Shown piece after piece: positions 1 to 47,559 of a stretch of DNA of 47,559 bases; positions within the stretch are counted from its first letter, which is position 1; the number at the start of each line of letters is the position of its first letter. A program made the translations under genes and the position numbers. The notes under the pieces were generated by a model, which did not search any database, was not told the origin of the DNA, and worked only from the letters and a program-made list of their open reading frames with translations. The DNA is from Gemmatimonadales bacterium (GTDB lineage: Bacteria; Gemmatimonadota; Gemmatimonadetes; Gemmatimonadales; GWC2-71-9): NCBI GenBank assembly GCA_035259785.1, contig DATFVZ010000181.1, positions 1 through 47,559 on the forward strand, given 5' to 3'.

Positions 1-493
1 TCCGCACCCGCTCCAGCACCGGGAGTGTGACCGAGTTGCTCGATGCTGCGACATCGCGCAGCCGGCTGATCTGGTCACCAGTCAGTCCGAGCACGCCGTA
101 GGCCCCGAGAATCTGGTCGATCGGGTTCTCGATCCCCGCCAGCTCGAGCCGGATGCTCGCCGCGCCGCGATCCTGGCGCGCCCATAACGACTTGCCGCCG
201 CGCTCCGGGACCAGGCCAAAGTAATGCGCGGTCAGCTCGTACGGCGCGCGGCCGGGGAACTGGATCGTGAACCGGCCGCGGTCGTCGCTCGTCTGCCAGC
301 GCGACAGACGCGTGACCGATGAAGTCGCCTGCACGATCGCGCCGGCCAGCGGCTGTCCACCGGGGCCAGTCACGGTGCCGGCGATCGTGTCCGTCCCGGT
401 AACTTGGGGGCTCACATTGTTGGCCGACGCCTCGCCCGCGCAGAGTACCAGTGCGGCGGCGACTACCCAGCCTCGCGACATTAGTTTGGCCAT
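1..493 (-). CDS. Carboxypeptidase-regulatory-like domain protein with signal peptide; N-terminal part only, gene runs off the left edge
   Basis: Absent from the ORF track because it is open at the window edge. The reverse frame from ATG (491-493) reads MAKLMSRGWVVAAALVLCAGEASANNVSPQVTGTDTIAGTVTGPGGQPLAGAIVQATSSVTRLSRWQTSDDRGRFTIQFPGRAPYELTAHYFG... with no stop down to nt 1. It has a signal peptide, the G.V.G..G.PL.GA.V ... D..G.F motif and high GC3. The overlapping track ORF 75..575(-) is Arg/Pro-rich junk. Confidence 0.6.
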   Translation of the reverse strand, partial: MAKLMSRGWVVAAALVLCAGEASANNVSPQVTGTDTIAGTVTGPGGQPLAGAIVQATSSVTRLSRWQTSDDRGRFTIQFPGRAPYELTAHYFGLVPERGGKSLWARQDRGAASIRLELAGIENPIDQILGAYGVLGLTGDQISRLRDVAASSNSVTLPVLERVR

Positions 494-498
494 GGCAA

Positions 499-708
499 CT
501 ACCCCACCCGTTTTGGATTCGCCCACTTGACCACGGCGTATACCAGGAAGGTGCCCACGCCGACGAGTAGCGCATCTACCGTGTTGGCGGGCGTATCGAA
601 AGCGCCCGCGTCATAGTACTCCTTCGCCTGCAGCACTACGAACGCGGTCACCGCGACGATCAGCGCGCGAACGGCGACCACACCCCAGGTGGCCGGAGTA
701 TCTTTCAT
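499..708 (-). CDS. Small membrane protein (two predicted TM helices), unknown function
   Basis: 69-aa ORF with two hydrophobic stretches (WGVVAVRALIVAVTAFVVL; ALLVGVGTFLVYAVV). Its start overlaps the stop of the upstream gene by 4 nt and its stop lies 5 nt from the next start. No family recognised. Confidence 0.4.
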   Translation of the reverse strand: MKDTPATWGVVAVRALIVAVTAFVVLQAKEYYDAGAFDTPANTVDALLVGVGTFLVYAVVKWANPKRVG

Positions 709-1313
709 TTGGACACCACGGCTTCCGTGGGAGGCTTGTCCAGGAACCGTGCGGGGCTCAGGATGAATTGATCGAACCCCACGCCCTCCGAACCGCCCTG
801 CAAGCGCACGGTGACGTCGCCGTTCTTCTGGAAGCGTACGAGGCGATCTTCTCCTGCGTCCTCACAGGCCACCCAGGTCCATCCGACCTGGGTTGGTCCC
901 TCGGCGGTCAGGTAACTGCGCGTGCCGGGACTCAGCGTTTCCTTATTTGCCTTGTCGACCGCGCCGCTGAACTGCACGAACAGTTTGTTGGCCGTCGACA
1001 CGCCTTTTGGCTCGCCCACTTTCATGTGGATCCAGCAGCGATAGTCGATGCCGCTCCGCACCGGCACGGTGAACGTCACGTGGGGGTCGTTCTCGGGCGG
1101 CGGGTCCAGCTCCTCCCCCTTATTCAGCGTCCCCACCAGCTTCCCCCCAGGCGACGCCGGGTCGTTCCAGAAATCGAACTCCGACAGGCCACTCGCTTTC
1201 AAGTCGGAGGCGTAGACGATGACCTCGGGCGCCTTTGCTGGTGCCTGTGCCGTTCCCCGTGCTACTGGGAGCGCCACGGCGCAGAGACCGATGACGAGAA
1301 CTCGGTTGAACAT
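705..1313 (-). CDS. Secreted protein, beta-sandwich / carbohydrate-binding-module-like (tentative)
   Basis: I shorten the track ORF 705..1478 to ATG at 1311-1313 (MFNRVLVIGLCAVALPVARGTAQAP, a clear signal peptide), preceded by AGGAGG. The mature part is beta-rich (FTVPVRSGIDYRCWIHMKVG...VRFQKNGDVTVRLQGGSEGVGFDQFILSP). The fold assignment is a guess. Confidence 0.55.
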   Translation of the reverse strand: MFNRVLVIGLCAVALPVARGTAQAPAKAPEVIVYASDLKASGLSEFDFWNDPASPGGKLVGTLNKGEELDPPPENDPHVTFTVPVRSGIDYRCWIHMKVGEPKGVSTANKLFVQFSGAVDKANKETLSPGTRSYLTAEGPTQVGWTWVACEDAGEDRLVRFQKNGDVTVRLQGGSEGVGFDQFILSPARFLDKPPTEAVVSK

Positions 1314-1449
1314 TTCAATCCTCCTAGAACGAAAAAGAACCCCAATGAGCGTCATCTTATCGACCTGAACGTCTTCGCTGGCCAGGCGCAAAACTCGACC
1401 GCGCCCTCGCCAAGACTCTCCGATTCGACTATTGGTCACAATGCGAGCG

Positions 1450-1476
1450 GCGCCGCCACCAACGTCGTGGCGGCGC
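1450..1476 (-). terminator. GC-rich hairpin downstream of the last RND gene (candidate terminator, no U-tract)
   Basis: Perfect 10-bp inverted repeat GCGCCGCCAC / GTGGCGGCGC with a 7-nt loop, about 47 nt past the stop at 1523. It sits in the only sizeable gap (209 bp) of the left-hand gene array. Confidence 0.35.
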
Positions 1477-1522
1477 ACGCAAGCACGCTTAGTCTCACAA
1501 TGCTGACAAATTCACCTCTCGC

Positions 1523-4500
1523 TCACGCCGTCGTTGCGGCGTTCTTGCCGAACCGCAGATAGAGGCTCGGTACGATGAACAGGTTCAGTAGCGTAGACGT
1601 GATCAAGCCGCCCAGCACGACGATGGCCAACGGGTGCTCGATCTCATGCCCCGGAATGCTGCCGGCCACCACGAGCGGCACGAGCGCCAGACCCGTCGCC
1701 AACGTCGTCATCAGGATCGGCGACAGCCGTTCCCGCGCTCCACGCAGCACCAGGGCTGGCCCGAAGGTTTCGCCTTCGAACCGCTCGAGATGCTGGAAGT
1801 GGTTGATCATCATGATGCCGTTGCGGGCCGCGATGCCCAGGATGGTCAGGAAGCCGACCAGCGACCCGAGCGAGACGACCCCGGTGCTGAAGTAGATCGC
1901 CAGCGCTCCGCCGACCAGCGCCGACGGGAGCGTGACGAATGAGAGTATACCGAGACGCCAGCTCTTGAAGGACGTCTCCAGCAGAAACAGGATGCCGATC
2001 GCGGCGAAGATCGCCAGGAACATGAGGGTCTTCGACGCCGCCTGCCGCTCCTTCCACTCACCCTGAAGTTCGGCGTGGTAGCCGAGCGGCAGCCTGACTG
2101 TTTGCAGCCGCTTTTCAACATCGGCCACGACTGAACCCAGGTCGCGACCCTTGGCGCTGGCCTGCACATCGAGGCGCCGCGCAGCGTTTTCGCGCTGAAT
2201 CATGTTGGCCGTCGGCTTGACGGTCACGCTGGCAACATCGGCCAGGCGCACGTGGCCCCCATCGGGCGTGTCGATGAGCATCTCGCGCACGTTGGTGAGG
2301 TTTTGCCGAGCCTCGGGGATAGACCAGACCTGCACGTCGTACACCCAGCCGTCGCGGTGAATATCCGACACTTCCGCGCCGGTCATGATGCGGTTCGCCG
2401 ACCGCAGCACCTCGCCCGGCGAGAGCCCGTAGCGATTGGCTGCCTCCACGTTCACCTTGACTTCCACGAACGGGATTTCCGTTTGCAGCTGCACGTGGAG
2501 ATCGGCGAGTCCGTCGATGCCCTCCAACGCCGCCTTCACGCTATCGGCGGCGGCGCGCAGGGTCGAGAGCTCAGGACCGAACATGCGCACGATGATGGCA
2601 TGCCCACCGCCCGTCAGGACCTCGCGAATGCGCTCCTTCAGATAGGTCTGCACGTCGCGGTAGACGCCGGGGTAGCCTTCCACGGTCTCGTGAATGGCCG
2701 CCAGCGTGGCGTCGTAGTCCACCTTCGGGTCGACGCTGATCCAGTTCTCGGTGAAGTTGATGCCGTACGGCTCGTCCCCGGTCAGCGCCCGCCCGATGTG
2801 GGCGCCGAAGTTGCGCACGCCGGGAATGGACCGCAGTTCTTTGCTCGCCGCGGCCGTAATGCGGTACATCTCCGGGTGCGAGCTGCCCGGCTTGTTGAGC
2901 CAATGCATCAGGAAGTCCCGCTCCTTGAACGACGGCAGCAGCTCCTGGCCGAGGCGAGGCACGACGAAAATGCCCGCCGCCACGACCAGGACGACCATCG
3001 CGTAGGCGGTGCGCGGAACCCGAACGATGCGCGCCAACAAGGCCTGGTAGCGAGTTTGCAGCCACCGCGCCAGTGGCGATCCGTGCTCCGTCAGCGGGGC
3101 GTTGCGCAGCAACAACAGGCCCATCGCCGGCGTCACGGTGAGCGCCACGACCAGCGAGGCCAGCACAGCGAGCGCGTAGGAGATGGCCAGCGGGCGGAAG
3201 AAGGCGCCGGACAGGCCCTGCATGAAGAACACCGGGAGCAGCGCCGTCACGTCGATCAACGTTGCGTAGATGATCGCGCTCCGTACTTCGAGCGAGCCAT
3301 CGAGGATGATGCGCCCGATGGATCGTGACGTGCCTTCCTTGCGGTATTGACGCAGTCGTCGTGTGATGTTCTCGATGTCGATGATGGCGTCATCCACGAC
3401 GACCCCGACCGAGATGACCAGCCCGGCCAGCACCATCACATTGATTGTGGCATCCCGCACGTACAACACCATCATCGCGGCCATGAGCGACAGCGGAATC
3501 GCGACGACGCTGATCACCGCGGCGCGCCAGTCGTACAGGAAGAACACGAGCACCCCGACGACCAGCAGACAGCCTAGCAGCAGGGCATTGGTGAGATTCT
3601 TGATTGACAGCTCGATGTAGGTCGCAGGCCGGAAGATCTTGGAGTCGATCTCCACCCCCGGCAGGCCGCGGCGCAGCTCCTCGATTGCCGCGTCCACCCC
3701 CTGCGTGACCTGCAGCGTGTTGGCCCAGGGCAGCTTCTCGACGATCAACATGAGACCCGGTCCATCATTGATGACCGCGTCCCCGACCAGCGGCCAGGTG
3801 TCCCAGCGGATGTTCGCCACATCACCGAGTCGCACTGTCCGGCCATTGGCCGTCTGCACGATGATCCGCTCAACGTCCTCGGGCTCGATGATGGGGGCCA
3901 CGTGCTGCATCGGGAGCCGCTGATTGGGAGTGTCGATGAAGCCCTCGGTCTGGGTCTTGGCGGAGACCGAGTACGGCAGCAAGCCCATATCGAGGGTTTC
4001 CGAGGTGACTTCGTGAATCTGCTCGAGAGACACCCGGTGCTGCCGCGCCTTCTCTGGGTCGACCTGGATCGTGAACATCTTGATCCGCTCGCCCCACATC
4101 GGCACGTTGGCGACACCTGGGACCTGAAGCAGGCGGAACTTGATCGTCCAATAGGCGATCATCGACAGGTCCATCAAATTGTACTGCTGCGACGACAGGC
4201 CGATCTTCATAACCCGGCTGGTCGCCGATAGAGGCTGCAGCATGACCGGCGGGGTGGCCGCCGCGGCCGGCAGGTTCATGACCGCCAGATTGAGCCGTTC
4301 CTGCACCATCTGTCGGGCGTGCAGGATGTCGGTGCCGCGCTTGAATTGTAGAACGATCTGCGACAACCCATTCACCGACCGGGAGCGCATCACGTCGAGC
4401 TCCGGCGTTCCCGAGAGCACGAGCTCCATGGGGTTGGTGATAAGGTCCTCGACCTCGGCCGACGACATGCCCTGGCCTTCGGTCTGGATTTCTACCTTGG

Positions 4501-4633
4501 GCGGTGCGAACTCGGGAAACACGTCGACCGCCATATGGCGCAAACGCGATTGGCCGAAGAACACTAGGGCGGCAGCCCCGGCGATGACCAGGTATCGGAA
4601 TCTCAAGCTCGAGGCCACGATCCAGCGCATCAT
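1523..4633 (-). CDS. RND efflux permease, type I subunit of module A (RND-1)
   Basis: Track ORF starts at TTG 4684. I prefer the ATG-ATG at 4628-4633 ([15 protein letters not shown]), which has a purine-rich SD ~8 nt upstream and matches the MMRLIV / MMRSLV starts of the paralogues. Twelve-TM RND layout with two large periplasmic loops, TM4 motif [14 protein letters not shown] and TM10 motif [13 protein letters not shown]. Confidence 0.9.
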
Positions 4634-4673
4634 AGGGTGGCTCTTCCTCTCGTTGGTGCGAACGTCCCAGCCA

Positions 4674-5123
4674 TTAGTGGCCAATCTCGAATTCGGCGCC
4701 GAACAATTGCAGCGCTCCTACTGTGACGACCGTCGTGCCGGCCGGTGGGCCGCTCGTCAGCACAGCCAGATCGCCGTCGATGTATTCGACCTCGATTGGG
4801 TGACGGATGTAGCGAAGCTCTTCAGGGCTGGCATATACCCACGTGCGGCCCTTCGCATCGTACAGAACGGAGGCGTAGGGTACGACGATGCGACGTACGC
4901 CGCCCGACCGACTCGTGGTCACCGACCGGACGGTCGCGGTCTCGATGCGGAGGCGCTGCGCTGCGTGCGAAGTCAGCGTCACGCGGGACACCTCAGCGCC
5001 CTGGACGTGGTCGACGGTGGCCGGCTTCTCTTTCTTCGCGGCCGCCGCCTTCGGCTTTTGGCTGCACGCCATCAGCGCCACGCCGACAGCGACCAAACAC
5101 AGAGCTCTTGTTGGCGTAATCAT
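4674..5123 (-). CDS. 149-aa lipoprotein, mini periplasmic adaptor (membrane-proximal-domain-only MFP-like), module A
   Basis: Signal peptide with lipobox-like LMAC. Paralogous to 17564..18013. N- and C-terminal segments resemble the first strand and last ~70 aa of RND adaptors (VVPYASVLYD..G..WVY...GDLAVL..G...GTTVVTVGALQLFGAE). ATGA overlap with the upstream RND stop (5120-5123). Confidence 0.75.
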   Translation of the reverse strand: MITPTRALCLVAVGVALMACSQKPKAAAAKKEKPATVDHVQGAEVSRVTLTSHAAQRLRIETATVRSVTTSRSGGVRRIVVPYASVLYDAKGRTWVYASPEELRYIRHPIEVEYIDGDLAVLTSGPPAGTTVVTVGALQLFGAEFEIGH

Positions 5124-8100
5124 TGGGTCACCTCGCTCGTCTCGGTCCCCAGACCGAGGTCCGCCTCACGGCGGGCGCCGAACCGGAGGTACAGCGCCGG
5201 AACCACGTAAAGGGTGAACACCACGGTGGTCACAAGCCCGCCCAGCATCACGGCAGCGATGGGGTGCACGATTTCGAGGCCGGTCCGGCTGCCGAAGATC
5301 ACCAGGGGCAGCAAGGCAGCCATGGTGATGAGGGACGTCACGATGATGGACATGAACCGCTCTTCCGTGCCGCGCCGTACCAGCTCGGGCCCGAACCGCA
5401 TGCCGTCCTGCTCCTCGAGGTCCTGATAGTGGCGTACGAGCATGACGCCGTGTCGTACCGCGATGGCGAGCACGCCGATGAACCCCATCAGCGAGCCGAG
5501 GGAGAGGGACGCGCCGTCGATCAACGCGCCGAACACACCACCAGCGAGCGCCGCCGGCATCGCCAGGAAGAATGCGGCTGACATGCGCCAGCTGCGGAAG
5601 GCGGCCTGCAGCAGCAACAGGATCCCGATCCCGACCGCGAGCGCAAAGCTCATCACGCGCTCCTCGGCTGCTTCCCGCTCAGCAGACTCTCCCAGCACTG
5701 CCGGGTAGTACTCGACCGGGAACTCGACATTGTCGAGGCGGCTTTCGACTTCGTCGACTACCGTGGCGAGATCGCGGCCGCGCACGTCGGCCACCACGTC
5801 GATGCGGTTCTGCAGCGCCTCGTGATGGATGACGGTGGGTGAGGGCACGATCCGCACGTCAGCCACGTCCCGCAGACGCACGTGACCACCGCGCGGGGTG
5901 TCGATGAGGAGGTTGCCGATGTCGCTCACGCTATTGCGCTTCTCGGGTACTCCCCACACGACGACGTCGAACACCCGCTGCTCTTCGAACAGGAACCCGA
6001 CGTTCAGCCCGGAGAACATCGTGGCCGCCGCGCGGCGCACGTCCCCCGGCTTCACGCCGTAGGGATCCGCTTTTGCCAGATCGACCTGAATTTCCACTGC
6101 CGGTTGCTCGACGTAGCCGGCGACATGGAGATCGACGAGTCCCGATACCGGTGCCAACGCCTCCCGCACCTCGTCCGCCTTGGCACGCAGCACGTCGCGC
6201 TTCTTGCCGTAGATGCGCACGACCACGGATTGGCTGGCTCCAGCGAGGACTTCCCGGATGGTGCCGCTCAAATAGCTCCGCACGTCGTGCGCGAGTCCCG
6301 GATATCCGTTCACGACCGAACGCACGGCGCTGACCGTCGCGTCGTAGTCGGCCGACGGAGCGATGCGGACCCACAGCTGGCTGGAATTGACCCCCACCAC
6401 CTGATCGCCGGTCACCGCCCGCCCGACGTGCACATAGGCGCCGGCGACGCCGTTGACCTTGCGCAGCTCTCGGCTCGCCAGGGTCATGATCCGTGACATC
6501 TCGGGATGGGAAGTGCCAGGCGCCCCCACCCAGTCGATCCGCAGGTACCCTTCACGGAACGACGGGAGCAGCGACTGATTCAGCAACGGCCAGATCGCGG
6601 CCCCTGCGACAATGAGAACCACTGCCGTCGCCAGCGTGGCGACAGGCACGCGGATCGTGCGCGCGAGTATCCCGCTGTAAATTCCCTGCAGGCGACCTAC
6701 GAACCCCGCTCCGCGTTGCTCGAGCGAACGACGCCGCAGCACGGCAGCCAACGCCGGCGTGACGGTCAGCGCGACTACGAGGGCGGCGAGCAAAGCGACC
6801 GTGTACGTAAGAGCCAGCGGCCGGAAGAAATCGCCCGCCACGCCTTCCATCAGGAACACCGGCACGACGGCGAGCAGGAGAATCATCGTGGCGAACAACA
6901 TCGGACCCCGTGCCCGGCCGATCTGGTCCGGGCCCCGTCCGTGACGCGTGGCGTCGACGCCGACGATGGCCTCGTCGACCACCACCGCGAGTGCGATGAC
7001 CATTCCTGCCAACACCATCGTGTTGAGCGTGCCGCCCATGTACCCGACGACAGCGCCCGCGGCGACCAGGGACAATGGGATCGTCACGAGACTGATCAGG
7101 GCTGCGCGCCAGTCGTGCAACAGCACCGTGAGGAGCACGATCGCCAGCACCGCCGCGATCACCAGCGCCTGACCGAGATTCGAGAACGCCGTCTCGATGA
7201 AGCTCGCCGAGCGATAGATCGACGGGTCGAGGTCAACCCCGGGAAGTCCGTGGCGCAGCTCTGACAGGGCCACGTCAACCCCTTTTGCTACCTCGAGCGT
7301 GTTGGCGCCGGGGAGTTTCTCGATCACGAGCAGCAGTCCCGGGCCGTCGGAAAGGACGGCGTCGCCGATCAGCGGCGGGTGTCCTTCCACCACGTTCGCC
7401 ACGTCGCCCAGCAGCAGGGAGGATCCAGCGATCCGGACCCTGGCAAGATCTTTTGGACGTGAGATCGGCAGGACATGGCGTACCTCGAGCCGCTGTTGGG
7501 GACCGTCCAGCCATCCGCCGGCCCCGGGATGCGACGCCTCGAGGTAGGTCAGCGGGGAGATCCACAGCGAGTTGCCGGTCGTCTCGATGATCTGATGTTG
7601 TGTTACGCCGTGAGCGGCGAGGCGGTCGGGATCGAACTGCACTTGCAGTTGCCGATCACGGTCGCCCCACACGGCCACATTCGCGACGCCGGGGATGCCC
7701 AGCAGCCTGGGCTTGATCGTCCAACGCGCGAGGACGGACAGGTCCATCAGGGGAACCGTCTTCGACGATAGCCCGATCATCGCGACGCGGCTCGTCGCCG
7801 AGAGCGGCTGGATCATGATCGGCGCTTTGGAGGCGTTGGGCAGCGCGTAGGCGCCGGTCAGGCGTTCCTGCACCATCTGCCGCGCCCGCCAGATGTTGGT
7901 GCCAGGCTCGAAAATCATCATGATCGACGACATGCCCGGCACGGACTTGGAGCGCATGGTCTCGAGCCACGGCACTCCCGCGAGCAGCTCCTCGACGTTC
8001 AGCGTCACCAGGTTTTCCACCTCGGTGGCGGAAAGTCCCAGCGCCTCAGTCTGGATTTCGATGTAGGGCGGGGCGAACTCCGGTAGTGCGTCCACCGGCA

Positions 8101-8200
8101 TGTTTCGTACGCGCCCGATGCCGAGCACCATGACGACCACAGCGGCGGCCACCACGAGAACGCGGAGTCTCACACTTGCTTCGATGATGTGACGGATCAT
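5120..8200 (-). CDS. RND efflux permease, type II subunit of module A (RND-2), divergent TM4 region
   Basis: 1026-aa ORF, MIRHIIEASVRLRVLVV...PVDALPEFAPPYIEIQTEALGLSA. RND topology. TM4 motif reads VVVDEAIVGVDATRHGRG, followed by a ~15-aa deletion relative to the three paralogues. TM10 reads AIAVRHGVMLVRH. Confidence 0.9.
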   Translation of the reverse strand: MIRHIIEASVRLRVLVVAAAVVVMVLGIGRVRNMPVDALPEFAPPYIEIQTEALGLSATEVENLVTLNVEELLAGVPWLETMRSKSVPGMSSIMMIFEPGTNIWRARQMVQERLTGAYALPNASKAPIMIQPLSATSRVAMIGLSSKTVPLMDLSVLARWTIKPRLLGIPGVANVAVWGDRDRQLQVQFDPDRLAAHGVTQHQIIETTGNSLWISPLTYLEASHPGAGGWLDGPQQRLEVRHVLPISRPKDLARVRIAGSSLLLGDVANVVEGHPPLIGDAVLSDGPGLLLVIEKLPGANTLEVAKGVDVALSELRHGLPGVDLDPSIYRSASFIETAFSNLGQALVIAAVLAIVLLTVLLHDWRAALISLVTIPLSLVAAGAVVGYMGGTLNTMVLAGMVIALAVVVDEAIVGVDATRHGRGPDQIGRARGPMLFATMILLLAVVPVFLMEGVAGDFFRPLALTYTVALLAALVVALTVTPALAAVLRRRSLEQRGAGFVGRLQGIYSGILARTIRVPVATLATAVVLIVAGAAIWPLLNQSLLPSFREGYLRIDWVGAPGTSHPEMSRIMTLASRELRKVNGVAGAYVHVGRAVTGDQVVGVNSSQLWVRIAPSADYDATVSAVRSVVNGYPGLAHDVRSYLSGTIREVLAGASQSVVVRIYGKKRDVLRAKADEVREALAPVSGLVDLHVAGYVEQPAVEIQVDLAKADPYGVKPGDVRRAAATMFSGLNVGFLFEEQRVFDVVVWGVPEKRNSVSDIGNLLIDTPRGGHVRLRDVADVRIVPSPTVIHHEALQNRIDVVADVRGRDLATVVDEVESRLDNVEFPVEYYPAVLGESAEREAAEERVMSFALAVGIGILLLLQAAFRSWRMSAAFFLAMPAALAGGVFGALIDGASLSLGSLMGFIGVLAIAVRHGVMLVRHYQDLEEQDGMRFGPELVRRGTEERFMSIIVTSLITMAALLPLVIFGSRTGLEIVHPIAAVMLGGLVTTVVFTLYVVPALYLRFGARREADLGLGTETSEVTQ

Positions 8201-8217
8201 AGCTGTCTACTCCTCGT

Positions 8218-9294
8218 TCAGAATGTGACCATCGCGTTCAGGCGCAACCGTGTCTGGAAGTCGTCAGCTGGTTCGTGGTGCCGGTAGTAGTACAGCGTCG
8301 CCGTCAGGAGCGTATTGGCGCGCGGTGTCATATCAAACGACAGCGTGTGGGTGTCGGAGTTGGTCCCGATCGTGGTGTTGTCGTGGGCGAACGCCGCCAG
8401 GATCGCGTCGGTCTCGACCGCTGCGTACCCATAGCGCGCGCGGATGTCGCCTTTGCTCCCTGTCTTGCCGACGTACACGTCCCCGCTGAACCCCGTATTG
8501 AGATCGCTGGCGCCGTCATTCTTCACGTATTCGCCGACGAAACGCAGGGGGAAGCGTGTTCCGGACCTCGAATAGTCGAGGATGACCAATCCGTCGATGA
8601 GATTGAAATCCGACAGATAAACGGCGCCTCCAGGAGCCAGACGGTTGCCTCGCACGTCGCCCGAGACGCTGGCGCTCGCGAGGCTGCTCATGCGGTAGTT
8701 GTAGTACGCCGCCGCGCCCTGGACACGCCAGTTTTTGCCGGCGGCCGCGTTCACTGCGAGCTGCGCGCCTCCCATGTCGCTGGTCGAGTCGCCCTGCCGC
8801 TGGTCAACAATGAAGTACATGGCGGTTAGGTTGGTCGTCACGCCGGGAGCTTTCCCGAACTTCAGGCGCCCACCCGCTCCTTGCGGGTTCACATCGCCAT
8901 CCCAGACCATCTCGGTCGTCAGAAACGGATTTGTGAATTTGCCCGCGAACGCTCCAAACCTCGGACGAGTGAATTCCACCGAAGCAAGGTCCAGAGTGAA
9001 CGCCAGATCGTTCACGAAGCTCGTGAGTGTGACGTCCGTGGAGTTGGGATCGTCCGGATCACCGGTTGCGATACGGGCCCGAACCGTAATGTCTTCCTGC
9101 AGCGCGTAGGTTGCGCCGAGCCGGAACCGGACGACTTCGCGCGCGCGCAGAGCGGCGGGAACGTCGGTGTTGTGCTCGTAGCGCACGCGAAAATCACCGT
9201 TGAAGCGTAATGCGGCCGGCGTCGGCGTCTGGGCGGCGGCCGGTCTCACCGCGAAGAGGCCGGCCGCCACGATTACCACCAAAGTGTCCCTCAT
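8218..9294 (-). CDS. Outer-membrane beta-barrel (putative porin family)
   Basis: 358 aa with signal peptide MRDTLVVIVAAGLFAVRPAAAQ. Alternating beta-strand pattern, aromatic-rich strands and C-terminal ...RLRLNAMVTF ending in Phe. Lies 17 nt upstream of RND-2. Confidence 0.7.
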   Translation of the reverse strand: MRDTLVVIVAAGLFAVRPAAAQTPTPAALRFNGDFRVRYEHNTDVPAALRAREVVRFRLGATYALQEDITVRARIATGDPDDPNSTDVTLTSFVNDLAFTLDLASVEFTRPRFGAFAGKFTNPFLTTEMVWDGDVNPQGAGGRLKFGKAPGVTTNLTAMYFIVDQRQGDSTSDMGGAQLAVNAAAGKNWRVQGAAAYYNYRMSSLASASVSGDVRGNRLAPGGAVYLSDFNLIDGLVILDYSRSGTRFPLRFVGEYVKNDGASDLNTGFSGDVYVGKTGSKGDIRARYGYAAVETDAILAAFAHDNTTIGTNSDTHTLSFDMTPRANTLLTATLYYYRHHEPADDFQTRLRLNAMVTF

Positions 9295-9301
9295 GTGTTA
9301 T

Positions 9302-9310
9302 CCCCCCCCC
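9302..9310 (-). repeat. Homopolymer G9 (C9 on plus strand) in the ribosome-binding region of the porin gene
   Basis: Directly read: tccccccccc at 9301-9310. On the coding strand this is GGGGGGGGG-ATAACAC-ATG. Confidence 0.9.
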
Positions 9311-9328
9311 ATGTTAGTGACCGCCAGC

Positions 9329-11683
9329 TCACTGAGCCCCGCCCATGTCGATCTGCCGACGCCGGTGCCGGTACACGAAAAAGATCACGACTGCGAGTAC
9401 GAGTGGTCCGCCGACTGCGAACGGCAGCACGCCGCCGGGATTGAGCTTGGTGTAGGGCGTCACAACCAGATGGATTCCCCCGCTCGCGACGGGCTGGCTG
9501 GTGGCGTCCTTGCTCGTCGGAGCCGGGATGGCAACCATGTACACCATGAAGTTGCCGTCGAGGATGGCGTTGATCCGCCAGTCAATAGTCGAGGACTGCC
9601 CCGCCGCCAGCGGCTCGACGTACTGGGTACGCTGTGGCGACCAATCCTCGGGGTCGACCACTTCGCCGGTCTTGCTGAGGTTGATGATGTTCATCGCCAC
9701 GATCACCGGGGCCGACTGCTCGGCTTGCGTGTTCGTGACCGTCGTCTGGAACAGGATGGTGCCGCCCGCTCTGAGCGTGGAGTCGGTCATGCTGATGGAG
9801 ACCTTGAGGGGGTCGGTTCCCTGAGCGCGCGCGGGAGCGGCGGCAAAAGCGCTGAGCCCGAACGCGATGAGGATCGCGGCGGCGACACTAGCCGCCGGCG
9901 CCATGCGCCGCCTGCGCGGCGCCACTGCGTCGAGGTTCAGAGCCGACCCGACGTACAACACGAGATAGCCGATCATGATGACTCCAAAGACAAAGGGTGC
10001 GAGGGCGTTGGCATAGACCTGCGCTGGATGCGCATTGTTCACGAGGACTTTGGCGAGGAAGTGACGGTACGCGCCAAGCGGGTTCACCGCCTGACCGAGC
10101 AATCCGATGACGCTGCCTTGGGCATTGCCGGGCAACTGCGTCGGCAGGACGAACAACAGGAACAGGGCAATGGCGATTGCCATGCTTGTCTTGTTGCTGT
10201 TCGATCGCCAGCTCACGACCATGCCCAGCGCGGTGAAGCCGGTGAGCCCGATCCCGAACAGGCCGCCCCACAGCACCGCCTGCCCGAAGACTTCGTCACC
10301 TTGGGCGAGCACCTTGAACAAGGGCACGGTGATCAGGAACGTAACCGGCCACATGGAGCAGGCGGCCAGAAACTTGGCCACGACGAGTTGGCGGCGACTG
10401 ATGGGTGTCACCAATAACGCCTCGAGTGTGGCGCGCTCGCGTTCCCCGCTCAGACTGTCAGCTCCGACGATGAGACCCATGAAGACGCCTGCCAACAGTG
10501 CGGCCTTGAGCAGCTCGAACACCATTTCTTTCGGGGGGATCAACCCGACCAGGCTGTAGGAGGCCATCCAGTACGCATAGCCGCCGAGCAGGACCGTGTA
10601 TGCGATCGTGAGGTTGAGCGCCCGACCGCCGATCCACAGATCCTTCATTTCCTTTGTCAGCACGACCCACCACGGTGACGATCCCGACGACGCGTCGACC
10701 GGGCGGGGGCGCATAACGCGTGGCTTAGCCGTTGGGGTCGAAAACGTTTCCGCGACGGCGGGGACGGCCGGCCGTGGCGCGATTTTCTTCGCCGGAGCCG
10801 CCGGCTGCCGCCCCACGCCGAACACCGCCAGGAACGCCCGCAGCCTGGTTGCCGTTTCCGCCTCCATGCTCATGCGTGGACCGAGGTAGCCGAAGAGGAG
10901 CACAAGGGCCAGGACCAGAAAGACCAGGACCGGAATCAACGTGGGCAACATCTGCCGGACGGGCACGTTGAATACCAGTACCTGCGCGAGGAACCCGTGG
11001 ACGGCAGCCATGGGATTGGCCGTCTCGAGTGCGAGGCCCTTGGCGACCTCGGACGCAGTGACGACCTTGGCGCGCCGGAAGGGTTCAGCGGCCATGAGCA
11101 TGGGGAGGTAGAGGCCCAGGCACACGAACATGCTGGCCTTCGTCGCATTGCAGGCGATGCTGACCATCAGTCCGACGGCGGCGAGCATTGGGACCAACAT
11201 CCCGCCCAGCACGACGGCCCAAAGGACTGCCTGTCCGAAAGCGGGATCACCCTTGGCCATCACCTGCCAATAGGGGATCGAGATCGCGAGGGCCAGGGGC
11301 CAGGGCGAACACGCGGCCACCAGTTTGCCGAACAGGATCTGCCGGCGCGTTGCGGGCGATAGCAGAAGTTGCTCGAAGGTTCGACGCTCCCGCTCGCCGC
11401 TGATGCTGTCGGCGGCGATGACCATGGTGATCAGGAGACCGACGGCGAGGGAGGCCTTCACCATCTCCATGATCATCTCCGACACATGCATCATCTTGAC
11501 TTCGACGCTGCTCGCGAGATTGAAGGAGTACCCAGCCAACAGCAACGTGTAGAGCAGGATCAACCAGGGGCCCTTGCCCCCGATCCACAGGTCCCGGAGC
11601 TCGCGGGCGCACACGACCCACCACGCGGGTGCTCCCACCCCTTGTTGTGGAGCCCTGCCGATCGTCTTGATCTGTTCAACCAT
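9329..11683 (-). CDS. ABC-2 family permease, internally duplicated (two permease modules), with a C-terminal extracytoplasmic Ig-like domain and terminal TM anchor
   Basis: 784 aa. Two homologous halves each start with WWVV..E(L/M)(R/K)DLWIGG(K/R) and contain SGERER.T(F/L)E.LL..P..R.Q (NatB-like ABC-2 signature). The last ~190 aa (QGTDPLKVSISMTDSTLRAGGTILFQTTVTNT...) are beta-rich and end in a TM helix plus RHRRRQ. Confidence 0.8.
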   Translation of the reverse strand: MVEQIKTIGRAPQQGVGAPAWWVVCARELRDLWIGGKGPWLILLYTLLLAGYSFNLASSVEVKMMHVSEMIMEMVKASLAVGLLITMVIAADSISGERERRTFEQLLLSPATRRQILFGKLVAACSPWPLALAISIPYWQVMAKGDPAFGQAVLWAVVLGGMLVPMLAAVGLMVSIACNATKASMFVCLGLYLPMLMAAEPFRRAKVVTASEVAKGLALETANPMAAVHGFLAQVLVFNVPVRQMLPTLIPVLVFLVLALVLLFGYLGPRMSMEAETATRLRAFLAVFGVGRQPAAPAKKIAPRPAVPAVAETFSTPTAKPRVMRPRPVDASSGSSPWWVVLTKEMKDLWIGGRALNLTIAYTVLLGGYAYWMASYSLVGLIPPKEMVFELLKAALLAGVFMGLIVGADSLSGERERATLEALLVTPISRRQLVVAKFLAACSMWPVTFLITVPLFKVLAQGDEVFGQAVLWGGLFGIGLTGFTALGMVVSWRSNSNKTSMAIAIALFLLFVLPTQLPGNAQGSVIGLLGQAVNPLGAYRHFLAKVLVNNAHPAQVYANALAPFVFGVIMIGYLVLYVGSALNLDAVAPRRRRMAPAASVAAAILIAFGLSAFAAAPARAQGTDPLKVSISMTDSTLRAGGTILFQTTVTNTQAEQSAPVIVAMNIINLSKTGEVVDPEDWSPQRTQYVEPLAAGQSSTIDWRINAILDGNFMVYMVAIPAPTSKDATSQPVASGGIHLVVTPYTKLNPGGVLPFAVGGPLVLAVVIFFVYRHRRRQIDMGGAQ

Positions 11684-11709
11684 TCTAAACCTCCGAGTGA
11701 GACAGCAGC

Positions 11710-13422
11710 CTAGGCGGCGGCCTTCAGTGCGACCTTCTTCTTCGCTCCAGCGTGCAGCGCAAGCCGCGGAGCCGCGTAGATCAGCAGCAGGGCAAGGACC
11801 AGCACAGGAAATGCCACGGGCGATTTCAACCAGTCCGACCAGTCGTGGAATCGTGCGTTATTGACGACGAGCCTCTCCAGAAGCTGGTCGACGGCCGCCA
11901 ACGGATTCGCGCGCTGAACGAACTTTCCGATGATCCCCTTCTGGGCTTGCCCGCCCAGAAGCGCTGGAAGCAGGAACAGACAGTAGAGTGTCAGGCTGAC
12001 AAACAGGCTCGTGCGGTTCGAGTTGCACCAATAGCTCACCAGCATCGCCAACCCGGTGAAACCCACGACGAGCAGACTCCCGAGGAAAAACGCCCAGTAC
12101 AGCGCCGGACCGACGATCGCGTCGCCCTGGGCGAGCAGTGCGATAAAGGGGAATGACACGGCCAGCGCCAACGGCCAGGGAGACATGGCCGCCAGCAGCT
12201 TTCCGAACACGATCTGGGTGCGACTGACCGGCGACAGCAGGAGCGTTTCGAGTCGTGCCCGTTCACGCGCGCCGCTCAGCGTATCCGCCCCGATGATCAC
12301 ACCCATGAACACGCCTGCATAGACGCTCGTCTGCAGCGTGGTCCACACCATTTCTTTGGGAGGAATCAGGTCCAGTTGGCTGTTACTGACGGCTACGAAC
12401 GACGCGACTGCTACGATGACGACATATGCAAGGAGGAGCATGAGGGCTCGACCGCCGACCCAAAGCTCGTGGAGGTCGCGTGTGGACACGACCCACCAAG
12501 CAAGCCAGCGGGACCGCCATGCAGCCGCTGGACCGACGTTTACGTTTTGCCGGACTCGAGAGGGCTGCGTGGTGGCGAGGCCGCGGACTTCTTTGACGGC
12601 AGCCGGCCGTGGGGACCGTTCACTCCACCGGGACAACAATGCCCCGATGCGGTTCGGTCCCATCACCAGGGGGACACGACGGCTGGCGAACGTGAACAGT
12701 ACTGCCGGCAGGAGGACGGCAAACAGCACGGGCTCGGTCAGCTTGAGCCAGAGGTCCTTTAGCGATGCATTCTCGATGATGGTCGCTTCAAGCACGCGCT
12801 CGCCGGCGACGACGGGATCCACCAATTGCAGCATGTCCGCGCCGCGCGTGCCAGGTGCTGGACCAAGCAGCTCCGGCGGAAGGACGAGCAGCAGGAAGAT
12901 GCCGAGGCTGGCAAGCATGCTGGCGGCGTTGGAGTTGCAGCGCAGACTCACGAGCATCCCCAACGCGACCATGGGAGGGACCATGAGGCTCCCCATCACC
13001 GGGCCCCAGAGAATCGCCTGTGCCAGCACCGGATCGCCCTTGGAGAGCACGACCCAGTAGGGAATGCCGATCGCGAGAACCACCGGCGCCGGAGACAGGG
13101 CCGCGAGGAACTTGCCAAGCACGATCTGCTGGCGACTGGATGGCGTCAGGAGCAGCGACTCGAGCGTGCTCCGTTCGCGCTCCCCGCTGAAGCTGTCTGC
13201 ACTGACGATAAGGCCGATAAACATCCCAACGGCGACGGATGCTTTGACGATCTCCAGCACCGTGAACTTGAGCGGCATGAGCTGCAGCTCGTTGTTCGCG
13301 GCGAACAGGTACACATAAATGCCGAGCAGGATCGTGTAGATGAGGACCAGGTTGAGCGCTTTGCCCCCGACCCACATGTCGCGCAATTCGCGCGTGAACA
13401 CGATCCACCACGTCTGTTTCAT
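11710..13422 (-). CDS. ABC-2 family permease, internally duplicated (two permease modules)
   Basis: 570 aa. The halves begin MKQTWWIVFTRELRDMWVGGKALN and WLAWWVVSTRDLHELWVGGRALM. Each carries SGERERSTLESLLLTP / SGARERARLETLLLSP and about six TM helices. ATGA overlap with the ATPase stop. Confidence 0.8.
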   Translation of the reverse strand: MKQTWWIVFTRELRDMWVGGKALNLVLIYTILLGIYVYLFAANNELQLMPLKFTVLEIVKASVAVGMFIGLIVSADSFSGERERSTLESLLLTPSSRQQIVLGKFLAALSPAPVVLAIGIPYWVVLSKGDPVLAQAILWGPVMGSLMVPPMVALGMLVSLRCNSNAASMLASLGIFLLLVLPPELLGPAPGTRGADMLQLVDPVVAGERVLEATIIENASLKDLWLKLTEPVLFAVLLPAVLFTFASRRVPLVMGPNRIGALLSRWSERSPRPAAVKEVRGLATTQPSRVRQNVNVGPAAAWRSRWLAWWVVSTRDLHELWVGGRALMLLLAYVVIVAVASFVAVSNSQLDLIPPKEMVWTTLQTSVYAGVFMGVIIGADTLSGARERARLETLLLSPVSRTQIVFGKLLAAMSPWPLALAVSFPFIALLAQGDAIVGPALYWAFFLGSLLVVGFTGLAMLVSYWCNSNRTSLFVSLTLYCLFLLPALLGGQAQKGIIGKFVQRANPLAAVDQLLERLVVNNARFHDWSDWLKSPVAFPVLVLALLLIYAAPRLALHAGAKKKVALKAAA

Positions 13423-14381
13423 TTCATCGCCTTCGTGGTGAGGTCGAGGAACACGTCCTGCAGGCGTCCGCTCTGCGGTTCGAAGCCCAGGATCGGGATC
13501 CCGGCCCGAATCAGGGCGTCCAGAATCTTGTTGCTGAGGTGGTCACCATCTCCAGCCACTCCCTCCACTTCAAGCCGTAACCAACCCGGCTGGCCCGTCC
13601 CGCTGACAACCCGCTTGACGGGAGACAACAGTTCCAGTTCGCGCTGCGCGGCCGCCACGGCGGGCACGGGAACGCGGACTCGGATGACGTTTCGCTCGGC
13701 CCTGCCGGTCACGTCGCCGACTGGCCCCTGCGCAACGACTTCACCGGAGCTCAGGATGACCACGTCGTCGCAGACGGCTTCGACTTCGGGCAGCATGTGG
13801 CTGCAGAGGATGATGGCGGCGTTCCGCTCGCGCGCGATTCGCTTGACCAGCTCGTTGAGCTCCTGCTGGCCCTTGGGATCGAGCCCCAGAGTCGGCTCGT
13901 CGAGAAACACGACCGACGGATCGTTGACGAGAGCCCGTGCAATGCCGATGCGTTGGCGCATGCCGTGACTGTAGGATCCGACCAGCGACTTGCCGCGCTG
14001 CCCCAGCCCCACCTCATCCAGCAACTGGAGGCCGTACTCCCGCGCGTCGCGTGCGGTGCGCCCGTAGAGCTGTCCGAAGAACGTCAAGTACTCGATCCCA
14101 GTCATTTGCTTGGGGAGGCCGAAGCTTTCGGGCAGCACCCCGATGACCCGGCGAATTTGCTCCGGGTTCGTATGGGGAATGCCGGCCACCTCGAACCGGC
14201 CGCCGTCCGGCTCCATGATCGTCGTGAGCATGCGGATCGACGTGGTTTTCCCGGCGCCGTTGGGGCCGAGGAAGCCGAGGATGCGACCCGACTTCAATGA
14301 GAAGGACAGGTCGCGTACAGCCAATCGCGGACCGTAGAACTTTTTCAGGTGGTCAGCGACGAGAACGTTTTGCTGGTTCAT
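13419..14381 (-). CDS. ABC transporter ATP-binding protein (ABC-2 exporter type)
   Basis: Walker A GPNGAGKTT, signature YSHGMRQRIGIARAL, Walker B VVFLDEPTLGLD, H-loop CSHML, plus a C-terminal extension. SD GGAAAGGGAG lies upstream. Confidence 0.95.
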   Translation of the reverse strand: MNQQNVLVADHLKKFYGPRLAVRDLSFSLKSGRILGFLGPNGAGKTTSIRMLTTIMEPDGGRFEVAGIPHTNPEQIRRVIGVLPESFGLPKQMTGIEYLTFFGQLYGRTARDAREYGLQLLDEVGLGQRGKSLVGSYSHGMRQRIGIARALVNDPSVVFLDEPTLGLDPKGQQELNELVKRIARERNAAIILCSHMLPEVEAVCDDVVILSSGEVVAQGPVGDVTGRAERNVIRVRVPVPAVAAAQRELELLSPVKRVVSGTGQPGWLRLEVEGVAGDGDHLSNKILDALIRAGIPILGFEPQSGRLQDVFLDLTTKAMK

Positions 14382-14406
14382 GATGCTCCCTTTCCTTCGG
14401 GCGAAT

Positions 14407-17400
14407 TCAAATGGTTCCTGTTGTCAACTGATCCAGATTCTTACTCTTCCCAAATTTCAAATACAGGCTGGGCACGACGAACAGGTTGAGCAGCGTCGAG
14501 GTGACCAGTCCGCCCAGAATCACGATCGCCATCGGGTATTCGATCTCGTGGCCGGGGATGTCGCCGCGTGCTACCAGCGGCACCAGTGCGAGGCCGGTGG
14601 CCAACGCGGTCATCGCGATGGGCGAGAGACGTTCGCGTGCCCCGCGCAACGCCAGCGCCGGACCAAACGATTCGCCTTCCGACCGCTCCAGATGCTGATA
14701 GTGACTGATCAGCATGATTTGGTTGCGGGCGGCGATCCCGAACACCGTGAGGAAGCCGACCAACGAACCGAGCGAGATCACGTCGCCGGTGAAGTACACG
14801 GCGAGCAGACCGCCGACGAGTGCCGAGGGCAGGGTGAGGAAGCCGAGCACCGCCAGGCGTGTGTTCTCGAAGGACGCCAGCAGGATCAAGAACACGCCAA
14901 TCGCTGCGGCAATGGCGAAGCCCAACAAGCGGTCCTGGGCTTCCTCCCGCTCCTTGCCTTCGCCGAGAATGACCGCGTGATATCCCAACGGGAAGTGGAT
15001 TGATTCAAGGTGGTCCTCGACCTGATCCATCACTTTGGTGAGATCGCTGCCCGTCACTTCGGCGCCCACGTCGATCCGACGCGAGTCGTTTTCACGGTAG
15101 ATCACGCTCTGCGCAGGCAAGATCTGTACGGTGGCGACGTCGCCTAAGCGCACCTGGCCGCCATTGGGCGTATCGATCGGCAGATTGCGAACGCTGGTCA
15201 CGCTGTTGCGCGTGGCGGGCGTGCTCCACACGTTCACGTCGTAAGCCTTCCCGTCTCTGAAGATGTCGCCGACTTCTTCGCCGGCCAGCAAGGTGCCCGA
15301 CGCCCGACGCACGTCGCCAGGTTTGAGGCCGTAGCGTTGTGCCGCCGCGAGGTTGACCTTCACCTGTATTTGGGGGACCTCCGACTGGAGCTGCACGTTG
15401 AGATCCGTCATCCCGGGGATCTCACTCAGCGAGTCGCGTACCTCTTCCGCTAAGGCGTGGATGGCCTTGAGATCGGGTCCGTAAATGCGGACGACAAAGG
15501 TCTGGCTGGCCCCTGAGAGCACTTCGTCGATGCGCTCGTTGAGGTACGTCTCCACGTTGTGAAACAGCCCGGGATACCCGTATACCACTTCTTCGACCGC
15601 GCCCAACGTCTCGTCATAGTCCGCTTTCGGGTCGATGCTGATCCAGTTCTCGCCGAAATTGACACCGTTGAGCTCGTCGGCCAGCAGCGCTTGTCCGATG
15701 TGCGACCCAAAATTCCGTACGCCCGGAATCGCTCGCAGCTCACGACTGAGACGCGTCACGATGCGGCGCTCCTCAACCACGGAGCTGCCGGGCTTGGTGA
15801 TCCAGTGAATCAGGAAGTCCCGTTCCTTGAAGTGCGGAAACAGGGACTCGCCGAGGAAGGGCAACACGGCGAAACCGAGTACCATGATGACCCCGGTGGT
15901 CGTGAAGATCGGCAGGGGGCGCTGGACGATCCGTGTCAGAACCGCTTGGTAGCCCCGCTGGAGCCATTGCACCACCGGCTGTCGCTGCTCGGTGATCGGC
16001 GCCTTGGCAAGGAGTAAGAGGCACATGGCGGGCGTGACAGTCAGGGCTACGACCATGGAAGCCAGCACTGCCAAGCCGTACGCCAGCGCCATCGGTTGGA
16101 AGAACGCGCCCGACAACCCCCCGATGAAAAAGACCGGGACTAGGACCACGGCGTCGATCAACGTCGCGTGGACAATCGCCTGGCGCACTTCCAGCGACGC
16201 TTCCAGGATGATGCTCGGAGTCGATTGCGTACCGCCCTGCTGGCGCGAGAGTCGCAGCCGCCGGATGATGTTCTCGACGTCGATGATCGCATCGTCGACG
16301 ACGACCCCGATCGCGATCACGAAGCCGGCAAGAATCATCGTATTGATGGTTGCCCCGCGCAGGTACAGCACCAGCCCACCAGCCATAAGCGACAACGGGA
16401 TCGCCACCATGCTGATGACGGCCGTGCGCCATTGGAACAGGAACAGGGTAAGGACCACCATCACGAGCACGCAGCCGAGGACCAAGGCGCGGGAGAGGTT
16501 TTCGAGCGCGGCCTCGATGAAGTCCGCCGGCCGGAAGATGGTCGGATCCATCTCGATCCCCGGCAGGCCCGGACGCAGCTGGTCGAGCGCCTTCTCCACG
16601 CCGCTGGTGACCTCCAGCGTGTTGGCCCACGGAAACTTTTCCACGACGAGCATCAACCCGGGACCGTCGTTGATGACCGCTTCTCCGAAGAGCGGCCACG
16701 TATCCCACGCCACGTCGGCAACGTTACCAAGGTGCAGCGGCGTGCCATCGCTATTCTTTCGATTGGCGATGGGGACCTGCGCAAGATCCTCCGGCGACGA
16801 GATGGCCAGGACATGGCGGATGCCGAGCCGCTGGTTGGGCGTCTGAAGGAACCCGCCGGTCCCGATCACGGCGCCCTTTGAGAAATACAGGATCCCCACA
16901 TCCAGCGCGTCGGCGGTGACCTCCATGACCTGGTCGAGGGAAACGTGCTGGGCTTGCATTCGCTCGGGATCGACCTGCACCTGCGGCATCTTGATCCGCT
17001 CACCCCAGATCGCGACGTTGGCGACGCCCGGCACGCCCAGCAAACGGGCCCTGATGGTCCAGTAGGCGATCATGGACATGTCCATCAGGGACACGGTTTT
17101 CGACGACACCCCGATCTTCATCACGCGACCGGTCGACGAGACCGGCGGTATGATCACGGGGGGGGCCGCCCAGGTCGGCATAGTGGTGAGAACGGTGGTC
17201 AAGCGTTCCTGGACCAGCTGCCGGGCGCGAACGAGGTCGGTTCCGGGCTTGAACAGCAGCTCGATCGACGACAGGTCGGGGATCGACTTGGAGCGCATGA
17301 GATCGAGCCCCTCCACGCCGTTGAACGCTTGCTCCAGCGGAACGGTGACGAGGCCTTCAACTTCATCCGCCGTCATGCCCAGGGACGGCGTCTGGATCTC

Positions 17401-17541
17401 CACGCGCGGTGGCGCGAACTCCGGGAAGGCATCCACGGAGACCTTGGAGTGCTGCGTCAGACCGTATGCCATCATCGCCGTGGCGAGTGCCAGGACGATG
17501 AACCGAAACCTTAGGCTCGCGCCTACAATCAACCGCATCAT
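14407..17541 (-). CDS. RND efflux permease, type I subunit of module B (RND-3)
   Basis: Track ORF extends to 17610. I prefer ATG-ATG at 17536-17541 ([16 protein letters not shown]). It is the closest paralogue of RND-1. TM4 reads [14 protein letters not shown] and TM10 reads [13 protein letters not shown]. Confidence 0.9.
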
Positions 17542-17563
17542 GGGTCGAGTCTCCGGTGCTGGG

Positions 17564-18013
17564 TTACTCTTCCTCGAACTCTTCTTCGGAGCCGAACAAC
17601 TCTGCCGCACCGACCGTCACCACCGTGGTGCCAAGCCGCGGCGCCATCGAGAGAATCGCGAGGTCCCCGTCGACGTAGTCGATCGTGACCGCAGCCCGAA
17701 CGAACGCGAGCGACTCAGTGCTCGTGTACACCCAGGTGTTGCCTTCCTTGTCATACAGGATCGCTGCGTAGGGCACGACCGTGCGGAGCGTCCCCTTCAC
17801 TTGCATGGACCGCACCGTAGTGGTCTGGATGTCGAGCCGCTGGGCTGCCTCCGCCGTCAGAATCACCCGCTTGAGCTCGCTTCCGTCGATCGCCTCTACC
17901 TTGACAGCGCGGCTTCCCGTTTCCTCGGCTTCGGAAGTCCTTGGCGCACACCCTCCAAGCGGAAGACACGCGACCAACAGGCCCGCCATCACCGACAGTT
18001 GTTTGTAGCTCAC
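17564..18013 (-). CDS. 149-aa lipoprotein, mini periplasmic adaptor (membrane-proximal-domain-only MFP-like), module B
   Basis: Signal peptide with lipobox PLGGC. The sequence RVILTAEAAQRLDIQTTTVRSMQVKGTLRTVVPYAAILYDKEGNTWVY...GDLAILSMAPRLGTTVVTVGAAELFGSE aligns by eye to the N-terminal strand and C-terminal domain of the CusB adaptor in this window. Confidence 0.75.
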   Translation of the reverse strand: MSYKQLSVMAGLLVACLPLGGCAPRTSEAEETGSRAVKVEAIDGSELKRVILTAEAAQRLDIQTTTVRSMQVKGTLRTVVPYAAILYDKEGNTWVYTSTESLAFVRAAVTIDYVDGDLAILSMAPRLGTTVVTVGAAELFGSEEEFEEE

Positions 18014-18068
18014 CGTTCCCCCTGGTCAGACTGGGTCATTGATGCTCCATGCGACGAATGATTATCCC

Positions 18069-21000
18069 TCAATCGGCGCCACTCATCGCGGCGGCCTCCG
18101 ATAGCCCCTCAGGCCCTGCCAAGTCCATGTCGGGTGCAGCAGCGACGCCGGCGGCGACGTACAGAGTCGGAAGAACGAACAGGTTCACGAGTGTCGACGT
18201 GACCAGGCCGCCCACCAGGACCACCGCCATGGGATGGACGATTTCCAGACCGTTCCTGTCTCCCAAGAACCAGGCAGGCAGGAGGGCCGCAGCGGCGGCG
18301 AACGCTGTCATGAGAATCGGCACGAATCGTTCGCCGGCGCCCTGCATAGCCAAGGCCGAACCGAACGCAGCACCGTCCCGCAGCTGCAGATCTCGATATC
18401 GTTTCATCAGCAGGATGGCGTTGCGTGCCGCGATCCCGAATAGTGCGAGGAAGCCGACGAGCGAGCCGAGCGAAATGACGCGGCCCGCGCCCAGCGCCGC
18501 GATCAAACCACCCGCGAGCGTGGCAATCAGGGTCACGTAGGCGAGCCCCGCCAGACGCCAACTCCCCAAGGCGGCCTGCAGCAGCAGGAGAATCCCAAGC
18601 AATACGCCCACCGAGAGGGCGAGCATGCGCTGCTCTGCGGCGTGTCGGTCGGCGTACGCGCCGAGCACTTCGGCGTGATACTCGAGGGGCATCGGGACTT
18701 GCAGGAGACGACTCTCGATGTCCGCCGCGACCGCACTGATTTCGCGCCCCCGAACGCCGGCGAGCACATCCACGTACCGCTTGACGGCTTCGTGACGGAT
18801 GACATTGGGGCTCGACACGACACGGACATGCGCCACGTCGCCAAGCCGTACGCGTGTTCCGCTGGGCGTGTCGATCAGTAGGTCGTTAACACTGCGGAGG
18901 CTGTGGCGAGTCGCCGGCATGCCCCACACGACCACGTCGAACACCTTTTGCTCTTCGAACAGGTTCCCGACCTGCAGGCCGGAAAACATCGTGGCCGCGG
19001 CGCGCCGGACGTCCCCCGGCTTGATACCGTAGCGCTGGGCCGCGGACATATTCACTTCAATTTCCATGGTCGGCTGTTGAACCGGGGAATTGATGCGCGC
19101 CCCGGCAACTCCCTGAATGCCGGCGATGGCCGTCTTGACATCCGCGGCCGCGCGAGCGAGCAGCTGGTCGGCGTCGCCATACACTCGGACGACGATCGAG
19201 TCGTTCGATCGGCCAAGCAGCACGTCTCGGCGCTCGCCCAGATAGGTCCGCACATGCGGATGCAGTCCCGGATAGCCCTGCACCACGTTCCGAATGTCCG
19301 CCACGGTCCGGTCATAGTCGGCCGAACGGGCGATGCTCACCCACACCTCGGCGGAATTGACATCGACCACTTGGTCCCCGAAAATGGCGCGCCCGACGTG
19401 AGCGCCGACGTCGGTCACTCCAGGAATGGATCGCAGCTCATGACTGACCCGGCTCGAGATGCGACTCATCTCCGGTTGCGAGGTGCCGGGTACACTGCTC
19501 AACTGAATCACGAGGTCCCGCTCCGCAAACTTCAGCTGAGCAGACCGCCGCAGGATCGGCAACGTGGCGACGCCCGCGACTAGGAGAACGGCTAGCGTGA
19601 GCAGCGCCATGCCCGGTCGCGCGATCATGCGTGTCAGCCCACGCTCATATGCCTGGCGGAGCCGCAGCACCGGGGGGGCCGCACGGTCGGCCGACGCACG
19701 AGCAATTAGAATCAGGCACAGTGCGGGAGTGACCGTCAGCGCTACTATCATCGAGGCGAGCACGGCCAGTCCGTAGGAGACCGCCAGCGGCTCCCAGAAC
19801 GCTCCGGGGAGCCCTCCGAGCACAAACATCGGCGCTACCGCGAGCAGCAGGATCAGCGTGGCGAACACGGTGGCGCTTCGCAGCTCGGCCACTGCACCGA
19901 GAATGACCGTCAGCGCTGACGGGGCGCTGCCCCCGCCGCCCTGACGTGACTGCCGGAGCCGACGCCCGATGGTGTCGACGTGAGTGATCGCGTCATCCAC
20001 GACGACCCCGATCGCCATGAAGAACCCGGCCACGATCATCACGTTCACCGTGACCCCGCGCAGCGCCAGCACCAGCCCGCCAACCACCATGGACAACGCG
20101 ATCGCCGTCGTGCCGATCACGACGGAGCGCCAGTCGAAAAAGAAGAAGGCGAGAACCAGAACCACGAGACCGAACCCAACCAGCGCGGCCCAACCGACGT
20201 TGCTGATCGACGTTTCGACAAAGGCCGCCGGTTGAAAGAGGGTCGAGCTCATCTCGAGGCCGGACAGACCCGGACGGAGCTCCGTGAGCGCTTGATTGAC
20301 CCCGCGGGTAACGTCGCGGAGGTTCGTTCCCGGGAATCGGTCGACGACCAGGAGGAGGCTGGATTGATCGCCGGTGAGTGCGTCGCCAATGAGTGGCTGA
20401 TGCCCTTCCACCACATCGGCCACGTCACCCAGGCGCACGCCGGTGGCCGCGATTGGTACCTGCGCCAGACCCTCCGGTGACACGATCGGAAGGATGTGAC
20501 GGATTCCGAGTCGCTGATTGGCATTATCGATGAACCCGCCGGTGCCGGGAGTGGACGCCTCGACGAAACTCAGCGACGACACCCACAGCGCGTTCCCGGT
20601 GGTTTCGAGGACCTGGAGCAAGGACACGCCCCGGTTGCGCAGCCGCTCGGGGTCCGCGAGGACCTGCAGCTGCCGATCGCGCTGCCCCCAGATCGCCACA
20701 TTGGCGACCCCGGGGACACCCAGCAAACGGGGAGCGATCGTCCAGCGGGCGAGCACGGACATCTGGATCAGGGACAAGTCCTTCGACGAGAGCCCGATGA
20801 GCATGATCCGGCTCGTCGACGACATGGGCTGGAGCATGGTGGGCGGCTTCGACACGTGAGGCAACGCGAACGCCTGCGTGAGGCGCTCCGATACCATCTG
20901 GCGTGCCCGCATGAGGTCGGTCCCCGGCTTGAACACCAGGAGGATTGACGACAGTCCCGTAAGTGACTCGGAGCCGATCGTGTGGAGCCAGGGCACGCCG

Positions 21001-21224
21001 TTCAACAGGTCCTGTTCCAGCGGCACGGTGATCAACTGTTCCACTTCCTGCGCGGAGAGCCCGAGGGCTTCGGTCTGGATCTCGACGAGCGGCGGAGAAA
21101 ACTCGGGCAGGACGTCCACCGGAATGGTGCGCAACTGCCGAACGCCGAGTCCGATCAACGCGGCGGCGACCACGACCACTGGGACGCGAAACTTCAGGCT
21201 CCACGTAACGAGCGAACGCATCAT
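18069..21224 (-). CDS. RND efflux permease, type II subunit of module B (RND-4)
   Basis: 1051 aa, MMRSLVTWSLKFRVPVV, with SD GGGAGGAAG. It is the closest paralogue of RND-2 (shared GVPWL, RDRQLQV, VEGH.PLIGDA). TM4 reads [18 protein letters not shown] (ENI replaced by DTI) and TM10 reads GIAARNAILLMKR. Confidence 0.9.
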   Translation of the reverse strand: MMRSLVTWSLKFRVPVVVVAAALIGLGVRQLRTIPVDVLPEFSPPLVEIQTEALGLSAQEVEQLITVPLEQDLLNGVPWLHTIGSESLTGLSSILLVFKPGTDLMRARQMVSERLTQAFALPHVSKPPTMLQPMSSTSRIMLIGLSSKDLSLIQMSVLARWTIAPRLLGVPGVANVAIWGQRDRQLQVLADPERLRNRGVSLLQVLETTGNALWVSSLSFVEASTPGTGGFIDNANQRLGIRHILPIVSPEGLAQVPIAATGVRLGDVADVVEGHQPLIGDALTGDQSSLLLVVDRFPGTNLRDVTRGVNQALTELRPGLSGLEMSSTLFQPAAFVETSISNVGWAALVGFGLVVLVLAFFFFDWRSVVIGTTAIALSMVVGGLVLALRGVTVNVMIVAGFFMAIGVVVDDAITHVDTIGRRLRQSRQGGGGSAPSALTVILGAVAELRSATVFATLILLLAVAPMFVLGGLPGAFWEPLAVSYGLAVLASMIVALTVTPALCLILIARASADRAAPPVLRLRQAYERGLTRMIARPGMALLTLAVLLVAGVATLPILRRSAQLKFAERDLVIQLSSVPGTSQPEMSRISSRVSHELRSIPGVTDVGAHVGRAIFGDQVVDVNSAEVWVSIARSADYDRTVADIRNVVQGYPGLHPHVRTYLGERRDVLLGRSNDSIVVRVYGDADQLLARAAADVKTAIAGIQGVAGARINSPVQQPTMEIEVNMSAAQRYGIKPGDVRRAAATMFSGLQVGNLFEEQKVFDVVVWGMPATRHSLRSVNDLLIDTPSGTRVRLGDVAHVRVVSSPNVIRHEAVKRYVDVLAGVRGREISAVAADIESRLLQVPMPLEYHAEVLGAYADRHAAEQRMLALSVGVLLGILLLLQAALGSWRLAGLAYVTLIATLAGGLIAALGAGRVISLGSLVGFLALFGIAARNAILLMKRYRDLQLRDGAAFGSALAMQGAGERFVPILMTAFAAAAALLPAWFLGDRNGLEIVHPMAVVLVGGLVTSTLVNLFVLPTLYVAAGVAAAPDMDLAGPEGLSEAAAMSGAD

Positions 21225-21249
21225 CGCTGGCTTCCTCCCACTGCTGCTG

Positions 21250-22158
21250 TCATGGGTTCGACGCCCGCGCCGCGGGCGGGGTATTCGCGTAGACCGCTTT
21301 ACTGCGGCGATAGCCGCTTTGCTCCAGCTTCAGCGCCTGCACCCGCACGTCGGCCAGCGCCGTGGCGTCGAGCTTCTCGATGCGGGTCAACTCCAGAACC
21401 TCCTGGGTTTTCTCACCTGCCCCTGTCCAACCGACCCGCACATTGCCGACGTCGCGCGCGTAGTACTTGAGCTGCTGTGCGTCCGGCTCCCCCGCGCTGG
21501 TCTCTGCGATGACCAGCACGTCGTCGTAGCAGCCGGCCTTGACGCAGGTCTTCTGGCTCACCTGGTGCACCTGGCCCCGATCCGTCCAGTCGACGGCCGG
21601 CCCCCAACCTTCCGCATAACTCGGCGTGCCCATCTGCGGCGCGGCCAGCATCATGGTGCCGGCTAAGGCGCCTTCGAACCCGTGAATCCAGGGCCGGGCA
21701 GCGACGAACTTCCCGTCCTCGTATTCCTCGGTGTATTCACCCAAGTACCAGACCGCGCCGGTGCTGTCCTGCGCGTACAAGGCGAGCTCCGCCTCCACCA
21801 GCTCGTTGTTGATGTAGTCCAGATCCCAGGTGACGAGTGCGCGAACGCCCGCGATTTCCTTCGTCAGATCGGTCACGTTGACGACGATGCGATGGGGAGA
21901 GGTCGTGCCATCGTCCTCCACGCTCGTTCCCTCATAGACGAAGCGCGTCCCGGGCTTGAGCGGCATCCAGGGATTGTCGATCACGCTTGGACGGACGAAC
22001 CTCTTTGCGTCAAAGGTCTCGGGCGGCGGCGCGCTGCTTGGGGGATCAGCGCGGCGCTCTTGCGCTCCGCTGCAGCGGACCACCAGCATCGCGCACCCGA
22101 GAACTCCGATGAAAGACGCCAGCGCGGACCGTCCCGTCGACCTAGAGGCGATAGGCAT
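21250..22158 (-). CDS. Secreted or membrane-anchored hypothetical protein
   Basis: 302 aa with an N-terminal hydrophobic segment (ALASFIGVLGCAMLVV). ATG at 22156-22158 overlaps the upstream stop by 17 nt. No family recognised (NPWMPLKPGTRFVYEG...). Confidence 0.55.
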   Translation of the reverse strand: MPIASRSTGRSALASFIGVLGCAMLVVRCSGAQERRADPPSSAPPPETFDAKRFVRPSVIDNPWMPLKPGTRFVYEGTSVEDDGTTSPHRIVVNVTDLTKEIAGVRALVTWDLDYINNELVEAELALYAQDSTGAVWYLGEYTEEYEDGKFVAARPWIHGFEGALAGTMMLAAPQMGTPSYAEGWGPAVDWTDRGQVHQVSQKTCVKAGCYDDVLVIAETSAGEPDAQQLKYYARDVGNVRVGWTGAGEKTQEVLELTRIEKLDATALADVRVQALKLEQSGYRRSKAVYANTPPAARASNP

Positions 22159-24418
22159 ATTGGGCCTTTACGAGCAGCTGGTTGGATTGAAATGCGAAGC
22201 GATTATCGAGCTGTCGCAGCTGGTTGTGATTGTAGACGACGAACAACTCACCCAGGGGGTTGAAGGTCCAGCGCAGCCGGGTGTTGGTGCCGAAGTTGCG
22301 GCTTTCGTTGTCGTATTGCAGGAAGCTGGCGAGCTGCAAGTCTGGGGAGACGTTGACTTGTATGCGGGTGCTGTACAGCGACTGGATGAATTCGCCGCCG
22401 GACAGCCGGCCGCTGTTGCGCTCCGCGCCGAGCTCTGCGATGAAATAGGCTGATGGCTTGACCCGGAATGTGAATGCGCTGCTGTTCAGGTAGCCGTCGT
22501 AGAAGGTGCCCAGCGAGTACGAGGCCTCGCCGCTGATCCTGCGCTTCTCGGCGAATGCGGCCTGGAAATTGTAGCGGGTCCAGTCGTAACTGCCCGCGGT
22601 AATGGTTACCGTCTGCGTTTCTGAGCTGAAGACGTCAAAGTCTTCCGCCGGCCGATCACCCGTGGGCTCGACGGTGAACTCGAACCGATCCCCGCTTTCC
22701 AACTGCCAATCGAACGGCTTGGCGCTCACCAGATAGCTCTCCCAGGTGCCGCTCAGGTCGGTGACCAAGAGCGGATTGAGCTCGAAGAACATCTGGCGCA
22801 CCAACCCCCAATTGGGCCGTGGCTTGAACGCCAGCTCCATCTGCATTTCCTGAACGCCGGTGCGCGGGACGAACGAGAGGGAGGGCTGGAAGCGCTCGCC
22901 GATATGTCTGTACTGCAGCGAGGCATCCCACAGGTCGTTGGGGTAATCGATCATGCCACCGTACGCGTCATCACGCCCCAGGTCGTCACGGTGGTTCCAC
23001 AGCCCCCACACGCCGACCAGCAAATTCTTTTCGCCTTGGAATTCCGACGTCTGGTAGGTGAAGTCCACACCACCCATCCGGCTGCCCGGCCGCGAGAGCG
23101 GATCGCCGGCCGTCCCAATGAACCCCACCGAGGATTCGGACAGGACGTTCTGCTTGACGCGCACGACTCCCATCGTCGCGTCCGTCGGCAAGTCACTGAC
23201 GGTATTCGTGCGCACCGCAAGAGCGCCGACATTGGTATTCCCCACGCGGCCGTTCATCTTGCCGCCCGCGATGATGGGGACCTCCACCTGTCCCTCTTCT
23301 TCCCCCAGCAGTCCGATGCGGCGACTGAAAAAGGCGACGAGATCCTCTCCCGTGCCGAGACCGAACTCGAAAATGTCCGCGCCTTCGAGAAAGAACGTGC
23401 GCTTTTCCGGGAACAGGAGATCGAAGCGCGTCAAATTCGTCTGGCGCGCGTCGACTTCGGTTTCAGCAAAATCCGTGTTGACGGTCAGTGAGCCCAACAG
23501 ATTGGGACCGAATCGCTTGTTCGCATCCAGGCTGACTTCGGTCTTGTAGGTCCGGTCCGCGGTCGGTTCGGGCCGATCGGCGTTGCCAACGATCGCCGGC
23601 CGAATACTCAGACCGAGCCCGAGATCGAAGTTCGGGAGGTCCGTAATCAACCCGGCGTGACTGGTCTGATAGATCTCGTAGTCGCGGTTCGCGCCCGCCC
23701 AGCGACTGGTCTCCTGGAGGCGCTGAACCCGGCGCTGCAGGTTGAACCCCCAGCTGGTGAGACCCTTCTTGAAGCTGAGACTCTTGATGGGGATGCGAAT
23801 TTCGACGCTCCAACCCGTACTGTCACGCGACGTTTTGGCTTCCCACACCGCATCCCACTGGCTGTTGACCTCTTCTCCACCCGCGGACACCAGGCCGTCG
23901 AACCGCGCCCCGTTGGCATTGACGGCGAACACGTACCCGCTGCGACCGTCCTGGAATGGATCCAGCACGATCATCACGTGATCTTCGAATTCGAGCTCAG
24001 AGTCACGCGCCTTGGAAAAGGCAACGATGCCTGCCGGGTTTGAGTCCCGGCACACCACGCCGATGACGAGCTCGCTCGCATCGGTCAGGACCTTCACGGT
24101 CGTTTGCCCCGCGGGAACGCCGCCCTCTTCCGGCTCGATCATCGTGAGGTTCGCGATGGAGTCGGCAGTGCTCCACACGGGCTCGGCCAGCTTGCCATCG
24201 AGTGAGAGCTCGGTCGCCAAGGCACTCGCGTGCAGCGAGAATGCTGGGTAGGAATGCGCGGGTTCGTCATTTCTGCGACGCGAGCGACGGAAAGTGCTGG
24301 AAGCAAATGCGGCGGGTGAAGCCGCTGCTTTGGCAGGCCCGTCCTGCGCTTTCGCGCATGGGACGAGCCCTGCGAAACACGCAGCGACCGCTGGGGCGAG
24401 AGTGAGCCGACCGAACAC
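22142..24418 (-). CDS. Outer-membrane protein with an N-terminal CBM9-like (DOMON-like) domain and a large beta-barrel (DUF5916-type)
   Basis: 758 aa with GTG start, GAGGAAG upstream and a signal peptide. The N-terminal LDGKLAEPVWSTADSI...VMIVLDPFQDGRSGYVFAVNANG...WDAVWEAKTSRDSTGWSVEIRIPIKSL matches my memory of the carbohydrate-binding-family-9 / DUF5916 architecture. The remainder is beta-strand-rich and ends ...LLVKAQYAYRL. Confidence 0.75.
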   Translation of the reverse strand: MFGRLTLAPAVAACFAGLVPCAKAQDGPAKAAASPAAFASSTFRRSRRRNDEPAHSYPAFSLHASALATELSLDGKLAEPVWSTADSIANLTMIEPEEGGVPAGQTTVKVLTDASELVIGVVCRDSNPAGIVAFSKARDSELEFEDHVMIVLDPFQDGRSGYVFAVNANGARFDGLVSAGGEEVNSQWDAVWEAKTSRDSTGWSVEIRIPIKSLSFKKGLTSWGFNLQRRVQRLQETSRWAGANRDYEIYQTSHAGLITDLPNFDLGLGLSIRPAIVGNADRPEPTADRTYKTEVSLDANKRFGPNLLGSLTVNTDFAETEVDARQTNLTRFDLLFPEKRTFFLEGADIFEFGLGTGEDLVAFFSRRIGLLGEEEGQVEVPIIAGGKMNGRVGNTNVGALAVRTNTVSDLPTDATMGVVRVKQNVLSESSVGFIGTAGDPLSRPGSRMGGVDFTYQTSEFQGEKNLLVGVWGLWNHRDDLGRDDAYGGMIDYPNDLWDASLQYRHIGERFQPSLSFVPRTGVQEMQMELAFKPRPNWGLVRQMFFELNPLLVTDLSGTWESYLVSAKPFDWQLESGDRFEFTVEPTGDRPAEDFDVFSSETQTVTITAGSYDWTRYNFQAAFAEKRRISGEASYSLGTFYDGYLNSSAFTFRVKPSAYFIAELGAERNSGRLSGGEFIQSLYSTRIQVNVSPDLQLASFLQYDNESRNFGTNTRLRWTFNPLGELFVVYNHNQLRQLDNRFAFQSNQLLVKAQYAYRL

Positions 24419-24523
24419 GATGATCGCTTCCTCTACTTCTACTCTGTTGGAGTGGGCGCTACTCCGACACGTGGCGGCATCCTGAGCAAGTTCTGAGCCT
24501 TATCCCAGCCATCCGGACGATGG

Positions 24524-24675
24524 GGTTGGTCGAGCGGTCTAGTCCCTTGGGAGGCAAGGGATTCCCTAGGAGTGATTACCGTGGAACGGTAACCGTGTTC
24601 CATACGGTCGGTTAGCCCCGACGCAGGAGTCGTAGTGCTAAGGTTGCATCGTTCAGGCCATCAGACGACCTAACC
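24524..24675 (-). promoter_or_regulatory. Candidate structured RNA / leader element (three hairpins closed by a 9-bp stem), class unknown, strand not resolved
   Basis: Closing stem 24524-24532 GGTTGGTCG pairs with 24666-24675 CGACCTAACC (one bulge). Hairpins lie at 24539-24569 (7-bp TCCCTTG/CAAGGGA plus CTAG/CTAG), 24578-24608 (ACCGTGGAAC / GTTCC-AT-ACGGT) and 24612-24641 (TTAGC/GCTAA with inner CGAC/GTCG). It sits in a low-GC intergenic region 106 nt upstream of the first gene of the big cluster. Confidence 0.3.
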
Positions 24676-24805
24676 TCACATCATTCAATTGCTTGCACAT
24701 GTTGCGTGGCCGATATCACAATGTCAGCAATTGCGTACACGAAAATCCACCGAAACCGCGAGAGAAGAAGGAAGACGAAGAAAAAGGGATTCAGAGGGGA
24801 GCGCT

Positions 24806-24825
24806 GACAGGGTGAAACCCCCGTC
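24806..24825 (-). terminator. Weak hairpin downstream of the 197-aa membrane protein gene
   Basis: GACAGGGTGAAACCCCCGTC forms a 7-bp stem (one G-U on the minus-strand RNA). A pyrimidine/T-rich stretch follows only ~20 nt later, so this is a weak call. Confidence 0.25.
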
Positions 24826-24881
24826 ACGCAATCTTCACGGCATCCAACTCATATATAGAGGAAGCAAGAAGGAAACATCCG

Positions 24882-25475
24882 TCAGCAGGAAGCAGTCCGA
24901 GCGCCTCCCGGAACGAGCTCACGGTGACGTCCAATACCACTGGCGAATACCACAGCGAGCACGCTCAACCCGCTGACCGCCACGGGATACCACACCTGGG
25001 CAATCCAGGGGACTGGAATAAGGAAGAGGATGTCGTCAGTGAGCAGCGATGGGGGCCAGTCTATGGTCGCCCACAACCCTGCGTAATAGCTGAGGTCCCA
25101 GAGGGCGAACACGTAGAGGAACAGGGCCCAGCGTTCGGTGGCGCGGCGCGCACTGAGGAACGCGACGGCGACGAGCATCGCGATGGTCGCGGCTTCGCGC
25201 CCGACTTCAATCGCGAGCAAGTTTGACGGGATGTCATGGACGGACACCGGCACTGTCGCAGCGCCGGGCGCGGGGACGAGCCCGATGGCGCCGCGCAAGT
25301 AGACCACCACAACGGCTTCGACGAACCCGAACGCGATGCCCAGCACGGCGGCTAGCGCCAGGGTTGAGCGCTCGATCGCCAGTCCGGTCCGGCGCCAGAA
25401 GAAGAACGATGCGAGCGGCACGAGGATCAGGAGGTTGACCCACCAGGGACTTGCGAACACGCGAAATCCGTTCAT
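24882..25475 (-). CDS. Integral membrane protein (about 5-6 TM helices), unknown function
   Basis: 197-aa ORF with repeated hydrophobic helices (WWVNLLILVPLASFFFW, ALAAVLGIAFGFVEAVVVVYL, ...). High GC3. No family recognised. Confidence 0.6.
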   Translation of the reverse strand: MNGFRVFASPWWVNLLILVPLASFFFWRRTGLAIERSTLALAAVLGIAFGFVEAVVVVYLRGAIGLVPAPGAATVPVSVHDIPSNLLAIEVGREAATIAMLVAVAFLSARRATERWALFLYVFALWDLSYYAGLWATIDWPPSLLTDDILFLIPVPWIAQVWYPVAVSGLSVLAVVFASGIGRHRELVPGGARTASC

Positions 25476-25508
25476 AGACCAGATTCAGGCGATCGGTAGC
25501 GTTGCCGC

Positions 25509-26984
25509 TCACTGCGCAACGCGAACCTCGACCGTCGCGCTGTTATTGCCGGGAACCGGGTCGGGATGAGCCTCGCCCACGGTTACGCGATGAGTCAGCG
25601 GCCCTGCCGCTGTCGGCTTCACAATGAACTGCAGGGTCCACGTCGCACGCGACTCCAGCCGATCCACAGTGCAGGAGAAGTACTCGCTCTCCACGTAGCA
25701 GCCGTAGGGGATGCGCGGCTCGGTCACCGGCGTGAAGTTGCTGAAGCTCGCCGCGGGGGACAGCCGAACATCGAGCCCGATCTGCGTCGCGGCGGATGGC
25801 CCGTTATTGCTCAGATTCACGGTATACGTGAGATCATGTCCTACCTGCACCGGGTTGGGCGAGGCCGACATAGTTACCGCGACGTCGCTCGGCGCGAGCG
25901 TCAGAGTCCGGGTCCCGCGGGGCAGGGGGGTGTTCATGACAGTGCGGATCACCGCCGGCGAAACCGCCCGGCTCACGTACCGGCGCGGCTCGCCGCTCCC
26001 GTCCGCCGGCACGATCCAGACGTCGGCCAGGACACCGTAGAGGACAAACCGGTCATCCAGCCACTCGATCTGATCGTCGATGCTTCGATCCTCGGCGAGC
26101 GGCGTCTCGACCATCGTGCGCAGGTCGAGAACATGGAACCGCCAGGTTACCGGCCCGAGGCCACCGTTCATACGCTTCTTGAACGCCACGCGCGTGCCGT
26201 CAGGCGACAACGATGGGCACTCCACGTTGGGTCGGAGCATCTTCAGCTGCCGCGCGCGAAGATCTCCCTCGACGAGGTGTGTCTGCCCCTTGGTCTTCAA
26301 CGTGGCGTAAAACCGGTTCCCATCCGCAGCGAACGTGACTCCCCAGAAGTTGAAGTCAACGGCTTTGAATGGACGCCCGTCGCGCAACACCGTGAACTCC
26401 TCCAAAGTCCCCAGTTTCTTTCCTTTGGCGAGATCGAAAATCGTGGTTTCGGTCGAGAAGTCGTTGCCTGCATAGGAGTGACCGGCCACGAATACGGTGG
26501 TAGCGCCGTAGCGGCCGTCCGGCGAGACGCGTGCACGACTCGGCATACCCGACAACGCCAGTTTGTGAGTGACCTGGAAATCCGATCCGAAGACCGACAC
26601 CTCATAGGACATACCAAAGCCAGGCTCGTCGGCGAGGCATAACCCGTGGCCGCCCGAGAAGTGCAGCCGGCGGCATCGTAAGGGCACGATGGCTCGGGAG
26701 CCGGCGGGGGCGGTGACAGGAACCAGCGCTGTCTTCGCCCAGTTATCGCCGGTGATTTCGTTGCGGAACAGTAGAGTGGGTGACTTATCGATAAGCGCAC
26801 GCGCGACGGCGCTGTCCTCACTCGTTACTGCTTCAGGCACGCCAGCTGCGGATGCGCGGCCGCTCTCCGATCGTGTGCGTTGCACCGCCCGCGCACCGTA
26901 ACCCACAGCGACGACGAGGCACACAGTCACGAGGACGGCAAACGCCACCCGGCGGCTGTTAAGACGTAGCGGTTCGACCATCAC
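25509..26984 (-). CDS. Membrane-anchored TolB-like beta-propeller protein with C-terminal DUF11-type repeat domain
   Basis: 491 aa with N-terminal TM anchor (VAFAVLVTVCLVVAVGY). PD40/WD40-like motifs are present (SPDGRYGATT, SPDGTRVAFKK). The C-terminal DLTYTVNLSNNGPSAATQIGLDVRL...PGNNSATVEVRV is typical of the DUF11 conserved repeat. Confidence 0.7.
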   Translation of the reverse strand: MMVEPLRLNSRRVAFAVLVTVCLVVAVGYGARAVQRTRSESGRASAAGVPEAVTSEDSAVARALIDKSPTLLFRNEITGDNWAKTALVPVTAPAGSRAIVPLRCRRLHFSGGHGLCLADEPGFGMSYEVSVFGSDFQVTHKLALSGMPSRARVSPDGRYGATTVFVAGHSYAGNDFSTETTIFDLAKGKKLGTLEEFTVLRDGRPFKAVDFNFWGVTFAADGNRFYATLKTKGQTHLVEGDLRARQLKMLRPNVECPSLSPDGTRVAFKKRMNGGLGPVTWRFHVLDLRTMVETPLAEDRSIDDQIEWLDDRFVLYGVLADVWIVPADGSGEPRRYVSRAVSPAVIRTVMNTPLPRGTRTLTLAPSDVAVTMSASPNPVQVGHDLTYTVNLSNNGPSAATQIGLDVRLSPAASFSNFTPVTEPRIPYGCYVESEYFSCTVDRLESRATWTLQFIVKPTAAGPLTHRVTVGEAHPDPVPGNNSATVEVRVAQ

Positions 26985-28221
26985 TCTCCTCTCGGCTCCG
27001 CCGCAGCGCGAGGCCTCCCCCCAGAATAGTGATTGTCAGGACGGCCGTCGACAGCGCGATCGCGAACTCCACCCCACGCCAGGTCCACAACAGGCCGAAG
27101 AGGATCGAGCCGGTCAAGCGCGCCAGACTCGTGCCCGTCGTCAGCAGCGCCATGCCGCTGGCGCGCTGCTCGGTGGGCAGGACGGCACCCGCCAACGCCA
27201 TCAGGACGCCATCGGTGGCCGCATAATAAGCCCCCAGCAGAGCCAGATCGAGGATCGCCGGTACCGCCGCCGTCCACGGCACCAGGAGCGACACGTAGAC
27301 GGCGAGCAGCATTGCGTAACCGCCGATGAACACGCGCCCGCGTCCGACGCGATCGGCCAGGCGGCCCATAGGGACGGCAAGCAGCATGAAGATCGCCGCG
27401 GTGGCGACGTACAGGAGCGGGAAGAATTGCGGAGCGAATTGGACGCGACGTTGCAAAGTGACGTATAGAAACCCGTCGCTAATCGTCGCGAGACTCAGCG
27501 CCGTTCCAACAATCAGAAGCCGAGTCACGCCGGGCAGCTGCAGCAGCCGCCCGGCAGTTTTAAAGGAAAGGGATTGTGGCTCACCGGTGGCTACGGAAGC
27601 GGCCGGCGGGTTCTGAACGAACAGGGTGAGGAAGCCCAGACCGATCACCGCGGCGCAGAGGCTGATCACGAATACGGCATCGTACGCTCCGGGGGCAAGC
27701 GCCAGGACGCCAAAGCCAATCACCGGACCAATCATCGCCCCTGCCGTGTCGAGCGCGCGGTGCACGCCGAACGCCGTGCCCAGCTCCTCGGGCGGGCTGT
27801 TGAACGAGATCAGCGCGTCGCGGGGAGCAGTGCGGATGCCCTTGCCGAGCCGGTCTACCATCACAACGCCCGCGAGCAACGTCCAGACGTTCCCCACGAC
27901 CAGGAGGCCTAGCCGGGCGACGGCGGATAGCCCGTACCCGGCGACTGCGACCTCCTTGTACCGGCGCGACCGGTCCGCCGCGAAGCCGCCAAAGATCCGC
28001 ACGAGGGCTGCAGCCCCCTGATAGAGCCCGTCGATCACGCCGAACGCCGCCGGCGCGAGGTGCAGATCGAAGAGCAGGTACAGGGGGAGGATTGTGGCGA
28101 CCATCTCCGACGAGATATCGGTGAACAGGCTGGTGAGTCCCAACATCACCACCGTCCGGCTCACCGTGGGCAGCCAGCGCCTGGCTTTCAGAAGCTGGCT
28201 GGAGTTCTCGATCTGGTACAA
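26959..28221 (-). CDS. MFS transporter (start uncertain)
   Basis: Track ORF reaches 28413, but its first ~60 aa are Arg/Gly-rich. TTG at 28219-28221 follows GAGGAGG with good spacing and gives MYQIENSSQLLKARRWLPTVSRTVVMLGLTSLFTDISSEMV.... Twelve hydrophobic helices. GTG at 28243-28245 is an alternative start. Confidence 0.8.
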   Translation of the reverse strand: MYQIENSSQLLKARRWLPTVSRTVVMLGLTSLFTDISSEMVATILPLYLLFDLHLAPAAFGVIDGLYQGAAALVRIFGGFAADRSRRYKEVAVAGYGLSAVARLGLLVVGNVWTLLAGVVMVDRLGKGIRTAPRDALISFNSPPEELGTAFGVHRALDTAGAMIGPVIGFGVLALAPGAYDAVFVISLCAAVIGLGFLTLFVQNPPAASVATGEPQSLSFKTAGRLLQLPGVTRLLIVGTALSLATISDGFLYVTLQRRVQFAPQFFPLLYVATAAIFMLLAVPMGRLADRVGRGRVFIGGYAMLLAVYVSLLVPWTAAVPAILDLALLGAYYAATDGVLMALAGAVLPTEQRASGMALLTTGTSLARLTGSILFGLLWTWRGVEFAIALSTAVLTITILGGGLALRRSREESDGRTATS

Positions 28222-28450
28222 AGAGGGTCCTCCTCGGTCGCTCACGATAATGGTGCGCCGAGCGCGACGCCACGTGTTTAGAGGCCCGCTGGTGAGCGGC
28301 TCGCCCGAAACGCCGTTCCCGCCGAACTGGCAGCCGCCGTGCCGCAGGTGCCACCGTCCCGTCGACCGGTTCGGTGCGAACTCGCGCCCTGGGCTCAGTC
28401 GGGGGTGACACACTGGCGGCGAGGCGTCTCCGTCGCCAGTTTGAACGCTC

Positions 28451-29455
28451 GTGAAAACCTCTAATGTCGAATTCGCGTTCTCGGCGGAGCCCGAGCCTCA
28501 CCGCCTGAGAACAAAGCAGCTCTTAAGTCGCCATCCTGAAATCCGCAACCTGATCGGCTCCAACCCGGTCACGTTTTGGTGGACCGTCGGCATCGTTGGT
28601 CTGCAGATCGCGGTTGCGGCGGTTGTGGCGGGACTACCGTGGTGGGTCGCGGTCGTAGCCGCGTACACGGTCGGCGCGTTCGCGGACCATGCCCTGTTCG
28701 TGATCATCCATGAGACGGCGCACCGGCTGGTCTTCAAGCGGAAGGTTCCGAACATCCTGACCGCGCTGCTGGCCAACCTGCCGCAGCTGTTTCCCGGCGC
28801 GCTGTCGTTCTCCAAGTACCATCTCAAGCACCACGCCTTTCAGGGCGTGTACGAGCTCGACGGTGACCTTCCGTTTCGATGGGAGGCCCGGCTCGTCGGG
28901 CGGTCTGTGCTCGGCAAGGCACTCTGGCTACTCCTGTTCCCGATCTTCCAGGCGATCCGCCCGTGGCGGGTGAAAGAGGTTCCGTTGTGGGATCGGTGGA
29001 CGGTCGTCAATCTCCTGGTGCAGGTGGCGTTCACCGCGGCCGTATGGGTGGTCCTCGGACCGAAAGCGATCCTGTACCTCGGCCTCTCGCTGTTCTTCTC
29101 AATCGGGCTGCATCCGCTTGGCGCGCGCTGGATCCAGCGACACTACCTCACCGAGGACGGCGACCAGGAGACGTTCAGCTATTACGGCCCGCTCAACCGG
29201 CTCGCGTTCAACGTGGGCTACCACAACGAGCATCACGACTTCCCATCCGTGCCGTGGAACAAGCTGCCGCAGATCCGAGCCGCCGCTCCCGAGGTCTATG
29301 CGTCGCTATCGGCCCATCAATCCTGGGGGCGTTTGTTACTGCGGTTTCTGTTCGATCGCAATATCACGCTGTTTTCCCGCATTGTGCGCAACGATCGCAA
29401 CCACGTCGCGCTCGACGACGCGGTCAAGCCGGATGTCGAGGCGCTGACTCGGTAA
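28451..29455 (+). CDS. Sphingolipid delta4-desaturase (DES1/DEGS)-like fatty acid desaturase family protein
   Basis: GTG start. Three His boxes HETAHRL, HLKHHAF and GYHNEHHDFPSVPW, plus an N-terminal EPHRLRTKQLLSRHPEIRNL segment resembling the lipid-DES domain. Confidence 0.85.
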   Translation: MKTSNVEFAFSAEPEPHRLRTKQLLSRHPEIRNLIGSNPVTFWWTVGIVGLQIAVAAVVAGLPWWVAVVAAYTVGAFADHALFVIIHETAHRLVFKRKVPNILTALLANLPQLFPGALSFSKYHLKHHAFQGVYELDGDLPFRWEARLVGRSVLGKALWLLLFPIFQAIRPWRVKEVPLWDRWTVVNLLVQVAFTAAVWVVLGPKAILYLGLSLFFSIGLHPLGARWIQRHYLTEDGDQETFSYYGPLNRLAFNVGYHNEHHDFPSVPWNKLPQIRAAAPEVYASLSAHQSWGRLLLRFLFDRNITLFSRIVRNDRNHVALDDAVKPDVEALTR

Positions 29456-29690
29456 TTAGCTCCTCGAGCTTCGGGTACTCCAACGGCTTCACCAAATGCG
29501 CTTTGAAACCGGCTGCGCGCGCCCGCTCGCGATCATTTTCCTGTCCCCAGCCGGTCACCGCGACGATGGCCATTTGAGCGGCCCATGGCTGCTCGCGAAG
29601 GTGGCGGCAGACGTCGTACCCGTTTAGTCTCGGCAAGCCGATGTCGAGGAGCATCCTCCCATATTGCTCCGACAGGAGCAGCGGCCACAT
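29424..29690 (-). pseudogene. Remnant of a response-regulator receiver domain (C-terminal two-thirds only)
   Basis: MLLDIGLPRLNGYDVCRHLRE...IVAVTGWGQENDRERARAAGFKAHLVKP covers the receiver from the phospho-acceptor Asp onward. The N-terminal beta1-alpha1 with the acidic pair is missing, and that space is occupied by the PadR gene start. The ORF tail overlaps the desaturase 3' end. Confidence 0.5.
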
Positions 29691-29720
29691 ACTTCCCTTG
29701 TGCTTCTACAGGAGAAGGGC

Positions 29721-30050
29721 GTGGCGCAACGAACGGACGTTCTGCAAGGAACGCTCGAGCTGCTGATTCTCAAAGCGCTGGCCACCGCGCCGATGCATGG
29801 CTGGGGCATCAGCGCTCGCATTCGCCAGCTGTCGCGCAAGGTCTTTCAGGTGGGGCAGGGGTCTCTGTATCCGGCACTGCACCGATTCGAGCAGCGCGGG
29901 TGGGTCATGTCCTACTGGCGCACGACGGAGCACAACCGCATCGCGCGCTACTACGGGCTTACCCCGGTAGGGCAGCGGGCACTGCGAGACGCGATCGCGC
30001 GCTGGCGTGGCTACGCCGAAGCCATGGCCCGCGTGATCGCCGCGGATTAG
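29721..30050 (+). CDS. PadR family transcriptional regulator
   Basis: I start at GTG 29721 (GGAGAAGGG upstream). VLQGTLELLILKALATAPMHGWGISARIRQLS...GSLYPALHRFEQRGWV is the PadR winged-helix signature. Confidence 0.85.
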   Translation: MAQRTDVLQGTLELLILKALATAPMHGWGISARIRQLSRKVFQVGQGSLYPALHRFEQRGWVMSYWRTTEHNRIARYYGLTPVGQRALRDAIARWRGYAEAMARVIAAD

Positions 30051-30233
30051 CTACTTGCGGATGATTCTGCTCTGATTGGCGAGAATCTTCTTTTGATTCC
30101 TGATGATCGCCTGCTGGTTGCGGATGATCTTGGTCTCGTTGTCGAGAATTTTGAGCAGTCGGCGCTGGTTGAAGAGGATCTTCTTCTGGTTTGCGATAAT
30201 CCGCTCCTGGTTCCTGGATGTCGCCGCGGCCAT
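30051..30233 (-). CDS. 60-aa heptad-repeat protein (I/L-I/L-x-N-Q-x-x repeated 6-7 times), predicted coiled coil
   Basis: The ORF abuts the PadR stop with zero spacing. AT-rich amino-acid usage (I, K, N) but GC-rich third codon positions, which argues for real coding in this frame. AAGGACAGGGA lies upstream of the ATG. Confidence 0.5.
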   Translation of the reverse strand: MAAATSRNQERIIANQKKILFNQRRLLKILDNETKIIRNQQAIIRNQKKILANQSRIIRK

Positions 30234-30465
30234 GTCCCTGTCCTTGTTGTGGAAGCAACGATGATAGGACCACTTGCACTGCGACGCAACTTACTTCTGT
30301 CGAAGTAACAAGGGAACGGACGAACCCTTGCGCATTGACGACTGAGTGGTATCATCCCTCCGTTCGGTGGGGGGTGGCGTTGCCACATCATCCATTGGCG
30401 GATGGAGACTGCGACACGTCATCCCCCCCGTACCCAGCCAGCGGGGCCAGTCCCAAGGAGGCTTG

Positions 30466-30603
30466 ATGAAGCGCGGGTTCACGGCGCTCGCCATCGCCGT
30501 CGTCACAGTCTTGGTCCTCGTTCTTGCCTATCGCTTTACCACGCCAGGGAAGCGGCCCATCGAACCGGACGTGCTGCAAGTCGGCGCGCTGCCGGTCACC
30601 TGA
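30466..30603 (+). CDS. Signal-anchor N-terminal piece of the ABC substrate-binding protein, ending at an in-frame TGA
   Basis: ATG at 30466 has a perfect AAGGAGG 5 nt upstream. It reads MKRGFTALAIAVVTVLVLVLAYRF...LQVGALPVT then TGA (30601-30603). This is the same frame as 30628..31572. Confidence 0.5.
   Translation: MKRGFTALAIAVVTVLVLVLAYRFTTPGKRPIEPDVLQVGALPVT
30601..30603 (+). other. In-frame TGA between the signal peptide and mature domain of the binding protein (nonsense mutation, recoding or selenocysteine candidate)
   Basis: 30628 minus 30604 is 24 nt, so the frame is continuous: ...ALPVT-TGA-NLTLPVACMAMRAAADGG.... A 6-bp hairpin GUCGCC-UGUAU-GGCGAU lies at 30618-30634. Confidence 0.6.
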
Positions 30604-30627
30604 AACCTCACACTCCCAGTCGCCTGT

Positions 30628-31572
30628 ATGGCGATGCGCGCAGCGGCAGACGGGGGGGGGCCGGGGGGGCCCGGCATGACCATGGCGAGCATGAGCATGG
30701 CGGATATGGACGGCGTGGAGGTTGTGACCGCCGACGGGGAAAAGCTCGCCGTCTTTCACAAGTTCAGTGGGTGGCCGGAGCTCAAAGAAGCCGTGATGTC
30801 GGGACGGGTGAAGGCTGCCTATCTCCTGGCCCCGATGGTGATGGACCTCGCCGACCACGACGTGCCGGTAAAGATCGTCGCGCTCGGCCATCGCTCGGGC
30901 GCCGTGATCATGACGTCGTCGAAGTCAGCGGCGCGCAATCTGGGGGACCTGCGCGGCAAGCGCATCGCGATTCCGAGCCGCTTCGCCGTCGACAACATCT
31001 TCGTCCATCGCCTGATGAAGAAGTACGGGCTCACGGACCGCGACGTGACGCTCGTCGAGATGGCGCCACCGGACATGCCGGCGGCGCTGTATGCCGGGGC
31101 GATCGATGCCTATGCGACGGGCGAGCCCTTCGGCGCCCTGGCCCAACGCCAGGGATACGCGCGCGTGCTGCACATGACGCGGGACGAGTGGCCCGAGTAC
31201 ATCTGCTGTGTGCTCGCGGTGCGGCAGGAGTTGATCGACAACGAGCGCGCCACGGTGCAGCGATTGGTCGATCACGTCCTCGCGGCCGGGGAGTGGCTCG
31301 AGAGCGACACAACGCACCGTCACCTGGCCGCCGATCTCGCGGCACGGCGCGAGTTCTTCAATCAGGACTCCGCGCTCATCCGCTTCGTCATGGACAACCC
31401 GAAGGACCGCGTCACGTATGGCGACCTGCGGCTCGTCCGCGCTGAATTCGACGAGCTGATGCAGCTCGCGGTCGACGGGAAAATCCTGACGCGGCCGGTG
31501 GCGTACGAGAAGTACGTAGATGACAGCTTCGTACGCGCCTATCGGCCAAAGCGTATCCAGATTGCCAAGTAG
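30628..31572 (+). CDS. ABC transporter substrate-binding protein, NitT/TauT (NMT1/NrtA-SsuA-like) family, mature domain
   Basis: 314-aa ORF containing GWPELKEAVMSGRVKAAYLLAPMVMDL...LGHRSGAVIM...LRGKRIAIPSRFAVDNIFVHRLMKKYGL...AIDAYATGEPF. No SD and no signal peptide of its own. Confidence 0.8.
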   Translation: MAMRAAADGGGPGGPGMTMASMSMADMDGVEVVTADGEKLAVFHKFSGWPELKEAVMSGRVKAAYLLAPMVMDLADHDVPVKIVALGHRSGAVIMTSSKSAARNLGDLRGKRIAIPSRFAVDNIFVHRLMKKYGLTDRDVTLVEMAPPDMPAALYAGAIDAYATGEPFGALAQRQGYARVLHMTRDEWPEYICCVLAVRQELIDNERATVQRLVDHVLAAGEWLESDTTHRHLAADLAARREFFNQDSALIRFVMDNPKDRVTYGDLRLVRAEFDELMQLAVDGKILTRPVAYEKYVDDSFVRAYRPKRIQIAK

Positions 31573-32320
31573 GGCTTCGCGCGCCGCGCCGCTGCTCGTC
31601 GTCGCCGTCCTGCTCTTCGCGTGGTGGGGCGCCATTCGGCTGAGCGGGACGCACATCTTCCCCGGTCCCTGGGACGTGGTGCTCGGCACCGTCGCGCTCG
31701 CGCGCGAGGGCGTGCTGGCCCGTCATATCGCCGCATCGCTGATGCGCGTTGCGGTCGGATACCTGGGAGCCGTTGCCATCGCCGTCCCGCTGGGAATCGC
31801 GATGGGGTGGAACCGGTCGCTCCATCGGGCCCTCAATCCTGTGGTCCAGATGCTGCGCCCCATCTCGCCGATCGCGTGGATACCTCTCGCCATCCTGTGG
31901 TTTGGTGTGGGGAACGCCTCGCCCATCTTTCTCATCTTTCTCTCGTCGTTCTTCCCGATGGTGGTGGGCACGATCGCCGGCGTTCACGCCGTGGAACGTC
32001 AGTATTTGCGCGCCGCCGAGAACTTCGGCATCACCGGGATGAAGCTACTGCGATACGTCGTGCTGCCGGGAGCGATGGCGCAAATCGTCACGGGCATGCG
32101 CATCGGACTCGGCGTCGCATGGCTCGTTGTGGTGGCGGCCGAGATGGTGGCCATCGATTCCGGGCTCGGCTATTTGATCATTGACTCGCGGAATGCCGGG
32201 AACCGCTACGATCTCGTCGTCGCCGCGATGGTCATCATCGGTGTGATCGGTTTCGCGCTCGACCTCGTGATGCGTCGCATAGAGCGGATCGATTCCGTAC
32301 GGTGGCGCTATGTCCGTTGA
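31520..32320 (+). CDS. ABC transporter permease, NitT/TauT family
   Basis: 266 aa, six TM helices and EAA-type loop (YLRAAENFGITGMKLLRYVVLPGAMAQI). The start may instead be TTG 31562, because 31520 overlaps the binding-protein gene by 53 nt. Confidence 0.85.
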   Translation: MTASYAPIGQSVSRLPSRASRAAPLLVVAVLLFAWWGAIRLSGTHIFPGPWDVVLGTVALAREGVLARHIAASLMRVAVGYLGAVAIAVPLGIAMGWNRSLHRALNPVVQMLRPISPIAWIPLAILWFGVGNASPIFLIFLSSFFPMVVGTIAGVHAVERQYLRAAENFGITGMKLLRYVVLPGAMAQIVTGMRIGLGVAWLVVVAAEMVAIDSGLGYLIIDSRNAGNRYDLVVAAMVIIGVIGFALDLVMRRIERIDSVRWRYVR

Positions 32321-33062
32321 TCTCGCGGTGCGTGACGTCTGGAAGGCGTATCGCCTGGACCAGGGACGCGCGCTGGCCGTGCTGGAGGGACTCAACTTTA
32401 GCGTCGCCCAACACGAGCTGGTGGCGCTCGTCGGTCCGTCCGGGTGCGGCAAAACTACCTTGCTCGACCTGCTCGCCGGATTTCAGCGGCCCGACCGAGG
32501 GTCCATCTCGTTCGGTGGACGCCCGGTTGAGCGCCCGGACCGCCGGGGCATTCTCATCACACAAAAGGGATCGGTATTTCCGTGGATGTCGGCGTGGCGG
32601 AATCTCACCTTCGTGCTGAACGGCGTGCCCGAGCGCGACCGCGCCGATCGGGTCCGCTATTACTTGGAGCTGGTGGGCCTCCACGATTTTGTCGACGCGT
32701 TTCCCCATCAGCTCTCGGGCGGCATGCTCCAGCGTCTCGAGTTGGCACGAGCCCTCGTGGTCAGGCCCGAAGTGCTCTATATGGACGAGCCGTTCGGGTC
32801 GCTCGACGCGCTCACGCGGCTCCGCATGCGTCTCGAGTTCCTGCGCATCCGCCGGGACGAGCCTGAGACGACCGTGCTCGTCACGCATGATGTGGACGAA
32901 GCGATCGCGCTCGCTGATCGCATCTTTGTTCTCAGCGAGCGGCCCATGCGGATCATTCGGATCGTCGAGGTTCGGATGGAGCACCCGCGCTCGATGGCAG
33001 ATCCACGCGCCGTGGCGCTCAAGGACTCCATCCTGCACGAGCTGGGTGCGATCCGGGACTGA
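32310..33062 (+). CDS. ABC transporter ATP-binding protein, NitT/TauT family
   Basis: Walker A GPSGCGKTT, signature LSGGMLQRLELARAL, Walker B LYMDEPFGSLD, H-loop VTHDV. Confidence 0.95.
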   Translation: MSVDLAVRDVWKAYRLDQGRALAVLEGLNFSVAQHELVALVGPSGCGKTTLLDLLAGFQRPDRGSISFGGRPVERPDRRGILITQKGSVFPWMSAWRNLTFVLNGVPERDRADRVRYYLELVGLHDFVDAFPHQLSGGMLQRLELARALVVRPEVLYMDEPFGSLDALTRLRMRLEFLRIRRDEPETTVLVTHDVDEAIALADRIFVLSERPMRIIRIVEVRMEHPRSMADPRAVALKDSILHELGAIRD

Positions 33063-33070
33063 CGAGGTCC

Positions 33071-34606
33071 CTAGCCGAGTTTGAGCCTCAAATGATCCGA
33101 CAACCGCAACGTCAGAGCGACGAGCGTCAACGTCGGATTCACCGCGCCGGCGGTGGGGAAGACCGATGCCCCCGTGATCGAGAGGTTTGCCACGCCATGA
33201 AGCTGGCAGCTCGCATTGACCACGCCCCGTTTCGGATCGTCGTGCATCCGCGTCGTGCCCATGTGATGCCAGCCGCCGCTCAACGTCGACGGCCATGCCG
33301 GTTCGGTGTGAGTCACCCAGTCGAGCATCTGCACGCGACCCAGGCCACTGCGTCCGAATTCGCGGCCGAGCACGCCGTAGAATTCACGAAACGACCGCTT
33401 GTCGAGGTCGGTCAGTCGCCAATCGAGCTGTGCGCGCGGCATGCCGAGCGCGTCGCGCTCGGTGGTCAACGACACGCGCGAAAGCGGATTGGGGGCCTGC
33501 TCCTGGCGCGTCATGAGGTGATAGAACGGTGCCGGTGGCACCACGGTGGAGTCGGCCGATGGCGGCGGAGCTCCCTGCTCGGTCGAGTCGCGCATGGCGG
33601 CCAGAACTTGCGGGTTGAGCGACTGAAAGGTGCTCTTTGCCACTTCGTCCGCCGTGCCCGGTTCGAGCGAAACCGTGCCGTTCAGGATGCGACGGGCGCG
33701 CTGCACTCCGGCATGGAGGGCGAGCTCGCCCCTGGCCTTCGTCACCCCGAGTGTGAACGCATACATCTTCATGCCCGGTACGCGCGACGTTTCGAGCCCG
33801 AGATGACCGCTCGGGATCTCGAGATGCTCCATGAAAAACCGCCCGACGAGGTCGTGCGCGTTGCCGAGCCCGGCGGTGGCGCGGCGATTCGACGCCAGGA
33901 GCAGCCGCGCGTTCTGGATACTGCAGCAGGCCAGGACGTACTGGCGCGCGCGCACGCGGTGTTCCTTGCCGTCGTGGCCGCGCACGCGCAAGCCGTCGAC
34001 CGCAGTCAGCGCCTCGTTCGCCACGATCTCGCACACATTCGCGTGGGTGTAGAGCTGGACGTTCGGCGCACCGAAGATCGCATCGCGATACACCACGCCG
34101 AACCGGGTGGGAGGACTGAACTGCCACATCTTCGTCCATACCACAGTGGGGTCCAGCGGCAATGGGACGAGCCCGGGATCGCGACGTTGCCAGCGTGCCG
34201 CTGCGTAGTCGTACGGCCCCAACTGGAGTAACGGCTGCGCACGAGCGTAGAAGGGGTCGAGATCTTCGCGGCGCAGCGGCCAACCGCTGTAGGGGACCCA
34301 ATCCCGCTGTTCGAAATCGATCGCATCAAAGGTGGAACAGAATCCGGCCCAGTGACCGGTTGTGCCGCCGAACTGATGCAGCCGTGCCGCCTCGAGCGGG
34401 AAATACGGCAGCCCCACGATCTTGCCGCGATAGAGGTCCTGCATGGCGGGCTCATAGTCCAGTCCACCGCCTTCGAGCAGGAGCACCGTGTGCTTGGAGC
34501 CGATCCACTCGAGCGCCATCGCGATGCCTGCCGCGCCGGCGCCCACGATGCAGAGGTCGCCCTCGAGCAGACTGCCATTGGGGAGGCTCCGAGCGTCGAT
34601 ATGCAT
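33071..34606 (-). CDS. GMC family FAD-dependent oxidoreductase
   Basis: I start at ATG 34604-34606 (MHIDARSLPNGSLLEGDLCIVGAGAAGIAMA, Rossmann GxGxxG), 2 nt after the small-subunit stop. The C-terminal HHMGTTRM...VVNASCQLHGVANLSITGASVFPTAG.VNPTLT is the GMC C-terminal signature. The track extension to 34900 is Arg/Ala-rich and overlaps the small subunit. Confidence 0.85.
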   Translation of the reverse strand: MHIDARSLPNGSLLEGDLCIVGAGAAGIAMALEWIGSKHTVLLLEGGGLDYEPAMQDLYRGKIVGLPYFPLEAARLHQFGGTTGHWAGFCSTFDAIDFEQRDWVPYSGWPLRREDLDPFYARAQPLLQLGPYDYAAARWQRRDPGLVPLPLDPTVVWTKMWQFSPPTRFGVVYRDAIFGAPNVQLYTHANVCEIVANEALTAVDGLRVRGHDGKEHRVRARQYVLACCSIQNARLLLASNRRATAGLGNAHDLVGRFFMEHLEIPSGHLGLETSRVPGMKMYAFTLGVTKARGELALHAGVQRARRILNGTVSLEPGTADEVAKSTFQSLNPQVLAAMRDSTEQGAPPPSADSTVVPPAPFYHLMTRQEQAPNPLSRVSLTTERDALGMPRAQLDWRLTDLDKRSFREFYGVLGREFGRSGLGRVQMLDWVTHTEPAWPSTLSGGWHHMGTTRMHDDPKRGVVNASCQLHGVANLSITGASVFPTAGAVNPTLTLVALTLRLSDHLRLKLG

Positions 34607-34608
34607 CG

Positions 34609-34941
34609 CTATAGCATGGAAAACAGCGCGCACTGCCGCGCCTCGGTCACGGAGAGGATCCATCCGCGCAGCACCACGGTGCGGCCCGCTTCGAAATCCT
34701 GCTGGATGGTCGCCGCGATGGATCGATGCCACGGAGCGGGGAGCGTCGAGCGTAACAGGTCGCGATTGTCTTCTTGTGGTACGAGCGCGCGATACTGCAT
34801 GCCCAGCTCGCGGACTGCCTCGTGTCCCAGCAGCATGAGCAGCAGCGGCTGCGCCAGCACAGGCCAATCGGGCCCGCGAACCCCGTCGGCGGAAAGGCAC
34901 ACGAGGGCGCCGAGGGTTTGCAGGAAATCGCGACGTTCCAT
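34609..34941 (-). CDS. Small Tat-signal subunit associated with the GMC oxidoreductase
   Basis: 110 aa starting MERRDFLQTLGALV (twin-arginine motif), located immediately upstream of the GMC gene. Confidence 0.55.
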   Translation of the reverse strand: MERRDFLQTLGALVCLSADGVRGPDWPVLAQPLLLMLLGHEAVRELGMQYRALVPQEDNRDLLRSTLPAPWHRSIAATIQQDFEAGRTVVLRGWILSVTEARQCALFSML

Positions 34942-34996
34942 GTGCGGCGAATCTACGGAGGGCGCGAGAACCGGCTAGCGTGGGGAGCCGTGGACC

Positions 34997-35536
34997 TCAG
35001 CGCCGCAACTGATAGAACAGCCGGTCGTACGTGTTGCCGCTAAACTCGACGGGTGTGGTGAGAACAACTCCCAATCCGTATTGGACGGTACCGGAATCGG
35101 TTGGACTGTCGTGATCGGTGCGAGTCAGGAAAGCGCCCTCAAACCGCTCTGTGGTGCCGTCGCGATAGACCTTTGTACCGGTTAACACGGCGCCCTCGAC
35201 CTTTGCGTTTTCAAGCTGAAAAGGTCGAGACTCCTCCCCGCCGTCAGCTCCGTGGGCCCGTGCTGTGCCGTCATTGGCGACCTCGACACTGAGCATGTAA
35301 CCCAAGTCCGGTGCCTCATACACACCGGAGTACTCTGTCAGGTTCTGCCTCACGGTGGGTTCACTCCGGACGTCCTTGTACTTCTCCACTCGAACGCCTT
35401 GCTTCGATTTCACAGCGTGTTTGAACTTCGTGAAAGATGTCGCGATCTCTTCAGCCCTTGATTGGCTGGCCAGGTGTCTGGATGGAATCGCAGCGGAGCA
35501 AGCGAGCAAGAATGTGACAGTCGCGAGTGTACGCAT
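34997..35536 (-). CDS. Secreted hypothetical protein
   Basis: I start at ATG 35534-35536 (MRTLATVTFLLACSAA, signal peptide) with GGGGGAGAG upstream. No family recognised. Confidence 0.55.
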   Translation of the reverse strand: MRTLATVTFLLACSAAIPSRHLASQSRAEEIATSFTKFKHAVKSKQGVRVEKYKDVRSEPTVRQNLTEYSGVYEAPDLGYMLSVEVANDGTARAHGADGGEESRPFQLENAKVEGAVLTGTKVYRDGTTERFEGAFLTRTDHDSPTDSGTVQYGLGVVLTTPVEFSGNTYDRLFYQLRR

Positions 35537-35707
35537 CGTCTCTCCCCCTTTTTCACTACGCCTGGAGCTCCCTCTCTGAATGGACACCCCAGAAGCCCAA
35601 TCCGTTGCACGATCCGGTGATCAACCCTTACCGTCAAAGAGGATCCATCAACGGCCAGCGCAACCCAGCGCTGGCCGTTGTGTTTCCCGACACTGAGATT
35701 GCTCTCC

Positions 35708-36784
35708 ATGAAACCAGTTATTCCGGAACCGGTGCTGATTCTGGCAGCTGGTCTCGCAGGTCTTGTTTTGAAGGGCGCTCCGTCTCAAGCCACGTGCAGC
35801 TTGGCCGGGCCAGCGGTGGCCGCTCGGTGGTCAGGAGCAATCCCGACCGCCACGACTGCCGCGGCACCGCTGCGCGTCCGAACCGACGTTCCACTGCCTG
35901 GAACGGCGTCGCGCTTCGACTATCAGAGCCTCGAGCAGAGCAGCGGACGACTCTTCATATCGCACATGGGCGCCGGACAACTCGTCGTCTTCGATGTCCG
36001 CGCCGAGAAGATGCTTGCCAACCTCGACGGCTTTCCCACCGTTACGGGCGTTATCGCTGTGCCCGCCGAGCATCGAGCGTATGCATCGGTAGCGGGGAAT
36101 CACGCTGTCGTCGTCGTGGACGACTCTACGTTTGCCACTGTCGCGCGGATACCCGGTCCGAGCTTCCCCGATGGCCTGGCATACGCGCCCCGTCAGCGAC
36201 GTGTCTTTGTGTCGGACGAGTCTGGACAGCGGGATTTCGTCATCGATGCCGCGACCAACGCCGTGGTCACGCAACTACCCCTCGGTGGAGAAGCGGGCAA
36301 TACCCAATACGATTCGGGATCGGAATGCATCATCGTGGCGGTGCAAACGGCCAATCAATTAGCAGTGATCGATCCTGCCACGGCAACGATCGTGCGGCGA
36401 ATCATGCTGGCCCCGGCCGTGGGTTTTCCGCATGGCTTTTACATCGACGCAGTGCATCGGGTCGCGTTTGTCACGGGAGAAGAGAGCGGGACCCTTGGTG
36501 TCCTGAATCTCGAAACCTTCCAGCTACTTCAGATGCTGCCGGTAGGTCGCGGGCCGGATGTCCTGGCGTTCGATTCGACATTGGGACGGCTTTACGTCGC
36601 TACTGAGTCAGGCGTTGTCTCAGTCTTCGAAGAGCGAGATCGGAAGTTGCGGCAGCTCGGCTGGTATCGCGCGCCGCGCGCACATACAGTTTCGGTTGAT
36701 CCCACAACTCATCGAGTCTACTTGCCGCTGGCCGACGTCGGCGGACGTCCCGTGTTGCGAATTCTCGAACCGAGCGACCGCTAA
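35708..36784 (+). CDS. YncE-like / YVTN-repeat beta-propeller protein with signal peptide
   Basis: I start at the internal ATG (MKPVIPEPVLILAAGLAGLVL). Repeated segments ...RLFISHMGAGQLVVFD, RAYASVAGNHAVVVVD, RVFVSDESGQRDFVID, CIIVAVQTANQLAVID, RVAFVTGEESGTLGVL and RLYVATESGVVSVF are typical propeller blades. Confidence 0.7.
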   Translation: MKPVIPEPVLILAAGLAGLVLKGAPSQATCSLAGPAVAARWSGAIPTATTAAAPLRVRTDVPLPGTASRFDYQSLEQSSGRLFISHMGAGQLVVFDVRAEKMLANLDGFPTVTGVIAVPAEHRAYASVAGNHAVVVVDDSTFATVARIPGPSFPDGLAYAPRQRRVFVSDESGQRDFVIDAATNAVVTQLPLGGEAGNTQYDSGSECIIVAVQTANQLAVIDPATATIVRRIMLAPAVGFPHGFYIDAVHRVAFVTGEESGTLGVLNLETFQLLQMLPVGRGPDVLAFDSTLGRLYVATESGVVSVFEERDRKLRQLGWYRAPRAHTVSVDPTTHRVYLPLADVGGRPVLRILEPSDR

Positions 36785-36805
36785 AACCGAAACGCATTTC
36801 CGACC

Positions 36806-37996
36806 ATGCACGTGACCGATCGCAGCCTCCTGTTGTTCACGCGCTCCCTTCGTCTCTTTGCGTATGGAGCGCTCTCGGTCGTGCTGGTGTTGTATCTCAC
36901 CGAGCTCGGCTTTTCAACATCGCAAATTGGCCTCCTGCTCACGCTCACACTCGTGGGCGATACAGCCGTGTCTTTGTTTCTTACAACGCGCGCGGATCGG
37001 GTCGGTCGGCGCAGGATACTGATCGCCGGCGCAGTGCTGATGGTGCTCGCAGGTACCGCGTTTGCCCTGACGAGCAACTTCCTGGTCATGCTGATCGCCG
37101 GGACGCTCGGCGTGATCAGTCCGAGCGGGAATGAAGTCGGGCCGTTCCTTCCCGTTGAGCAAGCGGCCTTGGCCCACGTCGTCGCGCCCGCAATCCGGAC
37201 GTCCGTATTCGCGTGGTACACGCTGGCTGGTGCGGTCGCGACGGCCATTGGATCGTTGGCCGGCGGCGGTCTGTCGGAAGCATTTCACGGTTACCGTATC
37301 GTGGTGTTCCTATACGCTACGATCGGCATCGTTCTCGGATTGAGCTTCACCCGGCTGTCGCCGAACGTCGAAGTCGCAGTTTCCGAGCGAGCGAGTTCGC
37401 TGTTGGGAATTGGCCCCTCGCGGCGCCTCGTCCTCAAGCTGGCCGGCCTGTTCGCTCTCGATGCGTTCGCGGGTGGGTTCGTGGTGCAGAGCTTCGCGGC
37501 CTACTGGTTCTTCCTCCGGTTCGGCGTCAGCCCTGCGACACTCGGCGCGATTTTCTTCGGTGCGAATGTGCTGGCGGGACTCTCCGCCCTGCTTGCCTCG
37601 CGGCTCGCGGCGCGTTTCGGTCTCGTGCGGACCATGGTGTTCACCCACCTGCCGTCGAACGTGCTGCTGATCCTGGTCCCATTGATGCCGACGATGCCGC
37701 TCGCCGTCGCTGTCCTGTTTGCGCGCTTCAGCATCAGTCAAATGGATGTGCCTACGCGCCAGTCATATCTGATGGCCATCGTGGGGCCCGACGAACGGTC
37801 GGCCGCCGCAGGCGTTACCGGGGTGGCGCGTACGACCGGTGCCGCAATCGCTCCACTGTTTGTTGGACTGCTCTTCGCCCACCCCGCGCTCATAAGCATG
37901 CCGCTTTTCATCGCCGGCACATTGAAAATCGTGTACGACCTGCTGCTGTACCGGGGTTTCGTGAGCATCCGGGCCGCCGAAGAAATCCGGTCCTGA
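36806..37996 (+). CDS. MFS transporter
   Basis: 396 aa, twelve hydrophobic helices and MFS loop motif TTRADRVGRRRIL between TM2 and TM3. Confidence 0.8.
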   Translation: MHVTDRSLLLFTRSLRLFAYGALSVVLVLYLTELGFSTSQIGLLLTLTLVGDTAVSLFLTTRADRVGRRRILIAGAVLMVLAGTAFALTSNFLVMLIAGTLGVISPSGNEVGPFLPVEQAALAHVVAPAIRTSVFAWYTLAGAVATAIGSLAGGGLSEAFHGYRIVVFLYATIGIVLGLSFTRLSPNVEVAVSERASSLLGIGPSRRLVLKLAGLFALDAFAGGFVVQSFAAYWFFLRFGVSPATLGAIFFGANVLAGLSALLASRLAARFGLVRTMVFTHLPSNVLLILVPLMPTMPLAVAVLFARFSISQMDVPTRQSYLMAIVGPDERSAAAGVTGVARTTGAAIAPLFVGLLFAHPALISMPLFIAGTLKIVYDLLLYRGFVSIRAAEEIRS

Positions 37997-37998
37997 GT

Positions 37999-38628
37999 TC
38001 AATCGACAGGACGCCGAGCTCGCTGCTCGGTGACCGCTCGCCAGCAGTACCACGCAGCCACCGTGCGATAGGGCCGGAAGCGCTCGCCGGCGGCCTCGAG
38101 CTCTTTCGGCGTGGGTAGGTTCGGCAACCCATAGGCCAGCGCATATCCTTTGCGAACACCGTAGTCTCCCACCGGCCAGACATCGAGGCGCCGCAACTGA
38201 AAGATCAGGAACATCTCGGCCGTCCACCGTCCGATGCCGTGGACCACCGACAGCGCTGCGATGACCTCCTCGTCGGCAAGCCTGCCCATGCGATGGAGTG
38301 GAACGGATCCCGACACCACCTTTGCCGCGAGGTCGCGAATGGCGGCGACCTTACTCCGTGAGAGTCCGGCGGCGCGAAGCTTTCGGGCCGGCAAGGCCAA
38401 GAGCGTATCGGGAGAGAGGCCACCATCGAACAGCGCCAGGAATCTCCGGTGGATCGCGCCCGCTGCTGCGCCCGCAAGCTGCTGGTAGAGGATGCTCTCG
38501 GCGAGGGCACCAAAGTGGCGTGTGGCGCGCCTGGGAAGGTGGAACGGTGCGCTTCGGTCGATCAGCCTGGCCATGATGGGATCACGGCGTGCCAGCGCCG
38601 CCGCAGCAGCTGAGAAGTTGGTCTTCAT
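37999..38628 (-). CDS. DNA-3-methyladenine glycosylase II-like (HhH-GPD superfamily)
   Basis: I start at ATG 38626-38628 (MKTNFSAAAAALARRDPIMARLI). The helix-hairpin-helix plus catalytic Asp region reads VHGIGRWTAEMFLIFQLRRLDVWPVGDYGVRKGY. Confidence 0.85.
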   Translation of the reverse strand: MKTNFSAAAAALARRDPIMARLIDRSAPFHLPRRATRHFGALAESILYQQLAGAAAGAIHRRFLALFDGGLSPDTLLALPARKLRAAGLSRSKVAAIRDLAAKVVSGSVPLHRMGRLADEEVIAALSVVHGIGRWTAEMFLIFQLRRLDVWPVGDYGVRKGYALAYGLPNLPTPKELEAAGERFRPYRTVAAWYCWRAVTEQRARRPVD

Positions 38629-38750
38629 CCGTTGGCGTAACATACGACTGACAAGCGCTTGTTCCCAATCGCTCGCTGAATACCCTGGCTGCAGCCGTCC
38701 AACGACCGCTGCGACTACCAATCCCCACGCCCCATGCTTAGTCTACTGAC

Positions 38751-39086
38751 GTGCGATCCCCCCTTCTCGGCGCTCTGCTCGCCTCTCTCGTCCTGAATCT
38801 CGGTTTCACCGCGCAAGAACAACGCTGTGTGGGCAAATACGCCAAGCCCATGCCCCTTGGTCACCAACATCACGAACAACAGCAGTCCGTGCCAAATCAT
38901 CAGGAGCACGCCCCGGCAATCCCCATCTGCTGCCAGGCGCTCACGACGTGTTCAGTGACGATCTCGGCGAGCCACGCGACAACGTCAATCGTGAATCCGA
39001 TCGCCCATCGTCAGCTCGGTCTAGTCGCTGAGGTGTCAGCTCAGTCACGCACACCCGCCCCAGACACCCCGCCTCCCAGAGCCTAA
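38751..39086 (+). CDS. Possible small secreted Cys/His-rich protein (very tentative)
   Basis: GTG ORF with a hydrophobic N-terminus (LLGALLASLVLNL), His-rich stretch GHQHHEQQQSVPNHQEH and Cys cluster PICCQALTTC. No SD and only moderate GC3. A competing 64-aa ORF on the other strand (38715..38909) is equally unproven. Confidence 0.25.
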   Translation: MRSPLLGALLASLVLNLGFTAQEQRCVGKYAKPMPLGHQHHEQQQSVPNHQEHAPAIPICCQALTTCSVTISASHATTSIVNPIAHRQLGLVAEVSAQSRTPAPDTPPPRA

Positions 39087-39169
39087 CGCCCCAGCACAAT
39101 CCACGGTCCATCACGCGGCTCGTTGCGAAACCTCTCGCATCGGGCCTGACTCTGGCATTTGAGGCACAC

Positions 39170-40531
39170 ATGATTCGCATAGTCGCACTGGTTGTGGTCG
39201 GTCTCGCCGTTTTCGGTACTCGTGACACTCAGGCGCAACACCCGCAGTACCACGACACCACAGCGCACGTTGCGCGATCGGCGCCCGACACCGGCATGAT
39301 GAACATGCTCGATCCCCTCGGCATTCCGATGGAACGCATGGGTTCCGGCACGACCTGGATACCCGATGCCGTGCCTCTCCCGGCTCGTCACTGGATGGCC
39401 GGATCTTGGCTCGTCATGCTACACGGATTTGGTTTCGTGCAGTACGACGCCCAGGGCGGCCCCCGCGGAGACGAGCAGTTCGGTTCGCTGAACTGGGCGA
39501 TGCTGATGGCGAGCCGCGATCTCTGGGGCGGGCGATTTCAGGCGAGAACGATGCTGAGTCTGGACCCGGCAACCGTGACGACCCAAGGCTATCCGTTGCT
39601 GCTGCAAAGTGGCGAGACGTACCAGGGCCAACCGCTCGTCGACCGGCAGCACCCCCACGACTTCTGGATGGAACTGGCGGTCATGTACGAGCGGGCACTG
39701 TCGTCTACCCTGGGCGTTTCGTTGTACGCGGCACCGTCGGGCGAGCCCGCACTGGGTCCCGTTGCGTTCATGCATCGCCCGTCGGCGATGGACAATCTGG
39801 TCGCGCCGCTGGGTCACCATTGGCAAGACGCCACGCACATCAGCTTTGGTGTGCTCACTGGTGGACTGTTCGGTCACCATTGGAAACTCGAGGGCTCGGT
39901 ATTCAACGGCCGCGAACCCAATGAGGAGCGCTGGGGATTCGATCCGATCCGATTGGATTCCTACTCCGGGCGCTTTACGGCGCATCTCGACTCAAACTGG
40001 ACAGTCTCCACGGGCTATGGCTACCTGAAAAGCCCCGAGGCAGTGGACCCGAGCGCGACTCACCGGGCTACCGCATCGATTCTGCATGGTTCCAGGTTCG
40101 GCCAAGACGGCCACGTCGCGGCGGCCTTCGTTTGGGGTGCGAATCGTCACGCTGGGACGACGTCGCATTCCGCCCTCGCTGAGGCCGAGGCAGTGCTCAA
40201 TCGTGACAACACGATCTTTGGTCGCGTGGAGTTTGTGCAGAAGACCGCTGCGGACTTGGAAGTCGCCAGCAGCATCGTGCCGCCGAACAGGCTGTTTGGC
40301 ATCACGGTGATCTCCGCAGGGTACATCCGGGAACTATTCGGCACCGCACGGGCGACGGTCGGGGTCGGGCTGCAAGGGACGATCAACCGCGTGCCAACTG
40401 ACCTCGAGCAGTTCTATGGGTCACGGACGCCGGTGGGAGGTATGGTGTTCCTCCGCGTTCGGCCGATCCATGGTCCGCACAGGATGTCGGGAATGGCGAT
40501 GCCCATGCGCGACATGCACGAGGAGCATTGA
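39170..40531 (+). CDS. Met/His-rich outer-membrane beta-barrel-like protein, probably metal (copper) associated
   Basis: 453 aa with a signal peptide. The N-terminus reads QHPQYHDTTAHV...GMMNMLDPLGIPMERMGSGTTWIPD and the C-terminus reads HGPHRMSGMAMPMRDMHEEH. It is beta-rich and lies convergent with the copB/cus operon. Confidence 0.65.
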   Translation: MIRIVALVVVGLAVFGTRDTQAQHPQYHDTTAHVARSAPDTGMMNMLDPLGIPMERMGSGTTWIPDAVPLPARHWMAGSWLVMLHGFGFVQYDAQGGPRGDEQFGSLNWAMLMASRDLWGGRFQARTMLSLDPATVTTQGYPLLLQSGETYQGQPLVDRQHPHDFWMELAVMYERALSSTLGVSLYAAPSGEPALGPVAFMHRPSAMDNLVAPLGHHWQDATHISFGVLTGGLFGHHWKLEGSVFNGREPNEERWGFDPIRLDSYSGRFTAHLDSNWTVSTGYGYLKSPEAVDPSATHRATASILHGSRFGQDGHVAAAFVWGANRHAGTTSHSALAEAEAVLNRDNTIFGRVEFVQKTAADLEVASSIVPPNRLFGITVISAGYIRELFGTARATVGVGLQGTINRVPTDLEQFYGSRTPVGGMVFLRVRPIHGPHRMSGMAMPMRDMHEEH

Positions 40532-40565
40532 GACTATGACAGCTCATTAGGGCTGAATCTCCGGC

Positions 40566-42623
40566 CTACAAGCGAACCCGCTTGAGCAGTTGGGCGTTGA
40601 TGGCAACGATCACGGTGCTCGCCGACATTAGCACCGCACCAACGGCCGGTGAGAGCAGAATGCCTTCACTGGCCAGCACCCCGGCCGCCAGCGGAATTGC
40701 AAAGATGTTGTAGCCCGCTGCCCACCACAGATTCTGGACCATCTTGCGGTAGGTAGCCCGCGACAGCGTGACGATTCTCGGAATGTCGCGCGGGTCGGAG
40801 CGCACCAACACGATGTGGCCGGCTTCCACCGCCACGTCGGTCCCTGCTCCAATCGCGATGCCGATGTCCGCGGTCGCTAGCGCGGGGGCGTCATTCACGC
40901 CGTCCCCCACCATCGCGACTTTCCGCCCTTTCCTTTGCAACTCCTCCACCTTGGACGCCTTGTCTTCTGGCAACACCTCAGCGAAGACGGTGTCGATGCC
41001 GAGGTCTTTCGCCACCGCCTGGGCAACGGCCCGCGCGTCGCCGGTGAGCATCGCGACCTCGATTCCGCGCCGATGCAACGCGTCGATCGCCTCTCTGCTC
41101 TCCAGCCGGATCGCATCCGCAACCGCGAACACGGCGATCGCCCCACCGTCGCGAAGCAGGTAAATGGCAGATTGGGCGCGCTGCGCAGCCGTGGAGGCCG
41201 CCTGCTGGAGACTCGCCGACACCTCAGCATTCTCGGCCTTGAGCAGCGCGGGGCCACCGAGCCGATACTCGACACCCTCGACCGTTGCGGCAACACCCTT
41301 TCCGGGAAGCGCTCGGAAGCCCTTGACGGCCGGCAAATCGAGGTTTCGGTCCTCCGCGGTTTTCACGATTCCACGAGCGATCGGGTGCTCCGATTCGGTT
41401 TCAATGGCTGCCGCGACGCGTAGCGCCATATCGGGTGACGTGCCGTCCGCGGCGGCGACATCGACCACGCGAAACTCACCGAGTGTGAGCGTTCCGGTCT
41501 TGTCGAAAATCACTGTATCGAGTGTTCTCGCTTCTTCGAGTCCGCGCCGATCGCGCACGAGCAGCCCGGCGCGCGCGCCAAGGGTCGTTGAGATCGCGAC
41601 GACCAGGGGGACGGCGAGGCCGAGGGCATGTGGGCAGGCGATTACCAGCACAGTCACGACGCGGACAATCGAGAAGTCGATTGGTGCGCCAAGCAGCTGC
41701 CACACGACCATCGTGACCAGCGCGGCCGCAATGGCGGTTCCGGTAAGCATCTGGGCTGCACGATCGGCAAGCACTTGGGCGCGCGACTTGGATTGTTGCG
41801 CCTGGGCCACGAGTCGCATGATGCGCGAGAGCTTCGTGTCATCGCCCGTGGTCTTCACTTCCACGCGAACGGAACCCTGTCCGTTGATCGTTCCCGCGAT
41901 GACTTCGTCGCCCTCACGCTTGTGGACGGGCCGTGACTCGCCGGTGATCATCGATTCATTCAGGCTGCTCTCGCCCTGTCGGACGCTGCCATCGACCGGC
42001 ACGCTTTCGCCTGGTCGAATCAGCACGATATCTCCAGGGTGGAGCATCTCGATCGGGACCTGCTCTTCGGCCCCGTTGTTGATCCGCGTCGCGGTGTCGG
42101 GGAGCAGCTTGGCCAATTCTGCGAGGGCACCCTGAGCGCGCTGGATTGACCGCATCTCGATCCAGTGACCGAGCAGCATGATCGTGACGAGTGTCGCGAG
42201 CTCCCACCACAAGGCGTCCGCGGCAATTAGGCCGAGCTGCACCACCCATGAGAAGACGAAGGCGACCGTGATGGCGAGCGAGATCAGCGTCATCATGCCC
42301 GGCAGCCGATCTCTCAGCTCCCGCCAGGCGCCCTGCAGGAACGCCCGGCCGCCATAGAGGAAAACCAGAGTGCCGAATACTGCAGGGATCCACCGCGAGC
42401 CGGGCACCTCGGGCGCGCGGTATCGCAGCAGCATCTGAATGTGTTCGGACCAGATTACGGCGGGGACTGTAAGGGCAACGGAGAGCCAGAAGCGGCGCCG
42501 GAACATGTCTGGCGAGTGCCCTGCATGCATGTCGTGCGCGCGATGCTCAGTGTGCGCGTGTCGCGCCGATTCTGGAGGAGTCGGGACGTGTGCGTGATGG
42601 TGGTGCTCGTGATGGTCCGTCAT
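40566..42623 (-). CDS. copB: Copper-translocating P1B-type ATPase with His-rich N-terminus and CPH motif (CopB-like, P1B-3)
   Basis: MTDHHEHHHHAHVP...HTEHRAHDMHAGH N-terminus, TM6 ACPHALGLAVP, phosphorylation site DKTGTLT and hinge GDGVNDAPAL. Confidence 0.9.
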   Translation of the reverse strand: MTDHHEHHHHAHVPTPPESARHAHTEHRAHDMHAGHSPDMFRRRFWLSVALTVPAVIWSEHIQMLLRYRAPEVPGSRWIPAVFGTLVFLYGGRAFLQGAWRELRDRLPGMMTLISLAITVAFVFSWVVQLGLIAADALWWELATLVTIMLLGHWIEMRSIQRAQGALAELAKLLPDTATRINNGAEEQVPIEMLHPGDIVLIRPGESVPVDGSVRQGESSLNESMITGESRPVHKREGDEVIAGTINGQGSVRVEVKTTGDDTKLSRIMRLVAQAQQSKSRAQVLADRAAQMLTGTAIAAALVTMVVWQLLGAPIDFSIVRVVTVLVIACPHALGLAVPLVVAISTTLGARAGLLVRDRRGLEEARTLDTVIFDKTGTLTLGEFRVVDVAAADGTSPDMALRVAAAIETESEHPIARGIVKTAEDRNLDLPAVKGFRALPGKGVAATVEGVEYRLGGPALLKAENAEVSASLQQAASTAAQRAQSAIYLLRDGGAIAVFAVADAIRLESREAIDALHRRGIEVAMLTGDARAVAQAVAKDLGIDTVFAEVLPEDKASKVEELQRKGRKVAMVGDGVNDAPALATADIGIAIGAGTDVAVEAGHIVLVRSDPRDIPRIVTLSRATYRKMVQNLWWAAGYNIFAIPLAAGVLASEGILLSPAVGAVLMSASTVIVAINAQLLKRVRL

Positions 42624-45600
42624 GGAGCCTCGCGCCGCAATTGCCAGTTACGCCACAGAAAGTAGACCGCGGGTATCACAACGAGTGTCAGCAGCGTCGA
42701 CGTAATCATGCCGCCAACCATTGGTGCCGCGATGCGCTTCATAACGTCGGCTCCGGTCCCCGTGCTCCACAAGATCGGTGCGAGCCCGGCCATGATTGCC
42801 ACCACCGTCATCATCTTGGGCCGCAGCCTTCCCACAGCGCCCTCCTCGATCGCCGCGACGAGGTCGGCCAATGTCCGCCGTCCCTTCGCAGTCCGCTCTT
42901 TCCACGCCTCGTCCAGGTAAACGAGCATCACCACGCCCGTCTCCGCCGCGACTCCCGAGAGCGCGATCATCCCCACCCACACCGCCACACTCGTGTTATA
43001 GCCCAACGCCCACAGCGACCAAATGCCGCCGACCAACGCAAACGGCAGCGCCAGCATGACGATCAGCGTCTCCTCGACACGACGGAAATTGAGGTACAGC
43101 AGCAGGAAGATGATCGCCAGCGTGACGGGGACGACGAGTTTCAGTTTCTGGGTGACGCGCTGCATGAACTCGAACTGCCCACTCCACGTTAGACTGTAGC
43201 CCGCCGGCAACTTGAGCTCCGCGGCGACCATTCGCTGTGCGTCACGCACGTACCCACCCAGATCTCGGCCCTCGATGTCGACATAGACGGTTGTCACCGG
43301 AAACGCATCGTCGGTCTTAACAGCCATGGGGCCTTGGACGACATTCACCTGAGCGACCTGGCCCAGTGGGATTTGGAGACCCGACATCGCCGGCACGACG
43401 ATCTCGCTCAGTTTCTGCGCGTCGTCGCGCAGCTCGCGCGGATAGCGCACGTTCACTTCGTAGCGCTCCCGACCCTCCACAGTGATCGCCGCGGTCATGC
43501 CGCCTGCCGTAGCCATTACGACGTCATGCAAGTCGCCGGCGTTCAACCGATATCGCGCGGCCTGGGCGCGATCGGTCCGGATGTCGATGTAGTATCCCGA
43601 GACGTTTCGCTCGGCAAAGACGTTGCGCGTACCCGGCACCATTTTGACGATGCGCTCGATGGCAATGCCGAGCTGCTGCAGTGTGTCCAGGTTCGGCCCG
43701 TACACCTTGATTCCGACCGGCGTTCGCACGCCTGTGGCGAGCATGTCGATGCGGTTCTTGATCGGCATGGTCCACGCGTTGGTTACACCGGGCAGGCGGA
43801 CCGCGCGATCCATCTCGCTCACGAGCCGCTCCGTCGTCACGCCGCGACGCCACTCGTTGTGCGGTTTGAGCACGATGGTGGTTTCGTACATGTCCAGTGG
43901 TGCTGGATCGGTCGCTGTATTCGCCCGACCCGCCTTTCCAAAGACCGATGCGACTTCGGGAAAACTCGCGAGCACGCTGTCCTGGTAGCGCATGATCTCG
44001 CGCGCTTGGCCGATGGACACACCGGGCACCGTCGTGGGCATGAACAGCAGGGAACCCTCATCGAGCGGTGGCATGAATTCGCTGCCGAGCCTGCTCCACG
44101 GGAGAATCGTGACGAGCAGCACGATTGCAGTTGCCGCGACGACGTGCCAAGGGCGGTGGAGCACCCACGCGATGACGGGCCTATAGACGCGCATCAACGA
44201 GCGATTGATCGGATTCCATTCCTGCGGGCGGATGCGGCCGCGGACGAGAAAACCCATCAGGAGCGGCACGAGCGTAATCGAGAGCAGCGCGGCGCCGGCC
44301 ATTGCAAACGTTTTCGTGAAGGCGAGCGGCTTGAAGAGCCGGCCTTCCTGTTGCTCGAGCGTGAAGACCGGCAGAAACGAGACAGTGATGATCAGCAGAG
44401 AGAAGAAGAGCGGCGGCCCGACCTGCACGGTCGCCTCGCGCACGATCTCCCAGCGATCGCGTCCTGAGCCGCGTTCGAGGTGCTTGTGCAAGTTCTCGAT
44501 CATCACGATCGCTGCGTCTACCATCGCACCTATTGCGATTGCGATACCGCCGAGGCTCATGATGTTCGCGCCGACGCCGAGTGCGCGCATGACGAGAAAC
44601 GAGATCAGGATGCCAAGAGGCAGCGTAACGATCGCCACCAGCGCCGAGCGGAAATGCAGGAGGAACAGCACCGACACGAGCGCCACGATTATCGACTCTT
44701 CCAGCAGGGTGCGGTTCAGGTTGACGATGGCGCGGTGAATGAGGTCCGACCGATCGTAGACGGGAACGAGCCGCACGCCACTGGGGAGACTTCCCTGGAT
44801 TTCAGTGATGCGGTGCTTGATGGCCCTGAGAGTCTTCAGCGCGTCGCTCCCGAACCGCATGATCACGATCCCCGCAACGACTTCACCTCGGCCGCTCAAG
44901 TCTGTCGCCCCTCGCCGCGGAGCTGGTCCCACTTGTACGGACGCAACGTCGCCAACGCGAATGGGTGTGCCGGCCATCGTGGCGCCCACAGGCACGGACT
45001 CGATCTCTGAGACCGTTCGGAGATAGCCAAGACCGCGAATCATGTACTCGCGGCCGCCCATTTCGATAACGCGTGCCCCAACATCAGCATTATGCGAGCC
45101 GATCGCCTCAACGACGCGCATCACTGGGATCCGATAGGCGCGCAGTCGTTGGGGATCGACTTCCACCTGGTATTGCTTGACATATCCGCCGAGACTCGCG
45201 ACTTCGGACACGCCGGGAATCGCTGTGAGCTGGTAGCGCACATACCAATCCTGCAGGCTGCGGAGTTGCGCAAGATCGAGCGAGTCGCTTTCCAAGACGT
45301 ACTCGAACACCCATCCAACGCCGGTCGCGTCCGGACCGAGGGTTGGCTCCACGCCCGCTGGGAGGCGCTGGCGCAGCCCATTCATGTACTCGAGCGCACG
45401 CGAGCGCGCCCAGTATGGATCGGTCCCGTCCTCGAACAGGACATAGACAAGTGACTGGCCGAAGAATGAGTAGGCCCGCACGACGCGCGCGCCGGGGACC
45501 TTGAGCATCTCGGAGGCGATTGGATACGTCACCTGATCCTCGACGATCTGCGGCGCCTGCTCGCTGAAGTCAGTCTGAATGACGACCTGCACGTCCGACA

Positions 45601-45724
45601 GGTCGGGCAGAGCATCGATAGGAGTCGTACCGATCGCCCGAGTGCCACCGAAGATGAGAGCAACCGTCGCCAGGGCGACGAGGAACCGATTGCGGAGCGA
45701 CCACGCGATCACGTTGGCGATCAT
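42620..45724 (-). CDS. cusA: Cu(I)/Ag(I) efflux RND permease CusA
   Basis: 1034 aa, MIANVIAWSLRNRFLV...PIDALPDLSDVQVVIQTDF. TM4 IGAMVDAAIVMIENLHKHL and TM10 GVAAETGVVMLVYLDE are typical of CusA. ATGA overlaps occur at both ends. Confidence 0.92.
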   Translation of the reverse strand: MIANVIAWSLRNRFLVALATVALIFGGTRAIGTTPIDALPDLSDVQVVIQTDFSEQAPQIVEDQVTYPIASEMLKVPGARVVRAYSFFGQSLVYVLFEDGTDPYWARSRALEYMNGLRQRLPAGVEPTLGPDATGVGWVFEYVLESDSLDLAQLRSLQDWYVRYQLTAIPGVSEVASLGGYVKQYQVEVDPQRLRAYRIPVMRVVEAIGSHNADVGARVIEMGGREYMIRGLGYLRTVSEIESVPVGATMAGTPIRVGDVASVQVGPAPRRGATDLSGRGEVVAGIVIMRFGSDALKTLRAIKHRITEIQGSLPSGVRLVPVYDRSDLIHRAIVNLNRTLLEESIIVALVSVLFLLHFRSALVAIVTLPLGILISFLVMRALGVGANIMSLGGIAIAIGAMVDAAIVMIENLHKHLERGSGRDRWEIVREATVQVGPPLFFSLLIITVSFLPVFTLEQQEGRLFKPLAFTKTFAMAGAALLSITLVPLLMGFLVRGRIRPQEWNPINRSLMRVYRPVIAWVLHRPWHVVAATAIVLLVTILPWSRLGSEFMPPLDEGSLLFMPTTVPGVSIGQAREIMRYQDSVLASFPEVASVFGKAGRANTATDPAPLDMYETTIVLKPHNEWRRGVTTERLVSEMDRAVRLPGVTNAWTMPIKNRIDMLATGVRTPVGIKVYGPNLDTLQQLGIAIERIVKMVPGTRNVFAERNVSGYYIDIRTDRAQAARYRLNAGDLHDVVMATAGGMTAAITVEGRERYEVNVRYPRELRDDAQKLSEIVVPAMSGLQIPLGQVAQVNVVQGPMAVKTDDAFPVTTVYVDIEGRDLGGYVRDAQRMVAAELKLPAGYSLTWSGQFEFMQRVTQKLKLVVPVTLAIIFLLLYLNFRRVEETLIVMLALPFALVGGIWSLWALGYNTSVAVWVGMIALSGVAAETGVVMLVYLDEAWKERTAKGRRTLADLVAAIEEGAVGRLRPKMMTVVAIMAGLAPILWSTGTGADVMKRIAAPMVGGMITSTLLTLVVIPAVYFLWRNWQLRREAP

Positions 45725-46893
45725 GGGCGCTTCTCCGGGCCCATGTTCATCCCCGGCATACTGGAGCTCGCGCCGGCCGTGAGTCGCGATTCGGCATCGA
45801 CGAGGAAATTCGCAGCGGCGACGATGCGCTCGCCGGCAGCGACGCCGTTCAGAACCTGGAACCGATCTCCGGCGCGTGCCCCAAGCACGACCTCACGTGG
45901 CTCGAGCATACCGCTTTGGCCTACGACGAAAACGAGATTGCGCTCGCCAGTCTGAACCACCGCTTCGGCCGGGACGTTCACAGCATCGCGGTCGATGACG
46001 GCATCAAATAGGAGCGTGGCGTACATGCCAGGCCGCAGCTCGCCGCGTGGATTGGGAAACTCGACGCGGACGCGACCACTGCGACTCGAGTCGTCCACCG
46101 TCGGCGCGACAAAGGTCACGCGACCATCGAATCTGGGTCCGGGATACGCCGCGAACTCGGCGCTCACCGGTGCACCGAGATGGACGAGTTGAAGATCCTG
46201 CTCGAATACCGCGCCTTCGATCCACACTGTTCTGAGGTCGGCGATTCGGTAGAGCTTCATTCCCGGCATCACGGCCTGACCGGCGACGACCATCTTTTCG
46301 AGCACGATCCCCGCGAATGGCGCATTCAGGGTGAGTGTCTTAGTCGCTTGCCCTGTGCGTTCCAGGCGATCGATCTGCTCGCGCGAGATGTCCCAGTAGG
46401 ACAGCCGCCGCCGAGACGCTTCAAGCAATGACTGTGCGTCGTGCCATGCCTCGACGTCTGTGGAATCCACAGAACCCGCGAGCCGCCTCGCCGCAAGTAG
46501 CTCCTCCTGGGCGGCGACCAACACCGGACTGTAGATGGTGAGGAGCGGCTCACCGCGGCGCACGCTTGTGCCAGTAGCATTTACGAACAACTGCTCGACG
46601 AAGCCGTCGAACTTGGTCGTGATCTCCGCCAGGTTGGGCTCGGCGGGCACGATCTGGCCCCTGGTGCGGACGGTCCGTGCAAGTGGGCCGCGCTCAACAA
46701 CGCTGAAGGTGATGCCTATGGCGCGCGCCTGTTCGGACGACAAGTGAACCGGCGCTCGGTCGTGACTGCCGGTATCGGCAGCCGCGGTGTCGCTCATGTT
46801 CATACCGGCCATCTGATCAGCCTGCGCCTTGTTCCGGCACGCTGTTGGAGTAGCGAGCGCCAGCAGGGCGATCCACACGAACGCGCGATTCAT
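45721..46893 (-). CDS. cusB: Efflux RND periplasmic adaptor, CusB-like, full length
   Basis: 390 aa with signal peptide and Met-rich termini (QMAGMNMSD; SSSMPGMNMG). It has the lipoyl, alpha-hairpin, beta-barrel and MP segments and ends ...RIVAAANFLVDAESRL. Confidence 0.85.
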   Translation of the reverse strand: MNRAFVWIALLALATPTACRNKAQADQMAGMNMSDTAAADTGSHDRAPVHLSSEQARAIGITFSVVERGPLARTVRTRGQIVPAEPNLAEITTKFDGFVEQLFVNATGTSVRRGEPLLTIYSPVLVAAQEELLAARRLAGSVDSTDVEAWHDAQSLLEASRRRLSYWDISREQIDRLERTGQATKTLTLNAPFAGIVLEKMVVAGQAVMPGMKLYRIADLRTVWIEGAVFEQDLQLVHLGAPVSAEFAAYPGPRFDGRVTFVAPTVDDSSRSGRVRVEFPNPRGELRPGMYATLLFDAVIDRDAVNVPAEAVVQTGERNLVFVVGQSGMLEPREVVLGARAGDRFQVLNGVAAGERIVAAANFLVDAESRLTAGASSSMPGMNMGPEKRP

Positions 46894-47559
46894 GGCCGTA
46901 CCTCTCGGCCGACGAGCGCTTCGAGCTCGCCCATGGCCTGGTGATAGTCGGCAAGCAGCCGATAGCTCTCGGTCTCATAGCGATTCACGGTCATCTGATT
47001 GTCGACGAGCGTCATGAACGAGACGCGACCGACCCGGTAATTCGAGAGCGACGCCTGCACGGCCGCGCGAGCCTGTGGGACGACACTGCCGCGGTACAAG
47101 CGGATCAGGTTTCGGTCCTGAACCGCGCGGGCGCGGGTTTCGATTATCCGCGCAACGGTCTCGTCTTGCAGATTCGTCAGCTCGGCGCCCGCCATGTCCA
47201 CCACCGCCGCTGCTTCACGGCGCATGGGCAGTTGTCGTGCGCCAGCGAAGATCGGCAGGGTGATCCCCACCATCAGACTGACCATCGCCGGAAACTGCGG
47301 CCGTTGCTGATAGGCGAAGCCAAAGGAGAAATCGGGCCACAGCCCCCGCCGCGCGGCCGACAATGATGCTTCGGCCGCAGCCACTCGTTCGCTTCCGGCC
47401 AGTACTGCCGGTCGCTGTTCCAGCGCCCAAGTGACGAGCGAATCCACTGGCGCAAGCTCGCCGCCCTCCGCTTCGGGGAGGTCGAATGCGGGAATCGGCG
47501 TCAGTGGCGAGCGACCGAGCAGCGCGTTGAGTCGCGCCCCCATCGCGAGCCGCTCCTGT
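46890..47559 (-). CDS. cusC: TolC-family outer membrane factor (CusC-like), C-terminal part; gene continues beyond the right edge
   Basis: The frame is open to the window end. The coiled-coil-rich C-terminal half (...VNRYETESYRLLADYHQAMGELEALVG) is typical of outer membrane efflux proteins. ATGA overlap with cusB. Confidence 0.75.
   Translation of the reverse strand, partial: QERLAMGARLNALLGRSPLTPIPAFDLPEAEGGELAPVDSLVTWALEQRPAVLAGSERVAAAEASLSAARRGLWPDFSFGFAYQQRPQFPAMVSLMVGITLPIFAGARQLPMRREAAAVVDMAGAELTNLQDETVARIIETRARAVQDRNLIRLYRGSVVPQARAAVQASLSNYRVGRVSFMTLVDNQMTVNRYETESYRLLADYHQAMGELEALVGREVRP

Follow-up and report, generated by a model that had tools for sequence, protein, structure and literature searches.

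The RND pumps AcrAB and MdtABC borrow a TolC-family channel that is encoded elsewhere, and outer-membrane factors can indeed lie far from the pumps they serve. Heavy-metal efflux (HME) pumps, for their part, carry the signature DFG-DGA-VEN in TM4 (PMC3637150). The window analysed here, i.e., the whole stretch of 47,559 nucleotides from a Gemmatimonadales bacterium, holds a cus-like operon (42620–47543) with ACR_tran, HlyD_D23 and OEP domains, so that the adaptor and outer-membrane factor attributed to it by the sequence-only reading are both found; together with a P-type ATPase, it lies 16–18 kb from the cluster studied below. Pfam returned no HlyD-family or OEP domain in that cluster or in the 24.4–40.5 kb interval. 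Within 1523–24418, the twelve co-directional minus-strand ORFs proposed earlier are all present at the coordinates given for them. The features of the region are, in the direction of transcription:

24419–24881, minus strand: upstream non-coding leader, probable promoter region (GC 50–57%)
22142–24418, minus strand: G1, secreted CBM9-like and DUF5916 protein of 758 aa, probable outer-membrane beta-barrel (Pfam)
21250–22158, minus strand: G2 (X302), 302-aa secreted protein or lipoprotein, putative carrier with a predicted LolA-like half-barrel fold (AF2 and Foldseek)
18069–21224, minus strand: G3 (RND4), A-type RND subunit of module 2 (ACR_tran, E 2.8e-170)
17564–18013, minus strand: G4 (lipoB), adaptor lipoprotein of module 2 with the MP domain only (lipobox LGGC)
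14407–17541, minus strand: G5 (RND3), B-type RND subunit of module 2 (ACR_tran, E 5.7e-214)
13419–14381, minus strand: G6, ATPase of an ABC-2 type exporter, DrrA/GldA-like (ABC_tran, E 8.5e-27)
11710–13422, minus strand: G7, double ABC-2 permease of 570 aa (two ABC2_membrane_2 stretches)
9329–11683, minus strand: G8, double ABC-2 permease of 784 aa (two ABC2_membrane_2 stretches)
8218–9294, minus strand: G9, Porin_5 outer-membrane beta-barrel (E 5.1e-22)
5120–8200, minus strand: G10 (RND2), A-type RND subunit of module 1 (ACR_tran, E 2.8e-178)
4674–5123, minus strand: G11 (lipoA), adaptor lipoprotein of module 1 with the MP domain only (lipobox LMAC)
1523–4633, minus strand: G12 (RND1), B-type RND subunit of module 1 (ACR_tran, E 5.1e-218)
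1450–1476, no strand: perfect 10-nt GC inverted repeat without a T-run, in the 209-nt gap after RND1
705–1313, minus strand: ds197, conserved 202-aa secreted protein, syntenic with the system in Gemmatimonadales
499–708, minus strand: ds58, conserved 69-aa protein with two predicted membrane helices, in ATGA overlap with ds197

The called ORFs are spaced by −47 to +55 nt, the −47 and −11 lipoprotein/RND overlaps being artefacts of longest-ORF calling: the longest ORFs of RND3 and RND1 reach 17610 and 4684, while homologue alignments and Shine-Dalgarno-like sequences (GGAG and GAGGA, respectively) re-place the starts at 17541 and 4633, leaving intervals of 22 and 40 nt. Spacing this tight (at most 55 nt) suggests a single transcript. 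Both borders described earlier exist, i.e., the low-GC leader (50–57% vs. about 63–65% elsewhere), in which neither an Rfam family at threshold nor a sigma-70-like consensus site was found, and the inverted repeat, which lacks a T-run and was not scored as an intrinsic terminator. However, the conserved gene set extends beyond 1523 by two further genes (499–1313), both syntenic in relatives: ds197, without match in Pfam and PDB searches, is found in seven loci and is 62–65% identical to genes after Porin_5 in the related loci L002 and L001, and ds58 is 56% identical to a 61-aa gene directly after Porin_5 in L086 and 36% identical to a 72-aa gene of L002.

All four RNDs match the Pfam family ACR_tran (E 1e-170 to 1e-218). 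The two pairs that had been judged half identical by eye are indeed so (RND1–RND3: 58.4%; RND2–RND4: 50.2%), but the latter value is only marginally above that of RND3–RND4 (49.6%), and it is only the tree with relatives that establishes the RND2–RND4 pairing. This tree splits a clade A, with RND2 and RND4, from a clade B, with RND1 and RND3, at moderate support (NJ bootstrap 71 and 67). Mean identity is 63% for B–B vs. 51% for A–A comparisons, B exceeding A in 99% of locus pairs. TM4, TM10 and TM11 are near-invariant in B, the relay motifs being kept in RND3 (including AARN), and many A lineages have lost the IEN motif and some the DD pair; TM4 reads VVDDAITHVDTI in RND4, where IEN is lost, and VVDEAIVGVDAT in RND2. 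A and B are thus ancient paralogues whose split is older than the phyla, with B highly conserved and A degenerate in its proton-relay motifs.

RND4, lipoB and RND3, along with the rest of G1–G9, match L086 gene for gene at 49–84% identity: RND4 is sister to the RND-A of that locus (66%, bootstrap 100), RND3 is 84% identical to its RND-B and lipoB 55% to its adaptor. RND2, lipoA and RND1 belong to another lineage (L002/L004; 69–86% identity), RND2 being 69% identical to the L002 RND-A and grouping with Gemmatimonadales A-type RNDs (bootstrap 100), and RND1 81% identical to the L002 RND-B. The window combines one complete nine-gene system (G1–G9) with a second A/adaptor/B triplet of different lineage, and this triplet is inserted ahead of the two small conserved genes. 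An in-situ duplication of the triplet as a block, as the sequence-only reading had it, is rejected, since the modules match different lineages and the A/B split predates the phyla.

That reading had also found neither TolC nor a full-length adaptor in the cluster. Both are absent, but an adaptor of another kind is encoded twice. The two 149-aa lipoproteins (47% identical) belong to no Pfam family, while a PDB search with a profile of 48 homologues gives nothing but membrane-fusion proteins, matched in the C-terminal membrane-proximal (MP) region. The AF2 model of lipoA (pLDDT 86.5) has membrane-fusion proteins as its top 35 Foldseek PDB matches, including CusB, an MP construct of SilB, AcrA, MexA and BesA (local rmsd 1.6–3.0 Å over 60–83 columns). 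Moreover, a 409-aa Hymenobacter adaptor from a TolC–MFP–RND operon shares 46% identity with lipoA over its final 71 residues, and the RND of this operon is 50% identical to both RND1 and RND3. The Hymenobacter adaptor can be aligned to the mini-proteins of most loci as two separate segments: its residues ~17–75 correspond to mini-protein residues ~16–70, and ~330–409 to ~70–148. LipoB belongs to alignment A1, which was the query both in this two-segment comparison and in the fold search. Sequence, predicted fold and two-segment alignment show that the mini-lipoproteins are RND membrane-fusion proteins reduced to their MP domain. The mini-adaptor descends from a four-domain adaptor that lost its barrel, lipoyl and hairpin domains, and intermediates of ~250 aa retain the barrel only. 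The C-terminal tail has a conserved acidic/His motif (EFEIGH).

X302 has no Pfam or NCBIfam family, and its more than 2666 homologues are all unnamed. The top Foldseek matches of its AF2 model (pLDDT 79) are YmcC-like proteins, LolA/LolB, VioE, DUF1849, RseB and EPDR1, all of one fold class, although the match is weak (TM-score 0.35–0.49, high rmsd). Present in 41 of 80 loci and next to the triplet in about half, X302 forms fusions with the adaptor in three proteins from short metagenomic contigs (P0266, P0279 and P0248), all of which have RNDs of this family on their flanks; P0266 carries it nested at the junction that formerly held the lost domains. X302 is probably a fourth core part of the system. 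Its predicted LolA-like fold favours a hydrophobic cargo, in keeping with the lipid-type cargo envisaged from the sequence.

Among the remaining genes, G1 scores 34.7 bits for DUF5916 and 25.2 bits for CBM9_1, has a signal peptide and ends in ...QYAYRL (relatives: ...YAYRF, an OMP-type beta-signal); it is 73% identical to its L086/L087 orthologues, without their N-terminal ~270–290 residues. G9, with a signal peptide and the C-terminus ...RLRLNAMVTF, is 58–61% identical to its L002/L086 orthologues. Among NCBIfam models, G6, which is 70% identical to its L002/L086 orthologues, scores best against drrA (242 bits) and GldA, without reaching either cut-off. G7 is a fusion of two ~280-aa permeases of L086 (halves 60% and 67% identical to P283 and P280), and G8, 49% identical to P784 of L086, adds C-terminally a TM, an extracytoplasmic domain of ~130 aa and a final TM according to hydropathy and sequence. 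Porin_5 and DUF5916 occur in 14 and 15 of 42 diderm loci, respectively, vs. none of 38 monoderm loci. ABC-2 exporter genes accompany the system mostly in diderm phyla, and they are linked in various gene orders in Gemmatimonadota, Bacteroidota, KSB1, Micromonospora and Chloroflexia.

The order RND-A/mini-adaptor/RND-B recurs across many phyla in most of 80 related loci: the three genes are directly adjacent in 42 of the 59 loci with enough flank, and in most others, chiefly Gemmatimonadales, ABC genes separate A from the adaptor. A scan of genome collections gave 552 matching stretches and a profile search 1906 clusters at 50% identity (E ≤ 1e-10), the system being found in monoderm Actinomycetota and Chloroflexota, as in Arthrobacter, Micromonospora, Amycolatopsis, Chloroflexota and also Saccharibacteria. 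Among relatives, gene order is fluid while content is kept (Gemmatimonadota, Bacteroidota, KSB1 and a Zhuqueibacter MAG), so that the flanking of the ABC-2 exporter by two modules is not a design feature. X302, the ABC-2 genes and the barrels may be accessory, because many loci lack them within ±10 kb. TolC is not a conserved neighbour, its sole homologue among 83 loci being in the one with a full-length adaptor, and 58 unlabelled ORFs of 330–560 aa in diderm flanks revealed no recurrent OEP or HlyD family. No recurrent biosynthetic gene that might hint at the cargo was found near the loci. No description of such a system was found in the literature searched, as anticipated, and this export system is widespread and apparently undescribed.

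On balance, the cluster is probably a composite form of an envelope export system, conserved and so far uncharacterised, with a heteromeric pump, a mini-adaptor and X302, its function being most likely the outer-membrane-factor-independent, heteromeric, proton-driven export of a hydrophobic or amphiphilic substrate. The core would comprise the A-type RND, the MP-only lipoprotein adaptor, the B-type RND and the LolA-like X302, to which diderms would add the Porin_5 and CBM9/DUF5916 barrels and usually a DrrA/GldA-like ABC-2 exporter. A and B may form a heteromeric inner-membrane pump in which B, the conserved subunit, would couple to protons, and the mini-adaptor would only dock on or activate it, having no reach to an outer-membrane duct. 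X302, sitting on the adaptor beside the periplasmic domain of the pump, could take or deliver the cargo, which in diderms would cross or reach the outer membrane via the two barrels, while the ABC-2 exporter might feed the same pathway from the cytoplasmic side.

That these genes are instead separate machines travelling together (a pair of RND pumps for drugs or solvents, an ABC-2 exporter and two porins, sharing neither pathway nor complex) is distinctly improbable. Gene order does differ between lineages, many loci have only the triplet within ±10 kb, and ABC-2 and porin families are widespread anyway, but the same content recurs in Bacteroidota, KSB1, Gemmatimonadota and the Zhuqueibacter MAG in spite of the shuffling, one Gemmatimonadales lineage has its ABC genes between RND-A and the adaptor, the two barrel families follow the diderm/monoderm divide exactly, and the short gaps suggest one transcript. 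A further reading is an ordinary tripartite pump that recruits a TolC-family channel, and possibly a complete adaptor, from a distant locus; RND pumps often have their outer-membrane factor encoded at a distance, and the genome itself has at least one OEP gene. Nevertheless, the adaptor lacks the hairpin, lipoyl and barrel domains that it would need to reach or open a channel, and the triplet is common in monoderm phyla without an outer membrane, which makes this reading very improbable indeed. Relatives of canonical make-up, with TolC and a full-length adaptor, do exist (L077 and L084), but these have one RND only instead of the A/B pair.

Among solved structures, the RNDs and adaptors nearest to those of the cluster come from metal pumps, which speaks against the heteromeric export system that we prefer. 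ZneA (5e-103) and CusA (7.5e-95) precede the HAE-1 pumps (~1e-74) as structures closest to RND1, CusA/CzcA is the best NCBIfam model, and CusB and the SilB MP construct are the best fold matches of the adaptor. An HME-like efflux without outer-membrane factor, moving metal ions from membrane or periplasm to periplasm or wall, with X302 as an unrelated neighbour or a metallochaperone, could also draw on the EFEIGH tail and on the nearby cus-like operon and P-type ATPase; we nonetheless hold it to be unlikely. The TIGR00914 scores (425–542) fall short of the cut-off (701), the partner X302 has a LolA-like predicted fold, and the flanks examined contain neither metal genes nor a regulator of the MerR, ArsR or CusRS type, the linked regulators being NarL-type two-component systems or sigma-54 activators. 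Residue by residue, RND1 keeps two acidic residues aligned to D602 and E610 of ZneA, but the methionine triad of CusA (Met573/623/672) is not conserved and reads H/F/V. Finally, the HME signature of TM4 is missing from the cluster RNDs, which share with AcrB the relay residues noted from the sequence alone (DD in TM4, ARN/VRH in TM10), yet remain closer overall to ZneA and CusA.

All 12 co-directional genes that the sequence-only reading had placed at 1523–24418 were confirmed as minus-strand ORFs. From the first gene onwards, they encode a CBM9/DUF5916 protein, a 302-aa protein (X302), RND4, a 149-aa lipoprotein (lipoB), RND3, an ATPase, two double ABC-2 permeases, a Porin_5 protein, RND2, a second 149-aa lipoprotein (lipoA) and RND1. 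Their Pfam content is as follows.

Pfam domains of the cluster products, 1523–24418 (−)
First gene (22142–24418): CBM9_1 and DUF5916
X302 (302 aa): none
Four RNDs: ACR_tran, E 1e-170 to 1e-218
Two 149-aa proteins: none
ATPase: ABC_tran
Two permeases: two ABC2_membrane_2 modules apiece
Ninth gene: Porin_5

Intergenic gaps within the cluster are at most 55 nt, and the two lipoprotein/RND overlaps are artefacts of longest-ORF calling: homologue alignments and Shine-Dalgarno-like motifs move the start of RND3 to 17541 and that of RND1 to 4633. The Porin_5 assignment (PF16930) scores 78.6 for a gathering threshold of 22, while the ABC-2 exporter is supported by ABC_tran (94.9 bits) and ABC2_membrane_2 (98 and 115 bits, two stretches per permease). 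In the first gene, CBM9_1 reaches 25.2 (gathering 23.4) and DUF5916 (PF19313) 34.7 (gathering 22.6), the latter over profile positions 47–96 of 572 only. This protein has 758 aa, against 965–1082 aa in its orthologues; compared with those of the related loci L086 (2399–5374) and L002 (16523–19771), its N-terminal ~270–385 residues are missing, and no remnant of them was found elsewhere in the window. The second permease ends in ~195 aa (9329–9920) comprising an extra TM helix, a ~130-aa beta-rich extracytoplasmic domain and a last TM helix; this extension, which has no Pfam or PDB match, is also kept in L086, L012 and L085. Sequence searches of the PDB with the first gene product, the permease perm784 and the secreted protein ds197 (see below) returned no meaningful match.

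On either side of the cluster, the leader has a GC content of 50–57% and reaches no Rfam threshold, so that a riboswitch or other known RNA was rejected, while the 209-nt gap at the other end holds a perfect 10-nt inverted repeat (1450–1476) whose hairpin lacks the T-run of an intrinsic terminator. Beyond this gap lie two more conserved genes, and upstream of the leader are two genes on the same strand for which no counterpart adjoins the system in relatives. Unusually for a bacterium, there is also a desaturase gene further on, which may bear on the envelope lipid chemistry of the organism.

499–708 (−), ds58, 69-aa two-helix membrane protein
705–1313 (−), ds197, 202-aa secreted protein
24882–25475 (−), 197-aa protein of no family
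25509–26984 (−), 491-aa DUF11/PD40-repeat protein
28451–29455 (+), sphingolipid delta4-desaturase N-terminal domain (Lipid_DES, E 7e-10) and FA_desaturase

The window also carries a metal-resistance block of four genes (40566–47543). As the sequence-only reading had it, the cus-like operon within this block (42620–47543) possesses both an HlyD-family adaptor and an OEP gene, unlike the cluster, in which, and beside which, the Pfam scan detected neither domain. Its CusA-like RND shows only ~25% identity to any of the four cluster RNDs.

40566–42623 (−), P-type (E1-E2) ATPase, overlapping the CusA-like RND gene by 4 nt
42620–45724 (−), CusA-like RND
45721–46893 (−), HlyD_D23 adaptor
46890–47543 (−), partial OEP gene

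The cluster is nevertheless not devoid of an adaptor, since the 149-aa lipoproteins turn out to be membrane-fusion proteins reduced to a single domain, the membrane-proximal (MP) one. Both have a lipobox and belong to a large family of unnamed ~145-aa proteins sharing an N-terminal motif (...VTLT..AA.RL.I.T..V) and a C-terminal one (VVPYAAVLYD..G.TWVY...VVTVGAAELFGAEFEIGH). The PDB matches of a 48-member profile are membrane-fusion proteins only, TriAB (E 0.0065) and 4L8J, both at the C-terminal region. The AF2 model (pLDDT 86.5) is one small beta domain, of which the best 35 Foldseek matches are all adaptors (among them CusB, a SilB MP-domain construct, TMexC, AcrA, MexA, TriAB, ZneB, BesA and MacA), with local alignments of 60–83 columns and an rmsd of 1.6–3.0 Å. 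When plasmids were searched by tblastn, with a member from Arthrobacter as the query, the matches fell on the C-termini of genes annotated as “efflux RND transporter periplasmic adaptor subunit” (41%, E 1e-12); no plasmid-borne triplet was found in PLSDB, where the matches are canonical full-length adaptors only. One of these adaptor genes belongs to a TolC–MFP–RND operon on the Hymenobacter plasmid pHA, whose RND shares 50% identity with both RND1 and RND3. The adaptor of this operon has 409 aa and ends in ...ELFGTEFGGSH, and its last 71 residues are 46% identical to lipoA. With phmmer, this adaptor aligns in two pieces to the mini-proteins of most loci, residues ~17–75 corresponding to mini-protein residues ~16–70 and residues ~330–409 to ~70–148, while the whole stretch from one MP segment to the other (residues ~76–330) is left unmatched. 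In the four-domain architecture, it is there that the barrel, lipoyl and hairpin domains are located (PMC4446572). The mini-adaptors thus have both the N-terminal strand and the C-terminal segment of the MP domain; beta-barrel, lipoyl and alpha-hairpin domains were not found in them, nor any Pfam match to HlyD_D23, HlyD_3 or HlyD_D4. The identification of the mini-lipoprotein as a CusF-like or other metallochaperone was also considered and found no support, all matches being to adaptors.

When 1.84 billion representatives were searched with the mini-adaptor profile, 1906 clusters were recovered at E<=1e-10. Among the best 150 of these, 90 are no longer than 200 aa, 52 measure 201–310 aa and eight are longer. 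The 201–310-aa class retains the barrel in addition to the MP domain and features an acidic linker, and the existence of such intermediates (~240–290 aa) suggests that domain loss was stepwise. Examples are found at L075 (1945–2676) and L079 (9530–10258) and in the profile-search proteins P0245, P0254 and P0264, in which a strongly acidic linker stands in place of the lipoyl and hairpin domains.

The four RNDs are unambiguous members of ACR_tran (PF00873; 569–727 bits for a cut-off of 28, over profile positions ~2–1020). Within the cluster, RND1 and RND3 are 58.4% identical, RND2 and RND4 50.2%, RND3 and RND4 49.6%, and lipoA and lipoB 47%. In a tree of 69–73 RNDs, all those encoded upstream of the adaptor fall in one clade (A, including RND2 and RND4) and all those encoded downstream in another (B, including RND1 and RND3), with NJ bootstrap values of 71 and 67, respectively, while the canonical single RNDs (Hymenobacter and L077) are nearest to B. 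This separation by position indicates that the A/B duplication is older than the phyla. The two types are unequally conserved: mean identity between loci is 63% for B vs. 51% for A, B exceeding A in 99.3% of the locus pairs, and TM4, TM10 and TM11 of B are almost constant from Arthrobacter to Gemmatimonadales. The B-type subunits feature the AcrB-type proton relay, with VVDDAI (the DD pair of TM4) and AARN (the basic residue of TM10), the R of which we take to occupy the position of AcrB K940. The A-type subunits keep these relay residues only in part: IEN is often lost (VDAT in RND2, VDTI in RND4) and the DD pair at times (Arthrobacter, Amycolatopsis). Such a pattern would fit A and B forming an obligate heteromer, with B responsible for the proton coupling.

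With respect to known RND families, ZneA (5e-103) and CusA (7.5e-95) come nearest among solved structures, followed by the HAE-1 pumps (~1e-74). Metal efflux is the main rival interpretation of the system. None of the NCBIfam subfamily cut-offs was reached by the cluster RNDs scanned, neither that of TIGR00914 (CusA/CzcA; 425.6 bits for RND4, 542.3 for RND3 and 454.1 for RND2 vs. 701.45), nor those of TIGR00915 (HAE-1; 230–337 vs. 940) and NF033617 (RND_permease; 382–492 vs. 1250). Moreover, the TM4 signature of HME1/2 transporters, DFG-X3-DGA-X3-VEN (PMC3637150), is absent from the cluster RNDs, TM4 being degenerate in the A-type, and the positions of the CusA Met573/623/672 triad are occupied by H, F and V in RND1. 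The cluster RNDs form a clade of their own, placed between HME and HAE-1. We regard metal efflux as unlikely. B and X302 are so strongly conserved from phylum to phylum that one conserved substrate is suggested rather than broad drug efflux.

X302 has over 2666 homologues, none of them named or endowed with a Pfam domain, and 73 columns are invariant over 34 sequences. These proteins have a signal peptide or a lipobox. The top ~30 Foldseek matches of the AF2 model (pLDDT 79) all belong to the LolA-like fold class, with E-values from 8.5e-7 to 1e-2 and a probability of ~1, albeit with TM-scores of only 0.2–0.49 and an rmsd of ~10 Å or more; they include YmcC-like exported proteins, LolA/LolB, LolA3, VioE, DUF1849, DUF1329 and RseB, along with ependymin-related lipid or carotenoid binders. 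Three profile matches are X302-adaptor fusions (P0266, P0279 and P0248), all adjoining RNDs of the cluster's family, P0248 between two of them. In P0266 (417 aa), X302 (57% identity to the window's copy over 252 aa) is nested between adaptor residues 1–73 and 346–414, i.e., at the junction of the lost canonical domains. P0279 (525 aa) has a similar architecture, whereas in P0248 (500 aa) the adaptor is followed by an X302-like domain. Since a nested insertion cannot be produced by read-through of neighbouring genes, it argues that X302 and the adaptor associate physically. In P0279 (L089, 269–1846), the bulk of X302 comes first, then a second X302 N-terminal segment, then barrel-like and MP parts, an order corresponding either to a permuted or duplicated insertion or to an assembly artefact (the contig is 2.9 kb long).

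To situate the system across bacteria, one genome per species was scanned, and the best 80 of the 552 matching stretches were analysed. These loci belong to Gemmatimonadota, Acidobacteriota, Bacteroidota, KSB1, several Proteobacteria, Methylomirabilota, Rokubacteria and Planctomycetota, and also to monoderms: Actinomycetota (Arthrobacter, Pseudarthrobacter, Micromonospora and Amycolatopsis), Chloroflexota and Saccharibacteria. When ORFs were labelled with the window's proteins, the order RND–adaptor–RND was recovered in most loci, and it is strictly adjacent in 42 of the 59 loci with sufficient flank; in the remainder, chiefly Gemmatimonadales, it is mostly ABC genes that separate RND-A from the adaptor. 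X302 accompanies the triplet in 41 of the 80 loci. Both barrels are confined to diderm loci (Porin_5 in 14 and DUF5916 in 15 of 42, vs. none of 38 monoderm loci for either), and ABC-2 permeases occur in 18 diderm and three monoderm loci. A TolC homologue is found in a single locus out of 83 (L077), together with a full-length adaptor and a single RND, and no recurrent OEP or HlyD family was detected by Pfam among 58 unlabelled ORFs of 330–560 aa in the diderm flanks. Thus, no outer-membrane factor is linked to or conserved with the system, even though a distal one is possible. A co-occurring full-length adaptor and TolC, or an order that varies among relatives, would have spoken against the sequence-only reading, and the results point the other way. 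All-against-all clustering of flank ORFs yielded no recurrent biosynthetic genes that could name the cargo.

As for regulation, a NarL/GerE-type response regulator adjoins the system in Gemmatimonadales, Arthrobacter and Amycolatopsis (L002, 1–2354; L086, 337–2106; L087, 1107–3516; L044, 5741–6430; L049, 4535–6909), often paired with a ~589-aa multi-TM HisKA_3 kinase, a pair that is not found near the cluster in the window. Sigma-54 activators (Sigma54_activat, some with HTH_8) account for five of the 58 unlabelled diderm flank ORFs (loci among L004–L081), and such enhancer-binding proteins may be an alternative regulator in some lineages.

The comparison with these loci also bears on the origin of the window's two triplets, which both look intact and had been read as a block duplication. 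In L085–L087, which hold close relatives of lipoB, a divergent HisKA_3/GerE two-component system precedes DUF5916, X302, RND-A, adaptor, RND-B, ATPase, P283, P280, P784, a PepSY-like gene, Porin_5 and a 61-aa gene, and the products of L086 match the window as follows.

Identity of L086 products to their counterparts in the window
DUF5916: first gene, 73%
X302: X302, 71%
RND-A: RND4, 66%
Adaptor: lipoB, 55%
RND-B: RND3, 84%
ATPase: ATPase, 70%
P283 and P280: halves of the first permease, 60% and 67%
P784: second permease, 49%
Porin_5: Porin_5, 61%
61-aa gene: ds58, 56%

RND2, lipoA, RND1 and ds197 find their matches in a lineage other than that of L086. The L002 genes follow one another as X302, RND-A, ATPase, P1, P2, adaptor, RND-B, PepSY, Porin_5, ds197, ds58 and, further away, DUF5916, with identities of 69% to RND2, 64% to lipoA, 81% to RND1 and 62% to ds197. 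RND1 is 81–86% identical to its counterparts in L002 and L004, the latter having a contiguous triplet. Each module is therefore closer to other genomes than to its neighbour (RND3 is 84% identical to L086 vs. 58% to RND1), and an in-situ duplication was rejected. Gene by gene, the identities to L086 and L002 show a composite of two lineages: the window contains a complete nine-gene system and a second triplet (plus ds197) from another lineage, inserted between Porin_5 and ds58. The small PepSY-like protein (103–108 aa) encoded before Porin_5 in relatives (L002, 13583–13906; L085, 13900–14211; L086, 18121–18447) is absent from the window, where the second permease and Porin_5 genes are separated by only 34 nt.

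From a functional perspective, A and B may assemble into a mixed proton-driven trimer, with the lipid-anchored MP domain docking on the porter domain, where the MP domains of AcrA, CusB and MacA bind and activate their transporters. Between the pump and X302, which would sit above the adaptor, a hydrophobic cargo would be exchanged. In diderms, this cargo might then reach or cross the outer membrane through the Porin_5 and DUF5916 proteins, which have signal peptides and OMP-type C-terminal signals, and the ABC-2 exporter could feed the same route. Tentatively, we consider it possible, but less likely than not, that the system is a widespread, so far undescribed trans-envelope trafficking route common to monoderms and diderms, in which a heteromeric A/B RND pump, retained by a one-domain adaptor, passes a lipid or another hydrophobic envelope component to a LolA-like carrier docked on this adaptor and, in diderms, on to the two barrels; it would be the RND counterpart of Lol, Lpt and MmpL rather than a drug or metal pump.

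The textbook AcrB-type RND pump is a diderm tripartite machine that needs a four-domain adaptor and a TolC-type duct. The cluster's family remains within RND efflux, but its adaptor has a new architecture, in which only the pump-contacting domain is left, and its partner protein is new as well. It would also represent a second origin of two-subunit pumps, much older than the first. The family counts hundreds to thousands of members in at least 10 phyla, including Actinomycetota and Chloroflexota. Neither the mini-adaptor nor X302 has a Pfam or NCBIfam model, and in open-access papers on DUF5916, Porin_5, truncated or MP-only adaptors, monoderm RNDs and LolA-like partners, this architecture is undescribed. 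In a 2024 phylogeny from which Gram-positive phyla were excluded, tandem RND permeases occur only in the MdtBC/MuxBC/SmeJK clade, and known heteromeric pumps are reported to be confined to this single proteobacterial HAE-1 clade (PMC10872679). According to a 2015 review, Gram-positive adaptors retain hairpins, YknX being then the sole one known with an MP domain (PMC4446572). The family thus offers a natural experiment on what the MP domain does alone (e.g., pump activation or assembly) and on RND function without a duct. Should an envelope lipid be the cargo, abundant soil phyla would have a new pathway of envelope biogenesis; should it be a toxin, the system would be an intrinsic resistance determinant of a new type in Actinomycetota. 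Because cultured hosts (e.g., Pseudarthrobacter sp. S9, Arthrobacter pascens DSM 20545, Amycolatopsis xylanica and Micromonospora) carry the core genes, these questions are directly testable.

Among known systems, MdtABC, MuxABC-OpmB and SmeIJK (HAE-1 “clade B”) resemble the cluster in having two paralogous RND genes (~47–50% identical) in one operon, born of one ancient duplication, and two unequally conserved subunits, which suggests a division of labour (PMC10872679). A/B pairs of this kind are present in most of our loci. However, MdtABC-type pumps belong to another RND clade, have directly adjacent RND genes and rely on a full-length adaptor with TolC or OpmB, whereas the cluster has a one-domain adaptor between its two RND genes and its system also occurs in monoderms. 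The cluster RNDs scanned are not MdtB/MdtC equivalogs either (173–263 vs. cut-offs of 1584 and 1774 for NF007798 and NF007905), nor is there an MdtA-type full-length adaptor. That an RND adaptor can lose domains has a precedent in the hairpin-less BesA of Borrelia BesABC (PMC4446572), and its fold matches the MP domain of the mini-adaptor (rmsd of 1.6–2.2 Å over ~60–65 columns), but BesA retains the lipoyl, barrel and MP domains and still works with the BesC channel, while the mini-adaptor has only the MP domain and no linked channel. CusCBA and ZneCBA are the closest solved systems, by sequence and fold, for both RNDs and adaptor MP domains; the cluster differs from them in having neither the TM4 signature of HME pumps nor the methionine triad, no family score above the cut-off, no full-length adaptor and no outer-membrane factor. 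In mycobacteria, MmpL transporters of the RND superfamily, together with the small accessory protein MmpS and LolA-fold lipoproteins (LppX, LprG), move lipids outward without a TolC-type duct, a logic that the cluster would share. Nonetheless, MmpL proteins are of the HAE-2 family (PF03176 gives only a weak partial match, in RND3), MmpS does not derive from membrane-fusion proteins, and there is no A/B pair. Finally, in the Lol and Lpt systems, hydrophobic cargo is moved by comparable parts: an ABC exporter works together with a half-barrel or jellyroll carrier in the periplasm and with an acceptor or a barrel in the outer membrane. No sequence relationship with them was detected and, unlike theirs, the motor of the cluster includes RND pumps, its ABC component is of the ABC-2 type (DrrA/GldA-like) and its core is also found in monoderms.
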